64,000 bases of DNA from contig NC_086097.1 of NCBI RefSeq assembly GCF_963921235.1, positions 27,592,001 through 27,656,000 on the forward strand. The letters are read 5' to 3'. Below the pieces are notes generated by a model. The model ran no database searches. It was not told the origin of the DNA and worked only from the letters and a program-made list of their open reading frames with translations. The position numbers and the translations under genes are program-made. This stretch comes from Mobula hypostoma. Lineage: Eukaryota. Below, piece by piece: positions 1 to 64,000 of the stretch; position 1 is the first letter of the stretch; every line of letters begins with the position of its first letter.

Positions 1-1150
1 CACAGCTGCATGTGGCAACAGATTCCACAAATTCACCACCATTTACTAAAGAAGTTTCTCCACATCTCTGTCTTGAAAGGGCACCCCTCTATCCTGAGGC
101 TGTGCCCTCTTGTCTCACACTCCCCCCATGGGAAACATCCTTTCCACATCTACTCTGTCTAGGCCTTTCAACATTCAAAAGGCTTCAATGAGATCCCCCC
201 TCGTTCTTCTGAATTCCAGTAAGTACAGACCCAAAGCCATCAAACACTTCTCGTATGATAACCCTTTCATTCCTGGAACATCTTTTCGAAGATGAGGGGC
301 CCAAAACTGTTCACAATACTCAAGGTGAGGCCTCACCAGTGCCTTATAAAGTCTTAGCATCACACCCTTGCTCTTGTATTCTGGACCTCTTGAAAAGAAT
401 GCTAGCATGGCATTTGCCTTCCTCACCACTGACTCAACCTGCAATTTAACTTTCAGGGTGTTCTGTACAAGGACTTCCAAATCCCTCGGCATCTAAGATT
501 CCTGGATTTTCTCCCTATTTAGAAAATAGTCTGCACATTTATTTCTACTACCAAAGTGCATGACCATGCATTTTCCAAAATTGTATTTCATTTGCCACTT
601 TCTTGCCCATTCTCCTAATCCGTTTAAGTCCTTTTACTTTCCTCCAATCACCTTAAAATTATGCCCTCTTGTATATGCCCTGGTAAAAAGCTTCTAGTTG
701 TCCACTCTTTCTATGTCTCTTATCATTTTATACACTTCTATCAACCTCCTTCAGTCCAAACAGAAGAGCCCAGCGTGTTGAACCTATCCTTATAAGCCAT
801 ACTCTCTAATCCAGGCAGCATCCTGGTAATTCTCCTCTGCACACTCTCTAAATATATAGAATAGACAATAGACTATAGGTGTAGGAGTAGGCCATTCGGC
901 CCTTTGAGCCAGCACCACCATTCACTGTGATTATGGCTGATCATCCACAATCAGTACCCTGTTCCTGCCTTCTCCCCATATCCATTGACTCCGCCATCAT
1001 TAAGAGCTCTATCTAACTCCTTCTTGAAAGCATCCAGAGAATTGGCCTCCAATGACTTCTGAGGCAGAGCATAGTGCAGCATAGGAACAGGACCTTCTGT
1101 ATCCTTCCTATAAAGAGGCAACCAGAAACAAACACAATACTCCAAGTAAT
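1..1150 (-). mobile_element. Cluster of CR1 LINE 3' fragments
   Basis: ORF 175-492 KANAMLAFFSRG...[19 protein letters not shown] is the CR1 ORF2 C-terminal signature. Further CR1 3' ends lie at about 640-860 and 860-1070. Confidence 0.9.
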
Positions 1151-1347
1151 ACTTCAATTAGTTGAAAGTGCCCTGGATGTGAATTCTGTAAGCTTTTAAA
1201 CAACAATCTTTGTAAAGATCTAGTTGTGATTTTCTTTGGTTGGAAGCTATGGTACATCGGTATGGATATCAGACAAAACAAATATGATATTATTGAAAGG
1301 TGGAGGGGATTTTGAGGAGACACAAGAGACTGCAGATGCTTGGAATA

Positions 1348-1626
1348 TTTATTTTTACTGAGATACAGAGTGGAATAGGCCCTTCCAGCCCTTTGAGCTA
1401 TGCCACCCAGCGATCCCCGATTTAACCTAAACCTAACCATAGGACAATTAACAGTGACCAATTAACCTACTAAGTGGTACATCTTCAGTCTGTGAGAGAA
1501 AACCTTCGAATTCCAAGGGGAGGACGTACAGACTCCTCACAAATGACACCAGAATTGAGCTCCAAACTCCGACGCCCTGAGTTGCAACAGCATTGTGCTA
1601 ACCGCTACACTACTGTGGCACCACGC
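1348..1626 (-). mobile_element. tRNA-derived V-type SINE with CR1-like tail, nested in a PLE terminus
   Basis: The reverse strand has a tRNA-like head (gtagcggttagc...ggagctcaattc), the central gttaattggtcactgttaattgtcc block and a gaagggcctattcc tail. It splits the PLE end at 1320-1345/1630 onward. Confidence 0.75.
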
Positions 1627-1639
1627 AAAAAGTGCTGAA

Positions 1640-1835
1640 TATGGAGCAATGCACAAAGTGCTGAAGGCATCAGTGGGTCAGGCCGCATCTACGGAGGGAA
1701 ATGGACAGTCGACATTTTACAGGTGAGATCTTTCATATGGCTGATCTCTCAATCCATCTGAAGGGCCTCAACCTGAACCATCGACTGTCCATTTCCCTTC
1801 ACAGATGCTGTGGGACCCTGTGTGACACTCTAAGG
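1640..1835. mobile_element. Old inverted pair of PLE termini with degenerate hammerheads
   Basis: ggaaatggacagtcga (minus arm) and tcgactgtccatttcc (plus arm) are reverse complements. The architecture matches 58873-59082. Confidence 0.7.
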
Positions 1836-3417
1836 TTTGGGTGGTATAACGCTGGCTTTCAGTCCAGTCATGTTGCATGAAGTCTGCATTTAACAAAAAA
1901 AAATTCAGCTTCACCCTGAACTTATCTGTCACCCCTGGTTTTGATGTTGGTGTGAATTCTTCACTTTAGAAAGAAATGTCTCCCACATTTCACAGCAGTG
2001 TATAACATTTCTTAATTCATTTTAATGAAATGAAATTTGGTATGGCTGAGGAGATCGGCATCTATTGCCCTACTGCCATTCAGAAGGAGGTGGCAGTTGA
2101 AACACCTCAGTCTTTTTGGTGAAGCTGCTCCCAAAGAGTTGTTAAGAAAGGAGTTCCAGGATTTAGACTTCAGCAGTGATAAACGATCAATGATACTCAG
2201 ATTCAGATGAATTTATTTCTCAGAAGTACATTGAAACATACAGTGAAATGTGTTGCATGCGTTAACAACCAGCATAACCTAAGGATGTGCTATGGGTAGC
2301 CCATAAGTGTCGCCACACATTGTGGTGCCTACATGGTATGCACGTTATATTCAGCAGAACAACACAAGCAGCAACAACAACACCAATACTCACCAACCCA
2401 CCCATGCCCACACACTGTGACAAAAAACACTCAGTAAATATACTCCTTACATGTACATTCACACACACAAACAAACATTGCCTTGTCATTCTGCTTTTGT
2501 TGCACTGAGTATACGCACTTCAGTGTCTTCCCTGATATAGTCTTAATGGGTCCTAAACCGAGCTGATTCACCATCAACGCTGCCCTCAACCGCATCTCTT
2601 CCATTAATTTATTCTCTGATGCACTCGGGTTGGCTTTACGGTGCCTTTCTGCCATACACGACAGTATATTCCATTTCTTTAGTGATGAGTATATGTTGTT
2701 TATATACTGTACTGTGTTTAAGGCAGATACTTCTGTTTATTTTGCAATACGATTGTAACTACATTGTGGGGTGCATCATATTCTAACTTGTGTACTATTA
2801 AGTTAACTTTGTGGATATTTAAAGATGGTAGGTCCTGGTGCCTAATAAACAGGGCTCTCCGCCCTCTGTAGGGGAGAGAGATAGGGGCTGCAACGATTGC
2901 AACTTCACACTGGACCAGAATAAATACAGTGCTATTATTATATTTTCTGTTAGACATCTTTTTGTAAATATTGGCAGTTTTCCTTCAGCTATTTTTGCTC
3001 ATTTTTGTAAGTTTGACTTTTGGCGCACCTAATAAATACCCCTCCACTAAAGTGCTAAGTGACTCCAGCCATTTTTTCCTTTGGTCATAACCCACATTTT
3101 AGCATACAGGCAGCCCTTCAACTCTGGGGCTATGACCTCCTGTCCAAGTTCTGTGCTACAGTTTGGAGGGGAGCCTGCAGCTGGTAGAGTGAACTGAGCT
3201 TGTCCTTCTTGGTGGTGGAGGGTGAGATTGCGAGGTGCTGTCTGAGTAACTTGCCATGAGGGATTAGATTGCATTTTACAGGTGGCACTACTGCAGCCAT
3301 GGGTGTGTCTGTGTCAGAAGGAATGAATGTTCAGGATTATTGATGGGGAGCCAATCAATCAGGTTGCTTTAGCCAGGAAGGTGTTGATAGATGTTGGAGC
3401 TTCACTCATCCAAGCAA

Positions 3418-3834
3418 GTAGAGTTTATGGAAAGGTTGAATGAGCTACAGCTTTTCTCTCTGGAGCAGAGGAGGATGACAGGTGACTTGATAGACGCATA
3501 TCAGGTGATAAGAAGCCAGCATCTTTTTCCCAGGGTGGAAATGGCTAATACAAGGGGGCATAATTTTAAGGTGATTGTTGAAAAGTATGGGGGGCGGTGT
3601 TTGTCAGAGGTAGGATTTTTACACAGAGAGTGGTAAGTGTATGAAACTCACTGCCAGGTGTGGTGGTAAAGGCAGATTCATTAGGGGGATTTAAGAGACT
3701 CTTAGATAGGCACATGGATGAAAGATAAACAGAGGGTGCTGTGTGAGGAAAAGGTTAGAGTGATCTTGGAGTAGGTTCAACATCATGGGCCAATAGGCCT
3801 GTACTGTGCTGTACTGTTCTGTTCTAGCTTCACC
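3418..3834 (+). mobile_element. CR1 3' fragment flanked by a 27-bp direct duplication
   Basis: ERLNELQLFSLEQRRMTGDLI motif. atgttggagcttc(a/g)ctcatccaagcaa occurs at 3391-3417 and 3835-3861. Confidence 0.8.
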
Positions 3835-3869
3835 ATGTTGGAGCTTCGCTCATCCAAGCAATCATGCAT

Positions 3870-4690
3870 TATCTATCATGGAAAAGTTGAGTGACCTGGG
3901 AATTTTCTTTTTCGAACAAGGAAGATGAGAGATGACTTGACAGAAGTGTTTAAGATAAACAGAAGCACACATAAAGTGGACAAGCATCTTTTTCCCAGGG
4001 CAGAAATGGCTAATATGGGGGGGGGGGGGCATAATTTTAAAGTGATTGCAGGAAAGTATGGAGGGATGTCATAGAGAATGATTGGTGCATGGAACACGCT
4101 ACCAGAGGCCGTGGTAGAGGCAGACACGTTAGGGGCATTTAAGAGACTCTTAGGCACATGGATGTAATTGGGAAGGAAGTACAAAAGCCTTCGGACTCAC
4201 ACTACCAGGTTCAGAAACGGTTACCCTACAACTATCAAGATCCTGAACCAACCTGGATAACTTCACTCACCTGAACACTGAACTGATCCCACCATCTACA
4301 GACTCACTTTCAAGGACTCTTTACAACCCACATTCCCCAGATTATTTTCTTTGCACAATCTGTCCTTGCACATTGGCTGTTTGTCAGTCTTTGTTTATGT
4401 ATAGAATTTTGTAAATTCTTTTGTATTTTTTATTTTCCTGTAAATGCCTGCAAGAAAAAGAATATTAAGGTAGTATATGGTAACATAAAGCTACTTTGAT
4501 AATAAATTTTACTTTGACCTTGAAGGGTGGTGGTGGTGGAAGCAGATCTGATAGAGGCACCTAAAAGGCTTTTAGACAGGTACAAGATTATGCAGGTAAT
4601 AGAGGGACTTGGATCAGGCAAAAGATAATTAATTTAATTTGGCATTGTGGGCCGAAGTATCTGTTCCTGTACTGATCTGTTCTATATTTT
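3870..4690 (+). mobile_element. CR1 3' fragments with an intervening Rex1/Babar 3' end (about 4170-4520)
   Basis: CR1 tail motifs. The ggaaggaagtacaaaagccttcggactcacactaccaggttcagaaac block followed by ctttgataataaattt also recurs at about 45360-45715; the tail alone recurs at 43030-43385. Confidence 0.7.
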
Positions 4691-5214
4691 ATATCAGAAT
4701 CAGGCTTAATATCACAGGCATATGTCATGAAATGTGTTGTTTTTAATGATGGGCCATTAATGATGGATGCTGGGAAGGCTATTGCCCATGATGGATCTGA
4801 CTGAGTTCACAACTTTCTGCAGCTTCTTTCGATCCTGTGCAGTTGCCTCTGTCCCCACCCCCCATACCAGATGGTGATGCAGCCACCGTCTGGACTGCGT
4901 TCATAATCTTTAAACTGGTCACCCCTCAGTTATCTCTTTCTTGGAGAAATATGTCTTCATTTCTGAAGGTGGTTCAGGGTTTTGACCTGAAACATCAACA
5001 GTTCCTATTCCTTCCACACATGCTGCTCGACCCATTGAGTGTTCCTCCAGCAGACCATTTTTCCATTTCTTCTCAAATTTGGTATTTAAGTAACTTAAAT
5101 AATAGTATCAATTGAGGAGATAAGTTCAAAGGAGGTACGTGGGACAATTTAAAAAAAAAAAATTTACACATAGAGTAAACTGGAATGTGCTGCCAGAGGT
5201 GCTGGTGGGGTTCT

Positions 5215-6075
5215 GGTCAAGTCTGTGCTGAGCTGCTGTCTCCATTGAATTCATGGCTCTGTCTTAGTTGTTTTTAGGTTCATAAGGGAGGGTTTTGAGA
5301 ACAGAGTGGAGAGTTAGGGGTCAGGTTATGGTTTAGGGACAGGGATGTTGGGGAGTTAGAGATCAGGCCAGGATTCAGATTGGAGTGCTCTAATGGTCAA
5401 AATTCCCATGGATGGACGTTGTGTCATCAAGTGCTATATGAAGACCAGCAGGAATGAGGGCTGGTGTCACCCCCAAGATGGCAAATCCCTCATCTTGGTG
5501 GGTTCCACGATCCGAGGTCAGTGCAGACAGGAAGTTGAAGGCTGGTGATCTCCTAGATCAGTAAGTCGATCCAGGAGGCCTGGAGTTCGTGGTCCTGTCA
5601 TTGTCAAGTCCTGGGATTGATAACAAGATCGAAGCCCAAAGGTTGAAGACCAAAGTCAGTAATTCCAGAGGTCAAGACCTGATAGCCAAAGCTGTGAGTC
5701 TGCAAGTTCACTGAGGAAGTCTGCAAGTCCACTAGGAAATTTGGAAGCCTAATGTCTGCGAGTCCACTGGAAGCTGAAGGCTGTGCCTGTCCTGGGTTGG
5801 AAGCCTGCCTGTGTGTGTGAGTGAGTGGGCGGGAGACAGGAAGGAAAGGGGGCTTTATTTTGCTGTTGTTGTTTTATAGCTAATATTGTGTTGTTACTGT
5901 TGTTGCTTTGTGTTGGAACAGTGTGGGTTTGCCATGTTGGTGCCGGAATGTGTGGTGACACTTGTGAGCTGCCCCTAGTATATCCTTAGGTTGTGTTGGT
6001 TGCTAACACAATGGCATATTTCACTGTATGTTTCGATGTACATGTGATAAATAAAATGAATCTGAAATCTGAAAT
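5215..6075 (+). mobile_element. Unclassified non-coding repeat with internal gtctgcaagtccact subrepeats and Rex1-like tail
   Basis: Three or more copies of gtctgc(a/g)agt(t/c)cact at about 5698-5770. The tail catatttcactgtatgtttcgatgtacatgtgataaataaa is shared with several SINEs. It sits inside a CR1 3' fragment. Confidence 0.5.
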
Positions 6076-8394
6076 ACAAAGGGGACATTCAAGAGGCTCT
6101 TTGACAGGCACATGAATATGCAGGAAAGGAAGGATATGGATACTGTATGTAGAAGAGATTAGTTTATTTTTGCATTTAATTATGAGTTTAATTAGTTCTG
6201 TACAACAATGTGGGCCAAAGGGCCTGTTCCTTTGCTGTACTGTTCTATGTTCTATTACTGATTTAGTTTAAATTATTAACTTTGGCCCACTTTTTTAAAA
6301 ACAGCAAATTGATTTGATTTTCTACTAAAACAGCACTCTTAATGCACTCAGGCAATGGCAGTGTTATCCCCATATATTAATGCTGGAGTTAGTGATCTGA
6401 GAAGATATGTGCTGGAGTTAGAATCTGTAACACTTCTGGGTTTTTCAGCACTGCTTCACTAGTCCCACAGAAGTGTGATGGCTGTAGACAGTATTTGTAT
6501 AGTTTAGACTATCACCATTATACTGATCAGTCTCACACTACAGCCGCACAGTACAAACTTCCCTATTTTGATGGTTGGCTTAAGCATATATTGAAATCAT
6601 GAATCACTTTTCACTTCTCAGTTTGATCATAATATTGACATTCTTCTGAATAAATAATATACTCTATTAACTCCATGGAGAAATAGGAAGTTACAACAAT
6701 GTAAATGTTTGTACAGGATGAATCCTGAAGCTTACAGATTTAAGTTAGTTTGAAGTTCATATTACTAGTTTAACAGAAAAGAGAAACTGTTCTGACTGGT
6801 AAGTAACATAAGCACCATAACAACTAATCATCCACAGTTCCTCTGGTGTTGCTACAAGGATGATATAAATTGGTTAGGCAGGAATGTGGCTCTATTAATG
6901 GGACACAATTGCATTGCTTTCAGTCGGGATTGTCTAATGATATAACCCAATAAATACTTCATAGCCCATGCAGTTACCTAAGGTGACAGTAAATACCTTC
7001 TTAGTTCTACTTACAAAGCAGGGACCTCACCACTAGAAGTGAGAGAGTTTGTACATAAAGTGGCTTCCCCAGGCACTTGCTTTCCATGCCATCATCTCCT
7101 TGGATTTCCACCAATTTCTCACCATAGAGAGTCATCACAGATCCACAATTCCTTGAAAGTGGTGTCACAGACAGAAAGCATCATAAAGAGAGCTTTTTGG
7201 AACATTGGCCTTCATAAAGTCATGATGGAGTACGGGAGATGGGATGTTATATTGAAGACACTGATGAGGTCCTTGATGAAAGCAGCTACTCTCTTGTGGC
7301 AGTGCTCCATGCAAATGTGTCAAAGGTGGAATGGGTTTTGCCTGTGATGGCTCCTGGCAGCACACTCCAGGCCCCCACCACTGTCAGTGTAAAGATTTTC
7401 AAAGTTCAAAGTAAATTTAAAGTACGTATATTGTGTGTCGCCATACAATACCCTGAGATTAATTTACTTACAAGCATTCACAGTAGAACAAAGAAATACA
7501 ATAGAAACAATGAAAATCTACACACAAATGACAAATAACCAATATGCAAAAAAAGGCAAACTGCGCTAATACAAAAAAATTAAATACATAGATTAAATTA
7601 ATAAATTAAATAAATACTGATCAGTATAATGACGATAGTGTAAACTATACGAATACTATATACACCTATCACACCTCTGTGGGATTAACGAAGCAGTTAC
7701 AAAAGAGTTACTAATGAATCCAGGAGGCGTTTCTTTATCCAGCGAGTATGTGAACCATCCTGCTACAGGAAGTAGCTGAAGTAGACAGCATATAGATGAA
7801 CTGAAGAGGAATAGTCAAAGGAGGAGGGAACTCAATGAAATGAAGCCGTAAGGCCATAAGACATAGGAACAGAATCGGGCCATTCAGCCAACTGAATCTG
7901 CTCTGCCCTTGCATCATGGCTGATTATGTTATACCTTCACCCCATGACATTTGGCGCCCTTACTAATCAAGAAATTTTCAACCTCCACTCTAAATATATA
8001 CAACGACTTGGCCTCTACAATTGACTGTGGCAATGAATTCACAGGATCAGCACCCTCTGACTAATGAAATTTATCCTCATCTCTGTTTTCAAGGTATATT
8101 CTTAAAATGTGCTGGCATTGAAGAAGGTTCAGAAGTTTATGAGAATGATCCTAGGAATAAAAGGGATGTATGATGAATGTGTGTGGACATGTGTACAGCA
8201 TAATCAACATAGAAATAATTATAATTAAATAATAATTTTTACTTGAAAATATTTTCTTTGACAGAATTGATTCAAAATCCTTGCTCCTACACCCAGTATT
8301 TCAAGTAACAGATTAATTGCTATGTTAGAGTTATGGGACAATTCGACAATGGGGAGCTATTTGACTGCTACAATACCACAAGAATGCAGGATAG

Positions 8395-11000
8395 TGGCTA
8401 TATTTCATTAGTAGTTTGAGAAGCTTTGGTATATCTTCAGAAACACTCGTAAATTTCTACAGATGTACTGTGTAAATCATTCTAACTGTCTACAGGTACA
8501 TCACCGTCTGGTATGGGGGGGTGGGGAGGAACTACTGCACAGGATCGCAGTAAGCTGCAGAGAGTTGTAAACTTAGTCAGCTCCATTATGAGCTCTAGTC
8601 TCTGTGGTATCCAGGACATCAAGGAGGGATGCCTCAAAAAGGTGATGTCCATCATTAAGGACCCTTGTCACCCATGTCACGCCCTGTTCTCATTGCTACC
8701 ATCAGGTAGGAGATACAGAAGCATGCAGGCACACATTCAATGATTCAGGAACAACTTCTTCCCCCACCACCAGGTCTTAGGTCCTCAGAACATCCAACTT
8801 TCTTTCACCTCACCATCCCTGAACACTCCAAACCTCCTTTCTCCTCAGACACTTCCAACCACCTTCCCCCTCCGATCCCAGCTCTCATCTATGCCAGGTC
8901 TTCACCATTCCTTCTGACCCCCTCTCTGAGGCAGAACGTCCTGTCCTCAGTAAGGGCCTCACCTTTGTCACTCTGCACCCACACCTCAATGAGTTCTGTA
9001 CCCACCATGGCATTGAGATCTTCTCTGGCCACCTCCAACTCAGAGCCTACTTCTTTGGCAAAGACTCTCCACCCCGCACTGATGACCCCGTCTCCTCTTC
9101 CTGGATACCATGCCCTGGTCTTCTGCCTGCTCTGGGCCTTTTCATTGCCAGCTTCCAATTGGATTTTTTCAATGATTTCAAGTTCCCTGGCTCTCATCAT
9201 CTTACTTTCACTACGGATGTCCAGTCCCTATACAGATCCATCCCGCACCAGAAAGACCTCAAAGCTCTCCATTTCTTTCTGGATACCAGACCCAACCAGT
9301 TCCCCTCCACCACCACTCTCCTCTGTCTAGTGAAAGTTGTCCTCAGTCTTAATCATTTCTTCTCTGGTTCTTCCCACTTCCTTCAAACAAAAGGAGTAGC
9401 CATGGGCATTCACATGGGTCCCACCTATGCCCGTCTTTTTGTCAGCTACATGGAACAGTCTATGTTCCAAGCCTACACGTGTCCACCCCCCAATTTTCCT
9501 ACACTACATCAACAACTGCATTGGTGCTGCTTTCTGCACCCACGCAGAGCTTGGCGACTTCATCAACTCTGCCTCCAACTTCCACCCTGCCCTCAAATTT
9601 ACCTGGTCTATTTCTGACACCTCCCTCTCCTTTCTCAATCTTTCTGTCTCTATCTCCGGAGTCAGCTTAACTACTGATGTCTATTATAAATCCACAGACT
9701 CTCACAGCTACCTGGACTATACCTCCTCCCACCATGTTACTTGTAAAAACGCTATCCCCTTCTCTCAATTCCTCCGTTTCTGCCACATCTGCTCAGGATG
9801 AGGCCTTTCATTCTTAAATGAAAGAAATGTCCTCCTTTTTCAAAAAAAAACCGCTTCCCTTCCTTTGCCATCAACGTTGCCCTCAACTGCATCTCTTCCA
9901 TTTCACGCACATCTGCTCTTACCCCATCCTCCCACCACCCTATCAGGAATAGGATTCCTCTTGTCCTCACCTACCACCCCACTAGTCTCCACACCCAGCA
10001 CATAATTCTCTGGAACTTCTGCCATCTCCACCGGGATCCCACCACTAAGCACATCTTTCCCTAGCCCCCACTTTCTGCTTTCCACAGGATCGCTCCCTAT
10101 GTGACTCTCTTGTCCATCCATCCCTCCCCACTAATCTCCCTCTTGGCATTTATCCTTCCTCTGCCCCTATACCTCCTCCCTCATTACCATTCAGGGCCTC
10201 AAACAGTCCTTCCAGACTCACTTCACCTACAAGTCTGTCGGGGTCATTCTACTGTTTTCAGTGCTCCCGGTGTAGCCTCCTGTTTATTAGCAAAACCCGA
10301 CATAGATTGGGTGACCACTACGCCGAGCACCCATTCTCCATCTGCCAGAAAAAGCGCGCTCTCCAGAGGCTACCCATTTTAATTCCACTTCCCATTCCCA
10401 TGTGCTAACCACGATCTCCTCTACTGTTGTGATGACACCTCCCCCAGGTTGGAGAACACCTGTGTAGCCTCCAACCTGATGGCATGGACATCAACTTCTC
10501 GAATTTCCAGTTATGCTCCCCCCACTTCACCATTCACCATCTCCTTTTCCTTCTCACCTTATCTCCATGCCTGCCCATCGCCTCTCTCTGGTGCTCCTCC
10601 CCCTGGTTTCACCTATCACCTTGTGCTTCTCTCTCCCCTCCTGCCACCTTGTAAATCTACTCATCTTTTTTTCTCTAGTCCTGCCAAAGGGCCTTGGTTC
10701 CAAATGTCGACTGTATTTTTTTCCATAGATGCTGCCTGGCTTGCTGAATTCCTCCAGCATTTTGTGTGTGTTGCTTCAATTTCCAGCATCTGTAGATTTT
10801 CTCTTGTTTGTGACAGCTTCTTCCCCTCCGCCATCTGATTTCTGAATGGACATTGAACCCATGAACACTACCTCACTACATATATATCTTGTTGTAATTC
10901 ACAGTTTTTTCTCTCTAGTATTATGCATTACATTGTGCTACTACCACAAAGTCAACAAATTTCATGAAATATGCCAGCGATATTAACCTGATTCTGATAT
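8395..11000 (+). mobile_element. Rex1/Babar LINE 3' fragment (8395-8764 and 10813-11000) split by a PLE
   Basis: KLQRVVNLVSSI...IIKDPCHPCHALFSLLPSGRRYRS is the Rex1/Babar ORF2 C-terminus. The sequence resumes after the PLE. Confidence 0.8.
8765..10812 (+). mobile_element. Penelope-like retroelement (RT plus GIY-YIG, frameshifted) with 3' hammerhead-bearing terminus
   Basis: DVQSLYRSIPH, FLQTKGVAMGIHMGP, FHPALKFTW, YYKSTDSHSYLDYTSSH and IPFSQFLR are PLE RT/thumb motifs. A GIY-YIG remnant lies at about 10220-10510 and a degenerate hammerhead at about 10677-10713. TSD aca(a/g)cttcttcccc at 8751-8764 and 10813-10826. Confidence 0.9.
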
Positions 11001-11355
11001 ATTACCCTGCCAATGCTACTTGATAAACATTCATTCTCTGAGATGCATCTGCAGCTTGTTAGCAAGGCAACTAATGTTAGTATTGACTGAAAGACATTAA
11101 TTTGAGCTTGCCGATGTATATTCAGTGTGATCTTATTTCCGTGAAAGGCAATGAGAGTATTTACCCACAAGCTGCATGAATCTGCAGCTACTTATTGCTT
11201 CAACTGTTGACTTTAGTGATTTAATTTCAAAGTATTGATGCAATTTTGGAATGCGCAGGAACATTCCCAGTTTCCTAATCAGATAAATAGTTATGTAGAA
11301 TAACACCAACTTAGGTAGCATCCCAAAGATCAAGGGTTCAAACCCTTCCGTGACT

Positions 11356-11908
11356 TACACTCAGTGGCCACTTTATTAGATACCTCCTGCCTCTTATAAA
11401 GTGGTCACTGAGTGTATGTTTGTGGTCTTCTGTTGCTGTAGCCCAGCCACTTCAAGGTTCGACATGCTGTGCATTCAGAGATACTCTTCTGTACACCACT
11501 GTTGTAATGTGTGGTTGTCTGAGTTACAGTTGCCTTCCTGTCAGCTTGAAATAGTTTGGCCCTTATCCTCTGACCTTATTAACAAGGCATTTTCCCTCAC
11601 AGAACTGCCACTAACTGGATGACTTTTTGGTTTTCACACCATTCTCTGAAAACTCTAGAGTTGGGTGTGCATGAAAATCCCAGGAGATCAGCAGGTGTTG
11701 AGATACCCACCTCGTCTGACACCAACAATCGTCCCATGGTGGTCAAAGTCAATGAGATCACATTTCTTCCCCATTGTAATGTTTGGTCTGACAACTGAAC
11801 CTTTTTACCATGTCTGTATGCTTCTATGTTGCTTTCGCATGACTGGCCAATTAGATATTTGCATTAATAATCAGGTCAAATATAACTAACAAAGTTATCA
11901 TTGAATAA
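11356..11908 (-). mobile_element. Tc1/mariner-derived non-autonomous element with a doubled (palindromic) terminus
   Basis: TA-cactcagtggccactttat...ataaagtggtcactgagtg-TA at 11356-11416. The minus ORF fragment ADLLGFSCTPNSRVFREW matches the Tc1 transposase N-terminal HTH. The right TIR is degenerate at about 11885-11908. Confidence 0.8.
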
Positions 11909-12134
11909 AGATACACTGGCAAGTCAACCTTTATTCAATGCCAGGAACTATGGAATGTGGAATGGTCTGGCACAACTAATATTTATTGCTCATACCTAAT
12001 CATTTTTGAACTGAATTTTTGCTGGTTCATTTCACATGGTATCACATTACTGTGGGGTATGGAGTCACATGTAGATGAAAATGACCAAAACAGCAGACTT
12101 CCTTTCTTGAAAGACATTAGTAAACCACCAAGAA

Positions 12135-12420
12135 CTGCACAGTAGTTGGTAATGCTTTACAACACCAGCTGTAGGAGTGGGGTTCAATTTCTGTCACTGT
12201 TTTTAAGGAGTTTGTATGTTCTCCTTGTGACCATGTGGGTTTCCTCCAGGTGCTCCGGTTTCCTCCCACATTTGGGTTAGGGTTAGCTGGAAGCATGGTG
12301 ACACTTGCAGGCTGCCCCCAGCACATCTTAAGACTGTTGGTCAATGACGCAAATAATGCAGTTCACTGTTTGCTTTGATATTCGAACGTACATGTGACAA
12401 ATAAAGCTAATATTTAGATC
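12135..12420 (+). mobile_element. tRNA-derived V-type SINE with Rex1-like tail
   Basis: B-box-like ggggttcaattt, then the gtgggtttcctccaggtgctccggtttcctcccaca central domain, then the tail gtacatgtgacaaataaagctaat. Related copies are at 31130-31465(+), 52915-53210(-) and 55670-56015(+). Confidence 0.8.
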
Positions 12421-13239
12421 TATCTTTATAAGACTTTTTTATTCAATGATGCCTGGTCACTTTTACTGATACAGCCTACTATTCTAGGTTTATTCAATTT
12501 ATTTTCGTTGGGTTCAGACCCATCATGCAGCTTGGTTGGTGGATTATCTGTCAAGATCTCTCTAAAAGAAACAGAATGCTACCACATATCAGAAACTTTT
12601 AAGCTACCATTTCTACAATTAATTTAAAGGTATTTATTTGTTTTCAGTCAAATTAGTATGCTGATAGAATATAGAGGCCTTTTGGCCCTCAATGTTGTGC
12701 TGACCTTTTCTCCTACTCTAGCTCAATCTAACCCTTCTTTCCTACATAGCCCTCTTCTTTTCCATCATCCATGTGCCTATCTTTTAAATGTCTCTAATGT
12801 ATTTGCCTTTACCAACACCTATGGCAGCACATTCCACGCACCCACCACTCTCTGTAAAAAAAATATCTTTGACATTCCCCTCCAAATTTTCCTCCCAACA
12901 AAGGAATGCCAGGGATGGGGGGTGGTGCAGGTGCAGGCACACCCAGCCCTGAACAACCAGATAAGGTGATATAATTCCAAACAATTGGTTTATTGATTAT
13001 TACAGAATGTCTCTCTGGTGCTTGCTGATCCCTCCCCTCTCCCTTCCCCTTTTCTCAACCATAATTCTCCTCTCCCTGCCCCCTTCCCACTCTCAATCCA
13101 CAATAGAGACACATATCAGAATCAGGTTTATAATCACTCACGTATGTCATGAAACTTTTTTTTTGCAGCAGTACAGTGCAATACATAAAATTACTACATA
13201 ACTGTGCTATGTATGCGCCTAAGACTTTTGTACGGTACT

Positions 13240-13925
13240 ATACATCTACCGCAATGAAGTGCTTCAAGAGATTGATTTTAGCATAAATCAACTCCAGCCT
13301 CAGAAATGACCTGGATCCTCTATAATTTGCCTATGCCATAACAAGTCAACAGCAGATGCTATTTCACTGCCTGTCCATTTAGTTCTGGATCATCTGGACA
13401 ACAGTAGTGCATGCATCAGGCTGCTGTTCATCGACTACACTTCAACATTCAACATTATCATCAGCAAAAAATTAGTACTACATTCCTGGACCTGGACCTC
13501 TCTGTTCACAACTGGATCCTTAACTTCCTCATCCAGAGACCACACTAAGTAGTGATCGGTTACAATATCTCCTCTTCGCTGGCAATCAACGCGGGTGTAC
13601 ATCAAGGCTGCATGCTTCACCCTTTGCTCTGTTCTCTGTATACTTATGACTATGTGGTTTAGCACAGCTCCAATACCATCTGTAAATTCTGTGCTGTTGG
13701 CTGAATCACAAGGGGTAATGAGTCAGAATCTAGGAGTGAGATAGAACATCTGGTTGACTGGTACTGCAATAACAACCTCACACTTCATGTCAACAAAACC
13801 ACAGAGCTAATAGTTGACTTCAGAATGGGGAAGTTGGCAGACTATATGCCAGTTTTCATTGGTAGGCCAGAGACAGAAAGAATAAACAGCTTCAAATTCC
13901 TGAGCATTAATATCTTGGACAAACT
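13240..13925 (+). mobile_element. Rex1/Babar LINE RT fragment
   Basis: Degenerate RT motifs DHLDNSSACIRLLFIDYTSTFN and GVHQGCMLHPLLCSLYTYD. Confidence 0.8.
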
Positions 13926-14561
13926 AAAGTCAGTGGGAATGGGGGGGAAGTCATCGCCACTGGCTGGAGTTACGACTCACAATGTACGGCAAAGTGGTTA
14001 ATAGCCAAACATCTCAGGTACAGGATATAAACAAAGTACTGCCTCAGGGATCTGTCCTAATCCAGTTAGTACTTTAAGCTGCTTCATGATTTATTTTGCA
14101 TGAGGATTTTACAGTATTAAGTTTTATTCATAATTTCCAAAATAATGAGGTAGTCTGTCCTCTTTGGTGACATTACATAATGTCATAATCATAATCTAAT
14201 CTAATCTAAAATTAAGGTATATAACATTAACTCCATTCAAACATCAGGCAGTGACCAATTCCAAGGAAGCAGCTTCAAATATCTCTCTTTAACAATTAAA
14301 GACTTTGCAAAATACCATACCATCAACATTCTGGATAGAATAACCATTAACTAGCCACAGAAACAGCATGGCCACATAAGTAGATTGGAGTTTGGCTTTT
14401 CTGTGGCAAATAACTCACCTACTGTCTGGATACCAGTAGCGTCAACAACACGCAATAAGTTCAAGAGGACTCAAGAATGCATTTCAACCCAAGAGCAATT
14501 ACTAATGAGCAACAAACAGCATCAGTCATAAAAGTCACTTCTAAGGGCACCTTAATCATAC

Positions 14562-14605
14562 TTCAGCCATGAAGATCAGGCGATGAGCAACCTTGTTGAA
14601 TAAGC
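14562..14605 (-). CDS. Candidate exon D of host gene (GLFNKVAHRLIFMAE)
   Basis: Acceptor tgctgtttgtctgacag|GC and donor GAA|gtatga. 44 nt. Only the phase-1 frame is open, which matches exon C. Confidence 0.5.
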
Positions 14606-17600
14606 CTGTCAGACAAACAGCACAGGTGTTGGGCTGCTGCATCTGGTGATATTGAACCACAGGTTCTTCAGAAGTAAAGAATGAAGCATACAAGTTGGTG
14701 GTTATGTCCATTTTTATTAAATGTTAAAATAACAAAGAAAGAAGCGAAGAAAAATAAATTGTGGTTGCCTCAAACTCAGATCAGAGATGAAGCATATCCC
14801 ACTGATAAAAGTTAGTCTGATTCAAGTGGCATGGCACCTACTGCAGAAAAACTGAGAAGCTTCTCGAAAACACATAGTCAGCTATACTACAATTACCTGA
14901 AAATTTACAATTACCTGAACAGTTACATGTATATGCTGTAGGTGATTACATAAAAATTATAAGCAAGAATTTTCTTATTTTTTGTAGTTAAAACTACAAC
15001 AAAATTACTAGAAAAGTAACAATTCTACACCCTAATCCACCAGGGTGTAATTTGTTCAGTCTTTCTCCCCTTTTTGCATTTGCGATATCTTATAGATTTC
15101 AGAGCTTTCTCTCTGCCGCACAATTCAAAGGTTTACATTGAGATCACTCTTGCTGGGTTGGTAGCATACGTAAATCACAATTAACATCAGAGCAGAGCCA
15201 GACATGAATGTCAGGCTTGCAGTGTTACGGGGATTAATTACATTAAGATACATTTAATTTGAGCTGCAGCCAACAAGAGTGCTTAGTGCAGTACTTCTAC
15301 CTAGTCATGCTGTTGCTGCAGCTTGCTGCTATGTCGTTTCTTTGTTCATGCTTCAGTACACAATAACATTACAGGAGGGCTGCGTTCCTACAAACCCAAA
15401 TTTATTGTGCATTTCAATAATGTAAAGCCACATCATCTGCGGGAGGACCCAGAGGAAACCCACATAGCCATGAGGAAAACGTACAAACTCCTTATAGACA
15501 GCAATAAGAATCAAATCTCAATCTTACAGCTGACGCTGTAAGGCAATTGCACTAACCACTATGCTACTGTGCTGCCGGTGCAGTAGCTTTGCAGATGGAT
15601 AAGGTGGTAAAGAAGGCACATGGCATGCCGACCTTCATTGATAAAGGCCATCTTAATGCACTCTTACTGGTAATGACTGTTATTCACAAATGCAAAAGAC
15701 AGTAGACTCTTGCTCATTCCTGGCTATTGATGCTAGTCTACATCATCCATTAACTCTACAGCCCCTAAGTTCTAAGGGTTAGTTAATAGCCCTCTTGAAA
15801 AGATCGAACAAGAAGTGCCAATGTAACAGTGTACACATCCATCGGAAAACCCAAAATTTCAGGTTACAACTAAACTATTTTACTCAATGTTTCTTGCAGA
15901 TGCAAGTCTAGCTGAATTTGACAATGAAGCATTACTGCAGCCGCCAACAATGATCCAGACAGGTGCTCTTCTCCAAGTTTATTACAATGCCCAATCTCTT
16001 CTGACCAGACAATTGTATTATTAATGAAAGTAAAATTCAGCAGTTTCTTTACAATTTATATCTCTGTATTATTTATTTATTTTCCACTAGTATTATTATT
16101 TTGCATGATTTGTCTTCTTTGCACATTGGTTGTGTGTCTGTTTTTCATAAATTCTATTGTACTGTATTTCATTATTTTCCTGTAAATGCCTGCAAGGAAA
16201 TAAATTTCAAGGTACTAAATGTTAACATATTGAGTGCCTAAGACTTTTGTACAGCACTGTGGTAATTTTATGTTTAAGATCAATTGCACAGATTACAGGA
16301 AAGATATGTTCCTATAAAAAGGAATGACGGGGATAGAAAGACAAGAGAGGTGATGAATTTAGTCAAGAAGAAAAAAAAGGATGTAAAGCTTTGGTATACG
16401 GAGGAATTTAAGCTGGGGGGTTATATGGGAGGCAGAGTTTAAGGGTCGGCACAACATTGTGGGCTGAAGGGTCTGTACTGTGCTGTACTATTCTATGTTC
16501 TATGTTCTATAAGTCAGGATAAAAAAGAAGCATATGAGGAATATAAAGAAGCCCGAGAAGAACTAAAGAAAGGAATTAGGAAAGCCAGGAGGGGCTATGA
16601 AAAGTCCTTGGCAAGTAGGATTAAGGTGAGTTCCAAGGCATTCTACACATGCATCAAGAGCAACAGAATAGCTAAGGCAAGGTGGAAGCACTCAAGGATA
16701 AAGGAGGGAACATTTGTTTGGATGCAGATAATGTGAGGGAGGTACTTACTGAGCACTTCAGTATTTACCAACGAAAAGCATAAGGAGTACCAGGAGATCA
16801 GTGCTGAATAGATAAATATGTAACAGCATTTAGAGGTCAACAAGGAGGAAGTGTTGGGCCTCCGAATGAGTATTAAGGTGGATATGTCTCCAGGGTCTGA
16901 CAGAATTTACCCCAGGTTGTGGAAGGAGGTAAGAGATGAGATTGCTGAGCTCTCAACCAGTATCTTTGTGTCCTCTCTAGCAGCAGGCGAAGTCCCAGAG
17001 CACTGGCGTGTAACTAATGCTGTACCTCTATTTAAGAAGGGAACTAGGGAAAATCCTGGGAACTATAGACTGGTGAGTCTCATGTCAGTTGTAGGGAAAT
17101 TGCTGGAGAAAATTCTTAGGAATAGGGTATATGAGCATTTGGAAATATATCAGCGTGGCTCTGTGCAGGGCAGATCATGCCTTACCAACTTGACTGAGAT
17201 TTTTGACAAGGTGATGGGAGAGATTGATGAGGGTAGGGTAGTGAATGTTGTATACACAGACTTTAGTAAGGCTTTGACAAAGTCCTCATGGGAGGATAAT
17301 CCAGAAGATTAAGATGCAGGGGATAACAGGGAATTGGCTGCTTGGGTTCAGAACTGGCTTGTGCATAGAAGACAGAGGGTAGTGTTTGAAGGGACTTATT
17401 TGAGCTAGATGTCTATAAATTAGAAAATAAATATACCAAATATACTTTATATAAGTGACCTGGATGAAAATGTAGATACGCAAACACGAGGAAATCTGTA
17501 GATGCTGGAATTTCAAGCAACACACATAAAAGTTGCCGGAGTACGCAGCAAGCCAGGCAGCATCTCTAGGAAGAGGTACAGTCGACGTTTCGTCAGGACT

Positions 17601-17760
17601 AACTGAAGGAAGAGCTAGGAAGAGATTTGAAAGTGTGAGGGGGAGGGGGAGATCCGAAATGATAAGAGAAGACAGGAGTGGGAGGGATGGAACCAAGAGC
17701 TGGACAGGTGATTGGCAAAAGGAATAAGGGAGGATCATGGGACAGGAGGCCCAGGGAGAA

Positions 17761-18796
17761 ACATAGAAACATAGAAAATAGGTGCAGGAGTAGGCCATTC
17801 GGCCCTTCGAGCCTGCACCGCCATTTATTATGATCATGGCTGATCATCCAACTCAGAACCCTGCACCAGCCTTCCCTCCATACCCCCTGATCCCCGTAGC
17901 CACAAGGGCCATATCTAACTCCCTCTTAAATATAGTCAATGAACTGGCCTCAACTGTTTCCTGTGGCAGAGAATTCCACAGATTCACCACTCTCTGTGTG
18001 AAGAAGTTTTTCCTAATCTCAGTCCTAAAAGGCTTCCCCCTTATCCTCAAACTGTGACCCCTCGTTCTGGACTTCCCCAACATCGGGAACAATCTTCCTG
18101 CATCTAGCCTATCCAATCCTTTTAGGATTTTATACGTTTCAATCAGATCCCCCCTCAATCTTCTAAATTCCAACGAGTACAAGCCTAGTTCATCCAGTCT
18201 TTCTTCATATGAAAGTCCTGCCATCCCAGGAATCAATCTGGTGAACCTTCTTTGTACTCCCTCTATGGCAAGGATGTCTTTCCTCAGATTAGGGGACCAA
18301 AACTGCACACAATACTCCAGGTGTGGTCTCACCAAGGCCTTGTACAACTGCAGTAGTACCTCCCTGCTCCTGTACTCGAATCCTCTCGCTATAAATGCCA
18401 GCATACCATTTGCCTTTTTCACCGCCTGCTGTACCTGCATGCCCACTTTCAATGACTGGTGTATAATGACACCCAGGTCTCGTTGCACCTCCCCTTTTCC
18501 TAATTGGCCACCATTCAGATAATAATCTGTTTTCCTATTTTTGCCACCAAAGTGGATAACTTCACATTTATCCACATTAAATTGTATCTGCCATGAATTT
18601 GCCCACTCACCCAACCTATCCAAGTCACCCTGCATCCTCTTAGCATCCTCCTCTGCCGCCCAGCTTCGTGTCATCCGCAAACTTGGAGATGCTGCATTTA
18701 ATTCCCTCATCCAAGTCATTAATATATATTGTAAACAACTGGGGTCCCAGCACTGAGCCTTGCGGTACCCCACTAGTCACTGCCTGCCATTCTGAA
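17761..18796 (-). mobile_element. Young 5'-truncated CR1 nested in the PLE arm
   Basis: Almost uninterrupted ORF2 C-terminus (ORF 17853-18773, with one small deletion after FADDTKLGG). The (catagaaa)n 3' microsatellite is at the low-coordinate end. Confidence 0.92.
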
Positions 18797-19456
18797 AAAG
18801 AAAGAAAAGGGGGAGTGGGGGAAAACCCAGAGGATGGGCGAGGGGTATAGTGAGAGGGACAGAGGGAGAAAGAGGAGAGAGAGAGAAAGAATGTGTGTAT
18901 ATAAATAAATAAATAACGGATGGGGTACGAGGGGGAGGTGGGGCATTAGCGGAAGTTTGAGAAGTCAATGTTCATGCCATCAGGTTGGAGGCTACCCAGG
19001 TAAAGACAAAGCCACACTCAGGTTGGAGGACATCCATGGCCTCCTCTACTGTAAAGATGAAGCCACACTCAGGTTGGAGGAACAACACCTTATATTCCAG
19101 CTGGGTAGCCTCCAACCTGATGGCATGAACAATGACTTCTCAAACTTCCGCTAATGCCCCACCTCCCCCATGTACCCTATCCATTATTTATTTATTTATA
19201 TGCACACATTCTTTTGTTCTCGCTCTCCTTTTTCTCCCTCTGTCCCTCTCACTATACCACTTGCCCATCCTCTGGGCTTCCCCCTCCCCCATTTCTTTCT
19301 CCCTAGGCCTCCTGTCCCATGATCCTCTCATATCCATTTTGCCAATCAACTGTCCTGCTCTTGGCTCCATCCCTCCCCCTCCTGACTTCTCCTATCATTT
19401 CGGATCTCCTCCTCCCCCTCCCACTTTCAAATCTCTTACTAGCTCTTCTTTCAGTT

Positions 19457-19493
19457 AGTCCTGACGAAGGGTCTCGGCCCGAAACGTCAACTG
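19457..19493 (+). ncRNA. Minimal type-I hammerhead ribozyme motif in PLE terminus
   Basis: AGUC-CUGACGA-A-GGGU(CUCG)GCCC-GAAA-CGUC^AACUG. The conserved core is complete, with a 4-bp stem II and a GUC cleavage triplet. There is one mismatch at the base of stem I. Confidence 0.75.
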
Positions 19494-20572
19494 TACCTCT
19501 TCCTAGAGATGCTGCCTGGCCTGCTGCATTCACCAGCAAATTTCATGAAAATGTAGACAGGTGAGTTAGTAAATTTGCAAGACTGCTGGAGTTGTGGATA
19601 GTGTAGAAGACTGGCAAAAAATATAGAACGATATAGATCAGTTGCAGATATGGGCTGAGAGATGGCAGATGGAGTTTAATCCAGATAAATGTGAGGTTTT
19701 ACACCTCAGTCGGGTAAATGTAAGGAGGCAGTACATTGATAAGGGCAAGGCCTGCAAGGAGATCTTGGGATCCAAGTTCATAGCTCCTTGAAAATGGTTA
19801 CACATGTTGAGAGGGTGCAGGAGGCTTATGGAATGCTTGCTTTTACTAGTCGAGGCATTGAGTTTAAAAGTCAGGAGATTGTGTTGCAATTTTATAAAAC
19901 TCTGATTAGGCCACAGCTGGAGTATTGCATACAGTTCTGGTCATCCCACTATAGGAAGGACGTTGAGACTTTGAAGAGGGTGCAGAAGAGGTTTACCAAG
20001 GTGCTATCTGGTTTAGAAGGCATGTGCTATCATGAGAGGCTGGATAAACATGGGCTGTTTTCTCCAGAGCAATGGAGGCTGAGGGGAGATCTGATAGAGG
20101 TTTACAAGATTATGAGAGGCACAGAGATTATGAGAGTGGACAGAGAGTACCTGTTTCCTAGAGTTGAAATGTCTAATACCAGAGGGCATGCATTGAGATG
20201 AGAGGGGATAGGTTCAAGGGGGATGTGAGTGGAAACCTGGAATGCACAGGTAGAGGCAAATACATTAGAGGTTTTTAAGATATGTTTAGATAGGCAAAGG
20301 ATGTAAGGAAGATGGAGTGACATGGACATGGTGTAGGTAGGAGGGATTAGTGTCTGGATGTTTTAGATTTGCTTTTTAGCTGGTTCGGCACAACATTGTT
20401 GGCTAAATGGCCTGTTCCTGTGCTGTATTATTCTATGTATTGCACTGCACTGTGGCTGCAAAAAAAACCAAAACAAATTTCATGAAATATGTGAGTGATG
20501 ATAAACCTGATTCTGTTATGGTTCCTTATTGTGGACTGAGAATGGGAAGGGCCAGGGAGAGGGGAATAATAG

Positions 20573-21130
20573 CAGACATGCCACCTCTCCCGGAAGTTCC
20601 GGGAGTCTCCTGCATATTAATAGTTGCTCCCTGATGCCTGCAAATTATATACAATATCATGGAAATCAATTTTTTTGAGAGCGAGCGAGAGAAAGCAAGA
20701 AAGAGCGCAAGGGAGAGAGAGCATGAGAGCAACCACGAGAGAGAGAGAGAGAGTGAGCGAGAGAGAGAGCAAGAGCGCGCCATGGCAGAGTGTTCCAAAA
20801 AAAAATATAAAACATACGTCACCCCAGACTACCCTAAAGTGTACCCCTGCCTAATAGGGGTCAAAATAATTACAGTGTTGCTCGCTGCGCTGTTTGCAAC
20901 AGTGACTTTTCTATTGCCCGTGGTGGGTTAAGACTGTAAAAGACATGTTGAGGTGAGTTTAACGGGTGTCATTCATTCATTAGCATAGCTAACGTTATTT
21001 AAACTAGCTGGCTAGCTGCTAAGGAGCTACTCTATTGCAGACATCCCACCTCTCCCGGAAGTTCCAAGAGTCTCCCTCAAATTGATGGTGCTACCTCCCT
21101 GAAATGAGTCTTTGCAGGGTGGGATGTCTG
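20573..21130 (+). mobile_element. hAT-superfamily non-autonomous element with 6-bp TSD and BED zinc-finger remnant
   Basis: TIR cagacat(g/c)ccacc / ggtgggatgtctg. TSD taatag at 20567-20572 and 21131-21136. Frameshifted MAECSKKKYK...ARCAVCNSDFSIARGGL.DCKRHVE|gtgagt at about 20782-20952. Confidence 0.8.
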
Positions 21131-22957
21131 TAATAGTTGGGAAAGGGGGAAGGGAGAGGGGAGGAGGCTGGAAGCACCAGAGAGACATTATGTAATGATC
21201 AATAAACCAAATGTTTGGAATCAAATCACCTTGCCTGGTGTCTCAGGGATGGGTGTATCTGCACTCGCATCACTCCCTGCCCCTGTCACCTGTCCCACAC
21301 GCCTCCCATGGTACTCCACCCTTGTCATTCCCAACATCCGTAGCTCCTGTCAGATTTACAAACTTGCTCTCTGCTTCACATTTACAAATATAGTACTGTG
21401 CAAAAGTCTTAGGCACCCTAGCTATTCATATGTATACACACTATGATAATTAATTTACCTTGAACTTTAAACTTTGATTTTTAATTTAATCAAAGCCTCC
21501 TGAATACCTTTATTAACACAGTGATATCTAAGGTAATTCAATAAGGTTTTGGAATTCTCTTTAATTCTGTTGTCCAGGGACATTTCACTGTTGTCTAGGA
21601 AGAAGGTTGGGGAGGATGCAAACTTAAGGGAGGAGGACTTCTTTATCTGTGTCAGCCTCCGTGACTCTGAGTGCTTTTCAATGGTAAAAGTTAACAGAAA
21701 CTCATTTTCTTTTTTGTAGCTTCACTTGTGAAGTGATGTCCTATTCCAAAATAATACTTCAAGTATAACTCCAAAATGACCTTGAGTATATTTTAAACAA
21801 AACAGTAACTGTCCCTTGGGTTCCAATGATAAAACTGCAATCAGGAGTCAAGATTCAAGATTCATTGTCATTCTTCAGTACACAAGTATAAAGGTGAATG
21901 AAATGATTTTTACTCTGAATCTGATGCAGCATAAGAAGACAAGAAGTATAAAGAATGCAAAAAAAAACACAATAAGTACAAATATAGAAGCAATCCTATA
22001 AAACACAATGTACATAGACTGATTGTGACACTGAGTGATGTTTATGCAGTGGTGAGATGTTTTAATCAGCCTGACGGCTTAGGGAAATAAATGTTTTTGA
22101 AAGGAACTTTGTTACGTGATGCTGCTGCACTGATATGTACTATTTACCCTCCCTGGTGTTGTACCTAGAACACTATTTCAAAGTATTATTAGAATACAAT
22201 TGCAATTTGAATTTGTGGAACATAATCAAATTCTCAGAGGAAAAAGCAGAAACTCTTACATACCACTGGGATCAGTCTGAAGTGGGATTAGGGACTTTAT
22301 TTTGGATACTGTGATTTGCGTTTCCTGCAATTCCCAGATGTTACTACCTTTGCAAACTGGCAGAATCAGACTGAGTTGTGTGCTGGGCTGTAGTGGTATT
22401 ACTGAGATAATAAAATCAGCCTCAATGGAGGAAAGCTACACAATTGGGTTTAATAACTTTGGTTGATCTATAAGATAGTGTGCAAAAATATATGGCCACA
22501 GAAGCTGCCTGAACGTTGCAAACATAGAAGCAGAATACCACACAGAAACAGGTTCCTTGGACCATCTAGTCCATGCCAACCTGTTATTTTTGCCTTGTCC
22601 CATTAACCAATATTCAAGGAAGTGGAAGCAGTAACCATTTCTTTGCCTTCATATGATTTCTTAATGATATTCACAAACAATTGATATGAATGACCCAACA
22701 CCGAGAAGGAATGAAGCACATTTATTGTTTACCTGCGTCAAGTTCAAAGATATTCCAAAAAAAACCTACCCAGCTAAACAAGTGGTCACTGCTGTATGTA
22801 GTAAAGTGTGACACTTACTTGTGTAAAACATTGTCCCACAAATAGCACTTAAAGACTTTGGCCAAGAAATAACTGGGTCAGTGGGAGAACTCCTTTGTAA
22901 TTCACGCAATGGAAAATCCTTTATTACTCCACCAAAGATGCTTAAAAGTTCCAAAAC

Positions 22958-22970
22958 CCACCAGGGGGCA
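22958..22970 (+). promoter_or_regulatory. CTCF-like motif CCACCAGGGGGCA
   Basis: Close match to the vertebrate CTCF core consensus, about 50 bp into the intron after candidate exon C. This is a motif match only. Confidence 0.3.
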
Positions 22971-23020
22971 TTTCGACTGAACCAAACTGCTGGATTTAAT
23001 GATGCTGTAATCAGGCACAC

Positions 23021-23070
23021 CTTTTCCAGAATGAGGGCGAGGGTGAGGTTGTGACTGCACATATACCAGG
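23021..23070 (-). CDS. Candidate exon C of host gene (LVYVQSQPHPRPHSGK)
   Basis: Acceptor tttttttgatcag|CCT and donor AAG|gtgtgc. 50 nt, phase 2 in and phase 1 out, bridging exons B and D in frame. Confidence 0.55.
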
Positions 23071-23576
23071 CTGATCAAAAAAATTATGAGAAACAGACAG
23101 ATTGTGTCTTTCAAATGTTTAAATAACTGATACATATAAGATGGAAGGACACCCCTCTCCCCAAATTCCAGCAGAGAAGTATATGAAGGTGGCTAAAATG
23201 TATGAAGGACCTGATTAGGTAGGTCGTAGAACACTGCAGGAAGTTGGAGTTGATTTGGGGATAGTCAGTACACCTTTGTATGTGGGAGAACATTTCTCAA
23301 GAATTGAATTTGTTTTTTTAAAGAGGTAACCGAGAGAGTTAATGGGGCTGGGGTGGTGGACGTTGTCTATGTGAACTTAAGTAAGTCCTTTAGTAGGGTT
23401 CCACGTGGTAGGCTGCTATGAAGGTTGGATCACATTGGATTTAGGGAGAGCTGGCTGGTTGAATGCACAATTAGGTTGAGGGTGGAATGTGGAAGGTGAT
23501 GGTACAGGGTGGTTTTACGGATTGTGGATTGGGGTCGCATGACCAGTGGTTTTCACTTGGATTTAGTGCTGCGCCT

Positions 23577-25995
23577 GTTACGTTTTGTGACCTCAAAACA
23601 TAAAACTAATCAAAAGAAAAACACGAGACCAGGGATAAACGCGTGTACTCCACTTTTTTCTTTTAGTGAGGCACACATTTATGACATGGTGGAGTAATAA
23701 CATGTGCAATTCACATACTTCATTATATAACCCATATTGAATTATGTAAACAACAAAGAATGCATAATCAAATAATATATTTACAATAGACACAAGAGGT
23801 ATTGCAAATGCTGGAACCCAGAGCAATACACACTTCTGGTCAAGATGACGCCAGTGTGTAACGCTTCCTTGGTTGATATCTTCCAGATAGCACACGAAAA
23901 TGTCTGTTTTACTTCTTTTACACCTGGTTTTCACCCTAACTATGTTCCTGGGACTGTTAGTGCCTGTGATGTACAGTTTGGAGATCCATTAAGTGATCCA
24001 GTGCTTTGCTGTCTCCGAGAAGATTCAAGGAGCAAGCGCTTACTTGGACAGCGTCAATGCAAATAAATTTTGAGATGGAGCCGATGTTCGACTCCATTTC
24101 ACCAATTAAAGTGTTCATTAATCGCCGATTAAAGCATCAAGGAAGATTGAGACATCAAGATGAATGTGCAAAGCAGCAACTACCATTCTTTTGATTGCTG
24201 CCAGAGAATGAATCTGTGAGAGACCTATGAGGATCACAGTGGCAGGTGGATGGGCCTCTCTACCTCCTGTGGTGTCCCTTTCTTTTGATGAATGCTGGCG
24301 ATATCGTAGGATGGTATTGTGGCTCTGTGTTTATGGATTGGACTATTGTGTTTATAGACTGTGGACTTTTTAAGACTTATGGTTTTTATATTCTGCATTT
24401 TTTTTTATCGCCCCTTCCTTTTCTGTTTTTCTGTGTGAGGAGAGGGGGCTTGGGGATTGATGTTCTGTTGTATTCTGTTAGCTTTTTTGTGCAGAGGAGG
24501 GGTTGTTTTTTGGGGGGGTCAATGTTCCTGTTCGGTTTTATGCGAAGGGAAGGGTTTTGGGGCTTGATGATCCTGTTACCATTTGTTTTTTTTTGTGTGC
24601 GGGGAGTGGGTTTGATGTTTTCCTCTGATGTAGCATGCAAATTGTGAATAGATCTCCAAACAAGTTGTAGTTGTCACAGCCAATCACAGGCCACAATGCT
24701 GGCCCTCCTGCTTTTCCCACATCCAAGCCCAATGTGGCTTGGTGGTTGCTGTATTTCACTGTTATGAATTCCCATAGGAATTATCTTTCCTCCAGTATAA
24801 GTTATTTGTTGGATATCTGCAGGTTTCAGTTCAGTATCTTTGAAATGCCATTCAAACTCCTTTTGTGGAATGACTGAAAGAGCCGGGCCAGTGTCCAATT
24901 CCTTATTAATTAATTTGCCGTTCACTTCTGGTGTAAGCCATATTGCTTGTCTCTGGCTAGTTTTCACATTGTAAATCTCAATGCTGTGCAGTCCTGTATC
25001 ACTCCCATGATTATCAGATTTTTTTTTTATCAACAGCATGCCGATTAGTGCTCATTTGGAAACTGTAACTTAGCTTCTAATCTTTTTCTCTTCCCTGTGC
25101 AGTCTGCCTGCCATGCTCTTTTGTATGCGTCCTACTTTGTTGCACTTTCTGCAAGTTTCACCTTTAAACCTGCATTGGTCTGGTGTATGTGAGCTCCTGC
25201 CACAATGGGAACAAAATTTATTTGGCCAGGCAGATATTTGTTCAGATACTGCAATTTTGTTCATATTTACTTTCATTCCTGACTACATCTCAATTATGTC
25301 TCTGACGGCTATTTCCACTGATACAGCTATTTTAATTGCTCTTTTAAACAGGAGCCATTTTGAATGTTTTCCTGTAAGATTACACAAAATAAACAATCTG
25401 ACAGTGCATCATTAAGCTCACTGAACTGGCAATGTTCAATTTCTTCAAATCAGCCACGTACACTGAAATGGACTCCCTTTCCCTTCATTCTGCTTATGCA
25501 ACCTAGGGTATTCGGTAATCAACTATATTTCTGGTTCTAAATGTTCCTGCATTACTTTCACAATATCAGCAAATCTCATTTCGGCTGGTTTGGTTAGAAC
25601 AGTTACACTTTAAGCAGACTGTATGCTATTCCACCCACTGCACTCATTTTGCACTGAGCTTTTCATTTACCTTAAAATACAGGTCAGTTTGCACAGTATA
25701 CATATTACAGTTATGTGTTATGCAATGTGTTGTGCTGACTTTATGATGTATCCAGCTATTTCTGCTTTTTAAAAATTTATTATTACTATCACCCAGTGCT
25801 GTTTATGAACCCATAAATTTCATCCATTTTCTGCCTTTTTTTTAACTTAACCATGTTTCTCCCCCTTCCAAACAAAAATTGTGCTGCATTTTTTTAAAAA
25901 ACTCAAACATCTGTTTTTCCTTCTGAAGAAACAATATGCTGTGCTTCAACAGGTAGGTAGTCATCTTTGGTTTGTTTTACAACTTGCTCGTCTCT
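23577..25995 (-). mobile_element. Ty3/Gypsy LTR retrotransposon remnant (gag zinc knuckles and aspartic protease at 24645-25995; LTR-like 23577-23790), interrupted by other repeats
   Basis: CSHCGRSSHTPDQCRFKGETCRKCNKVG (tandem CCHC-type knuckles) and ELDTGPALSVI (retropepsin DTG motif). Confidence 0.8.
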
Positions 25996-26004
25996 ACTAT
26001 TATG

Positions 26005-26445
26005 GCTAATGAAATTTCTCCACATCTCTCTTTTAAATGGTCACTCCTCTATCCTGAGGCTGTGTCCTCTTGTCCGAGACTCCCCGATCATGGGAAACAC
26101 CCTTTCCACATCTACTCTGTCTAGGACTTGCAACATTCGAAAGCTTTCAGTAAGATCCCCCCCCCCATCCTTCTAAATTCCAGGGAGTACAGACCCAGAG
26201 CCATCAAACATTCCTCGCATGATAACCCTTTCATTCCCAGAATCATCCTTGTGAACTTCCTCTGAACCCTCTCCAACGCCAGCACATCTTTTCTTCAATG
26301 AGGAGCCCAAAACTGTTCACAATACTCAAGGTGAGGCCTCACTAGTGCCTTGTAGAGCCTCAGCATCACGTCCAGGCTCTTGTATTCTAGCCCTCTTGAA
26401 ATGAATTCGAACATTGCATTTACTTTTCTCTCTACCGACTCAATT
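26005..26445 (-). mobile_element. CR1 3' fragment
   Basis: Closely similar to the copy at about 45-440. Confidence 0.85.
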
Positions 26446-26554
26446 ATAATATTACTCAATTATCACTGAAATGTTAAATACACAAAGGAGCACGTTACTG
26501 TTTGTCATCTATATCAATGATTTGGATGAGTATGTACTGAGCATGGTTAGTAAC

Positions 26555-27297
26555 TTCAAAGTTTCAAAGTACATTCACTATCAATGTATGTAAAAAAGAA
26601 CACATTAAAAAAATAACCCATAAAAAAGACTGTCAAACACACAATGTGCAATGAAAAAGAAAAATCATGCAAACAGTAACTGCAAGCAAATAGAACTGAA
26701 GACCGCAAGCGAATCCCATAGTTCAGTATAGAGCCGAGTAAATGCTGTGATGTAGAGATCTGAACCAGCCCCTACCCCATCTCAGGTCCCCACAACCTGA
26801 CCTTTTCAATCTGGCCCGTGGTTAACTCTCTGTCCGAACATCAAGTGCTGCCACTTTGAGCAGCAAGATGAACCAGCTCCCCCCTTGCCTTGAGCCGCAA
26901 CACCCTGACCTTTTCAATTTGGCCTGGCACTTAAATCTGTGTCTGAACAACAGGTTCTGCCGTTTGGAAATGCCAGACTTCGCCACCTCAAAGTCTGTAA
27001 ATCTGTAAGTCTCCATCCCAACATTGCGTTCAGTAGCATCGACACACTCTGCGGCCTGAACCCCATGGCTTCGATTCAGCCTATGCCTGACCTTTCAGGC
27101 TCTTGGCGACAGACCCGCTGCCTTGCCTTGCCTTGATTCTGCCACATCAAATTGCCTCCAAGTCCAAATGGAAGTTACTTGCCATGATCATTTGCCAGAA
27201 AAAGTATGGTTAACAAAGTATTTAGTTGCCATCCTTGTTTCGTTAGCCACCAGCCAGAAGTCGCTGAGGGTCACCAGCACCATCTTAAACTGGAAGA
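26555..27297 (-). mobile_element. Unclassified non-coding repeat with cctgaccttttcaat subrepeats, inserted in a CR1 (26490-27680)
   Basis: It interrupts CR1 RT between MVS and FADDIKIGG. Three cctgacctttt/c subrepeats. A Rex1-like tail lies at the low-coordinate end. Confidence 0.5.
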
Positions 27298-28689
27298 TGG
27301 TTTGCAGATGATATTAAAATTGGTGGTGTTGACAGAGAAGGTGATTTTCAGGATTTATCGAGAGAATGAGGGGTGATTGTATAGAGATGCATAAGATCAT
27401 AAGGGATAGATAGTGCAGTGTTTTACCCCCCTCCCAAAGGACCAGAGGGCATAGACTTAAGGTGAGAGGAGAGAGATTTAATAAGAACCTGAAGTGCAAC
27501 TATTTCATTCAGAGGGTGGTCAGTATATGGAATAAAATGCCAGAGGAAGTGGTTGAGACAGGTACATTTACAACAGTTTAGAGGGATAAGGATCAAACGC
27601 GGGCATGGGACTAGCTTACATAGGGATCTTGGTTGGCATGAAGCAGTTGGCCAAAGGGCCTGTTTCCGCGCTGTGGACCTCCCACTCGGAATCGAAAATG
27701 AGTCTGTAAGGAGGGGGAACAAACACATTGAACCAAGGACAAGGTAGCAGAAACCAGGAATGGAAACAAGTTCATAGGAAGTTAAAAAAAAACAAGGATG
27801 AAGGATGCGTCAACTTTTCCTAGCTGTTTGGTCACAAGGTTAACAATTCAGCTTATTAGCACAGGGATTGATTGGGAACAATTTGCTGCTGCCAGACCCA
27901 TTTCAGGGACAGAAACATGCCATATAAACTCAGTTACAAGATGAGAATTTTATGTTTCTATTAGAACCAAGAGTAAATCTTGTGTATTTTTTCCAGTTCC
28001 ATGAAAAAGATTACTTTTTTCAGGAAAAAAATGTTCCCTTCACAAACTGCAGAGTAAATATAATGTTACACAAACACTGCTTGGAGGAGCTCAGCAGGTC
28101 AGGCAGCATCTATAGAGAGGAATAAAGAGTTCACTTTTCGGGCCAATTTCATTTTAGGAGTGGAAAGGACAGGGGAAGAAACTTCCCCTTTCTACCTTTG
28201 ATAAAGGATTTTAGATTGTACAATTTATTCAAAACACATCGCAACTGGACAGGGGTAACCATTCAACCCAATGAAGTGTACTATCATTTACTTAGACCAA
28301 AATTGTCTTGATTTTACACCCTCAATCCTCTCTCAAAAAATTGTAACATCCCTGAAAATATCAATTACAATCAGCTTCCATAGCCTCCTGAAGGAAGCAG
28401 TTTCAAACTTCCACCATCTCTCATTTCATTTCTAAATAGGTTTATCCTAATTTTAAAGCTGTGATCAATTTGAAATTGATTAACATAGAACAAACAGTAC
28501 ATCTCCAGAGCAGGTTCTCAGGCCCATGATATTGGTAAGGAGCATGTTGCCAAATTATACTAATTCCTACTGACTTGACGTGATCCATATCCATATCCCT
28601 CTATGTTTACAGGTCTCTCACAATATTCTTTAACAGCTATTGTTTCATTGTGTACCTTTGTGCCATCTGCCACAAAAGATGAGATTTCC

Positions 28690-30815
28690 TGGTGGCCACC
28701 TATTTCAGTTTGACTTCCCATTTCCATTCCAACATGTCAGTCTATGGCTTCCCCTATTGTCAAGGTGAGGCCACACTCCATTCGGAGGAGAGACAACTCA
28801 TGTTCTTTTTGGGTACCTCCAACCTGATGGCATGAACATTGATTTCTCTAACTTCCAGTAATTTCCCCTCACTCCCCCTTCTCCCTTTCCCACTCCCTAC
28901 TCTGGCTCCCCTTTTACCTCTTCTCTTCTCCTCACCTGCTCATCACCTTCATATGGTTCCCTTCCTCCTGCCCTTTCTCCCATGACCCGCTGTCCTCTCC
29001 TATCAGATTCCTTCTTAGAACATACAGCACAGTACAGGCCCTTCGGCCCAAAATGTTGTGCCGACCCTCAGATCCTGCCTCCCATATAACCCCCCACCTT
29101 AAATTCCTCCATATACTTGTCCAGTAATCTCTTAAACTTCACTAGTGTATCTGCCTCCACCATTGACTCAGGCAGTGCATTCCATGCACCAATCACTCTC
29201 TGAGTAAAAAACCTTCCTCTACCATCCCCCTTGAACTTCCCACCCCTTACATTAAAGCCATGTCCTCTTGTATTGAGCAGTGGTGCACTGGGGAAGAGGC
29301 GCTGGCTATCCACTCTATCTATTCCTCTTATTATCTTGTACACCTCTATCATGTCTCCTCTCATCCTCCTTCTCTCCAAAGTGAAAAGCCCTAGCTCCCT
29401 TAATCTCTGATCATATTGCATACTTTCTAAACCAGGCAGCATTCTGGTAAATCTCCCCTGTACCCTTTCCAATGCTTCCACATCCTTCCTATAGTGAGGC
29501 GACCAGAACTGGACACAGTACTACAAGTGTGGCCTAACCAGAGTTTTATAGAGCTGCATCATTACATCGTGACTCTTAAACTCTATCCCTCGACTTATGA
29601 AAGCTAACACCCCATAAGCTTTCTTAACTACCCTATCCACCTGTGAGGCAACTTTCAGGGATCTGTGGACATGTACCCCCAGATCCCTCTGCTCCTCCAC
29701 ACTACCAAGTATCCTGCCATTTACTTTGTACTCTGCCTTGGAGTTTGTCCCTCCAAAGTGTACCACATCACACTTCTCCGGGTTGAATTCCATCTGCCAC
29801 TTCAAAGCCCACTTCTGCATCCTATCATTGTCTCTCTGCAATCTTCGACAATCCTCTACATTATCTACAACATCACCAACCTTTGTGTCGTCTGCAAACT
29901 TGCCAACCCAGCCTTCTACCCCCACATCCAGGTCGTTAATAAAAATCACAAAAAGTAGAGGTCCCAGAACAGATCCTTGTGGGACACCACTGGTCACAAT
30001 CCTCCAATCTGAATGTACTCCCTCCACCACCACCCTCTGCCTTCTGCAGGCAAGCCAATTCTGAATCCACCTGGCCAAACTTCCCTGGATCCCATGCCTT
30101 CTGACTTTCTGAATAAGCCTACCGTGTGGAACCTTGTCAAATGCCTTACTAAAATCCATATAGATCACATCCACTGCACTACCCTCATCTATATGCCTGG
30201 TCATCTCCTCAAAGAACTCTATCAGGCTTGTTAGACACGATCTGCCCTTCACAAAGCCATGCTGACTGTCCCTGATCAGACCATGATTCTCTAAATGCCC
30301 ACAGATCCTATCTCTAAGAATCTTTTCCAGCAGCTTTCCCACCACAGACGTAAGGCTCACTGGTCTATAATTACCCAGACTATCCCTACTACCTTTTTTG
30401 AACAAGGGGACAACATTCACCTCCCTCCAATCCTCCGGTATCATTCCCATGGACAACGAGGACATAAAGATCCTAGCTTTATGATCCTTCTTCAACCTTT
30501 ACCTCTTCCACCTCTCACTTCCCAGCTTCCTACTTCTTCCCTCCTACCCCACCTACCTACCTCCCCCCCTCACCTGATCTCACCTATCACCTCCCAGCTT
30601 CTTACTTCATCCCTCCTCCCCAATCCATTTACCTTCCTCCTGACCTGGTCTCACTCATTACCTGTCAGTTTATAATCCTTTCCCTCCCCCCACCTTCTTA
30701 TTCTGACTTCTTCCCTCTTCCTTTCCATCCTGATACAGGATCTTTGCCCAAAACATCGACTGTTTACTCCCCTCCATAGATGTCGCCTGACTTCCTCCAG
30801 CATTTTGTGTGCAAC
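28690..30815 (+). mobile_element. PLE 3' part (28690-29016 and 30485-30815) split by a CR1
   Basis: GIY-YIG C-terminal cctccaacctgatggcatgaacattga block, pyrimidine-rich UTR and degenerate hammerhead cctgatacaggatctttgcccaaaacatcgactg at about 30728-30762. Confidence 0.75.
29017..30484 (-). mobile_element. Young 5'-truncated CR1 with near-intact RT
   Basis: 324-aa ORF with [22 protein letters not shown] and FADD, ended by a single premature stop after LVRPHL. TSD tccttctt at 29009-29016 and 30485-30492. Confidence 0.93.
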
Positions 30816-31129
30816 ATCAAATTACACTAATCCGTACTGACTGCAAGTGATCCATATCCCACCATTCCCTGCACATTCATATGTCTAATAAGCCCTTGAA
30901 CAGCTATTGCATCTGCCTTCAGCACCACCCCTAGCAGCGTTCTGGGTGACTACCACTTCCTGTGTAAAAAAAACATGCCTCGGGCATCTCCTTTACACCC
31001 CCCTCCACCTTAAAGCTGTTTCTCTCCTATCTGGTATTTCTACCCTGCGATAAAAATACTGGCTGTCTTTTCTACTGAACAAAGCTGAAGCTGTTCTTAA
31101 CAAATTCTTGTTCTAAAATTTTAGAACTT

Positions 31130-31465
31130 TAGGGTGTCATGGTAATGTAGCCGTTAGCTTAACATTTTACAGTGCCAGTGATTATTGACGGGGGTTTAAT
31201 TTCCACCGCTGTCTGTAAGGAGTTAGCATGTTCTTCCTGTGACTGCATGGGTTTCCCATTAGCTGTTCCAATTTCCTCCCACATTCCACAGACACACAGG
31301 GGTGGTGAGTTGTGGACAAGCTATGATGGCACTGGAAGTGTGACGGCATTGAGGGCTGCCCCCAGCACAATCCTCACTGATTTAATCTGACACAAATGAC
31401 ACATTTCACGTATGTTTCATTGTTTTGATGTTCATGCTACAAATCAAGCCAATCTTTAATCTTTA
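31130..31465 (+). mobile_element. V-type tRNA SINE with Rex1-like tail
   Basis: Same head, central domain and tail as 12135-12420. Confidence 0.75.
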
Positions 31466-32151
31466 AATTTTTTTCATCCCACCAGTCTTCCATTCAGCAA
31501 ACTTTTGGCCATTTTTGCTGAGTGAAATTGAAGATGCACAAATGCACTTTCAGATACACATATTGCAAATGCACATGTGTACATGCAAGAACTCATGCAT
31601 CAAAAGCCTTGTCACCCCGTGCATTTAAACACTTCTTCCTCCTTTGGCATGTCCTGGGAACTCTCTGGGTTTGACCTGGAGTCTCTAGTAATAAAAATTA
31701 CCAAGTCTCTGTTATAAGTTATAAGTAACTAGCTCCAGGCCTGCACATATACAGCAGTCCTATGTCTGTCAGGCCACAGGCTAAGACTTGATCATTTGTA
31801 AGCTCAAGGATGAATGAAGAAAAACAAATGTGCATCTATATTACACCCTTTTCAAAAATGCTGAAGTTGCCTCCCATTACTTAAGCGCAGGGTAAGAACA
31901 ACAAAGGAGTAGTACGATTAAACTTATTACTCTGTCATGTTAGCAATGGTACACACAATGTGAAAACTATGAACCTGGCCCACTGCATGCCCAACCAAAA
32001 GCACTGCAAAAAAAAAGAGAGCCCTCCATGTGTAGGAGCCCCAATCAATTCACTGCATGTGCACATGCCACATTCTTGGAATCGATCCAACACAGTTTAC
32101 CCCCAAAGGTGTATACACACAGAAAGCTCCAACAAGTAATCTGGATCTTAC

Positions 32152-32273
32152 CCATTTTTAAAATAAATGACGTGCGCTCGTTGAAGTCCTGTTTCGAGGA
32201 AAAATCCCAGTTCTTGTTCTTGGAATGCTGAACCAGGCTTCGGACTTCTGTTCTGAATGTTAGTGTTCAATAC
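32152..32273 (-). CDS. Candidate exon B of host gene (VLNTNIQNRSPKPGSAFQEQELGFFLETGLQRAHVIYFKNG)
   Basis: Acceptor ttcttgtttttggagccag|GTA and donor TGG|gtaaga. 122 nt, open frame, phase 0 in and phase 2 out. Non-repetitive sequence retaining CpGs. Confidence 0.75.
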
Positions 32274-32302
32274 CTGGCTCCAAAAACAAGAACAATTGCT
32301 AT

Positions 32303-34490
32303 TAGAAACATAGAAACATAGAAAACCTGCAGCATAATACAGGCCCTTCAGCCCACAATGCTGTGCCGAACATATACTTACTTTAGAAATTACCTAGGGT
32401 TACCCATAGCCCTCTATTTTTCTAAGCTCCATGTATCTATCCAGGAGTCTCTTAAAAAACCCTATCGTATCCACCTCCACCACCGTCGCCAGCAGCCGAT
32501 TCCACGCATTCACCACTCTCTGCGTAAAAAACTTACCTCTGTACCTATTTCCAAAACACCTTAAAACTGTAACCTCTCATGCTAGCCATTTCAGTCCTGG
32601 GAAAAAGCCTCTGACTATCCACACGATCAATGTCTCTCATCATCAAATACACCTCTATCAGGTCACCTTTCACCCTCTGCCGCTCCAAGGAGAAAAGGCC
32701 AAGTTCACTCAACCTATTTTCATAAGGCATGCTCCCCAATCCAGGCAACATCCTTGTAAATCTCCTCTGCATCCTTTCTATAGTTTCCACATCCTTCCTA
32801 TAGTGAGGTGACCAGAACTGAACACAGTACTCCAAGTGGGATATGACCAGGGTCCTACGTAGCTGTAACATTACCCCTAGGCTCTTAAACTTAATCCCAC
32901 GGTTAATGAAGGACAATGCATCGTATGCTTTCTTAACCACAGAGTCAACCTGCGCAGCAGCTTTGAGTGGCCTATGGACTCGGACCCCAAGATCCCTCTG
33001 ATCCTCCACACTGCCAAGAGTCTTACCATTAATACTATTTTCTGCCATCATATTTGACCTATCAAAATGAACCACCTCACACTTATCTGGGTTGAACTCC
33101 ATTTGCCACTTCTCAGCCTAGTTTTGCATCCTATCGATTTCCTGTTGTAACCTCTGACAGCCCTCCACACTATCCACAACACGCCCAACCTTCGTGTCAT
33201 CAGCAAATTTACTAACCTATCCTTGCACTTCCTCATCCAGGTCATTTATAAATATCACGAAGAGAAGGAGGTCCCAGAACAGATCCCTGAGGCACACCAC
33301 TGGTCACCAACCTCCATCCAGAATATGACCCGTCTATAAGCACTCTTCTCCTTCTGTGGGCAAGCCAATTTTGGATCCACAAAGCAAGTTCCCCTTGGAT
33401 CCCATGCCTTCTTACTTTCTCAATCAGCCAGGCATGGGTTACCTTATCAAATGCCTTGCTGAAATCTATATAAACTACATCTACTGCTCTACCTTCATCA
33501 ATGTGTTTAGTCACATCCTCAAAAAATTCAATCAGGATCGTAAGGCACGACCTGCCTTTCACAAAGCCATGCCGACTACTCCTAATCATATTATGTCTCT
33601 CCAAATGTTCATAAATCCTGTCTCTCAGGATCTTTTCCATCAACTTACCAACCACTGAAGTAGGACTCACTGGTCTATAATTTCCTGGGCTATCTCTACT
33701 CCCTTTCATGAATAAGGGAACAGTATAATCTGTCTCCCTAACTGCTCCTTGATGTTCCTGTTACTAGTGGGTGCTCTATAAAAGACACCCAGTAAAGTTA
33801 TTGACCCCTTCCTGTTTCTAACTTCCACCCACAGAGAGTCAGTAGACAATCCCTCCATGACTTCCTCCTTTTCTGCAGCCGTGACACTATCTCTGATTAA
33901 CAGTGCCATGCCCCCACCTTTTTTGCCTCCCTCCCTGTCCTTTCTGAAACATCTAAAGCCTGGCACTCTAAATAACCATTTCTGCCCCTGAGCCATCCAA
34001 GTCTCTGTAATGGCCGCAATATCATAGCTCCAACCACTGATCCACGCTCTAAGCTCATCCACTTTGTTCATGATGCTTCTTGCATTAAAATAGACACATC
34101 TCAAACCATTGGTCTGAGTGCATCCCTTCTCTTTCACCTGCCCATCTTCCCTCTCGCACTGTCTACAAGCTTTCTCTATTTGTGAGCCAACCATCCCTCC
34201 TCCTCCTCTTCAGTTCGGTTCCCACCCCCAGCAATTCTAGTTTAAACTCTCCCCAATAGCCTTAGCAAACCGCCCTGCCAGGATATTGGTCCCCCTTGGA
34301 TTCAAGTGCAACCTGTCCTTTTTGTGCAGGTCACACCGGCTCCAAAAGAGGTTCCAATGATCCAGAAATCTTAATTCCTGCTCCCTGTTCCAATCCCTCA
34401 GCTATGCATTTATCCTCTACCTCACTCTATTCCTATACTCACTGTCACGTGGCACAAGCAGAAAACCTGAGATTACTATGTTTGAGGTAT
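32303..34490 (-). mobile_element. Internally deleted CR1 (ORF1 end, endonuclease N-terminus and RT)
   Basis: APE motifs LRCVYFNARSI...ITETW (33706-34194) are joined directly at about 33722 to the RT start PGNYRPVS. The (agaaacat)n tail is at 32303-32325. Confidence 0.9.
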
Positions 34491-34877
34491 TTTTAAACAA
34501 CTTCTCAAATTGAGTCTGGAACAAGTTATTCACACCTGTCTGTACATAAACATAAGTGAACAAAATTAGGACAAGCAAACTTCAATCACCAAAAGAAAGA
34601 AAACTGTAGGTTTGAACTGAGCCGTACAAAGATATACTTACTTCTACAACATATTCTGAATTATTAAAAAGGAACAAGAGTCCCCTTGACATATTTCTGC
34701 ACTTTGAATACAGTATCTGTTTATTCCCTTCCATAGACGCTGCCCGACCTGCTGAGTTCCTCTAGCGTGTTGTGTGTGTTGCTTTGACCCCAGCATCTAC
34801 AGAGTATTTTGTGTTTATGATCTGCAGAATCTCTTGCATCTAACAATTCAATTTTGATAATAATTTGAATTGGAGGA

Positions 34878-35533
34878 GAAGATGGCGGCGTGACGACAGC
34901 ACGCGCGGCCACTTCGGCGGTGATGTCTGTTATCTGTCAAGTAGGTGACCGTACACAATTCTGATTTGATGGAGACAGACGTGAGAGTACGGAGGAACAT
35001 CTGGAAATCTTCTGAAATGCCTGCTTCGCTGCTGCTGCTACTGTGTGGTAACCGGAATCTCTGGAGCTGAAGGCCCTGAAATCCTCGGCTTTGCCTGTTT
35101 CAGCGGCCGGGGCGAGGTCGAAGGCACTCGGGAGGCTGTATCGGAAGGCTTGTCGGAAGCTCTGAGTTTTCGGACGGATAGACTCAGGGTCGGCTGTGGT
35201 TGGCTGCTTCCAAGGCATCGGCAAGTTGACGGTGCCTGGAGGTTTATGGCAGGAGTTACTCCCTTTTGCCACTGCTATCGGAGACTCAGGAGTCGATCGA
35301 CTCGGGAACTTTGAGACTTTATTTACCGTGCCCATGGTTTGTTCTTCATCAAATTATAGTATTGCTTTGCACTGCTGTAACTATATGTTATAATTATGTG
35401 GTTCTGTCAGTGTTAGTCTTTGGTTTGTCTTGTTTTCTGTGATAGCACTCCGGAGAAACATTGTATCATTTCTTAATGCATGTATGCATTTCTAAATGAC
35501 AGTAAAAGAGAACTGAGTGTTCTCATAATCTAA
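34878..35533 (+). mobile_element. Unclassified CpG-rich young non-coding element starting with AAGATGGCGGC (YY1-like)
   Basis: Abrupt GC/CpG enrichment relative to the flanks and no credible ORF. It ends with a LINE-like tail (aaatgacagtaaaagag...cataatctaa). Confidence 0.5.
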
Positions 35534-35804
35534 AATTTCTATTTCAATACTCTGTCCAAAAATATATGCTAAAAAGAACATATGAATGTAAAACTGAAAA
35601 TGCTTGAAATTTCCAGCAGATCAGACAATTTTTATGTCGAGAGCTAGAGAGAAACTGAGCTTTATTTCAAATGACTTTTCATCAGAACTGGCCTCCTACA
35701 TTGTTCTAACAAAGTTCAATCAAATCTTGAGGACAACACCTCATCTGGGACTGGGTGCATTGCATCCTTCAGGACTCAATAGTCAACTGAAAAATTTCAC
35801 ATAA

Positions 35805-38770
35805 AACCATAGGATCATAATTCATAGGAACAGAATTAGGCCACTCAGCACATCGAGTCTGCTTCGGCATTCCATTATGGCTAATTTATTATCCTCCTAA
35901 ATACATTCTCCTGTTTTCTCTCCATAACCCTTGACCCCGAGTAAACAAAAACGTATGAATCTCCGCTTTAAATATACTCAATGACTTGACCTCCACAACC
36001 ATCCGTGGCAATGAATTCCACAGATTCACCACTCTCTGACTAAAGGAATGCCTTCTCATCCCTGTTCTAAATGTATGTCTCTCCTTTCTGAGGCTGTGCC
36101 CTCCGGTCCAAGACTCACCATCTATAGGAAATATCCTCTCCAAATACACTCTAATTGACTTTTCAATATTCGACAGATTTCAATGAGATCCCCCATCATT
36201 CTAAATTCCAGTGAGGACAGGCCTAGAGCCATTAAATGCTCCTTATACTTTAACCATTTCATTTCCAGAATCAGTCTCATGAACTTCATTTGGACCCTCT
36301 CCAATGCGAGCACATTTTTTCTTGGGTAAGAGACCAAAAACTGCTCACAATACTACATGTGTGGTCTGACCAATACCTTTTAAAGCCTCAGCATCACATC
36401 ATTGGTCTTATATTGTAGTCCTCTTGAAATAAATCCTAACATTGCATGTCTTCCTTATCAATGTCTCAACCTTTATGGAATCCTGCACAAGGGTTCCCAA
36501 GTCCCTTTGCCCCTCTGATTTTTGCATCTTCGCCCTGTTTAGAAAATAGCCTACTTCTTTATTCCTTCTACTAAAGTGCATGACCATTCACTTCCCTACT
36601 CTATATTCCAACTGCCACTCCCTTGCCCATTCTTCCAATCTGTACAGGTTATTCTGCAGACTCCCTCTCTCCTCAACACTACCTGCCCCTCCACCTATCT
36701 TTTTACTGTTCGCAAACTTGGCCATAAAAACCATTAATTCCATCATCTAAATCACTGGCATAGAACATGAAAAGAATCGATCCCAATACAGACCCCGGCA
36801 AGCACCATTGGTCACCAGCAGCCAACCAGAATAAGCCATCTTTATTCTGACTCTTTGCCTCTGCCAGTCAGCCAATCTTCATCAATGCTAGTATACTTTC
36901 TTTAAAACAATGGATTCTCATCTTGTTAAACAGCCTCATGTGCAGCAACTAGTGAAAGACCTTCTGTATATCCAAGTAAACAATGTCCACTGACTCTCCT
37001 TCACCTAAGCTACCTGTTCGTTCCTTAACGAATTCCAGCAGATTTGTCAGGCAATATTTCCCCTCAAGGAAACCATGCTGACTTTAGCCTACTTTATCAT
37101 GCGCCAACAAGTACACCAAAATCTCATCTTTAACAGTGGAAGCCAACATCTTCCCAACCACTGAAGTCAGGCTAACTGGCCTACAATTTCCTTTCTTCTG
37201 CCTCCCTCCCTTCTTAAAGAGTGGAGTGACATTTGCAATTCCCAGTCCTCCGGAATCGTTCCAAAATCTAGAGGTTCTTGAAATATTATTCCTAATGCCT
37301 GCACAAACTCTTCGGTCATCTATTTCAGAACTCTGGCATGTAGTCCATCTGGTTTAGGTGACTTGTCTTCCTTCAGAACTTTCACCTTCCCAAGCACCTT
37401 CTCATTATTAATAGTAACGACACTCACTTCTGCCTTCTGATACTCTCAAATTTCTAGCATACTGCTAGTGTCTTCCACCGTGAAAACTAATGCAAAATAT
37501 TTATTAAATCCATCCACCATTTCTTTGTCCCCATGGCTACCTCTCCAGTGTCATTTTCCAGCAGTTCAATATCCACTCTCACCTCTCTTTTACTCATTAT
37601 ATATCTGAAAAACCTCTTTGATATTATTGGTTAGCTTACCTTCATATTTCCTCTTTTTTCTCCTTATGATTTTTTAGTTGCCTTATGTTGGTTTTTAAAA
37701 GCTTCCTAATATTTTTGCTATATCATATGCCCTCTCATTTGCATTTATGCTGACTTTGACATCCCTTGTCAGCTCTGGCTGCCTCATCTTTTTAAAAATA
37801 TTTCTTCATCTTTCAGATGTATTTATCCTGCACTTTCCGAATCACCCCAGAAACTCAAACATTACTCTCGCATGCCTATGTAATTCTATTTATTCCACTA
37901 TAATACTGATACATCTTACTTTATCTTCTGTCTCTCAAACAGCAAGGTGAATATTATGATCACTGTCTCCTAAGGGTTCCTTTATCTTAAGCTCCTGAAT
38001 CAAATCTGGTTCATTGCACAACAGCCAAACCAGAACTGCCTTTCCCCTAGTAGGCTCATCCACAAGCTGCTTCAGAAAGCCATCTAGTAGGTATTCTACA
38101 ATTCCTCTCTCTTGTGATCCAACAACAACCTGATTTTCCTAATCTACATGCATACCAAAATCCCACATTGCCCTCACTACATTCTTTTTCTATTTCCCAT
38201 TGAAAGTTATATCCCACATCCTTGTTACTGTTCGGCAGCCTGTATATAACTTCCTTCAGGATCTTTTTACCCTTGTAGTTTCTTAGCTCTACCCACAAGG
38301 GTTCTACATCTTCTGATCCTATGTCACCTCTTTCTAAAGATTTGTGTTTTTTTTACCGATAGAGCCACCGCACCCCCTCCGCTTACTTGCCTCTCCTTTC
38401 GATACAAAATGCATACTTGAATGTTAGGCTCACAACTATGATTTTCTTTCAGCCACGATTCAGTGATGCTCACGATATCATACCTGCCAATCTCCAACTG
38501 CGCTACAAGATCATCTACCTCATTCTGTATACTGTGTGCATTCAAATATCACAGTTTCAGTCCTGTATTCATTATCCTTTTCGATTTTGCCCCCATGTTA
38601 CACTTCAGATTATTCCAACTGCAAATTTGCCCTATCATATACCAATCCTTCCTTACAGTCACACTACACATTGCCAATTGCCTCAACCTCAGCCCTAACA
38701 TTCTGGTTCCCATACTCCTGCCAAAATAGTTTAAACCCTCCCCAACAACTCTAGCAAACCCCTCCATCAG
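35805..38770 (-). mobile_element. Long degenerate CR1 (ORF1 end, endonuclease, RT, 3' end)
   Basis: MNAHSIQNEVDDL...ITESWL, WVELRN...VIYRLPNS, RT and C-terminal motifs, with many stops and frameshifts. Confidence 0.88.
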
Positions 38771-38944
38771 ATACACACATTTGATTAGCAGAAATAAATC
38801 AGCTATTGAAACTGTTGTTTATAAAATTGGAGAATGTGTAGGTGAATATTCTGATAAAGGTTGTGGATGAGGTTGTGATGAGTTATACCATGCTCATCTC
38901 TCTCTGTACTTTGTCAAGGTGTTGACAATTTGCTTGGTATTACT

Positions 38945-39085
38945 ATACAGTGCCCATAAAAAGTACTCACCACCCTCCCCTCCTTGTAAGTTTTCAGGTT
39001 GTATTTTATTACAACATTGAATCATAGCGGATTTAATTTGGCTTTTTTGACACTGATCAACAGAAGAAGGCGCTTTCATGTCATG
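38945..39085 (+). mobile_element. Tc1-like terminal fragment
   Basis: TA|cagtgcccataaaaagtactcacc is a typical Tc1 TIR start. Confidence 0.6.
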
Positions 39086-39087
39086 AT

Positions 39088-39975
39088 GCCAGAAACAGCC
39101 AAGAGTGAAAATGAAACAATTTCACTCCTTCAACAAGTTAGAAACTACGAAGATTTTGAAGGAATTTACAATAATCTAGAACAGGGGTCCCTAACCTTTT
39201 GCGCACCGCAGACCGGTTTAATATTGACAATATTCTTGCGGACTTCGTGTGCGTTCAAGTTCAACAGTGGGTGTGACAGGGAATGAGGAAAGGTGCAGCT
39301 GACTCATATCGGTTCATATCACCAAATCATATCGTTTCCTCGTGGCTCGGTTGCACATGCTTGCGGCCCAGTGGTTGGGGACCAGTAATCTAGAACTTTA
39401 CAATGAAGATTTGGAGGATACAATTGTCAATAGCATTGTATGAAGGCAGTCCATTATCTGCACTAGATCTGTGCGCTGATTTTGTTCATTTAGTCAATCA
39501 AAAGAACATGGCAATGTATACCGGATGAATTCCTCTGTTGATAACTATTAGGAAGTAATACAGTGAGAAAAGAAAGAGAAATTGCCTTTAAACTCACGAG
39601 AGAGCATAGGCCATCAACCTTTTGCTGCTGATGTTTCTTTTTTACGAGGTCGAGTTGCTAGCTCGATGCTCAACCCAGCACAGATGAAAAGCGTGCCGGG
39701 GTAGCCAGCTAGATTCGAACTTGGGAGCCTTCGCTCCAAAGTCAGGCACTGATGCCACTATGCCACCAGCCGGCTAGTTTTACAGTACTGTAGCAGTATT
39801 GCTAGTGTTCTAATTTATTCATTTAAATACTTAATTTGCTACTCAGTTAAACAGCAGTTCGTCTTTATTATACATGTTTAACTATTTCCATGAAACTTCG
39901 GATAATTGAGACAGCTGTTTAATTAGGCTAAAATGTACTGGTCCCAATGTGTCCCAATTAACTGGAAACCACCGT
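39088..39975 (+). mobile_element. Tigger/pogo-like DNA transposon remnant with nested MITE and SINE
   Basis: Ends in tgtcccaattaactggaaaccaccgtg, a Tigger-like TIR. A tRNA-derived SINE is nested on the minus strand at about 39600-39778, with a related copy at 47745-47945. Confidence 0.5.
39182..39387. mobile_element. hAT-Charlie type MITE
   Basis: TIR caggggtccctaacc / ggttggggaccagta. 8-bp TSD atctagaa (NTCTAGAN target) at 39174-39181 and 39388-39395. Confidence 0.88.
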
Positions 39976-40320
39976 GCATATTAATTAATTAATTAGTGCA
40001 AAAGGAGAGCAAGAGTAGTGAGGTAGCATTCATGGGTTGGTTCATTTTCCATTCAGAAGTCTAATGGTGGAGGGGAAAAAGCTGTTCCTGTAATGTTGAG
40101 TGTGTGTCTTCAGGCTCCTGTCTCTCCTCTCTGATGGTGGTATAAGAACAGAGCATGCCCTGGTTGATGGGGTCCTTAATGAGGGATGCTACCTTATTGA
40201 GGCATCACCTTTTAAAGGCATCCTCAGTGGTGGGGAGCCAGTGCCCATGATGGAGCTAGCTGAGCTTGCAACCGTCTGCAGCTCTTTCTGATCCTCTGCA
40301 GTGGCCCCTCCATAACCCTA
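39975..40320 (-). mobile_element. Rex1/Babar 3' fragment
   Basis: Reverse complement of the IIKDP.HP.HALFS.LPS.RR region. Further fragments are at 42195-42720(-), 43030-43385(+) and 45270-45715(+). Confidence 0.75.
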
Positions 40321-41574
40321 ACCCTAAGCTTAAGGTGTGGCAACACATGCAGGCTGCCCCAGCAACTCTCTGAGTGTGTTTGTTGGTAATGCAAATGAAA
40401 CATTTCACTGTATGTTTTGACGTACATGTGATAAATAAATCCGAATCTGAACCTGAAATAGCTGATACACACAGAGGAACTCAGCAGGTCAGGCAGCCTC
40501 AATGGAAAGGAATAATTAGTTGACCGTTTGGACTGAGACCCTGCATCAGGACTGGAAATGAAGGGGGAAGAAGCCAGAATTAGAAGGTGGAGGGAGGGGG
40601 AGGAGTACAAACTGCAAATATACTGGATTTCCTTCATTATCAATGGGTCTAAATCTTAAAGTTCCCTACAGATGTCAGAGAGTACAACTGAATTCTCAAA
40701 GATGAAACTTTGTTGTTTCTAGTATTCCTTGCTTTCATTTCTGTGTGAGAGAAGATCTTCATCACAAAGACTTGGCAGCAGTCAAAAAGGCCATTTAGCC
40801 ACGCCTTCTCAAGGACAATTAGGAATGGGCAATAAATACTGGCCTTGGCAGTGCCACTTGCATTGCACAAATGAATATTAATAAATTCTTAAGTATAGAC
40901 CATTTATGGTCTTCACAGGCACGTGCTCAAGTAATGACAAATGATCATGGCTGAAGGTGAGTCTGTCTTTGAGTCAGTTAAGTATGTAGACATAAAAGGC
41001 ATTTAACTTCCAGTATGTAGCCATCAGTTTGTATGGAAAGTACAATGATCCCTGATTGAGAGCAGGAGTAACACTCACCAGCTGTTCACTCATTTGGTCT
41101 ATATGCAACAGGGTAATCTCTGGTTGCAACAATGAACAGAGGTTTGACATTAACAATTGAACTTCTACAATTTTTTTTTATGTTTAATAAATTATCTTCC
41201 CTAAGTGCATCTGGAAATGACACCCTGGATATTGCATGACATTGCCCATTTAACCCTTTCAATGACATAAAAGGTTGAATGAGTGGTTCTGTCCATGAGT
41301 ATATTAACGTCTTATTTTTAATCTATGCATTAATTAGAAATCTAAAGTTATGAAAAAATGATGTTCTATGGATTACAGATAAAGAAAACTGGATTGGATT
41401 GAATTGGTTTATTACTGTCACATGTACCCAGATATAGTGGGAGTCTTTGTTGTGTGCAGTCCAGACAAATGTCACTACATATAACTACACTGAGGAACTG
41501 TTAGATTAGCATGTAGAATTGTTATTTTCCTTGTAGTTCAACTTTCCTAGGCTTGATTGTAATTTTATATAATA

Positions 41575-41865
41575 CGTCACAGTAGTGTAGTGGTTAGCGT
41601 GACACTATTAAAGCTCAGGGCATTTCTGAGTTTGAAGTTCAATTTTAGCGCTGTCTGTAAGGAGTTTGTAGGTTCTCCATGGGGCTGTATGGGTTTCCTC
41701 CAGGTTTTCCAGGTTCTTTCCACATTCCAAACTCATACTGGTCCATAGGTTAATTAGTCATTGTAAATTGTCCTGTGATTAGGCTAGTGTGAATAGGTGA
41801 GTTGCTGGGCAGTGTGGCTTGTTGAGTCAGAAGGGCCTGGTATCTCTAGAAAAATAAATAAATCT
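41575..41865 (+). mobile_element. V-type tRNA SINE with CR1-like tail
   Basis: A-box tagtgtagtggttagc, B-box-like gaagttcaatt, central gggtttcctcc...ggttaattagtcattgtaaattgtcc, tail gaagggcctg...aaataaataaat. Confidence 0.8.
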
Positions 41866-44383
41866 ATATAGATTCAATTGTTCAGTGAAATGGCCAGCAC
41901 TTACAGTACAGTCGCTTCAGTATTTTTCTAGAAACTTCTAAGTTTTGAGTAGTGGTGTCACACCACTCAAATCTGGCTATTTTATAGGCTAATTGTTATC
42001 ACTGGAATTTGGGCTATCTCTAGTCTGAGTATGAGAGGACAATGAATACTTTTTGCTTTGTCCTTTTCCTTTTTGTTCTCTTGGCTCCTCTTTCTCGTTC
42101 ATTTTCTAGTCTTGTAACACTTAATAACATTGTAAGCAATAAGTTTTATACTCATTCAGGACTTACAAAGAACCTGTGGATCATAAAACTATCAGAATTT
42201 AACAGTACTAAAAAGAAAACAATGCAGAATAGAGTGTTGCAGTTTCAGTGAAAGTGCAGTGCAGGTAGACAAATAAAGTCCAATTGACATGATAAGGCAG
42301 GTTGAGAAATTAAGAGTTCAAGATTTCATTTTCTGGTGTATGAGAGATCTGTACAAGAGTCTACTAACAGCTGGATGGAAGCTGTCCTCGTGTCTGGTGA
42401 TACGTACTCTCTCAAACTTTTGTACCTTCTATCCAATGGAAAAGTGAAGAAGAGAGAATGACCAGGCTGGGAAGGGCCCTTGATTACACTGGCTGCTTTC
42501 TCAAGGCAGAAGAAAGTTTAGACGGTGTCAGGAAAGGTGAGGCTGGTTTGTGTAATAGACTGGGCTGCGTTCACAGTTCTTTGCAATTTCTTGAGATGTC
42601 GGACAGAGCAGTTGCAAGCCAAGCTGTGATGCATCTGGACAGGATGCTTTCTTTGGTGCATCTGTAAAAAGTGATAAGAGTCATCGGGGATATGCTGCAT
42701 TTCATCTGCCTTTTAAGGAAAATTCAAACGACCAGAATATCATGCCACAGTACAGCATAAATTGAGCAATAAGTAGGTGGACAAATTGACCATTCCTAAC
42801 ACTCGTTTTATTTGCTCCTCAGGCAGAATATCCTGTTCAGATTTTGTTAGATTAGTTCATCAAAAGATTAAAAAAGGATATCATAATATTAAACATAACA
42901 TAATAGCACCTGATGCAGTTAAATAGTTATACATTGACAACAAAGACTAGTTTGGAAGGTAGTGAGGAGGATAGTCTTTGCTTACAGAACAATATTGAAC
43001 AGATGGTAATTTATTTTATTTCTTTAATGATACCTCTCAACCATTGGGCTTTTGAACCAAAGGGGATAACTTCACTCAACTTTATTTACCCCTCACTGAA
43101 CTGTTCCCACAACCTATGGACTCACTTTCAAGGAATCTTCATCTCATATTCTCAATATTTATTGCTTATTTATTTATTATTATTATTTCTTTCTTTCTTT
43201 TTCTATTTGCACAGTTTGTTGGTTTTTGCACATTTGCTGAAAGCCCACGTTGGTGTGGTCTTTCATTGATTCTATTATAGTTATTATTCTACTGTGGATT
43301 TATTTAGTATTCCCTCAAGAAAATGAATCTCAGAGTTGTGAATGGTAACATATATGTACTTTGATAATAAATTTACGTTGAACTTTGCAGCATGGAATTA
43401 GGTCCATCCAGCCCACCAAGACCATACCACACAATTACACACATGTGACCATTTAACCTACAAACCTGTATGTCTTTGGAATGCGGGAGGAAACCACAAC
43501 ACCCAGAGGAAATTCACGTGGTCACAAGAAGAATGTACAAACTCTTTACCGACAGTGGTGGAAATTGAACCTGGTGCTGTAATAGCATTATGCTGTTATG
43601 CCGCCCCAGTTCTACACCCTAATCCAACAAAAGTTAATCCTGTTTTTTTTTATACAATGGTGTGTTGTTAACCACTCAAAGATCGAAAACAGAATAAGTG
43701 AACAAAGATGTAATAGTATATTTCAGAATTGAGTCCAACAGATCATCTCTTCACACAAACTCCCTCCCACTCTAATTCATCTGGCCCTGTCAGCATAGCC
43801 TTCTGCTCCATTCCCCCTCGTGCTTATCTAGCTTCCTGTTCAATCTCCCTATGCTGTTCAACCACACCAGCCCTTTTGCCAACAGAGAATTTATTCTTCA
43901 ATCACATAAGGGCATGAAAACATTCCATTTTAATGACAAGATGGAAGCCTTCATATAAACCACACTTTTTTTTTAATGGTGGAGAGCACTTCATAAAGTA
44001 AATGCAAGAGCTAAACCAAAATTTAAGGTCAAGTTTAGACTTTCTGGCAAAACACAGAACGAAGCAAAATGTACTTAGAAATATCCACCCCGTCAAGCTG
44101 AGCTGTTGCCAACACAGTGCCTCTTTGGAATGCAAATCAGCTCAGTTATGATAAACACGATTACTGTGCAAAGAAACAAATAACAAATCACATTATTTCA
44201 TGACTTCAAGTTTGAAATATATTTTTCAACAGACGAGAAAAATTAATGATCGCGTCTTTTGGAAGACACTGAAAATGAGATGGGGTAATTCAAAGAAGAG
44301 CTCTAGACAATCTAACTGATATACTGCAATTAGCTCCATACGCTGCTCCGCAGTATTAACCCAGGCAGCAGTGTAATACTCAC

Positions 44384-44419
44384 CCTGTTCATATTTGGCA
44401 AAATGCCCTTCATGTACAT
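44384..44419 (-). CDS. Candidate exon A of an unidentified multi-exon host gene (MYMKGILPNMNR); may hold the start codon
   Basis: Strong donor AGG|gtgagt at 44383-44378. Ends in phase 0, matching exon B. The acceptor is weak (ccagacag|ATG). An in-frame TGA lies just upstream, so this may be the 3' part of a larger exon with 5'UTR (alternative acceptor gttgttcccag near 44551). Confidence 0.5.
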
Positions 44420-44584
44420 CTGTCTGGACAATTGGGATCCAAAGGCATTTCATTTTTCCCATGTCTGCATGTTTCCAGAAGAAATAATAGCAGATTGCAG
44501 ATCCTCAGTGTTTTAATCCAAATGGGCATTTTCTATCTTGTTCCATAAACCTGGGAACAACCCACATCATTTCATACCATTCCT

Positions 44585-44790
44585 GCTATGTGATTTATGA
44601 AACTTGGCAAATAACCTGCACACCGCACAGGGTTCAATGATCAGATAATATTTCAATGATGTTTACCGAGGGGTGAATATTGGCCAGGACACAAAGACTA
44701 ATTTTCTTTGTCCTTATTTTAATTAGTGCAATGGACTCTTTATGGATAATTATGGTTCAGTTGAAAGCCTCTAGAAAACAGCCCTAAGCT
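44585..44790 (-). mobile_element. Ancient SINE remnant (Deu-domain-like); weaker copy at about 22760-22935
   Basis: gatcagataat...gatgtttaccgaggggtgaatattggccaggacac resembles the shark Deu-SINE consensus as I recall it. Not verified by alignment. Confidence 0.35.
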
Positions 44791-45874
44791 TTCTCTTTGT
44801 TATTTTGAGACCTTTTCGATTGAAAATACATGTAAGTGAACCAGGATTGCTTCTTCGTCAACCATGTTACATACTTCACAGATTTCCTTTCTCCCACCTC
44901 TTTCCTGGAAGAAAATACACCCTGGCCTACTGCTTTCATTGAGCTTACTGACTTTGCTGACTTGTTTAATAGCTCAAGAACAAATACAGTTAATTTACTT
45001 CAAGAATAATTTATGTAATTCCTCCTACATATACTTAGTTAAGTTTAGTTAGCATTATTGTACCCAGTCAATAAATAACTCTGATCTGGATACAGCCAAA
45101 ACTGCACACGCTGCAAAGGCAAACATTTTATTAGCTTTCAGTAAATTTCATACTAGTCATAGAATCGGGGTCATGTAGTACAGAATGTGTCTTAATGGCT
45201 GATTATGTACACGCTACCCATTATAGCGACCTACACTAATCCATCACACTCGTCCCCACCATTCAGCACATTTACAAAGAGTGCTGCTACAAGAAAGCAG
45301 CATCCATCAACACAGAACCACACCATTCAGGCGATGCTCTTTTCTCATGACTACCACTGGGCAGGAGGTACAGGAGCTTTGGGTCCTACATAACCAGGTT
45401 TAGTAATAGTTACTATCCTTCAATCATCAGGCTCTTGAACCAGCATGGATAACTTCACTCACCTCAACAATGAACTAACTCCACAACCTCCAGACTCACA
45501 ATAAAGGACTCTACAACTCAAGTTCCCAGTATTATTTTTTTTTATTTGTACAATTTTTCTTCTTTTGCACATTGGTTGTTTGCTAGTCTTTGTTTATTTA
45601 TAGTTATTCATAAATTCTATTGTATTTCTTTTAGTTTTGTAAATGTCTGCAAGAAAACACATCTCAGAGTTGTATATGGTGACCTAAAAGTACTTTGATA
45701 ATAAATTTACTTTGACTATGTTTACATGCATTACCTCCATTGTCTATTAGCAATGTACAATTAATTTATCCAATTCTTATAACATATAAAACTATAAATC
45801 ACTTAAAAATTATTTGTTTTAAGCATTTTTATAAAAACTTTATTTAGTCTTAAAACCTGAATTCAGCTAGAGTA

Positions 45875-47745
45875 GGCAGGAGTCCTGCAATGGAGACCAA
45901 GTCATTGGGGATATTTAAAGTGGAGATTGACAGGTTCTTGATTTGTAAGGGTGTCAAAGATTGCAGGAGAGAGAAGGCAAGAGAATGGGGTTGAGAGGAA
46001 AAATAAATCAGCCACAATCAAATGGCAGAACAGACTCAATGGACCAAATGGCCTAATTCTGCTCCGATGTCTTAAGGTCTTTATCATTCTTTTTGGGATA
46101 GTCAGTAAGTATTTTGCAGTTTTCACTGTGGAAAACATCAGTAGTATGCCAGAAATTAAAGAATGTCAGAGGGCTGAAGTGAGTGTTGTTGCTATTACTA
46201 AGCAGAAAGTGGTTGGGAAACTGAAAGGTCAGAAAGTAGATAAGTCACCAGGACCAGATAGACTACACCCCAAGGTTCTGAAAGAGGTAGCTGGAGAGAT
46301 TATGAAGGAATTAGTAATGATCTTTCCAGAACTGTGAGATTCTGGGGTGGTTCCAGAGGACTGGAAAATTACAAATGTCACTCCACTCTTTAAGAAAGGA
46401 GGGAGGCAAAAGACAGGAAATTATAGGCCATTTAGCCAGGCTTTAGTGGTTGTTAAGATATTGGAGTCTATTATTAAGGATGAGATTTCAAGGTACTTGG
46501 AGGCACAGGATAAAATAAGCCAAAGTCAGCATGGTTTCCTTAAAGGGAAATCTTGCCTAACAAATCTTTTGGAATTCTTTGAGGAAATAACAAGCAGAAT
46601 AGCTAAAGGAGAGTCACTGGATGTTGCTTACTTGGATTTTCAGAAGGCCTCACACAAGGTCTCGCACATGAGGCTGCAAAACAAGACAAGAGCCCATAGT
46701 ATTACAGGAAAGATACTAGCATGGATAGAAGATTGGCTGACTAGCAGTAAGCTAGGAGTGGAGACCTTCTCTGGTTGGCTGCTGGTGAATAGTGGTGTTC
46801 CACAAATGTCAGTGTTGAGACCACTTCTTTGTATGTTATTTATCAATGATTTGGATGACAGAATTGATGGCTTTGTGGCCATGCTTGCAGACATTACAAA
46901 GATAGGTGGAGGGCAGGCAGTGTTGAGGAAGCAGGGAGTCTGCAGAAGGACAGGCAGATTAGGAAAATGGGCAAAAAAATAATATATGAAGTAATATGTC
47001 AGGAAGTATATGGTCATGCACTTTGGTAGATGGAATAAAAGCATAGACTATTTTCTAAAATGGGGTAAATTCAGAAATCAGAGGTTGAAATGGATTCCCT
47101 AAAGGTTAACTTGCAGGTTGAGTCCATGATAAGGAAGGCAAATGCAATATTAGCTTTCATTTCAAGGGGACTAGAATATAAAAACATGGATGTAATGGTG
47201 AGGCTTTACAAGACATTGGTCAGACTGTACTTCGAGTATTGACAGCCACTTTGGGCCCCTTATATAACAGTGGATCTCCTGGCATTGGAGATGATCCAGA
47301 TGAGGTTCATGAGAATGATCCCCGAAAGAAAGGATTAACATATGAGGAGCCTGTACTTGCTGCAGTTTGGAAGAATGAGGGGGGGAATCTCATTGAAACC
47401 TATCAAATATTGAAATGCCAAGATAGAGTGGACGTGGACAGAATGTTTCCTACTATGGGGGAGTCAAGGACTAGACGACACAGCATCAGAATACAAGGGT
47501 ATTTAGAACACAGTTGAAGAATTTCTTTAGCCAGATGGTGGTAAATCTGTGAAATTCATTGCCACAGACACCTGTGGAGGACAGGTCATTGGGTTAGTCA
47601 TTAAGATGGAGATTGATAGGTTCTTGTTCAGTAAGGATGTCAAAGGTTACAGGGAAAAGGCAAGAGAATGGGGTTGAGAGGGATAGTGGAATGGTGAAGC
47701 AGACTTGATGGGCTGAATGGCCTAATTCTGCTCCTGCTTCTAATT
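45875..47745 (+). mobile_element. CR1 3' end (45875-46080) followed by a 5'-truncated CR1 RT copy
   Basis: KSPGPDRLHPKVLKE, QHGFLKGKSCLTNLLEFFE and DFQKA motifs. Confidence 0.9.
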
Positions 47746-48386
47746 GTTGTTGTTCCTTTCCACACCTTGTGGTGCATCGAGCAGCAGCCTTGCCATTTCT
47801 TTATCATTTTTGTCTCTTTTTTTTATGAGGCTGAGTTGCTAGTTCAATGCTCAACCCAACACGATAGAAGGTATGCAAGGAGCTGGCCAGATTCAAACCC
47901 GGACAACTCGTCTCAAAGTCCAGCGCGGATGCTACTACGTCAGCTGTGTCTTATGGTCTTAAGAATTTCCGTTTCCTTGTTCTCTGTACAAGCCCCAAGA
48001 ATAATGCCTTTGAGTTCTGCTGGAAACCCATTGATCAGCACATGATGAGAAATACATGAATAGACGTCATTAGCACATGTAGGCAACTTGGCCCTTCAAT
48101 TCTGCGGTGCTATTCCATAACACCATGGCTGATCTAACTGCAAGTTAACACTGCATTCCTGTCTGTCCACAGTTAACTTTCTGTCCCCAGCTTGTCAAAA
48201 TTTGTTCAACCTCTGCCTCACAGTTCAAAGTTCAAAGCAAATTTATCAAAGTACTTGTATCACCATATACAACCCTGAGATTCACTTTTTTGCAGACATA
48301 CTCAATAAATCCAATAACCATAATAGAATCAATGAAAGACTACACCAACCAGTGGACAAAAGACAACACTGCAAATACATAATGAT

Positions 48387-50607
48387 TTTTGATAGAAGGT
48401 AAAACATATCTCTTACCTAAAATCACAATGATCCATCAAAATATCGTCCTATTACTTGTTTACAAACTATATAAAAAATTGTAACATCATGCATCTCGCA
48501 ACTAATTACCACTCGCTTAGGTAACCACAATATACTCACAGAAGAACAGAAAAGATGCCATAAGGGTATGAAAGCATGTAAAGAACAACTGATAACATAT
48601 TCCATATTTCTAAATCAAGCCCAAAGAAAAAGCAGAAATCTTTCATGTGATAATATATATTGACTACCTAAAAGCATTTGATTCTATCCCACACTCGTGG
48701 TTAATAGAAGCTCTTTATGTATATATAAACTATACCCAATATTTGTGAAATTCCTACAACATCTGATGAAGCATTGGCATACTAGAATCACACTATCCAT
48801 TAACAACCGAAAAAAGAACAACCACTGTTATCAAAATAAACCGAGGCATTTTCCAGGGCATCTCTCTAAGCCCACTATGGTTCTGCCTAGCTTTAAACAT
48901 GCTCTCGAATTTAGTGAATTAGATTTTAATAGGATATCAAATTAAAAACAACCAAATGAATTATACCTTGATACACCTTCTATACATAAACAATTTGAAA
49001 TTATAATTAACTTCATCAGTAAAGCTAAAATAATTAATTCAAATAGTACAACCATTTTTGAAAGATAGAAACATAAACTTTGGACCAGATAAGTTCAGAA
49101 CATCAAACATAAAGAAAGGTGCAATAGAGCTAGTAGAATATAAAACACAGCATCAGGATACAATACCAACAATGGATGAATATGAAACATACACGTATTC
49201 GGGATATCAACAAACAAAGGAAATAGATCATGGTGTGATAAAGGGAAAACTGTCACAGAATTTACTTCAAGGCTTAAGAAAATCTGCCAAACAGAGCTCA
49301 GTAGTAAAAATATAACAAAGACAATAAACACTTTTGTTATACCCATATTAACAGATTTTTCTGGCATAATATCTTGGTCCAAAACTGATCTAGAAAACTT
49401 ACAAAGAAAAATAAAAACTGAAATGACAAATTTTAGAAAACGCTTTGTACACCCGAATACACTTAGATTAACACTTCCTAGGACAGGAGGAGGAAGAGGA
49501 ATAACAGATATAAAAAAATTACACAACAGTCAGATAAAATTAAGGATATACCTTCATCAACAAAAACAGGATTCAGTATTCCATGCAAGCACATGCAATT
49601 CTGATAAGAAGTACACACCACTAAACTTAAATGAAACAACACCCAGAAAAATGCATAGATTATCACTGTAGAAGAAAAGGTTAATCAATGAAAGAACATG
49701 ATCTTCCATGGGAGACATCTCAGCAGAATAGATGTTGACAAGGAACTATCAAACACCTGGCTCAGAGTTGGACACCTCTTCCCAGGAACAGAGGGGTTTT
49801 TTAAGGCAATACAGGAGCAGGTGGTTGACACAAAAAATTATCAAGAATACACAATAAAAACCCAACAAATTCAAAACAATAAATGCAGAAAATGCCAAGA
49901 GAAACCAGAAACAATGAAGGGTCTCAGCCCAAGATGTTAACTGTTTACTTTTTGCCATAGATGTTGCCTAACCTGCTGAGTTCCTCCAGCGTTTTGCTCA
50001 GAAACAACCTAGAACATTACAGGATACTGCAGCAGTTTAACTCAATCTACAGACACAATCAAGTGGCAAATATCATTCACCAAAATCTTGCTTTAAAATA
50101 CAAACTCATAAAAGATACCATACCTTACTATAAATAAAAGCCTGATTCAGTCTTAGTCAGAATCCTACAAATTATTTTATGACCGATCCATTATTACACA
50201 TAGGACAATCTATAATAACCACCCGGATATAATATTATAGAATAAACAAGCAAGAACAACTTACTTCATAGATATAGCCATTCCAAACACACAAAATATA
50301 CAGAAATCAGTAAGTGAAAAAGACCAGAAATATGCTGATTTAAAAGAGGAAATTGAAAGGCCGTGGAACACAAACTGGGTATACATTGTCCCAATAGTAA
50401 TAGCTATAACCGGTATCAGTCCAAAGTCACTACACAATAGCATTAACCAATTAAGCCTACACACCAATATTTATGTAAATCTCCAGAAAGTCACAATACT
50501 AAGCACTACTAGAATAGTCCAAAAGTTCCTAGTAATTGAGAAATGGAGTGCTCTTGGCTATGCCCATACCTCAGGTTTTATGAGCTTGAGTTGAGAAAAA
50601 AATAAAA
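48387..50607 (+). mobile_element. R4/Dong-clade non-LTR retrotransposon (RT, CCHC knuckle, RLE endonuclease), degenerate
   Basis: DPSKYRPITCL, IDYLKAFDSIPHSWL, RGIFQG, RLTLPRTGGGRG, CRKCQEKPET..HITGYC, RHNQVA, HPDIIL...FIDIAIP...EKDQKYADL and IVPIVI..TG. Confidence 0.88.
49915..49998 (+). mobile_element. 84-bp solo PLE terminus starting inside the hammerhead core
   Basis: TSD cagaaacaa at 49906-49914 and 49999-50007. It interrupts the R4 zinc knuckle. Confidence 0.85.
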
Positions 50608-53307
50608 GCATAATCATAATAAACAAGTAAATAAGCAATAAATATCAAAACATCAGATGAAGAGTCCTTGAAAGTGAGTCCAGAGGTTGTGGGAACAATT
50701 CTGTGATGAAGTTGAATGAAATTATCCCCTTTGATGCAACGCCCGATGGTTGAGGAGTAATAACTGTTCCTGAACTTGGCGGTGTGAGTCTTTAGGCTCC
50801 TGTACCTCTTTCTAATGGCAGCAGCAAGAAGACAACATGGCCTGAGAGGTGGGGGGTCCTTGATGATGGATGCTACTTTCCTGTGATTGTGCTCAATGGT
50901 GGGGTGGGGAGGGCTCTACCTGGAGTGTATCCACTACTTTTTGTAGTTTTCGTTTTCAGTTCAAGGGCATTGGTGTTTCCATAAAGGCCATGATGCAGCC
51001 ATGATACTCTCCATCGCACATCTATGGAAGTTCATCAGTTTTAGATGACGTGTCAAATCTGCGCAAACTTCCAAAAAAGTAGAGGCACTGCTGTGCCTTC
51101 TTTGTAACGGCAGTTATGTGCTGCACTCAGGACAAATCCTCCAAAACTACAACAGAGGAATTTGAAGTTACTGACTCTCTCCACATCTGATCCTCCGATG
51201 AGGACCGGCTCATGGACCTCTGGTTTCCTCCTCCTGTAGTCAATATTCATCTCTCTTCTACATGCTGCTTTGTCACCACCTTTGACTTAGCCCACAACAG
51301 TGGTTGCTAGTTACAGTGGTGACTGGTGCTGCGCCTCAGGGTTCAGTCCTGGGCCCATTATTGCTTGATATCTATACCAATGATTTGGATAAAAATGTAC
51401 AGGGGCTGGTGTTTAAGTTTCCATACGACACTGGTATAGGTGAAATAGTCAATGAAGAAAGTTATCAAAAGTGATAGGGCAATCTTGATCAGCTGAGTAA
51501 GTGGGCTGAAGAATGGCAAATGGAACACGCCATTGATAAGTGAGAGATGTTGCATTTTGCAAAGTCAAATCCGGATAGTACAATCACAGTTAACAGCACG
51601 TTCTGGAAGTGTAAGAACAGAGGGACCTTGGAGTTTAGAATTCACCGAAAGTGGAGTCATAGCTGGACAGAAGGCTTTTGGCATAGATATATGGTAAGAG
51701 GAAAGAAGGGTAAAGTTTTTCCACAGAGAGAGTGGCTGATATCTGGAATGCCTAAGCAGGTACAACCAATACAATTAGACATTTAGACGAATTCTTAAAT
51801 GGAAAAAGCATAGAAGAATATGTTCCTAATGCAGACAAGAAAGATTAGTGTTAATGGGCAAAAACTCGGTATGGACACGATAGGGCCATTTCTGTGCTGT
51901 ACAGCACTATAACTCTCTCTTACTCATTTGGGAGGCAGCTATGATTAAACGGAGGATGGATGGGAGAAATACTGACAAAATTACATTCTGCAAGTTGACT
52001 TTAAGGTTAAATAGAAATTCGTACAAGGACAATGAACGACTTTAAAAACCAATTCTAAAAGAGAACACTATAAAACAGACATTAAAATATAAAATTGAGA
52101 TGGAACTTTCCATTATGTAATTCTGCCAGCTGAGCTTAAACACTAGGGAGACATTGCTCTGATTAGAATATTACCGGCTGACAATGAAAGGTACCATATG
52201 GCAATATAATTCTCAAATCTATGAATAATTCTGCTAAATCCTAATACTGGATGGACAATTTTGTGTGATTCATGTCTCCTGCGCTTTAGCAAATCATCAC
52301 GGCACGCCAGCACCACCAAACACAATTAGGCATTGGTTCAGTTTCCGGGCATCACTTAATGAATCCTAGCCCTTGCACTTTTGACCAAATCAAGTTAATT
52401 TTTATAAAATAATTATCAGTAGAACAGGAAAACAACAAAGGCATGGTTGTGAGTGCACATAACTCTTTCTTGCAGTATTGACAGATCATAATTTCGGATG
52501 TAATGTGCTGCTCATCTGTTTTCTTTTTGACATCTTTGTTACAATGTTGATATTATAAATTTATCCATAGATGTGCCCTAGGCAGAAAAGACCCTAATCA
52601 GTGATGTGCAGGCTAATCTTTTGTTTTAAAGCCACCACCATCCATCAAACTGATCCTGTCTTCATCAGTATCAACACATTTGTATTGCTTGGTGGGGATT
52701 ATCACTAATTGTCAGGACACTAAACTGGATTAATATACCCTCTGCCTGGTTGGGACTGTAATTGCAATCTTCCAAATGAAACATGAATGAAGTCAGCTAA
52801 CCCAGGCCAAATCTAGGTTCAAACCAAGACCATTCCAATAGGTGCAGTTAGCAACTCATTCAGGTTTTCTGATTCTGTGGAGTCTCTGGCTATGTACTGC
52901 ATAAAGATATTAGCTTAATTTGTCATGTACTTTGAAACATCAAAACATACAGTGAAATGCGCTCTTTGCATCAACGACCAACACAGTCCAAGGATGTGCT
53001 GGGGGCAGCTGGCAAGTATCCCCATAGTGACAACATAGAATGCCCACAACTTACTACCATTATGTCTTCCGAATGTATGTGGAAGGAAATCAGAGCATCT
53101 GGAGGAAACCCATGCACTCACAAGGAGAACGTACAAACTCCTTATAGACAGTAGTGGGAAATTAACCCAGGTTGCCGGTGCTTTAAGTTATTATGCTAAC
53201 TGCTACACTATTGAGACATATATCTACAGATCTGGGTGAGGTCAATTAGGATATCTCCACCAAGCACTAATAACAGCCACCTGTTAATAATAAATAATTC
53301 TGTCAGA

Positions 53308-53785
53308 GTAACCTCCAACCTGATGACATGAACTTTGTTTTCTCTAACTTCTGGTAAATTCTACACCCCCCCCCCCAACAATGTCGTTTTCCATTCCACA
53401 TTCTGGCTTCCCACCTGTCCATCATCTCCCTCTGTTGCCCCTCCTCCTTCCCTTTCTCCCACAGTCCACTGTCCTTTCCTACCAGATTCCTTCTTCAGCA
53501 TTTTACTTCTTCCACCTATCACATCGCAGCTTCTCACTTCAACACCACTCTCCACCCATTCACCTACCATCCCATCTGGTCTCACCCATCACCTGCCAGT
53601 TTGTACTCCTTCCCCTCTCCGCATCTTATTCTGACTTCTATTTCCTTTCCAATCCCGATGAAAATCTCAGCCCAAAATGTCGGCTGTTAATTACTCTCCT
53701 TAGATGCTGGCTAATCTGCCAAGTTTTTCCAGCATTTTGTATGTGTTGCTCTGGATTTCCAACATCTGCAGAATCTGTTGTGCTT
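53308..53785 (+). mobile_element. PLE 3' terminus; further degenerate copies at 4970-5070, 28070-28200(-), 34715-34850, 35600-35800, 40460-40615(-), 54105-54195, 55085-55520(-) and 56180-56640
   Basis: Shared block: degenerate hammerhead, then gatgctgcctgacctgctgagttcctccagcattttgtg, then ccagcatctgcaga. Confidence 0.75.
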
Positions 53786-54813
53786 AAAATTATTCCCACT
53801 TGCCTTCATAGGATATTATTTTTCTATGCCTTGTCTATTTAAGAATATGTCCTTATGCCTGATTCCACAGTTCACTTTAGCATTCCAACTATCAATCACT
53901 GACTCTGTGAAATAACTTTCCCCTTAGATCCCTTTTTAAATTCCTCACACTCGTCCTATACCTATGTCCTCTTATTTATGATATATCTACAATGAATTCC
54001 GCTATCTATCCTATCTATGCCCCTCAGAATCCTATAACCTTATTCTGCTTCTTCTTTCATCACTTCCTTCAGGAAGTATGCACAAAGACCCTTCATCACT
54101 TCCTTTCTAGTCCTATGAAGGGCCTCAGCCCAAAACATTGACTGTTTATTCCCCTCCACACATGCTGCCTGACCTTCTGAGTTCCTTCAGTGTTGCAGTA
54201 TTAAAAACTCTCTCCAAAATCTCCATGCCCACAAACTTCAAACAGAACAAACCAGAAGCACAAACAAAGGTATATGAAGCCTGAGGTACAAAGCCTGCAA
54301 ACAGCTGGCAAGATGCAGTTTCAGTCCCTGAATTAGGTTATCAGGAGTATTCAGATTTTCCCGGCCCAAGCTGCAGCTTCTGTTAACATTACCACTTAAT
54401 GGACAATTAAGCAGTAAGAAACATTAGCATCTGAGAAAAAGCTCTTGCATTATATCTTACATGGTGGTACAAAAGTACGTCGTCACTGTCAATTAAACAG
54501 GTCCTATTTCATCGTCCTGAAAATAGAATGGCCCAGTTATTGTATAACTGTACAATTATTTATACAAACTACCAATCTACTATGGCAGTGATAATGAATA
54601 AGATATGTTATACGATAAAGATTACAGTATTATAGCCTGCAAGATAGTATGTATTTTTCTGCTATAATGCAGCCTAATTGCTGTAAGTAATTGCTAAATA
54701 ATTGCTGTAAATAGGGAAAAACCTTTTTACGGAAAAAACACCAGGGTGACATCAGCTTTGTTAGCTTTCCCACGTCCCTCAGTCGCTCACTCATCACACG
54801 CCCACTCACTCAC

Positions 54814-54973
54814 TCAATCTTCCAATGAATTTTCAGTCCTCTGTTCTCTTAGGTCCACTCCAGACATTTTCAAACCCACTGACAGCTGTTGTATCATAAA
54901 AGCATATCTGTCACGCTCAGGCTGAGCAGCAACTCCCATCTTGCACATTAGCGAGTACAGAAAAATCCTTCAA
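54814..54973 (-). other. Possible non-coding (5'UTR) exon of the host gene
   Basis: Unique sequence bounded by ctgtttttgtcag| and GA|gtgagtgagt, with stops in all three frames. It lies upstream of exon A on the same strand. Confidence 0.25.
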
Positions 54974-56969
54974 CTGACAAAAACAGATCTAACCTACACT
55001 TGAAATCATTCAGCACAGCCTGCAATGTAGAAATTCACAATTCTCTCCTACCTACTGTCTCAAGGAATAATGCCTGAACCAATAGACAGAGCAACACACA
55101 AAATGCTGGAGGAACTGAGCAGGTCAAGCAGCACCTATGGAGAGGAAAAAACAGACAACATTTTGAGCTGAGACCCTTCATCGGGACAGGAAAGGAAAGG
55201 AGCAGAAGCCGGAATAAGAAGGTGGGAAGAGGGGTAAGAATATACACTGGCAGGTGATAGGTGAGACCAGGTGAAGGGAAAGGTGAGTGGGTGGGGGAGG
55301 AAGGATGAAGTGAGGAGCTGGGAGATGATAGGTGGAAAAGGGAAAGGGCTGATAGGAGAGGACAGTGGAGCCTAGGAGAAAGACAAGGAGGAGGGGTACC
55401 AGAGGGGGATGATGGGCAGATGAGGAAAAGAGATTGGGTAAGAAGGGAGCCAGAGTGAGGAATGGAAAAAGAGAGAAGGGGGAGGGTATTAAATATTACT
55501 GGAAGTTAGGGATATTGGTGCAGCCTCACCCCAAAGGAAGTTCTATTTGACTCATGCCAACTAATCTATTTGTTACAGTCATACCTATTATTGTCCCAAA
55601 GTATCTTGTTTTCATTCTCAATATCTCTATCCCCCCTCAATGTGATCTGAAGTCCCAAGCCTATTTATAGTGCCAGCGATAGGTGAAAAAAGAGTATGTA
55701 CGTTCTCCCCATAAGTGAGTTTCCTCTGGGTGCTACAATATCCTCCCACATACCAAAGATGTACCGGTTAGAGTTAGTAATTTGTGGGCAACCTATGCTG
55801 GCACTGGAAGCTTGACCGTATTTGCGGGTTACTCCAAGCACGTATTTGGACTGTGTTGGTCGACTCAAATGACACATTTCACTGTACGGGTTGATGCTTC
55901 AAAGTCAAAGCCAAAGTAAATTTATTATCAAAGTATGTATATGTCACCGTATGCTTCTTTAAGATTCATTTTCTTGCTTTGATGTACATGTGACAAATAA
56001 AACTAATCCCTAATCTCTTTCAGTCCATATTCATATTCTTACTTTGAACTTTTTTTTCTTTTCACCATCTCTGTTGTGATGCAAACTTGAAAAGATTCAA
56101 ATTGTGTCTCTAGTTTTACTGGGTGGGTTCAACTCTGTTGTACTTCTAAGCAAGCACAGAATTGAATTCAATTCAGAGCAAACTGTTCCCCTTCCGTCTC
56201 TTTTTCATTCCTTCTGATCTACCAGGGTTCTCCTACACACACACCTAGCTTCCCACCCTCAGTCGCTCTGGGTATCCCCTCCCCCACTGTTCCCATCTGT
56301 CCTCCCTACCTCCCTCACTTGGTTCCATGCACCACCTTTCTCTCACATCAGATTTCACCATCTGCAGCCTTTCGTCAACTCCATCTATCACTGTTCAGCA
56401 TATGTCACTATTCCCAGTGCCCCCACCTCTCACACCTCTTCACCTGGATCCACCTATCACCTGACAAATCCCTGCCCCACCTCCAATCCTTCCCTCTACT
56501 CTCTCAGTCCAGATAAAAGGGTGTCGACACAAAACGTTGACTGTCCATTTTCCTCCATAGATGCTGCTTGACCCTCTGAGCTCCTCCAGCAGTCTGAGTG
56601 TTGCTCCAGACCAGCATCTGCAGTCTCTTGTGTCTCTAGAGCTGGAAAGTTTTGACTGAAAGGAAAAGCTGATGTACCATTCTCTACAGAAGAGCAAAGA
56701 GTGAATTAAAAGGTCTTTAAAATTTGAGAGCATTTGCCAGCCTCGACAAATAGAAATTGCAACCATTTGCAGGTATGTCCATGTATCAATACACAGTAAA
56801 TCCAACTTCTTTATTCTGCATGGAATGGGAATATGGAAACTGTTCCCACATGGAATACTTCATATATATTGTCCAATATATCAGAATCAGGTATATTATT
56901 GCTGACATATGTCATGAAATTTGTTGTTCTGTGGCAGCAATATGGTGTAATGCAAAAATATAATATAAA

Positions 56970-58065
56970 CTAGACAATGGGGTGACCCGCTGGGGCACCC
57001 TTTGAGAGAAGGGTAGCGCAGTCTGATGTGACCAGAATGTGCATTAAATTTTCCTGAATGCTATTGGTATCGCTTTGCTTTGGAAACTGAAGTAGAAAAC
57101 CTCAGTTTATTAAAGAAGAACAACGTGTAGCAAAGCAAATATAGCTCCTCCTCATTTAACGAAGGACACTTTTGATGGCATCATTTCTGGTTTATCTGCT
57201 ACCCTCGTGCCTCTCGTTGTCATTCTGCAGACATGCAGTCCTTTCATCCCCCATCTCTTCATCTCTCCTGCTGTTTGTTCTTTGTCTCTGATCCTGGAGA
57301 CGTGCATGCCTCTCCTCCTCTGTCTCTTCTTCTCTCATCTTTTTTTGTCCTGACTCTTTGATCCTGGAGTCGTACGGCCCTGGCCTCATCCGATTCTTGT
57401 TCTCTCCCTCTCTTTGCCGCTTCCCGACGACGTTTGGTGTCATCTCTTGACCATAATGTCCCCCTTCTCTTTCCAAGCAGCATAATTAGGCTGACCAATT
57501 TTTTTTTACCCTAATGCTAGATAGAAGATACGAAGCACTAACACCAAAGGATGCTGATTATTCTTGATGATGTGGTTGGCGCCCTCCTAAATGGACGTGA
57601 TATAGTCACCGCTGTCCTCTGACTGTAGCAAAGGGTTTTATGGGTGTCTCGAAGTATGTCATTACAATAAGATTTAATTATCTCTTATTGATGGGTGGCA
57701 GTTAGATCTGTCCCAATCCTGCACATGCTGATGGTGATTAGCAGAATGTGACCCCTCGAAATAGAGCTGCCCTGCCCTTTTGTTCCGGTAGGTGTCGCTG
57801 CTGAGGCTGGCTGTGCACATGCGTCGGGCTGTCGCGTCCCGATTTCCATGATGGCTGATCCGGTCTCAGGTGAAAGCTAGCGTGTTGATTTTTGGCAAAT
57901 GAGCAATTTTATATGAATATATAACCCTGAACTTTGCCTGCATTCTGTAAGTTAGCGCATTTTAATTTGATTTAGCCAAAAAAAGTGCCGCTGTAATGCA
58001 CCATTTGCGCTAATTGGAGGTCACAAACAGACAGACAGAGCACGAGAGTTTTAGTAGTATATAGA
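56970..58065 (-). mobile_element. Non-autonomous Helitron with STPR-like Rep-Hel N-terminal remnant
   Basis: Minus strand reads A|TCTATATACTACTAAAA ... GGGTGCCC-CAGC-GGGTCACCC hairpin, then CATTGT CTAG|T. Inserted between A and T with no TSD. Internal EETEEERHARLQDQRQR / DEEMGDERTACLQ repeats. Confidence 0.9.
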
Positions 58066-58872
58066 TTCCAATAAGGAAAAAATATAAATGCATATATATC
58101 CTGGCTGCGAGGTTTGCTGAAGCTACTTGAGAGAGTATAAACTAGCTTTGCAGGGGGCTGGGAACTGGAGCCCCAAATCAATAAGGGAAGGATTAGACCA
58201 GAGGTATTGAAAGGCAAAGTCAAAATAACAGGAATGATGGGCCAGATAGCTTTAAGTGTGTTTATTTTAATGCTAGGTGTACTATGGGTAAGAGTGATGA
58301 ACTTAGAGCATGGAACAGTGATTACTGAAACTTGGTTGCGAGTGGAAGGAAAGGGTGATTAACGTACCAGGTTTTTGAAGTTTCAGAAAAGATAGAGGAG
58401 GAGGTAAAAAGAGGGTGTGGAGTTGCACTACTAATCAGGGACAATATCACAGCTATACTCAGAGACATAATGGAGGGTTCAGACACTGAGTCCATTTGGG
58501 TGAAACTCGGGAATAGGATGGGTGCAACCACACTGATGGGATTGCACTACAGACCCCCTAATAGCCACTGGGACATTGAGGAACAGATATGTAATCAGAT
58601 TTTAAAAATGTGACAAAATAATAGGGTTGTTGTCATGGGGGATTTCTACTTCCCTAATCTAAACTGGGACCTTCTTAGTGTAAGGGGTTTAGATGGGGCT
58701 GAATATATTAAGTGTATCCTGGAAGGTTTCTTAAATCAATATGTGGCTGGTCCAACCAGAGCTGGGGCTGTACTGGACCTGGTGTTGGGTAATGAACTTG
58801 GCCAGGTGACTGACGTTTCAGTGGGTGAACACTGACCACAACTCCTTTACTTTCAGGATAGCTATATACTTG

Positions 58873-59082
58873 CAAACAACAGGAATTCTGCAGATGCTGG
58901 AAATTCAAGCAACACACATCAAAGTTGCTGGTGAACGCAGCAGGCCAGGCAGCATCTCTAGGAAGAGGTGCAGTCGACGTTTCAGGCCGAGACCCTTCGT
59001 CAGGACTCCTGATGAAGGGTCTCTGCCTGAAACATCGACTGCACCTCTGGCCTGCTGTGTTCACCAGCAACTTTGATGTGTG
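58873..59082. mobile_element. 210-bp palindromic PLE-derived mini-element with two opposed hammerhead motifs
   Basis: Exact 14-bp TSD tagctatatacttg at 58859-58872 and 59083-59096. Minus arm 58873-59007, plus arm 59008-59082. Confidence 0.92.
58971..59007 (-). ncRNA. Minimal type-I hammerhead ribozyme motif (best-preserved copy)
   Basis: AGUC-CUGACGA-A-GGGU(CUCG)GCCU-GAAA-CGUC^GACUG. Stem I AGUC/GACU, stem II with a G-U closing pair, palindromic ACGU stem III. Confidence 0.8.
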
Positions 59083-60383
59083 TAGCTATATACTTGGATA
59101 GGTATGGTCCAAGTTAAATTGGAGTAGGGTAAATTACAAGGACATTAAGTAGAAACTAAGAAGTATTAATTGGGAACACCTTTTTTCTGATGTCCACATC
59201 AGACTTGTGGAGGGTGTTTAAAGATCAATTGCACAGAGTACAGGAAAGGTATGCTCTTGCTAGAAGGAAGGATGGGGATGGGAAGATAAGAGAACATTGG
59301 ACATCCAGAGAGGTGATAAGTTTAGTCAAGAAGAAAAAGAAAAATAATGTAAAGCTTCAAATGTAAGATCAAACGAAGCATACGAAGTATAAAGACACCA
59401 GAAAAGAACTAAAGAAGGGGATTAGGAAAGGTAGGAGGGCCCATGAAAAGTCCTTGGCAAGTAGGATTAAGGTGAATCACAAGGCACTCTATACGTACAT
59501 CAAGAGCACAAGGATAACTAGGGAGAGGGTGAGACCACTCAAGGATAAAGGGAAGAACATTTGCTTGGACGCAGAGAATGTGAGTGAGGTACTTAATGAG
59601 TACTTTGCTTCAGTATTTACTAAGGAAAGGTGGATAACTCCCCAAGTCCTGATGGAATTTTCCCCAGGTTGTTGAAAGAGGTAAGAGATGAGATTGCTAG
59701 GCCCTTAACAAGTATTTTTCTTTTACCCTCTCTAGCCACAAGCAAGGTCCTAGAGAACTGGCGAGTGGCTATTGTTGTACCTCTATTTAATCCTGAGAAC
59801 TACAGACCAGCGAATCTCACGTCAGTTGTTGGGAAGTTGCTGGAGAAAATTCTGAGGGATAGGATATATTGAGCATTTAGAAACTCATGGCCTAATCAGG
59901 GAGAGCCAGCATGGCTTTGTGCGGGGCAGGCCGTGCCTTACCAACTTGATTGAGTTTTTTGACAAGGTGACAAGAGAGATTGATGAGAGTAGGGCAGTGG
60001 TTGTTGTCCACATGGATTTTAGTAAGCTGTTTGAAAAAGTCCCTCATGGGAGGCTAATCCAGAAGATTAAGATGCATGGGGATCCGTAGTGAAATGTCTG
60101 TTTGAATTCAGAACTGGCTTGTGCATAGAAGACACAGGGTAGTAGTTGCAGGGACTTACAAACGTTTGTACTTGAGATGAAAATCTATAAATAGTATATA
60201 AATATACTAAATATACTGTATATAAATGTCCTGAATGAAAATATAGATTGGTGAGTTAGTAGAGTTATGCCGAGACTGGTGGAGCTGTGGATAGTGTAGT
60301 AGACTGGCAAAGAATACAGTACGGTATAGATCAGTTGCAAATCTGCGCTGAGAAACGGCAAATGGAGTTTAACCCAGATAAAT

Positions 60384-61380
60384 AGGGATCTGTTCTGGGA
60401 CCACTCCTCTTTGTGATTTTTATAAATGACCTGGATGAAGGAGAATTAGGGTGGGTTAGTAAGTTTGCTGATGCCATAAAGGTTGGGGGTGTTGTGGATA
60501 GTCTGAAGGGTTGTCAGAGGTTTCAGTGGGACATCGATAGGATGCAGAACTGGGCTGAGAAGTGGCAGATGGACCAACCCACATAAGTGTGAAGTGGTTC
60601 ATTTTGGTAGGTCCAATTTGAAGGCAGAATATAATATAAATGGCAAGACTTGGCAGTGTGGAGGATCTGAGAGATCTTGGGGGCCGTGTTGACAGGACAC
60701 TCAAAGCTGCTGAGCAGATTGATAGTGTTGTTAAGAAGGCATATGGTGTGTTGGCATTCATCAGTTGTGGGATTGAGTTCAAGAGTCGTGAGGTAATGTT
60801 ACAGCTATATAAGACCTTGGTCAGACTCCACTTGGAGTACTGTGTTCATTTCTGCTCGACTCACCACAGGAAGGATACGGATACAGTATTACAGAGAGGG
60901 TGCAGAGGAGATTTACAAGGATGTTGCCTGGATTGGAGAGAGTACCTTTTAAGAATAGGTTCAGTGTAGTTGGCCTTTTCCCCTTGGAGCAACAGAGGAT
61001 GAGAGATGACCTGATAGAGGTGTTTAAAATGATGAGGGGCATTGATCGTGTGGATACCCAGACACTTTTCCCCAGGGCTGAAATGGCTAACATGAGGGGG
61101 CATAGTTTTAAGGTGCTTGGAAATAGGTACCAAGGGGATGTCAGGGGTAAGTATTTCACACAGAGTGGCGGGTGCGCGGAATGCACTGCCAGCGGCCGTT
61201 GGTGAAGTGGATACAATAGGGTCTTTTAAAAGCCTCTTAGATTGGTACATGGAGCTTAGAAAAATAGAAGGCTAGGCGCTAGGGAAATTCTAGGCAGTTT
61301 CTAGAGTAGATTACATGGTTGGCACAACATTGTAGGCTGAAGAGACTGTAATGTGCTGGAAATTTCTATATTCTATGTTC
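60384..61380 (+). mobile_element. 5'-truncated CR1 nested in CR1
   Basis: TSD taaat at 60379-60383 and 61381-61385. Starts at GSVLGPLLF and ends in (ttctatg)n. Confidence 0.88.
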
Positions 61381-61759
61381 TAAATGCGAGGTGTTGCACC
61401 TTAGAGGGTAAATGCAAGGAGCCAGTAACAGTGTTGCTGAGCAAAGAGATCTTGTGATCCAGTTCATTACTCCTTGAAAGTGGCTACGCAGGTCAACAGG
61501 GTGATTAAGAAGGCTTATGGAATGCGATCTTCTATTCTTTGAAGCATTGAGTTCAAAAATCAGGAGGGATATTGCAACTTTATAAAATCTGGTTGAGCCA
61601 CAAATGGACTATTGCACACAGTTCCGGTTGCCCCCCTATGGAAAGGACATTGAGGCACTGGAGAGGGTGCAGAAGAGGTTTACCAGGTTGCAGAGGGCAT
61701 GTGCTATTACAAGCGGCTGGATAAACTTGGACTGTTTTCTCTGGAGCGTCAGAGGCTGA

Positions 61760-63010
61760 CGCTGTTAGCCTGACATCAGTGGTTGGGAAGTTGTTGGAAT
61801 TGACTGTTAGGGATGAGCTTACAGAGTACCTGGAGGCACATGACAAGATAGGCCAAAGCCAGCATGGTTTCCTGAAAGGAAAATTCTGCCCGACTAACCT
61901 ACTGCAATTTTTTGAGAAATTACAAGCAGGGTAGACAAAGGAAATGCAGTAGATGTGATGTACTTGGATTTTCAGAAGACCCTTGACAAGGTGCCACGCA
62001 TGAGGCTGCTTAGCAGAAAACAGAGATTGGGAATAAAAGGGATCCTATTCTGGCTGGCTGCCGGTTACCAGTGGAGTTTCACAGGGGTCGGTGTTAGGAC
62101 CGCTGCTTTTTATGATGTACATCAATGATTTGGACTATGGGATTAACGGATTTGTGGTTAAATTTGCCGATGATACAAAGATAGGTGGAGGAGCGGGTAC
62201 TGCTGAGGAAACAGAGAGGCTGCAGAGAGACTTTGATAGTTCAGGGCAGTGGGCAAAGAAGTGACAAATGAAATACAATGTGGGAAAGTGTATGGTCATA
62301 CACTTTGGTGGAAGAAATAAACAGGGAGACTATTATTTAGATGGGGAGAGAATTCAAAATGCAGAGATGCAAAGGGACTTGGGAGTCCTTGTGCAGGATG
62401 CCCTAAAGGTTAACCTCCAGGCTCTATAAGGCACTTGTGAGACCGTACTTGGAGTATTGTGTGCAGTTTTGGGCTCCTTATTTTAGAAAGGATATACTGA
62501 CATTGGAGAAGATTCATGAAAATCATTCCAGCAATGAAAGGGTTACCGGATGAGGAACATCTGGTAGCTCTTGGGCTGTATTCCCTGGAGTTCAGGAGAA
62601 TGGGGGGGGGGGAAGAGGATCTCATAGAAACATTCTGAATGTTAAAAGGCCTGAACAGATTAGATATGGCAAAGTTATTTCCCATGGTAGGGGAGTCTAG
62701 GACAACAGGGCACGACTTCAGGATTGAAGGGCTTCCATTTAGAACTGAGATGCGGAGAAATTACATTAGTCAGAGGGTGGTAAATCTGTGGAATTTATTG
62801 CCACAAGCAGCAGTGGAAGCCAAGTCATTGGGTTTATTTAAGGCAGAGATAGATAGGTTCTTGATTGGCCAGGGCATCAAAGGGTATGGGGAGAAGGCAG
62901 GGGAGTGGGGATGACTGGGAGAATTGGATCAGCCCATGATTGAATGGTGGAGCAGACTCGATACGCCGAATGGCCTACTTCTGCTCCTTATCTTATGGTC
63001 TTATGGACAC
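61760..63010 (+). mobile_element. 5'-truncated CR1 (different subfamily)
   Basis: QHGFLKGKFCPTNLL, SGVSQGSVLGP and FADDTKIGG motifs, with the (cttatggt)n tail. Confidence 0.88.
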
Positions 63011-63754
63011 CCACCATCCACGTTCTGCTCTCTTTTTGCTATTACTATCAGGCAGGAGGTATAGGAGTCTCAGGACCCTGTCCTGTGGGGAACATGGCTT
63101 ACTTCGATTGTTGAAAGTCGCTTTGTCGTGATTCATTAGTTTAGAAACTGCAGCTGGTTTTCCCCTTGGAGAGCTGCCTGGTGTCTTGTTTCAAATATCC
63201 CAGGTATAAAATAGCATGTGGAAGGGGCTTGCTCTTTCCTCTTTTGTTTAGGACAAGCCATGCAATAACTATTTGGAAGGTATGCTTTGCGCGTATTTTT
63301 AACTCAGTATGTTGGTTGAATATTCAACTTTACCGTTTCTGTAACTTGGGGAACTTGAATGTTTGGTCAAATTTTTACTGTTTGTAAATCAATGATTAAT
63401 ATGCTAATTCACAGACAGTGTCTTCTGTCTCACTTGCCAGACCTGCAAACCTGATTCAACATTACATCTTGGCATTGCGAGCAGGGTATGGCTTTTTGAG
63501 GAGAAATGTATTTCTTTATATAACACTCTGGGAAAGATTTCACTGCTAACATAATGGTCTTTCACAGGTTTGGTGGGACCAGAGTGTGTATTCCCTAGAC
63601 TTACACAGATCAAGGAAACCGGGCTTTCATTTAAAACAGTGGACTCCCCACCCCCACCCCCGGCCGATATGAGAGATGCAGAATCCCAGGTTGGACAGAT
63701 AGTAGTGTGGGCTTTGGAAGTCTTGCCAACCTACTGATGGGTTATGGAATGTCT

Positions 63755-63912
63755 GTAACAAACAAGGGAAAATCTGCAGATGCTGGAAATGTGAGCAACA
63801 CACACAAAATGCTGGAGTAACTCAGCAGACCAGGCAGCATCTAGGAAAAGAGTACAGTCTATGTCTTGGGCCAAAACCCTTGAAGCCTGCTGAGTTCCTC
63901 CAACATTTTGTA
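63755..63912. mobile_element. Short inverted pair of PLE termini
   Basis: The minus arm ends in a degenerate hammerhead (cagtctatgtcttgggccaaaacccttg). The plus arm gcctgctgagttcctccaacattttgt follows. Confidence 0.7.
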
Positions 63913-64000
63913 TGGAATTGGTCAGGCCAGTTAGACATGCCAAGGTTGAAATGAGACACCACATTGTTTCCATACTTAAATTGTTAGGTTTTCCCAGGAG

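What the first reader, a model, noticed from the sequence alone, without database searches (positions are those of the whole stretch)
1640..63912. Window-wide family of hammerhead-bearing PLE termini, with breakpoints clustering at the ribozyme
Seen: more than a dozen copies of one terminus in 64 kb, ranging from intact (19457, 58971) to heavily decayed (1700-1790, 4970, 10677, 28130, 30728, 40520, 53650, 54110, 55150, 56505, 63855). Several short copies begin or invert at or next to the hammerhead. 49915 starts inside CUGAUGA, 59008 starts just before it, 34715 starts just after the cleavage site, and the 1640-1835 and 63755-63912 pairs invert there. Inference: ribozyme cleavage or its structure defines template ends or template switching during retrotransposition. 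Extrapolated to the genome, this would be a very large reservoir of intronic ribozyme motifs.
Basis: partly seen in the sequence, partly recalled or inferred. Interest (0 to 1): 0.7.

Follow-up and report, generated by a model that had tools for sequence, protein, structure and literature searches.

The report
Penelope copies stop at hammerhead's front
These are real, very abundant broken ends of a known kind of jumping gene carrying a known miniature self-cutting RNA motif, and about a third of young copies stop at the motif's front edge rather than at its cut site, likely because the template RNA begins there and the copying enzyme runs off its end.

Summary
Confirmed: 19 arms (about 15 insertions) of a Penelope-like element (PLE) terminus with a minimal type-I hammerhead, flanking a TTC7-like exon. 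Only one hammerhead (58972-59007, minus) is fully intact. Breakpoints do cluster, but at the ribozyme's 5' edge (mode 31-33 nt upstream of the cut), not at the cut. In 137 young insertions, 40 end at -24..-44 against 5 expected; older subfamilies peak at -31/-32. Genome-wide, the cut site is only about 3x one control base and about 10x below -32. The hotspot persists in a subfamily with an A6C core change, so cleavage is likely not its cause. TSD-flanked solos, tail/no-tail arm pairs (26 of 27) and rearranged copies ending twice at the same base point to run-off at the RNA's 5' end, probably a transcription start; trimming or a splice-site roadblock remain open. 54,217 intact-looking motifs genome-wide; activity unshown. 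PLE hammerheads, inverted arms and internal priming are published; I found no paper on this hotspot. The scan noted it before on other DNA of this genome.

The parts
1633..1736 (-). old-subfamily arm, 5' break about -25, head-to-head with the next arm
1750..1825 (+). old-subfamily arm, 5' break about -33
   Evidence: 3' end approximate
4956..5052 (+). decayed terminus, 5' break about -35
8776..10813 (+). 5'-truncated, frameshifted PLE (RT remnant) ending in the terminus; its hammerhead at about 10677-10714 reads C at core position 6
   Evidence: (RVT_1 E 1.4e-4); start approximate
17478..19001 (-). tailed arm of a young two-armed insertion, split by a later insertion at 17764-18798; stem II deleted
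19032..19547 (+). tail-less arm of the same insertion (15-nt TSD); C3 at 19461, predicted cut after 19488, G1.1 changed to A
28047..28180 (-). decayed terminus, 5' break about -51
30502..30825 (+). decayed terminus with upstream pLTR; probably continues at 28639-28877 across a later insertion
32152..32298 (-). host TTC7-like internal coding exon (acceptor not fixed exactly)
34717..34822 (+). short terminus starting at +3; no TSD found
40467..40614 (-). decayed terminus, 5' break about -93
49914..49996 (+). solo short terminus starting at -25 inside CUGAUGA, 10-nt TSD
53297..53785 (+). decayed terminus with long upstream part
54091..54190 (+). decayed terminus, 5' break -42 to -52
55055..55562 (-). 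decayed terminus with long upstream part
56293..56630 (+). decayed terminus with upstream pLTR
58872..59007 (-). young tailed arm starting at -32; holds the window's only intact minimal hammerhead (58972-59007), sense to the host gene
59007..59091 (+). tail-less partner arm starting at -30; the pair has a 16-nt TSD
63755..63881 (-). tailed arm, 5' break -22
63885..63914 (+). short partner arm, 5' break +31

Best explanation
These are 5'-truncated and head-to-head insertions of a Neptune-type Penelope-like retrotransposon whose 5' ends pile up at the first bases of hammerhead helix I, likely because the element's RNA starts there and the reverse transcriptase, primed about 100-140 nt inside the RNA, runs off its 5' end. 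Shown: two 3' start points (about +65 and +105), one per arm; TSDs; the hotspot in four subfamilies; rearranged copies that end twice at the same base. Inferred: the protein binds either the 5' or the 3' copy of the terminus in a transcript; the 5' copy gives a short strong-stop-like cDNA that is joined to the target, to the second cDNA, or jumps; the 3' copy gives ordinary long copies. Inferred, least certain: the RNA 5' end is a broad transcription start cluster (-80..-24, mode -32). Run-off at an RNA 5' end of any origin: about 0.7; as a transcription start: 0.45.
For: Hotspot: 40 of 137 young insertions end at -24..-44, 5.0 expected from near flanks (P 7e-23); 29 of 236 old arms at -31/-32; a simulation with uniform breaks put 0 of 162 far breaks there; 46 of 68 old hotspot arms have an adjoining inverted arm or a TSD. 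Many solo hotspot copies abut their TSD with 0-1 extra base, and none of the 25 young solos printed shows a shared upstream exon. Two-armed units: 26 of 27 have one tailed and one tail-less arm, arm reaches correlate (rho 0.61), arms differ 4.2% against 7.4% for random pairs. In 10 simple rearranged copies the outer 5' end matches the internal jump point within 1 nt in 3 (0.1 expected) and within 8 nt in 5 (0.3 expected), never lies more than 8 nt beyond it, and all 4 filler-type jumps coincide, two of them at non-hotspot bases (-54, -75). The tail runs on into the ORF (ATG near +137) in a full tandem unit of 3489 nt. Internal priming at two adjacent sites on both target strands, with no need for cleavage, is shown in vitro for the anole PLE (PMC11167929, parts 1-2 read). 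-32 sits in a YYANWYY initiator-like context in all four consensuses (consensus motif recalled).
Against: No cap-derived extra G at -32 in the young subfamily genome-wide (753 G of 2484 = 30.3%, 29.9% expected), although old copies show G before -31/-32 in 16 of 29 (P 0.004). In D. virilis Penelope the start lies 46 nt before a 75-nt intron (PMC2377424 passages) whose 3' end maps to helix I (PMC4209133), so about 120 nt upstream of the equivalent place. About 70% of young insertions pass the site, and only 6 of 30 ORF-bearing copies that reach -20 stop by -44. Tandem units show no general sequence discontinuity at the ribozyme (1.8% upstream, 1.8% in -32..-1, 3.0% in +1..+30). No RNA 5'-end data. 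The rearranged set is small (10) and was defined after looking.
Confidence: 0.45

Rival explanations
1. Run-off at an RNA 5' end made by 5'-to-3' trimming that halts at the protein-bound ribozyme fold, not by transcription start.
For: The edge tracks helix I in all four subfamilies whatever lies upstream; no cap-G in the young subfamily; the downstream jump points also cluster (9 of 14 at +224..+298), as a protected fragment would; the anole ribozyme needs the protein (PMC11167929).
Against: The mode lies inside helix I, not a few bases before it; part of the +238..+290 cluster is microhomology-guided.
Confidence: 0.25
2. A pause or roadblock on a longer RNA: splicing factors on the branch point-pyrimidine tract-AG that ends at -31, or the intermolecular helix of a hammerhead dimer, stall the enzyme.
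For: All four consensuses have a pyrimidine tract and YAG at -33..-31, the young one with a TACTAAC branch-point-like motif; D. virilis has its intron end at helix I (PMC4209133); most copies pass through.
Against: Does not explain double ends at -54 and -75; no GT..AG joint to this AG among the 15 of 310 joints shown; no exon-1 remnant at solo junctions.
Confidence: 0.17
3. Fold-back or arm joining at the ribozyme's own inverted repeats (helix I, stem II) sets the break.
For: About 16 of the first 100 A/C-preceded -32 junctions and 15 of the first 100 +1 junctions read as helix I fold-backs (my count of the listings); explains the shoulder at -13..-30.
Against: Solo TSD-flanked copies show the same peak; arms have different 3' starts (26 of 27), which self-priming would not give.
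Confidence: 0.07
4. Ribozyme self-cleavage makes the template end.
For: +1 has 498 genome-wide junction hits against 163 at +3, about 3.4x after rough normalisation; 3 young arms start exactly at +1.
Against: -32 is about 10x higher; 0 of 209 old arms at +1; about 4 in 10 listed +1 hits look like microhomology or small deletions, as do many +3 hits; 9 of 20 C6-core copies break at -26..-40 although A6C nearly abolishes Mg2+ cleavage in another hammerhead (PMC7151607 passages). It may explain a small minority.
Confidence: 0.04
5. One palindromic mini-element amplified as a unit, or an alignment artefact at a subfamily boundary.
For: Upstream flanks differ strongly between subfamilies.
Against: Junctions differ copy to copy and short arms pair with long ones; young copies and the simulation exclude the artefact; none of 68 old hotspot arms has a pyrimidine-rich upstream flank.
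Confidence: 0.02

Closest known systems
[quoted passage not shown]
   Same: CUGANGA, one extra base before stem II, G10.1-C11.1 (or G-U), palindromic ACGU in place of helix III, 4-5 bp helix I; mostly single motifs from truncated PLEs, some opposed pairs.
   Different: 54,217 intact-looking copies against about 2,000-9,000 in the genomes named there; stem II only 4 bp; one subfamily mostly with C6; no breakpoint analysis in the parts read.
EN+ PLE insertion structure, Neptune clade (Craig et al. 2021, PMC8557442; 12 passages read)
   Same: 5' truncation, partial tandems, adjoining inverted truncated copy, 30-40 bp tail at one end, CX2-5CxxC linker.
   Different: No truncation hotspot at the ribozyme in the passages read; 7-18 nt TSDs are plain here.
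Poseidon of Anolis carolinensis in vitro (Frangieh et al. 2024, PMC11167929; parts 1-2 of 4 read)
   Same: Two adjacent internal initiation sites defining the tail; both target strands extended; cleavage dispensable.
   Different: There the ORF starts inside the ribozyme, here about 137 nt after the cut; 5' junctions were not profiled in the parts read.
D. virilis Penelope promoter and 5' UTR intron (PMC2377424, 12 passages read)
   Same: Internal pLTR promoter is precedent; a 3'-splice-site-like signal coincides with helix I here too.
   Different: Its start is about 120 nt upstream of helix I; no strong donor seen here within 120 nt; splicing not shown.
Non-LTR retrozymes (bioRxiv 10.64898/2026.07.22.740005; part 1 and 10 passages read)
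   Same: Short tandem hammerhead units derived from PLE ends; two such 341- and 435-nt tandems occur in this genome.
   Different: The window's copies are dispersed, TSD-flanked PLE products, not tandem arrays.

Membership tests
EN+ Penelope-like element | single ORF with PLE-type RT | tested here: met
   Full unit L203: one frame of about 1000 codons with one stop, RVT_1 E 1.3e-5 (below the curated cut-off), DKG motif
EN+ Penelope-like element | C-terminal GIY-YIG endonuclease | tested here: inconclusive
   GVIY...YIAET and CxxC...H...H read by eye; no Pfam GIY-YIG hit
EN+ Penelope-like element | pLTR from partial tandem, inverted truncated arm, one-sided tail | tested here: met
Neptune clade | CX2-5CxxC linker between RT and EN | tested here: met
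   C-x4-C-x2-C in L203; criterion from PMC8557442 passages
Neptune clade | RT phylogenetic placement | not tested
   no tree built
Minimal type-I hammerhead | core CUGANGA...GAAA...UH, helix I and II, palindromic 15.1-16.1 | tested here: met
   58972-59007 (-) and three of four consensuses; the fourth has C6 in 19 of 29 copies
Minimal type-I hammerhead | covariation in stems | tested here: inconclusive
   34 of 38 columns invariant; only C-G to U-G type changes
Minimal type-I hammerhead | self-cleavage as dimer or with protein | not testable with these tools
   the monomer folds helix I and stem II but pairs the core in an inactive register
Non-LTR retrozyme | tandem hammerhead-bearing units | tested here: not met
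   window copies are dispersed or head-to-head

The most novel reading that the evidence does not exclude
PLEs make a strong-stop cDNA like LTR elements: priming at +65/+105 on the 5' copy, run-off at a start site at helix I, then a jump to the RNA's 3' end, with the ribozyme (start to cut, -32..-1) serving as the terminal repeat for strand transfer. The hundreds of thousands of short and fold-back copies are failed jumps, and the ribozyme's fold, not its chemistry, is what the element keeps.
Probability: 0.2. Interest if true: 0.75.

Novelty: new member of a known kind. Interest (0 to 1): 0.45.

Why it matters
How PLEs transpose and what their hammerhead does are open questions (PMC8557442 calls the function unclear). 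A genome with an estimated 600,000 or more termini records the enzyme's stopping points base by base: they say that the front edge of the ribozyme, not the cut, bounds the template, and they name a site to test by CAGE and in the existing in vitro assay. About 54,000 intact-looking motifs are a large pool, but dimer or protein dependence makes host effects doubtful. The element type itself is known, and the scan has reported this hotspot before in this genome.

Tried and rejected
Rfam: no hammerhead hit, only chance miRNA hairpins. A DNA search with the 90-nt tail found nothing because its words are too common. Searches merged identical young copies by mistake; redone, whose numbers are used. 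Rows dropped before the young counts: loci chosen for length or ORF content, one misassigned old copy, copies running on into the ORF. One tandem (L203) suggested a template switch at the ribozyme (5 differences in 990 nt upstream, 6 in 112 downstream), but 23 tandems did not bear this out. Sequencing runs: no RNA holder listed; assembled contigs only, which cannot show starts; no start/end pile and no informative splice joint among those shown. Cap-G test negative at -32; -31 not tested genome-wide. Folding z-scores not significant. Literature: 8 searches; none listed a paper on a truncation hotspot at a PLE hammerhead or on PLE hammerheads in cartilaginous fish; most subscription papers and all supplements were unseen. 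One search was a throwaway alignment, unused. Orientation bias in the host intron (7 sense, 12 antisense arms) is too small to read.
Full report
Numbering: -1 is C17, the last base before the predicted cut; +1 follows it; C3 is -28; the 5' strand of helix I is -33..-29.

Observation. The window (64 kb of a 3.48-Gb genome; earlier scan notes call it a ray, not tested here) holds 19 arms of one terminus in about 15 insertions. A family HMM finds 21 hits and none in five shuffled and one reversed window. Eight of 19 arms break between -35 and +3, one of them near the cut. An internal TTC7_N exon on the minus strand near 32.2 kb, and no other exon among 148 of 207 segments scanned, make the surroundings most likely intron.

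What it is. A full tandem unit of 3489 nt was found elsewhere in the genome (L203). Its ORF has an RT, DKG, a C-x4-C-x2-C linker and a GIY-YIG-like end read by eye: a Neptune-type PLE by the criteria in PMC8557442. The terminus is pLTR, minimal hammerhead, then about 110 nt that run on into the ORF. Four subfamily consensuses were resolved; a fifth cluster of 5 copies was left out. Abundance: 60,223 exact copies of a young 30-mer, 15,947 of an old 34-mer, 54,217 intact-looking ribozymes; 223 termini and 25 intact motifs in 1.2 Mb of evenly spaced samples, about 650,000 and 72,000 if scaled; 687 copies of the ORF start.

Breakpoints. In 162 young arms chosen by an anchor at +23..+52, grouped as 137 insertions, the stop rate per base is 0.0023 (+22..+3), 0.0007 (-1..-12), 0.0066 (-13..-23), 0.017 (-24..-30), 0.032 (-31..-37), 0.011 (-38..-44), 0.0033-0.0035 (-45..-80) and about 0.001 beyond; 40 end at -24..-44 against 5.0 expected. 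Copies ending below +23 cannot be seen, and 95 of the 162 arms come from searches listing the start of one contig. In 236 old arms the peak is -31/-32 (29 arms; 0.060/nt at -31..-37), with 0 at +1; a simulation with uniform breaks gave no pile there, and 46 of 68 hotspot arms have an inverted partner or TSD. Genome-wide junction patterns give 2484 at -32, 498 at +1 and 163 at +3, roughly 0.11, 0.010 and 0.003 per arrival after scaling by sampled denominators. The -32 figure includes some seamless older copies and is higher than the 0.05 of the sample; there is only one control base. The cut site is a minor signal at most.

Conservation. The ribozyme is invariant in 34 of 38 columns across four consensuses, against 5 of 27 just upstream, 3 of 11 at +6..+16 and 33 of 44 at +17..+60. 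No compensatory pair. One subfamily, including the window's 10677 copy, mostly has C at core position 6 (19 of 29). That change cut Mg2+ cleavage of another hammerhead by orders of magnitude (PMC7151607), yet 9 of 20 such copies break at -26..-40, as do 9 of 16 A6 copies (the two sets were picked with one mismatch allowed and may overlap).

Mechanism. 3' ends are bimodal, about +65 and +105 (pairs). Of 27 two-armed units 26 have one of each, 26 show a TSD of 7-18 nt, arm reaches correlate (rho 0.61) and arms are closer than random pairs (4.2% against 7.4%). This fits two priming events, as in the anole element (PMC11167929). Solo hotspot copies abut their TSD with no shared exon. The most telling set is 10 simple rearranged copies (of 14 printed; four with three units, a further junction or a cut edge were left out) in which the enzyme left the pLTR, jumped to ORF sequence and came round again: the outer end equals the jump point within 1 nt in 3 (-75, -54, -31/-32; 0.1 expected) and within 8 nt in 5 (0.3 expected), and never lies more than 8 nt beyond it. 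Matching ends at non-hotspot bases point to molecule-specific RNA 5' ends. I infer run-off at the RNA 5' end (about 0.7), and take a broad start-site cluster as its likeliest source (0.45). Against: no extra G at -32 in young copies (30.3% against 29.9%), the fly element's start lies about 120 nt upstream of helix I (PMC2377424, PMC4209133), most copies pass the site, and 23 tandems show no general discontinuity at the ribozyme. A conserved pyrimidine tract and AG at -32/-31 keep a splice-site roadblock alive; trimming to a protein-bound fold is the strongest rival. No usable RNA end data.

Known and new. Minimal hammerheads in fish PLEs (PMC4209133), inverted arms with a one-sided tail (PMC8557442) and internal priming without cleavage (PMC11167929) are published. 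Eight searches listed no paper on this hotspot. Earlier scan notes on other DNA of this genome report it; I had written down the same reading before opening them, and they are not independent support. What I add from my own calls: the hotspot in old subfamilies with a simulation, its persistence with a C6 core, the negative cap-G test and the double-end test.

Verdict. Real, large and non-random; a new member of a known kind; cleavage is not the main cause; interest 0.45.

Noticed in passing
window 32152-32298 (-): Internal exon of a TTC7-like gene; the only exon found in 64 kb, so introns of 30 kb or more on both sides are likely.
   Followed up: partly
window 10677-10714 (+); subfamily 4: A prolific PLE subfamily whose hammerhead core mostly reads CUGC(C/U)GA (A6C), a variant reported to favour Mn2+ over Mg2+ (PMC7151607).
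   Followed up: partly
consensus -52..-31, e.g. window 19437-19458: Branch-point-like motif, pyrimidine tract and YAG end exactly at helix I in all four subfamilies, as the D. virilis intron does; no donor or spliced copy found.
   Followed up: partly
L285/L286 and L302/L303: Tandem 341-nt and 435-nt hammerhead-bearing units made of pLTR end plus ORF start: retrozyme-like derivatives of the PLE.
   Followed up: partly
14 rearranged ORF-start copies: Downstream jump points cluster at +224..+298 in 9 of 14, partly by microhomology; may mark an RNA 3' end or a protein footprint.
   Followed up: partly
window 17594-17600 (-): Clean deletion of stem II between two short direct repeats in a young copy.
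   Followed up: no
window 11353-11419: 67-nt inverted repeat at the end of another repeat family (weak Rfam hairpin hit), possibly a MITE end.
   Followed up: no
whole window: 68% of the window matches other sampled genome stretches; many other LINE-like fragments in both orientations.
   Followed up: no

Follow-up and report, generated by a model that had tools for sequence, protein, structure and literature searches.

The locus at positions 58873-59082 of the window (the whole 64-kb stretch of DNA that was analysed) raises the question of how a 210-bp non-coding insertion came to carry two hammerhead motifs back to back. The initial annotation had offered two answers, namely an extreme truncation and inversion product of a Penelope-like element (PLE), or a member of a retrozyme-like family that is defined by its ribozymes and mobilised in trans. 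The analysis described here identifies the locus as a maximally truncated inverted PLE insertion, which is a known kind of product, and not as a retrozyme.

Insertion and Target Site

The outer limits of the insertion were examined together with the sequence on either side. The following features were assigned.

58859-58872, no strand: left copy of the target-site duplication (TSD), AT-rich (A/T at 10 of 14 positions), exact repeat of 59083-59096
59083-59096, no strand: right TSD copy, of which the initial 5 nt agree with PLE positions +96..+100 at 4 of 5 bases
58242-58872, plus strand: target, a decayed LINE endonuclease region whose reading frame picks up again past the right TSD

The direct repeat of 14 bp that flanks the 210-bp insert is exact (14/14 identical), and the pair coincides precisely with the edges of the foreign sequence at 58873-59082, which bears out the earlier description of the insert and its TSD. 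Exact 14-mer repeats spaced 50-400 nt apart occurred just three times in the 64-kb window; in the shuffle control, 17 of 20 shuffles yielded none, and 4 repeats were found when all 20 were summed. In translation, the left flank read ...TDHNSFTFRIAIYL (ending in FRIAIYL) and the right flank AIYLDRYGP, so that the overlap in the LINE frame consists of the duplicated codons only. A stop-free part of the left flank showed a weak similarity to the Pfam family Exo_endo_phos (endonuclease/exonuclease/phosphatase family) with an E value of 0.0095, below the cut-off. The earlier reading of the target as a CR1 endonuclease region holds in so far as a LINE frame is split at the duplicated codons, accompanied by this weak Pfam match; that the LINE is of the CR1 type is our assumption from its motifs.

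Two Unequal Arms from a PLE Terminus

For the internal structure, positions were numbered from +1, the first base of hammerhead stem I. The insert was divided into two arms and a central junction.

58873-59007, minus strand: left arm, the terminal 135 nt (+1..+135) of a PLE pseudo-LTR, assigned by identity to other termini in the window
58873-58912, minus strand: PLE tail of 40 nt (+96..+135), present in the left arm only, assigned by alignment of the arms
59007-59082, plus strand: right arm, +3/+4..+95 of the same terminus, tail-less, with a 17-nt deletion (+43..+59) and 4 substitutions
59005-59007, no strand: inversion junction, with C 59006 at the centre and T 59007 fitting either arm

The junction contains a 1-nt microhomology within an imperfect overlap of 3 nt. 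In BLAST comparisons within the window, the left arm was 93% identical to 19457-19547, 90% to 17481-17591, and 79% to 10677-10810, and the outer end of its tail recurred at 17481, 63759, and 10810. Apparent second palindromes in the BLAST list were dropped as single termini that match both arms. Both arms of the insert have C at +38; of the 15 aligned arms, 2 carry this base, 12 carry T, and 1 carries A, which argues that the two arms of the insert derive from one source. All four substitutions of the right arm lie at CpG sites (4/4). The four substitutions and the deletion are confined to the right arm (59007-59082), and the left arm (58913-59007) retains its 5 CpGs in the paired region. The proposal that the insertion consists only of two inverted PLE termini was confirmed by the identities of 79-93%, with the qualification that the arms are unequal: the tail is on the left only, and the 17-nt deletion and 4 substitutions are on the right.

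The terminus at 10677-10810 closes a decayed reading frame (8823-9801), for which Pfam RVT_1 gave an E value of 1.4e-4, below the cut-off. A search for relatives of this RT frame returned 5 matches among 754 candidates, the best being two bamboo-shark proteins with 57-59% identity. Judging from its RT motifs, the PLE presumably belongs to a Neptune-like clade. The whole copy at 8768-10812 is a 5'-truncated PLE with decayed RT frames and the terminal repeat; it sits in an older repeat that is also present at 40015-40311, and its TSD (8751-8767 and 10813-10829) matches at 14 of 17 positions. Public contigs with at least 85% identity to the stretch 19031-19600 numbered 139,040, 84,378, 59,593, and 9,648 in the four runs (4/4); these figures are not a copy number, and they indicate that the element is highly amplified. 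In both subfamilies, hammerhead stem I is preceded by a pyrimidine tract ending in AG (19440-19459 and other termini), which resembles both a 3' splice site and an initiator.

The insertion therefore possesses what defines a PLE unit, that is, terminal-repeat arms, an inverted 5'-truncated copy arranged head to head, a 40-nt tail at one end, and a TSD. It is not an autonomous PLE, as it comprises two termini only, without an RT or GIY-YIG endonuclease ORF.

Hammerhead Motifs and Predicted Folding

The two motifs were parsed on their respective strands.

58972-59007, minus strand: minimal type I hammerhead motif, parsed pair by pair, with the predicted cut between 58976 and 58975
59005-59040, plus strand: decayed hammerhead motif that retains CUGAUGA and GAAA

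The conserved core (CUGANGA, GAAA, NUH, and a bulged base before stem II) is present in both arms. The minus-arm motif comprises a stem I with 4/4 pairs, CUGACGA, a bulged A, stem II, GAAA, and the self-complementary ACGU; the base of its stem II is a G·U instead of the usual G10.1-C11.1 pair. In the plus-arm motif, stem I forms three of its four pairs and has a C·C mismatch at the other, and the 4-mer of stem III, ACAU, is not self-complementary. Because ACAU is non-palindromic, the plus-arm motif cannot form the dimer stem. Measured against the criteria of PMC4209133 (a helix I of 4-5 bp and a palindromic 15.2-16.2), the minus arm qualifies and the plus arm does not. The G10.1-C11.1 pair, a typical feature that lies outside the descriptor of PMC4209133, is replaced by G·U in both arms. 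The same C>T change, giving G·U at 10.1-11.1, accounted for 16-57% of the contig depth in four runs. The initial annotation had spoken of two hammerhead ribozymes; what stands is one motif per strand, near-intact on the minus strand and decayed on the plus strand, and the term ribozyme is a statement at the level of the motif that applies to the minus arm only.

The proposed check against the Rfam hammerhead models was negative, with no hammerhead family among the 9, 39, and 3 matches of the three scans (3/3). Sub-threshold Rfam matches, mostly to microRNA hairpins, were set aside as generic. Elsewhere in the window, an unrelated 67-bp palindrome at 11353-11419 likewise had only a sub-threshold microRNA match in Rfam.

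The claim that the whole RNA can fold into a long hairpin was upheld for both strands, with predicted energies of -146.6 and -144.1 kcal/mol and z scores of -17.0 and -18.8 (200 shuffles each), well outside what chance would give. Enforcing the hammerhead fold within the insert cost 46.1 kcal/mol on the minus strand and 49.3 kcal/mol on the plus strand. The cost was 44-48 kcal/mol in three partial transcripts, 4.5 kcal/mol in the lone left arm, and 9.9 kcal/mol in the copy at 19457. In the predicted fold of the minus-strand RNA, the 40-nt tail lies outside the hairpin. Since the two motifs occupy opposite strands, the antisense of a motif precedes that motif in the transcript of either strand, and the prediction is that this antisense sequesters the motif in the hairpin. 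From these folding models we infer that the 210-nt insert would not self-cleave and that its motifs are probably inactive passengers. The locus is a reason for caution: where a palindrome bears one hammerhead motif on each strand, mutual silencing is the prediction, and the pair does not amount to a retrozyme. In both arms the copied sequence extends across the predicted cut site, which implies a template that was uncleaved at this position.

Inversion Junctions in the Window and in Public Contigs

Four inverted PLE insertions were found in the window, and their junctions were compared.

58873-59082: the insertion described above, junction +1/+4
17481-19547: longer inverted PLE insertion, tail on the left only, right arm ending at +88..+91, junction about -355/-405
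63759-63914: short stub of an older subfamily, left arm +135..+11 with tail, right arm +63..+92/+95, junction +11/+63
about 1632-1815: palindromic stub of an older subfamily, junction -2/-6, near the 5' edge of the hammerhead

A further candidate, a short inverted stretch at about 54087-54099, was ambiguous and is not counted among the four. The insertion at 17481-19547 has an exact TSD core of 13 bp (17464-17476 and 19545-19557). A LINE is nested in this insertion (about 17762-18798), 19001-19030 forms a short tandem restart, and stem II of its left-arm hammerhead lacks 15 nt. The TSD of the stub at 63759-63914 is doubtful (8/10), and none was found for the stub at about 1632-1815. In two of the four insertions (17481-19547 and about 1632-1815), the right arm starts upstream of the end of the left arm and hence is not a fold-back copy of it. 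The tail-less arm ends at +88..+95 in all three insertions that bear a TSD or a tail. At these three tail-less ends the TSD starts with a short match to the element (4/5 at 59083-59087, 3/3 at 19545-19547, and 3/4 at 63911-63914), a hint of microhomology-assisted priming at the inner start site.

According to the initial annotation, inversion junctions unique to each locus would speak for independent truncation events and a shared junction for a family. The four junctions in the window are all different (4/4, n = 4), which on this small sample speaks for independent events. Public contigs were also searched for joints, for which they were aligned to a single arm; run X1 was saturated. Among the joints listed (15 of 162), no opposite-strand joint at 19457-19460 was present, and the joint of the 58873-59082 locus itself was likewise absent. 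Each of the 15 joints listed was represented by one contig per run, with a depth of at most 181 compared with approximately 7-14 for single-copy-like contigs, and one of them, 19056/19470, changes strand. These contig joints argue weakly against a large family that shares this junction. A joint from 19129 to 19457, located exactly at +1, occurred in 4/4 runs from three organisms at single-copy-like depth and is probably one old shared locus. A search with the palindromic-junction pattern yielded 0 matches in viral contigs and 3 in metagenome contigs; the latter were rejected as unrelated hairpins whose agreement is limited to the short pattern itself. No match to the single-motif pattern was found in prokaryotic genomes or in viral contigs, which is what a vertebrate repeat would lead one to expect.

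The position of the junctions is not random. Two of the four junctions in the window lie within 6 nt of +1, and 3 of the 15 joints listed (of 162) fall at -3..+4. In the DNA runs X1, X5, and X9, +1 was the largest left loose end among the rows listed (24 of 2,324), with 458, 435, and 340 contigs, respectively, an agreement of 0.38-0.40, and a median loose length of 91-133. It was not among the 6 loose ends listed for run X15, a run that is only presumed to be RNA, and the joints listed for X15 did not show GT..AG ends. The loose-end signal at +1 is confounded by the variable pyrimidine tract upstream and by the older subfamily, whose sequence departs at this very base.

Origin of the Insertion

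Whatever the mechanism, the insertion is very likely a one-off PLE stub, and it was probably made by twin (two-strand) priming on PLE RNA, followed by early stops and end-joining. In such a course of events, the PLE endonuclease would nick an AT-rich site with a stagger corresponding to the 14-bp TSD. The 3' end of the plus strand would prime at the outer start at +135 and that of the minus strand at the inner start near +95, with strand assignment and order of priming set by comparison with the system described in the accessible part of PMC11167929. This would leave the tail on one side, where the anatomy places it. Both cDNAs come to an end where the hammerhead begins on its 5' side (+1 and +3/+4); they may have stopped there and been joined through 1-3 nt of microhomology. 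The CpG differences and the 17-nt deletion of the right arm would be later damage.

The part of the initial annotation that described an extreme PLE truncation and inversion product is supported by the PLE-terminus arms, the one-sided tail, the TSD, and the differing junctions in the window. Both the stub as such and its two-strand priming are favoured by arms that match the terminus closing the decayed PLE RT frame, by the combination of a one-sided tail with an inverted 5'-truncated partner as in published PLEs, and by the like anatomy at 17481-19547 and 63759-63914. For two-strand priming in particular, 2 of the 4 right arms start upstream of the left-arm end, which is impossible by simple fold-back, and with the PLE protein PAc both strands are extended from two start sites in the RNA, one on either side of the tail, with no need for hammerhead cleavage (PMC11167929, as far as accessible). 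On the other side, initiation in the accessible part of PMC11167929 occurs without target homology, whereas the right junction here has a 4/5 match. The four substitutions and the deletion all lie on one arm, a skew that simple decay predicts weakly, and the sample comprises just 4 junctions, 2 of them within 6 nt of the hammerhead 5' edge, and a contig test with 15 of 162 joints listed.

Copying by fold-back would account equally well for the C at +38 in both arms and for the nearly perfect centre. Here a cDNA that ended at +1 would have snapped back with a loop of 3 nt and been extended on itself as far as +95, with the 4/5 match then serving to join it to the target. The almost perfect centre and the rare C at +38 common to the two arms speak for it, and self-priming has been proposed for palindromic PLE junctions (PMC3846280, in the section available). 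We nevertheless consider a stub formed by fold-back unlikely, though a serious rival for this copy, since 2 of the 3 other inverted insertions have right-arm sequence upstream of the left-arm end, and the stop at +88..+95 in 3/3 tail-less arms matches an RT start site, for which fold-back requires an extra assumption. A non-autonomous palindromic family, defined by its ribozyme and mobilised in trans, could draw on the tail outside the predicted minus-strand hairpin, to which PLE protein could in principle bind, on the clustering of junctions by the hammerhead edge (2/4), and on the existence of non-autonomous PLE derivatives (PMC8557442 and bioRxiv 10.64898/2026.07.22.740005, both in their accessible parts). 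Yet the four window junctions differ, no opposite-strand joint at 19457-19460 was found among the joints listed (15 of 162), and the motifs are antiparallel, one of them decayed and both predicted to be sequestered, so that the retrozyme-like alternative of the initial annotation is very improbable. The least probable account is a longer inverted PLE insertion that lost its centre through palindrome instability. A longer inverted insertion does exist nearby (17481-19547), and the 17-nt deletion means that the hairpin has undergone editing, but a loss that leaves a near-perfect palindrome would presumably not relieve the instability, and the still exact TSD suggests that little time has passed.

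It is conceivable, though doubtful, that the turn, where stem I follows the pyrimidine tract, is the real end of the PLE RNA and that the stubs are paired strong-stop cDNAs that ran off the RNA 5' end on both target strands. The joining of such cDNAs would have preceded the template jump by which a pseudo-LTR is normally built, and the stubs would be frozen intermediates of PLE integration. This explanation is encouraged by the 2 of 4 junctions at most 6 nt from +1, by +1 as the top left loose end listed in 3/3 DNA runs, and by the 3 of 15 listed joints at -3..+4. Against it, the loose ends are confounded by the older subfamily and the pyrimidine tract, and short inverted matches could favour joining at this place without an RNA end. 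If the stop at the hammerhead edge is indeed the RNA 5' end, the stubs would be a genomic read-out of how the inverted ends and pseudo-LTRs of PLEs form.

Comparison with Known Systems

Among the papers listed in searches of the open-access literature, none dealt with a palindromic hammerhead family mobilised in trans or with 5' stops at the edge of the hammerhead. A retrozyme consists of head-to-tail tandem units whose ribozymes share one polarity, and it releases monomers and circles (PMC7229834 and bioRxiv 10.64898/2026.07.22.740005, accessible parts). Like animal non-LTR retrozymes, the insert is non-coding, PLE-derived, and a few hundred bases long, and it has a type I hammerhead motif. 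Unlike them, it is single and head to head, with one motif per strand and a predicted self-antisense structure. It thus lacks the two or more head-to-tail units with hammerheads of the same polarity that characterize a retrozyme, and with antiparallel motifs no monomer can be excised as in the tandem elements.

Dual minimal hammerheads on opposite strands, approximately 100-700 bp apart, have been attributed to truncated PLEs in the accessible part of PMC4209133, which also places the end of an intron in D. virilis at the 5' end of helix I. The minimal hammerheads of PLE pseudo-LTRs described there share with the insert a short helix I, a bulge before stem II, a palindromic 15.2-16.2, and the placement of two motifs on opposite strands. 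The present motifs differ from those duals in that they abut without a spacer, carry G·U for G-C at 10.1-11.1, and include a decayed plus-arm motif. Cleavage of minimal hammerheads as dimers is attributed to Luense et al. in the available part of the review PMC6765202.

A close biochemical parallel is PAc (Poseidon of Anolis). In vitro, it cuts both strands of a preferably AT-rich target and extends them on uncleaved RNA; its two internal RNA start sites bracket the tail, and hammerhead cleavage is not needed (PMC11167929, accessible part). The insert agrees with PAc in the two RT start sites around the tail, the extension of both strands, the AT-rich target, and the uncleaved template. It differs in presumably belonging to another PLE clade, and the accessible part of PMC11167929, an in vitro account, describes neither inverted products nor clustered 5' stops.

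The pattern that fits best is that of PLE insertion units, in which an inverted 5'-truncated copy is combined with a one-sided tail of 30-40 bp (PMC8557442, legend to Fig. 2; Pen2a_Av in PMC3846280; PMC2377424, Fig. 1C; each as available). The insert has the head-to-head termini, the 40-nt tail on one arm, the short TSD, and the palindromic junction of these units. It differs from them in that no ORF sequence lies between its arms, which makes it the short extreme of the pattern. As such, the insertion is a tidy, short example of what has been published for PLEs, of little consequence in itself in a genome that is full of them.
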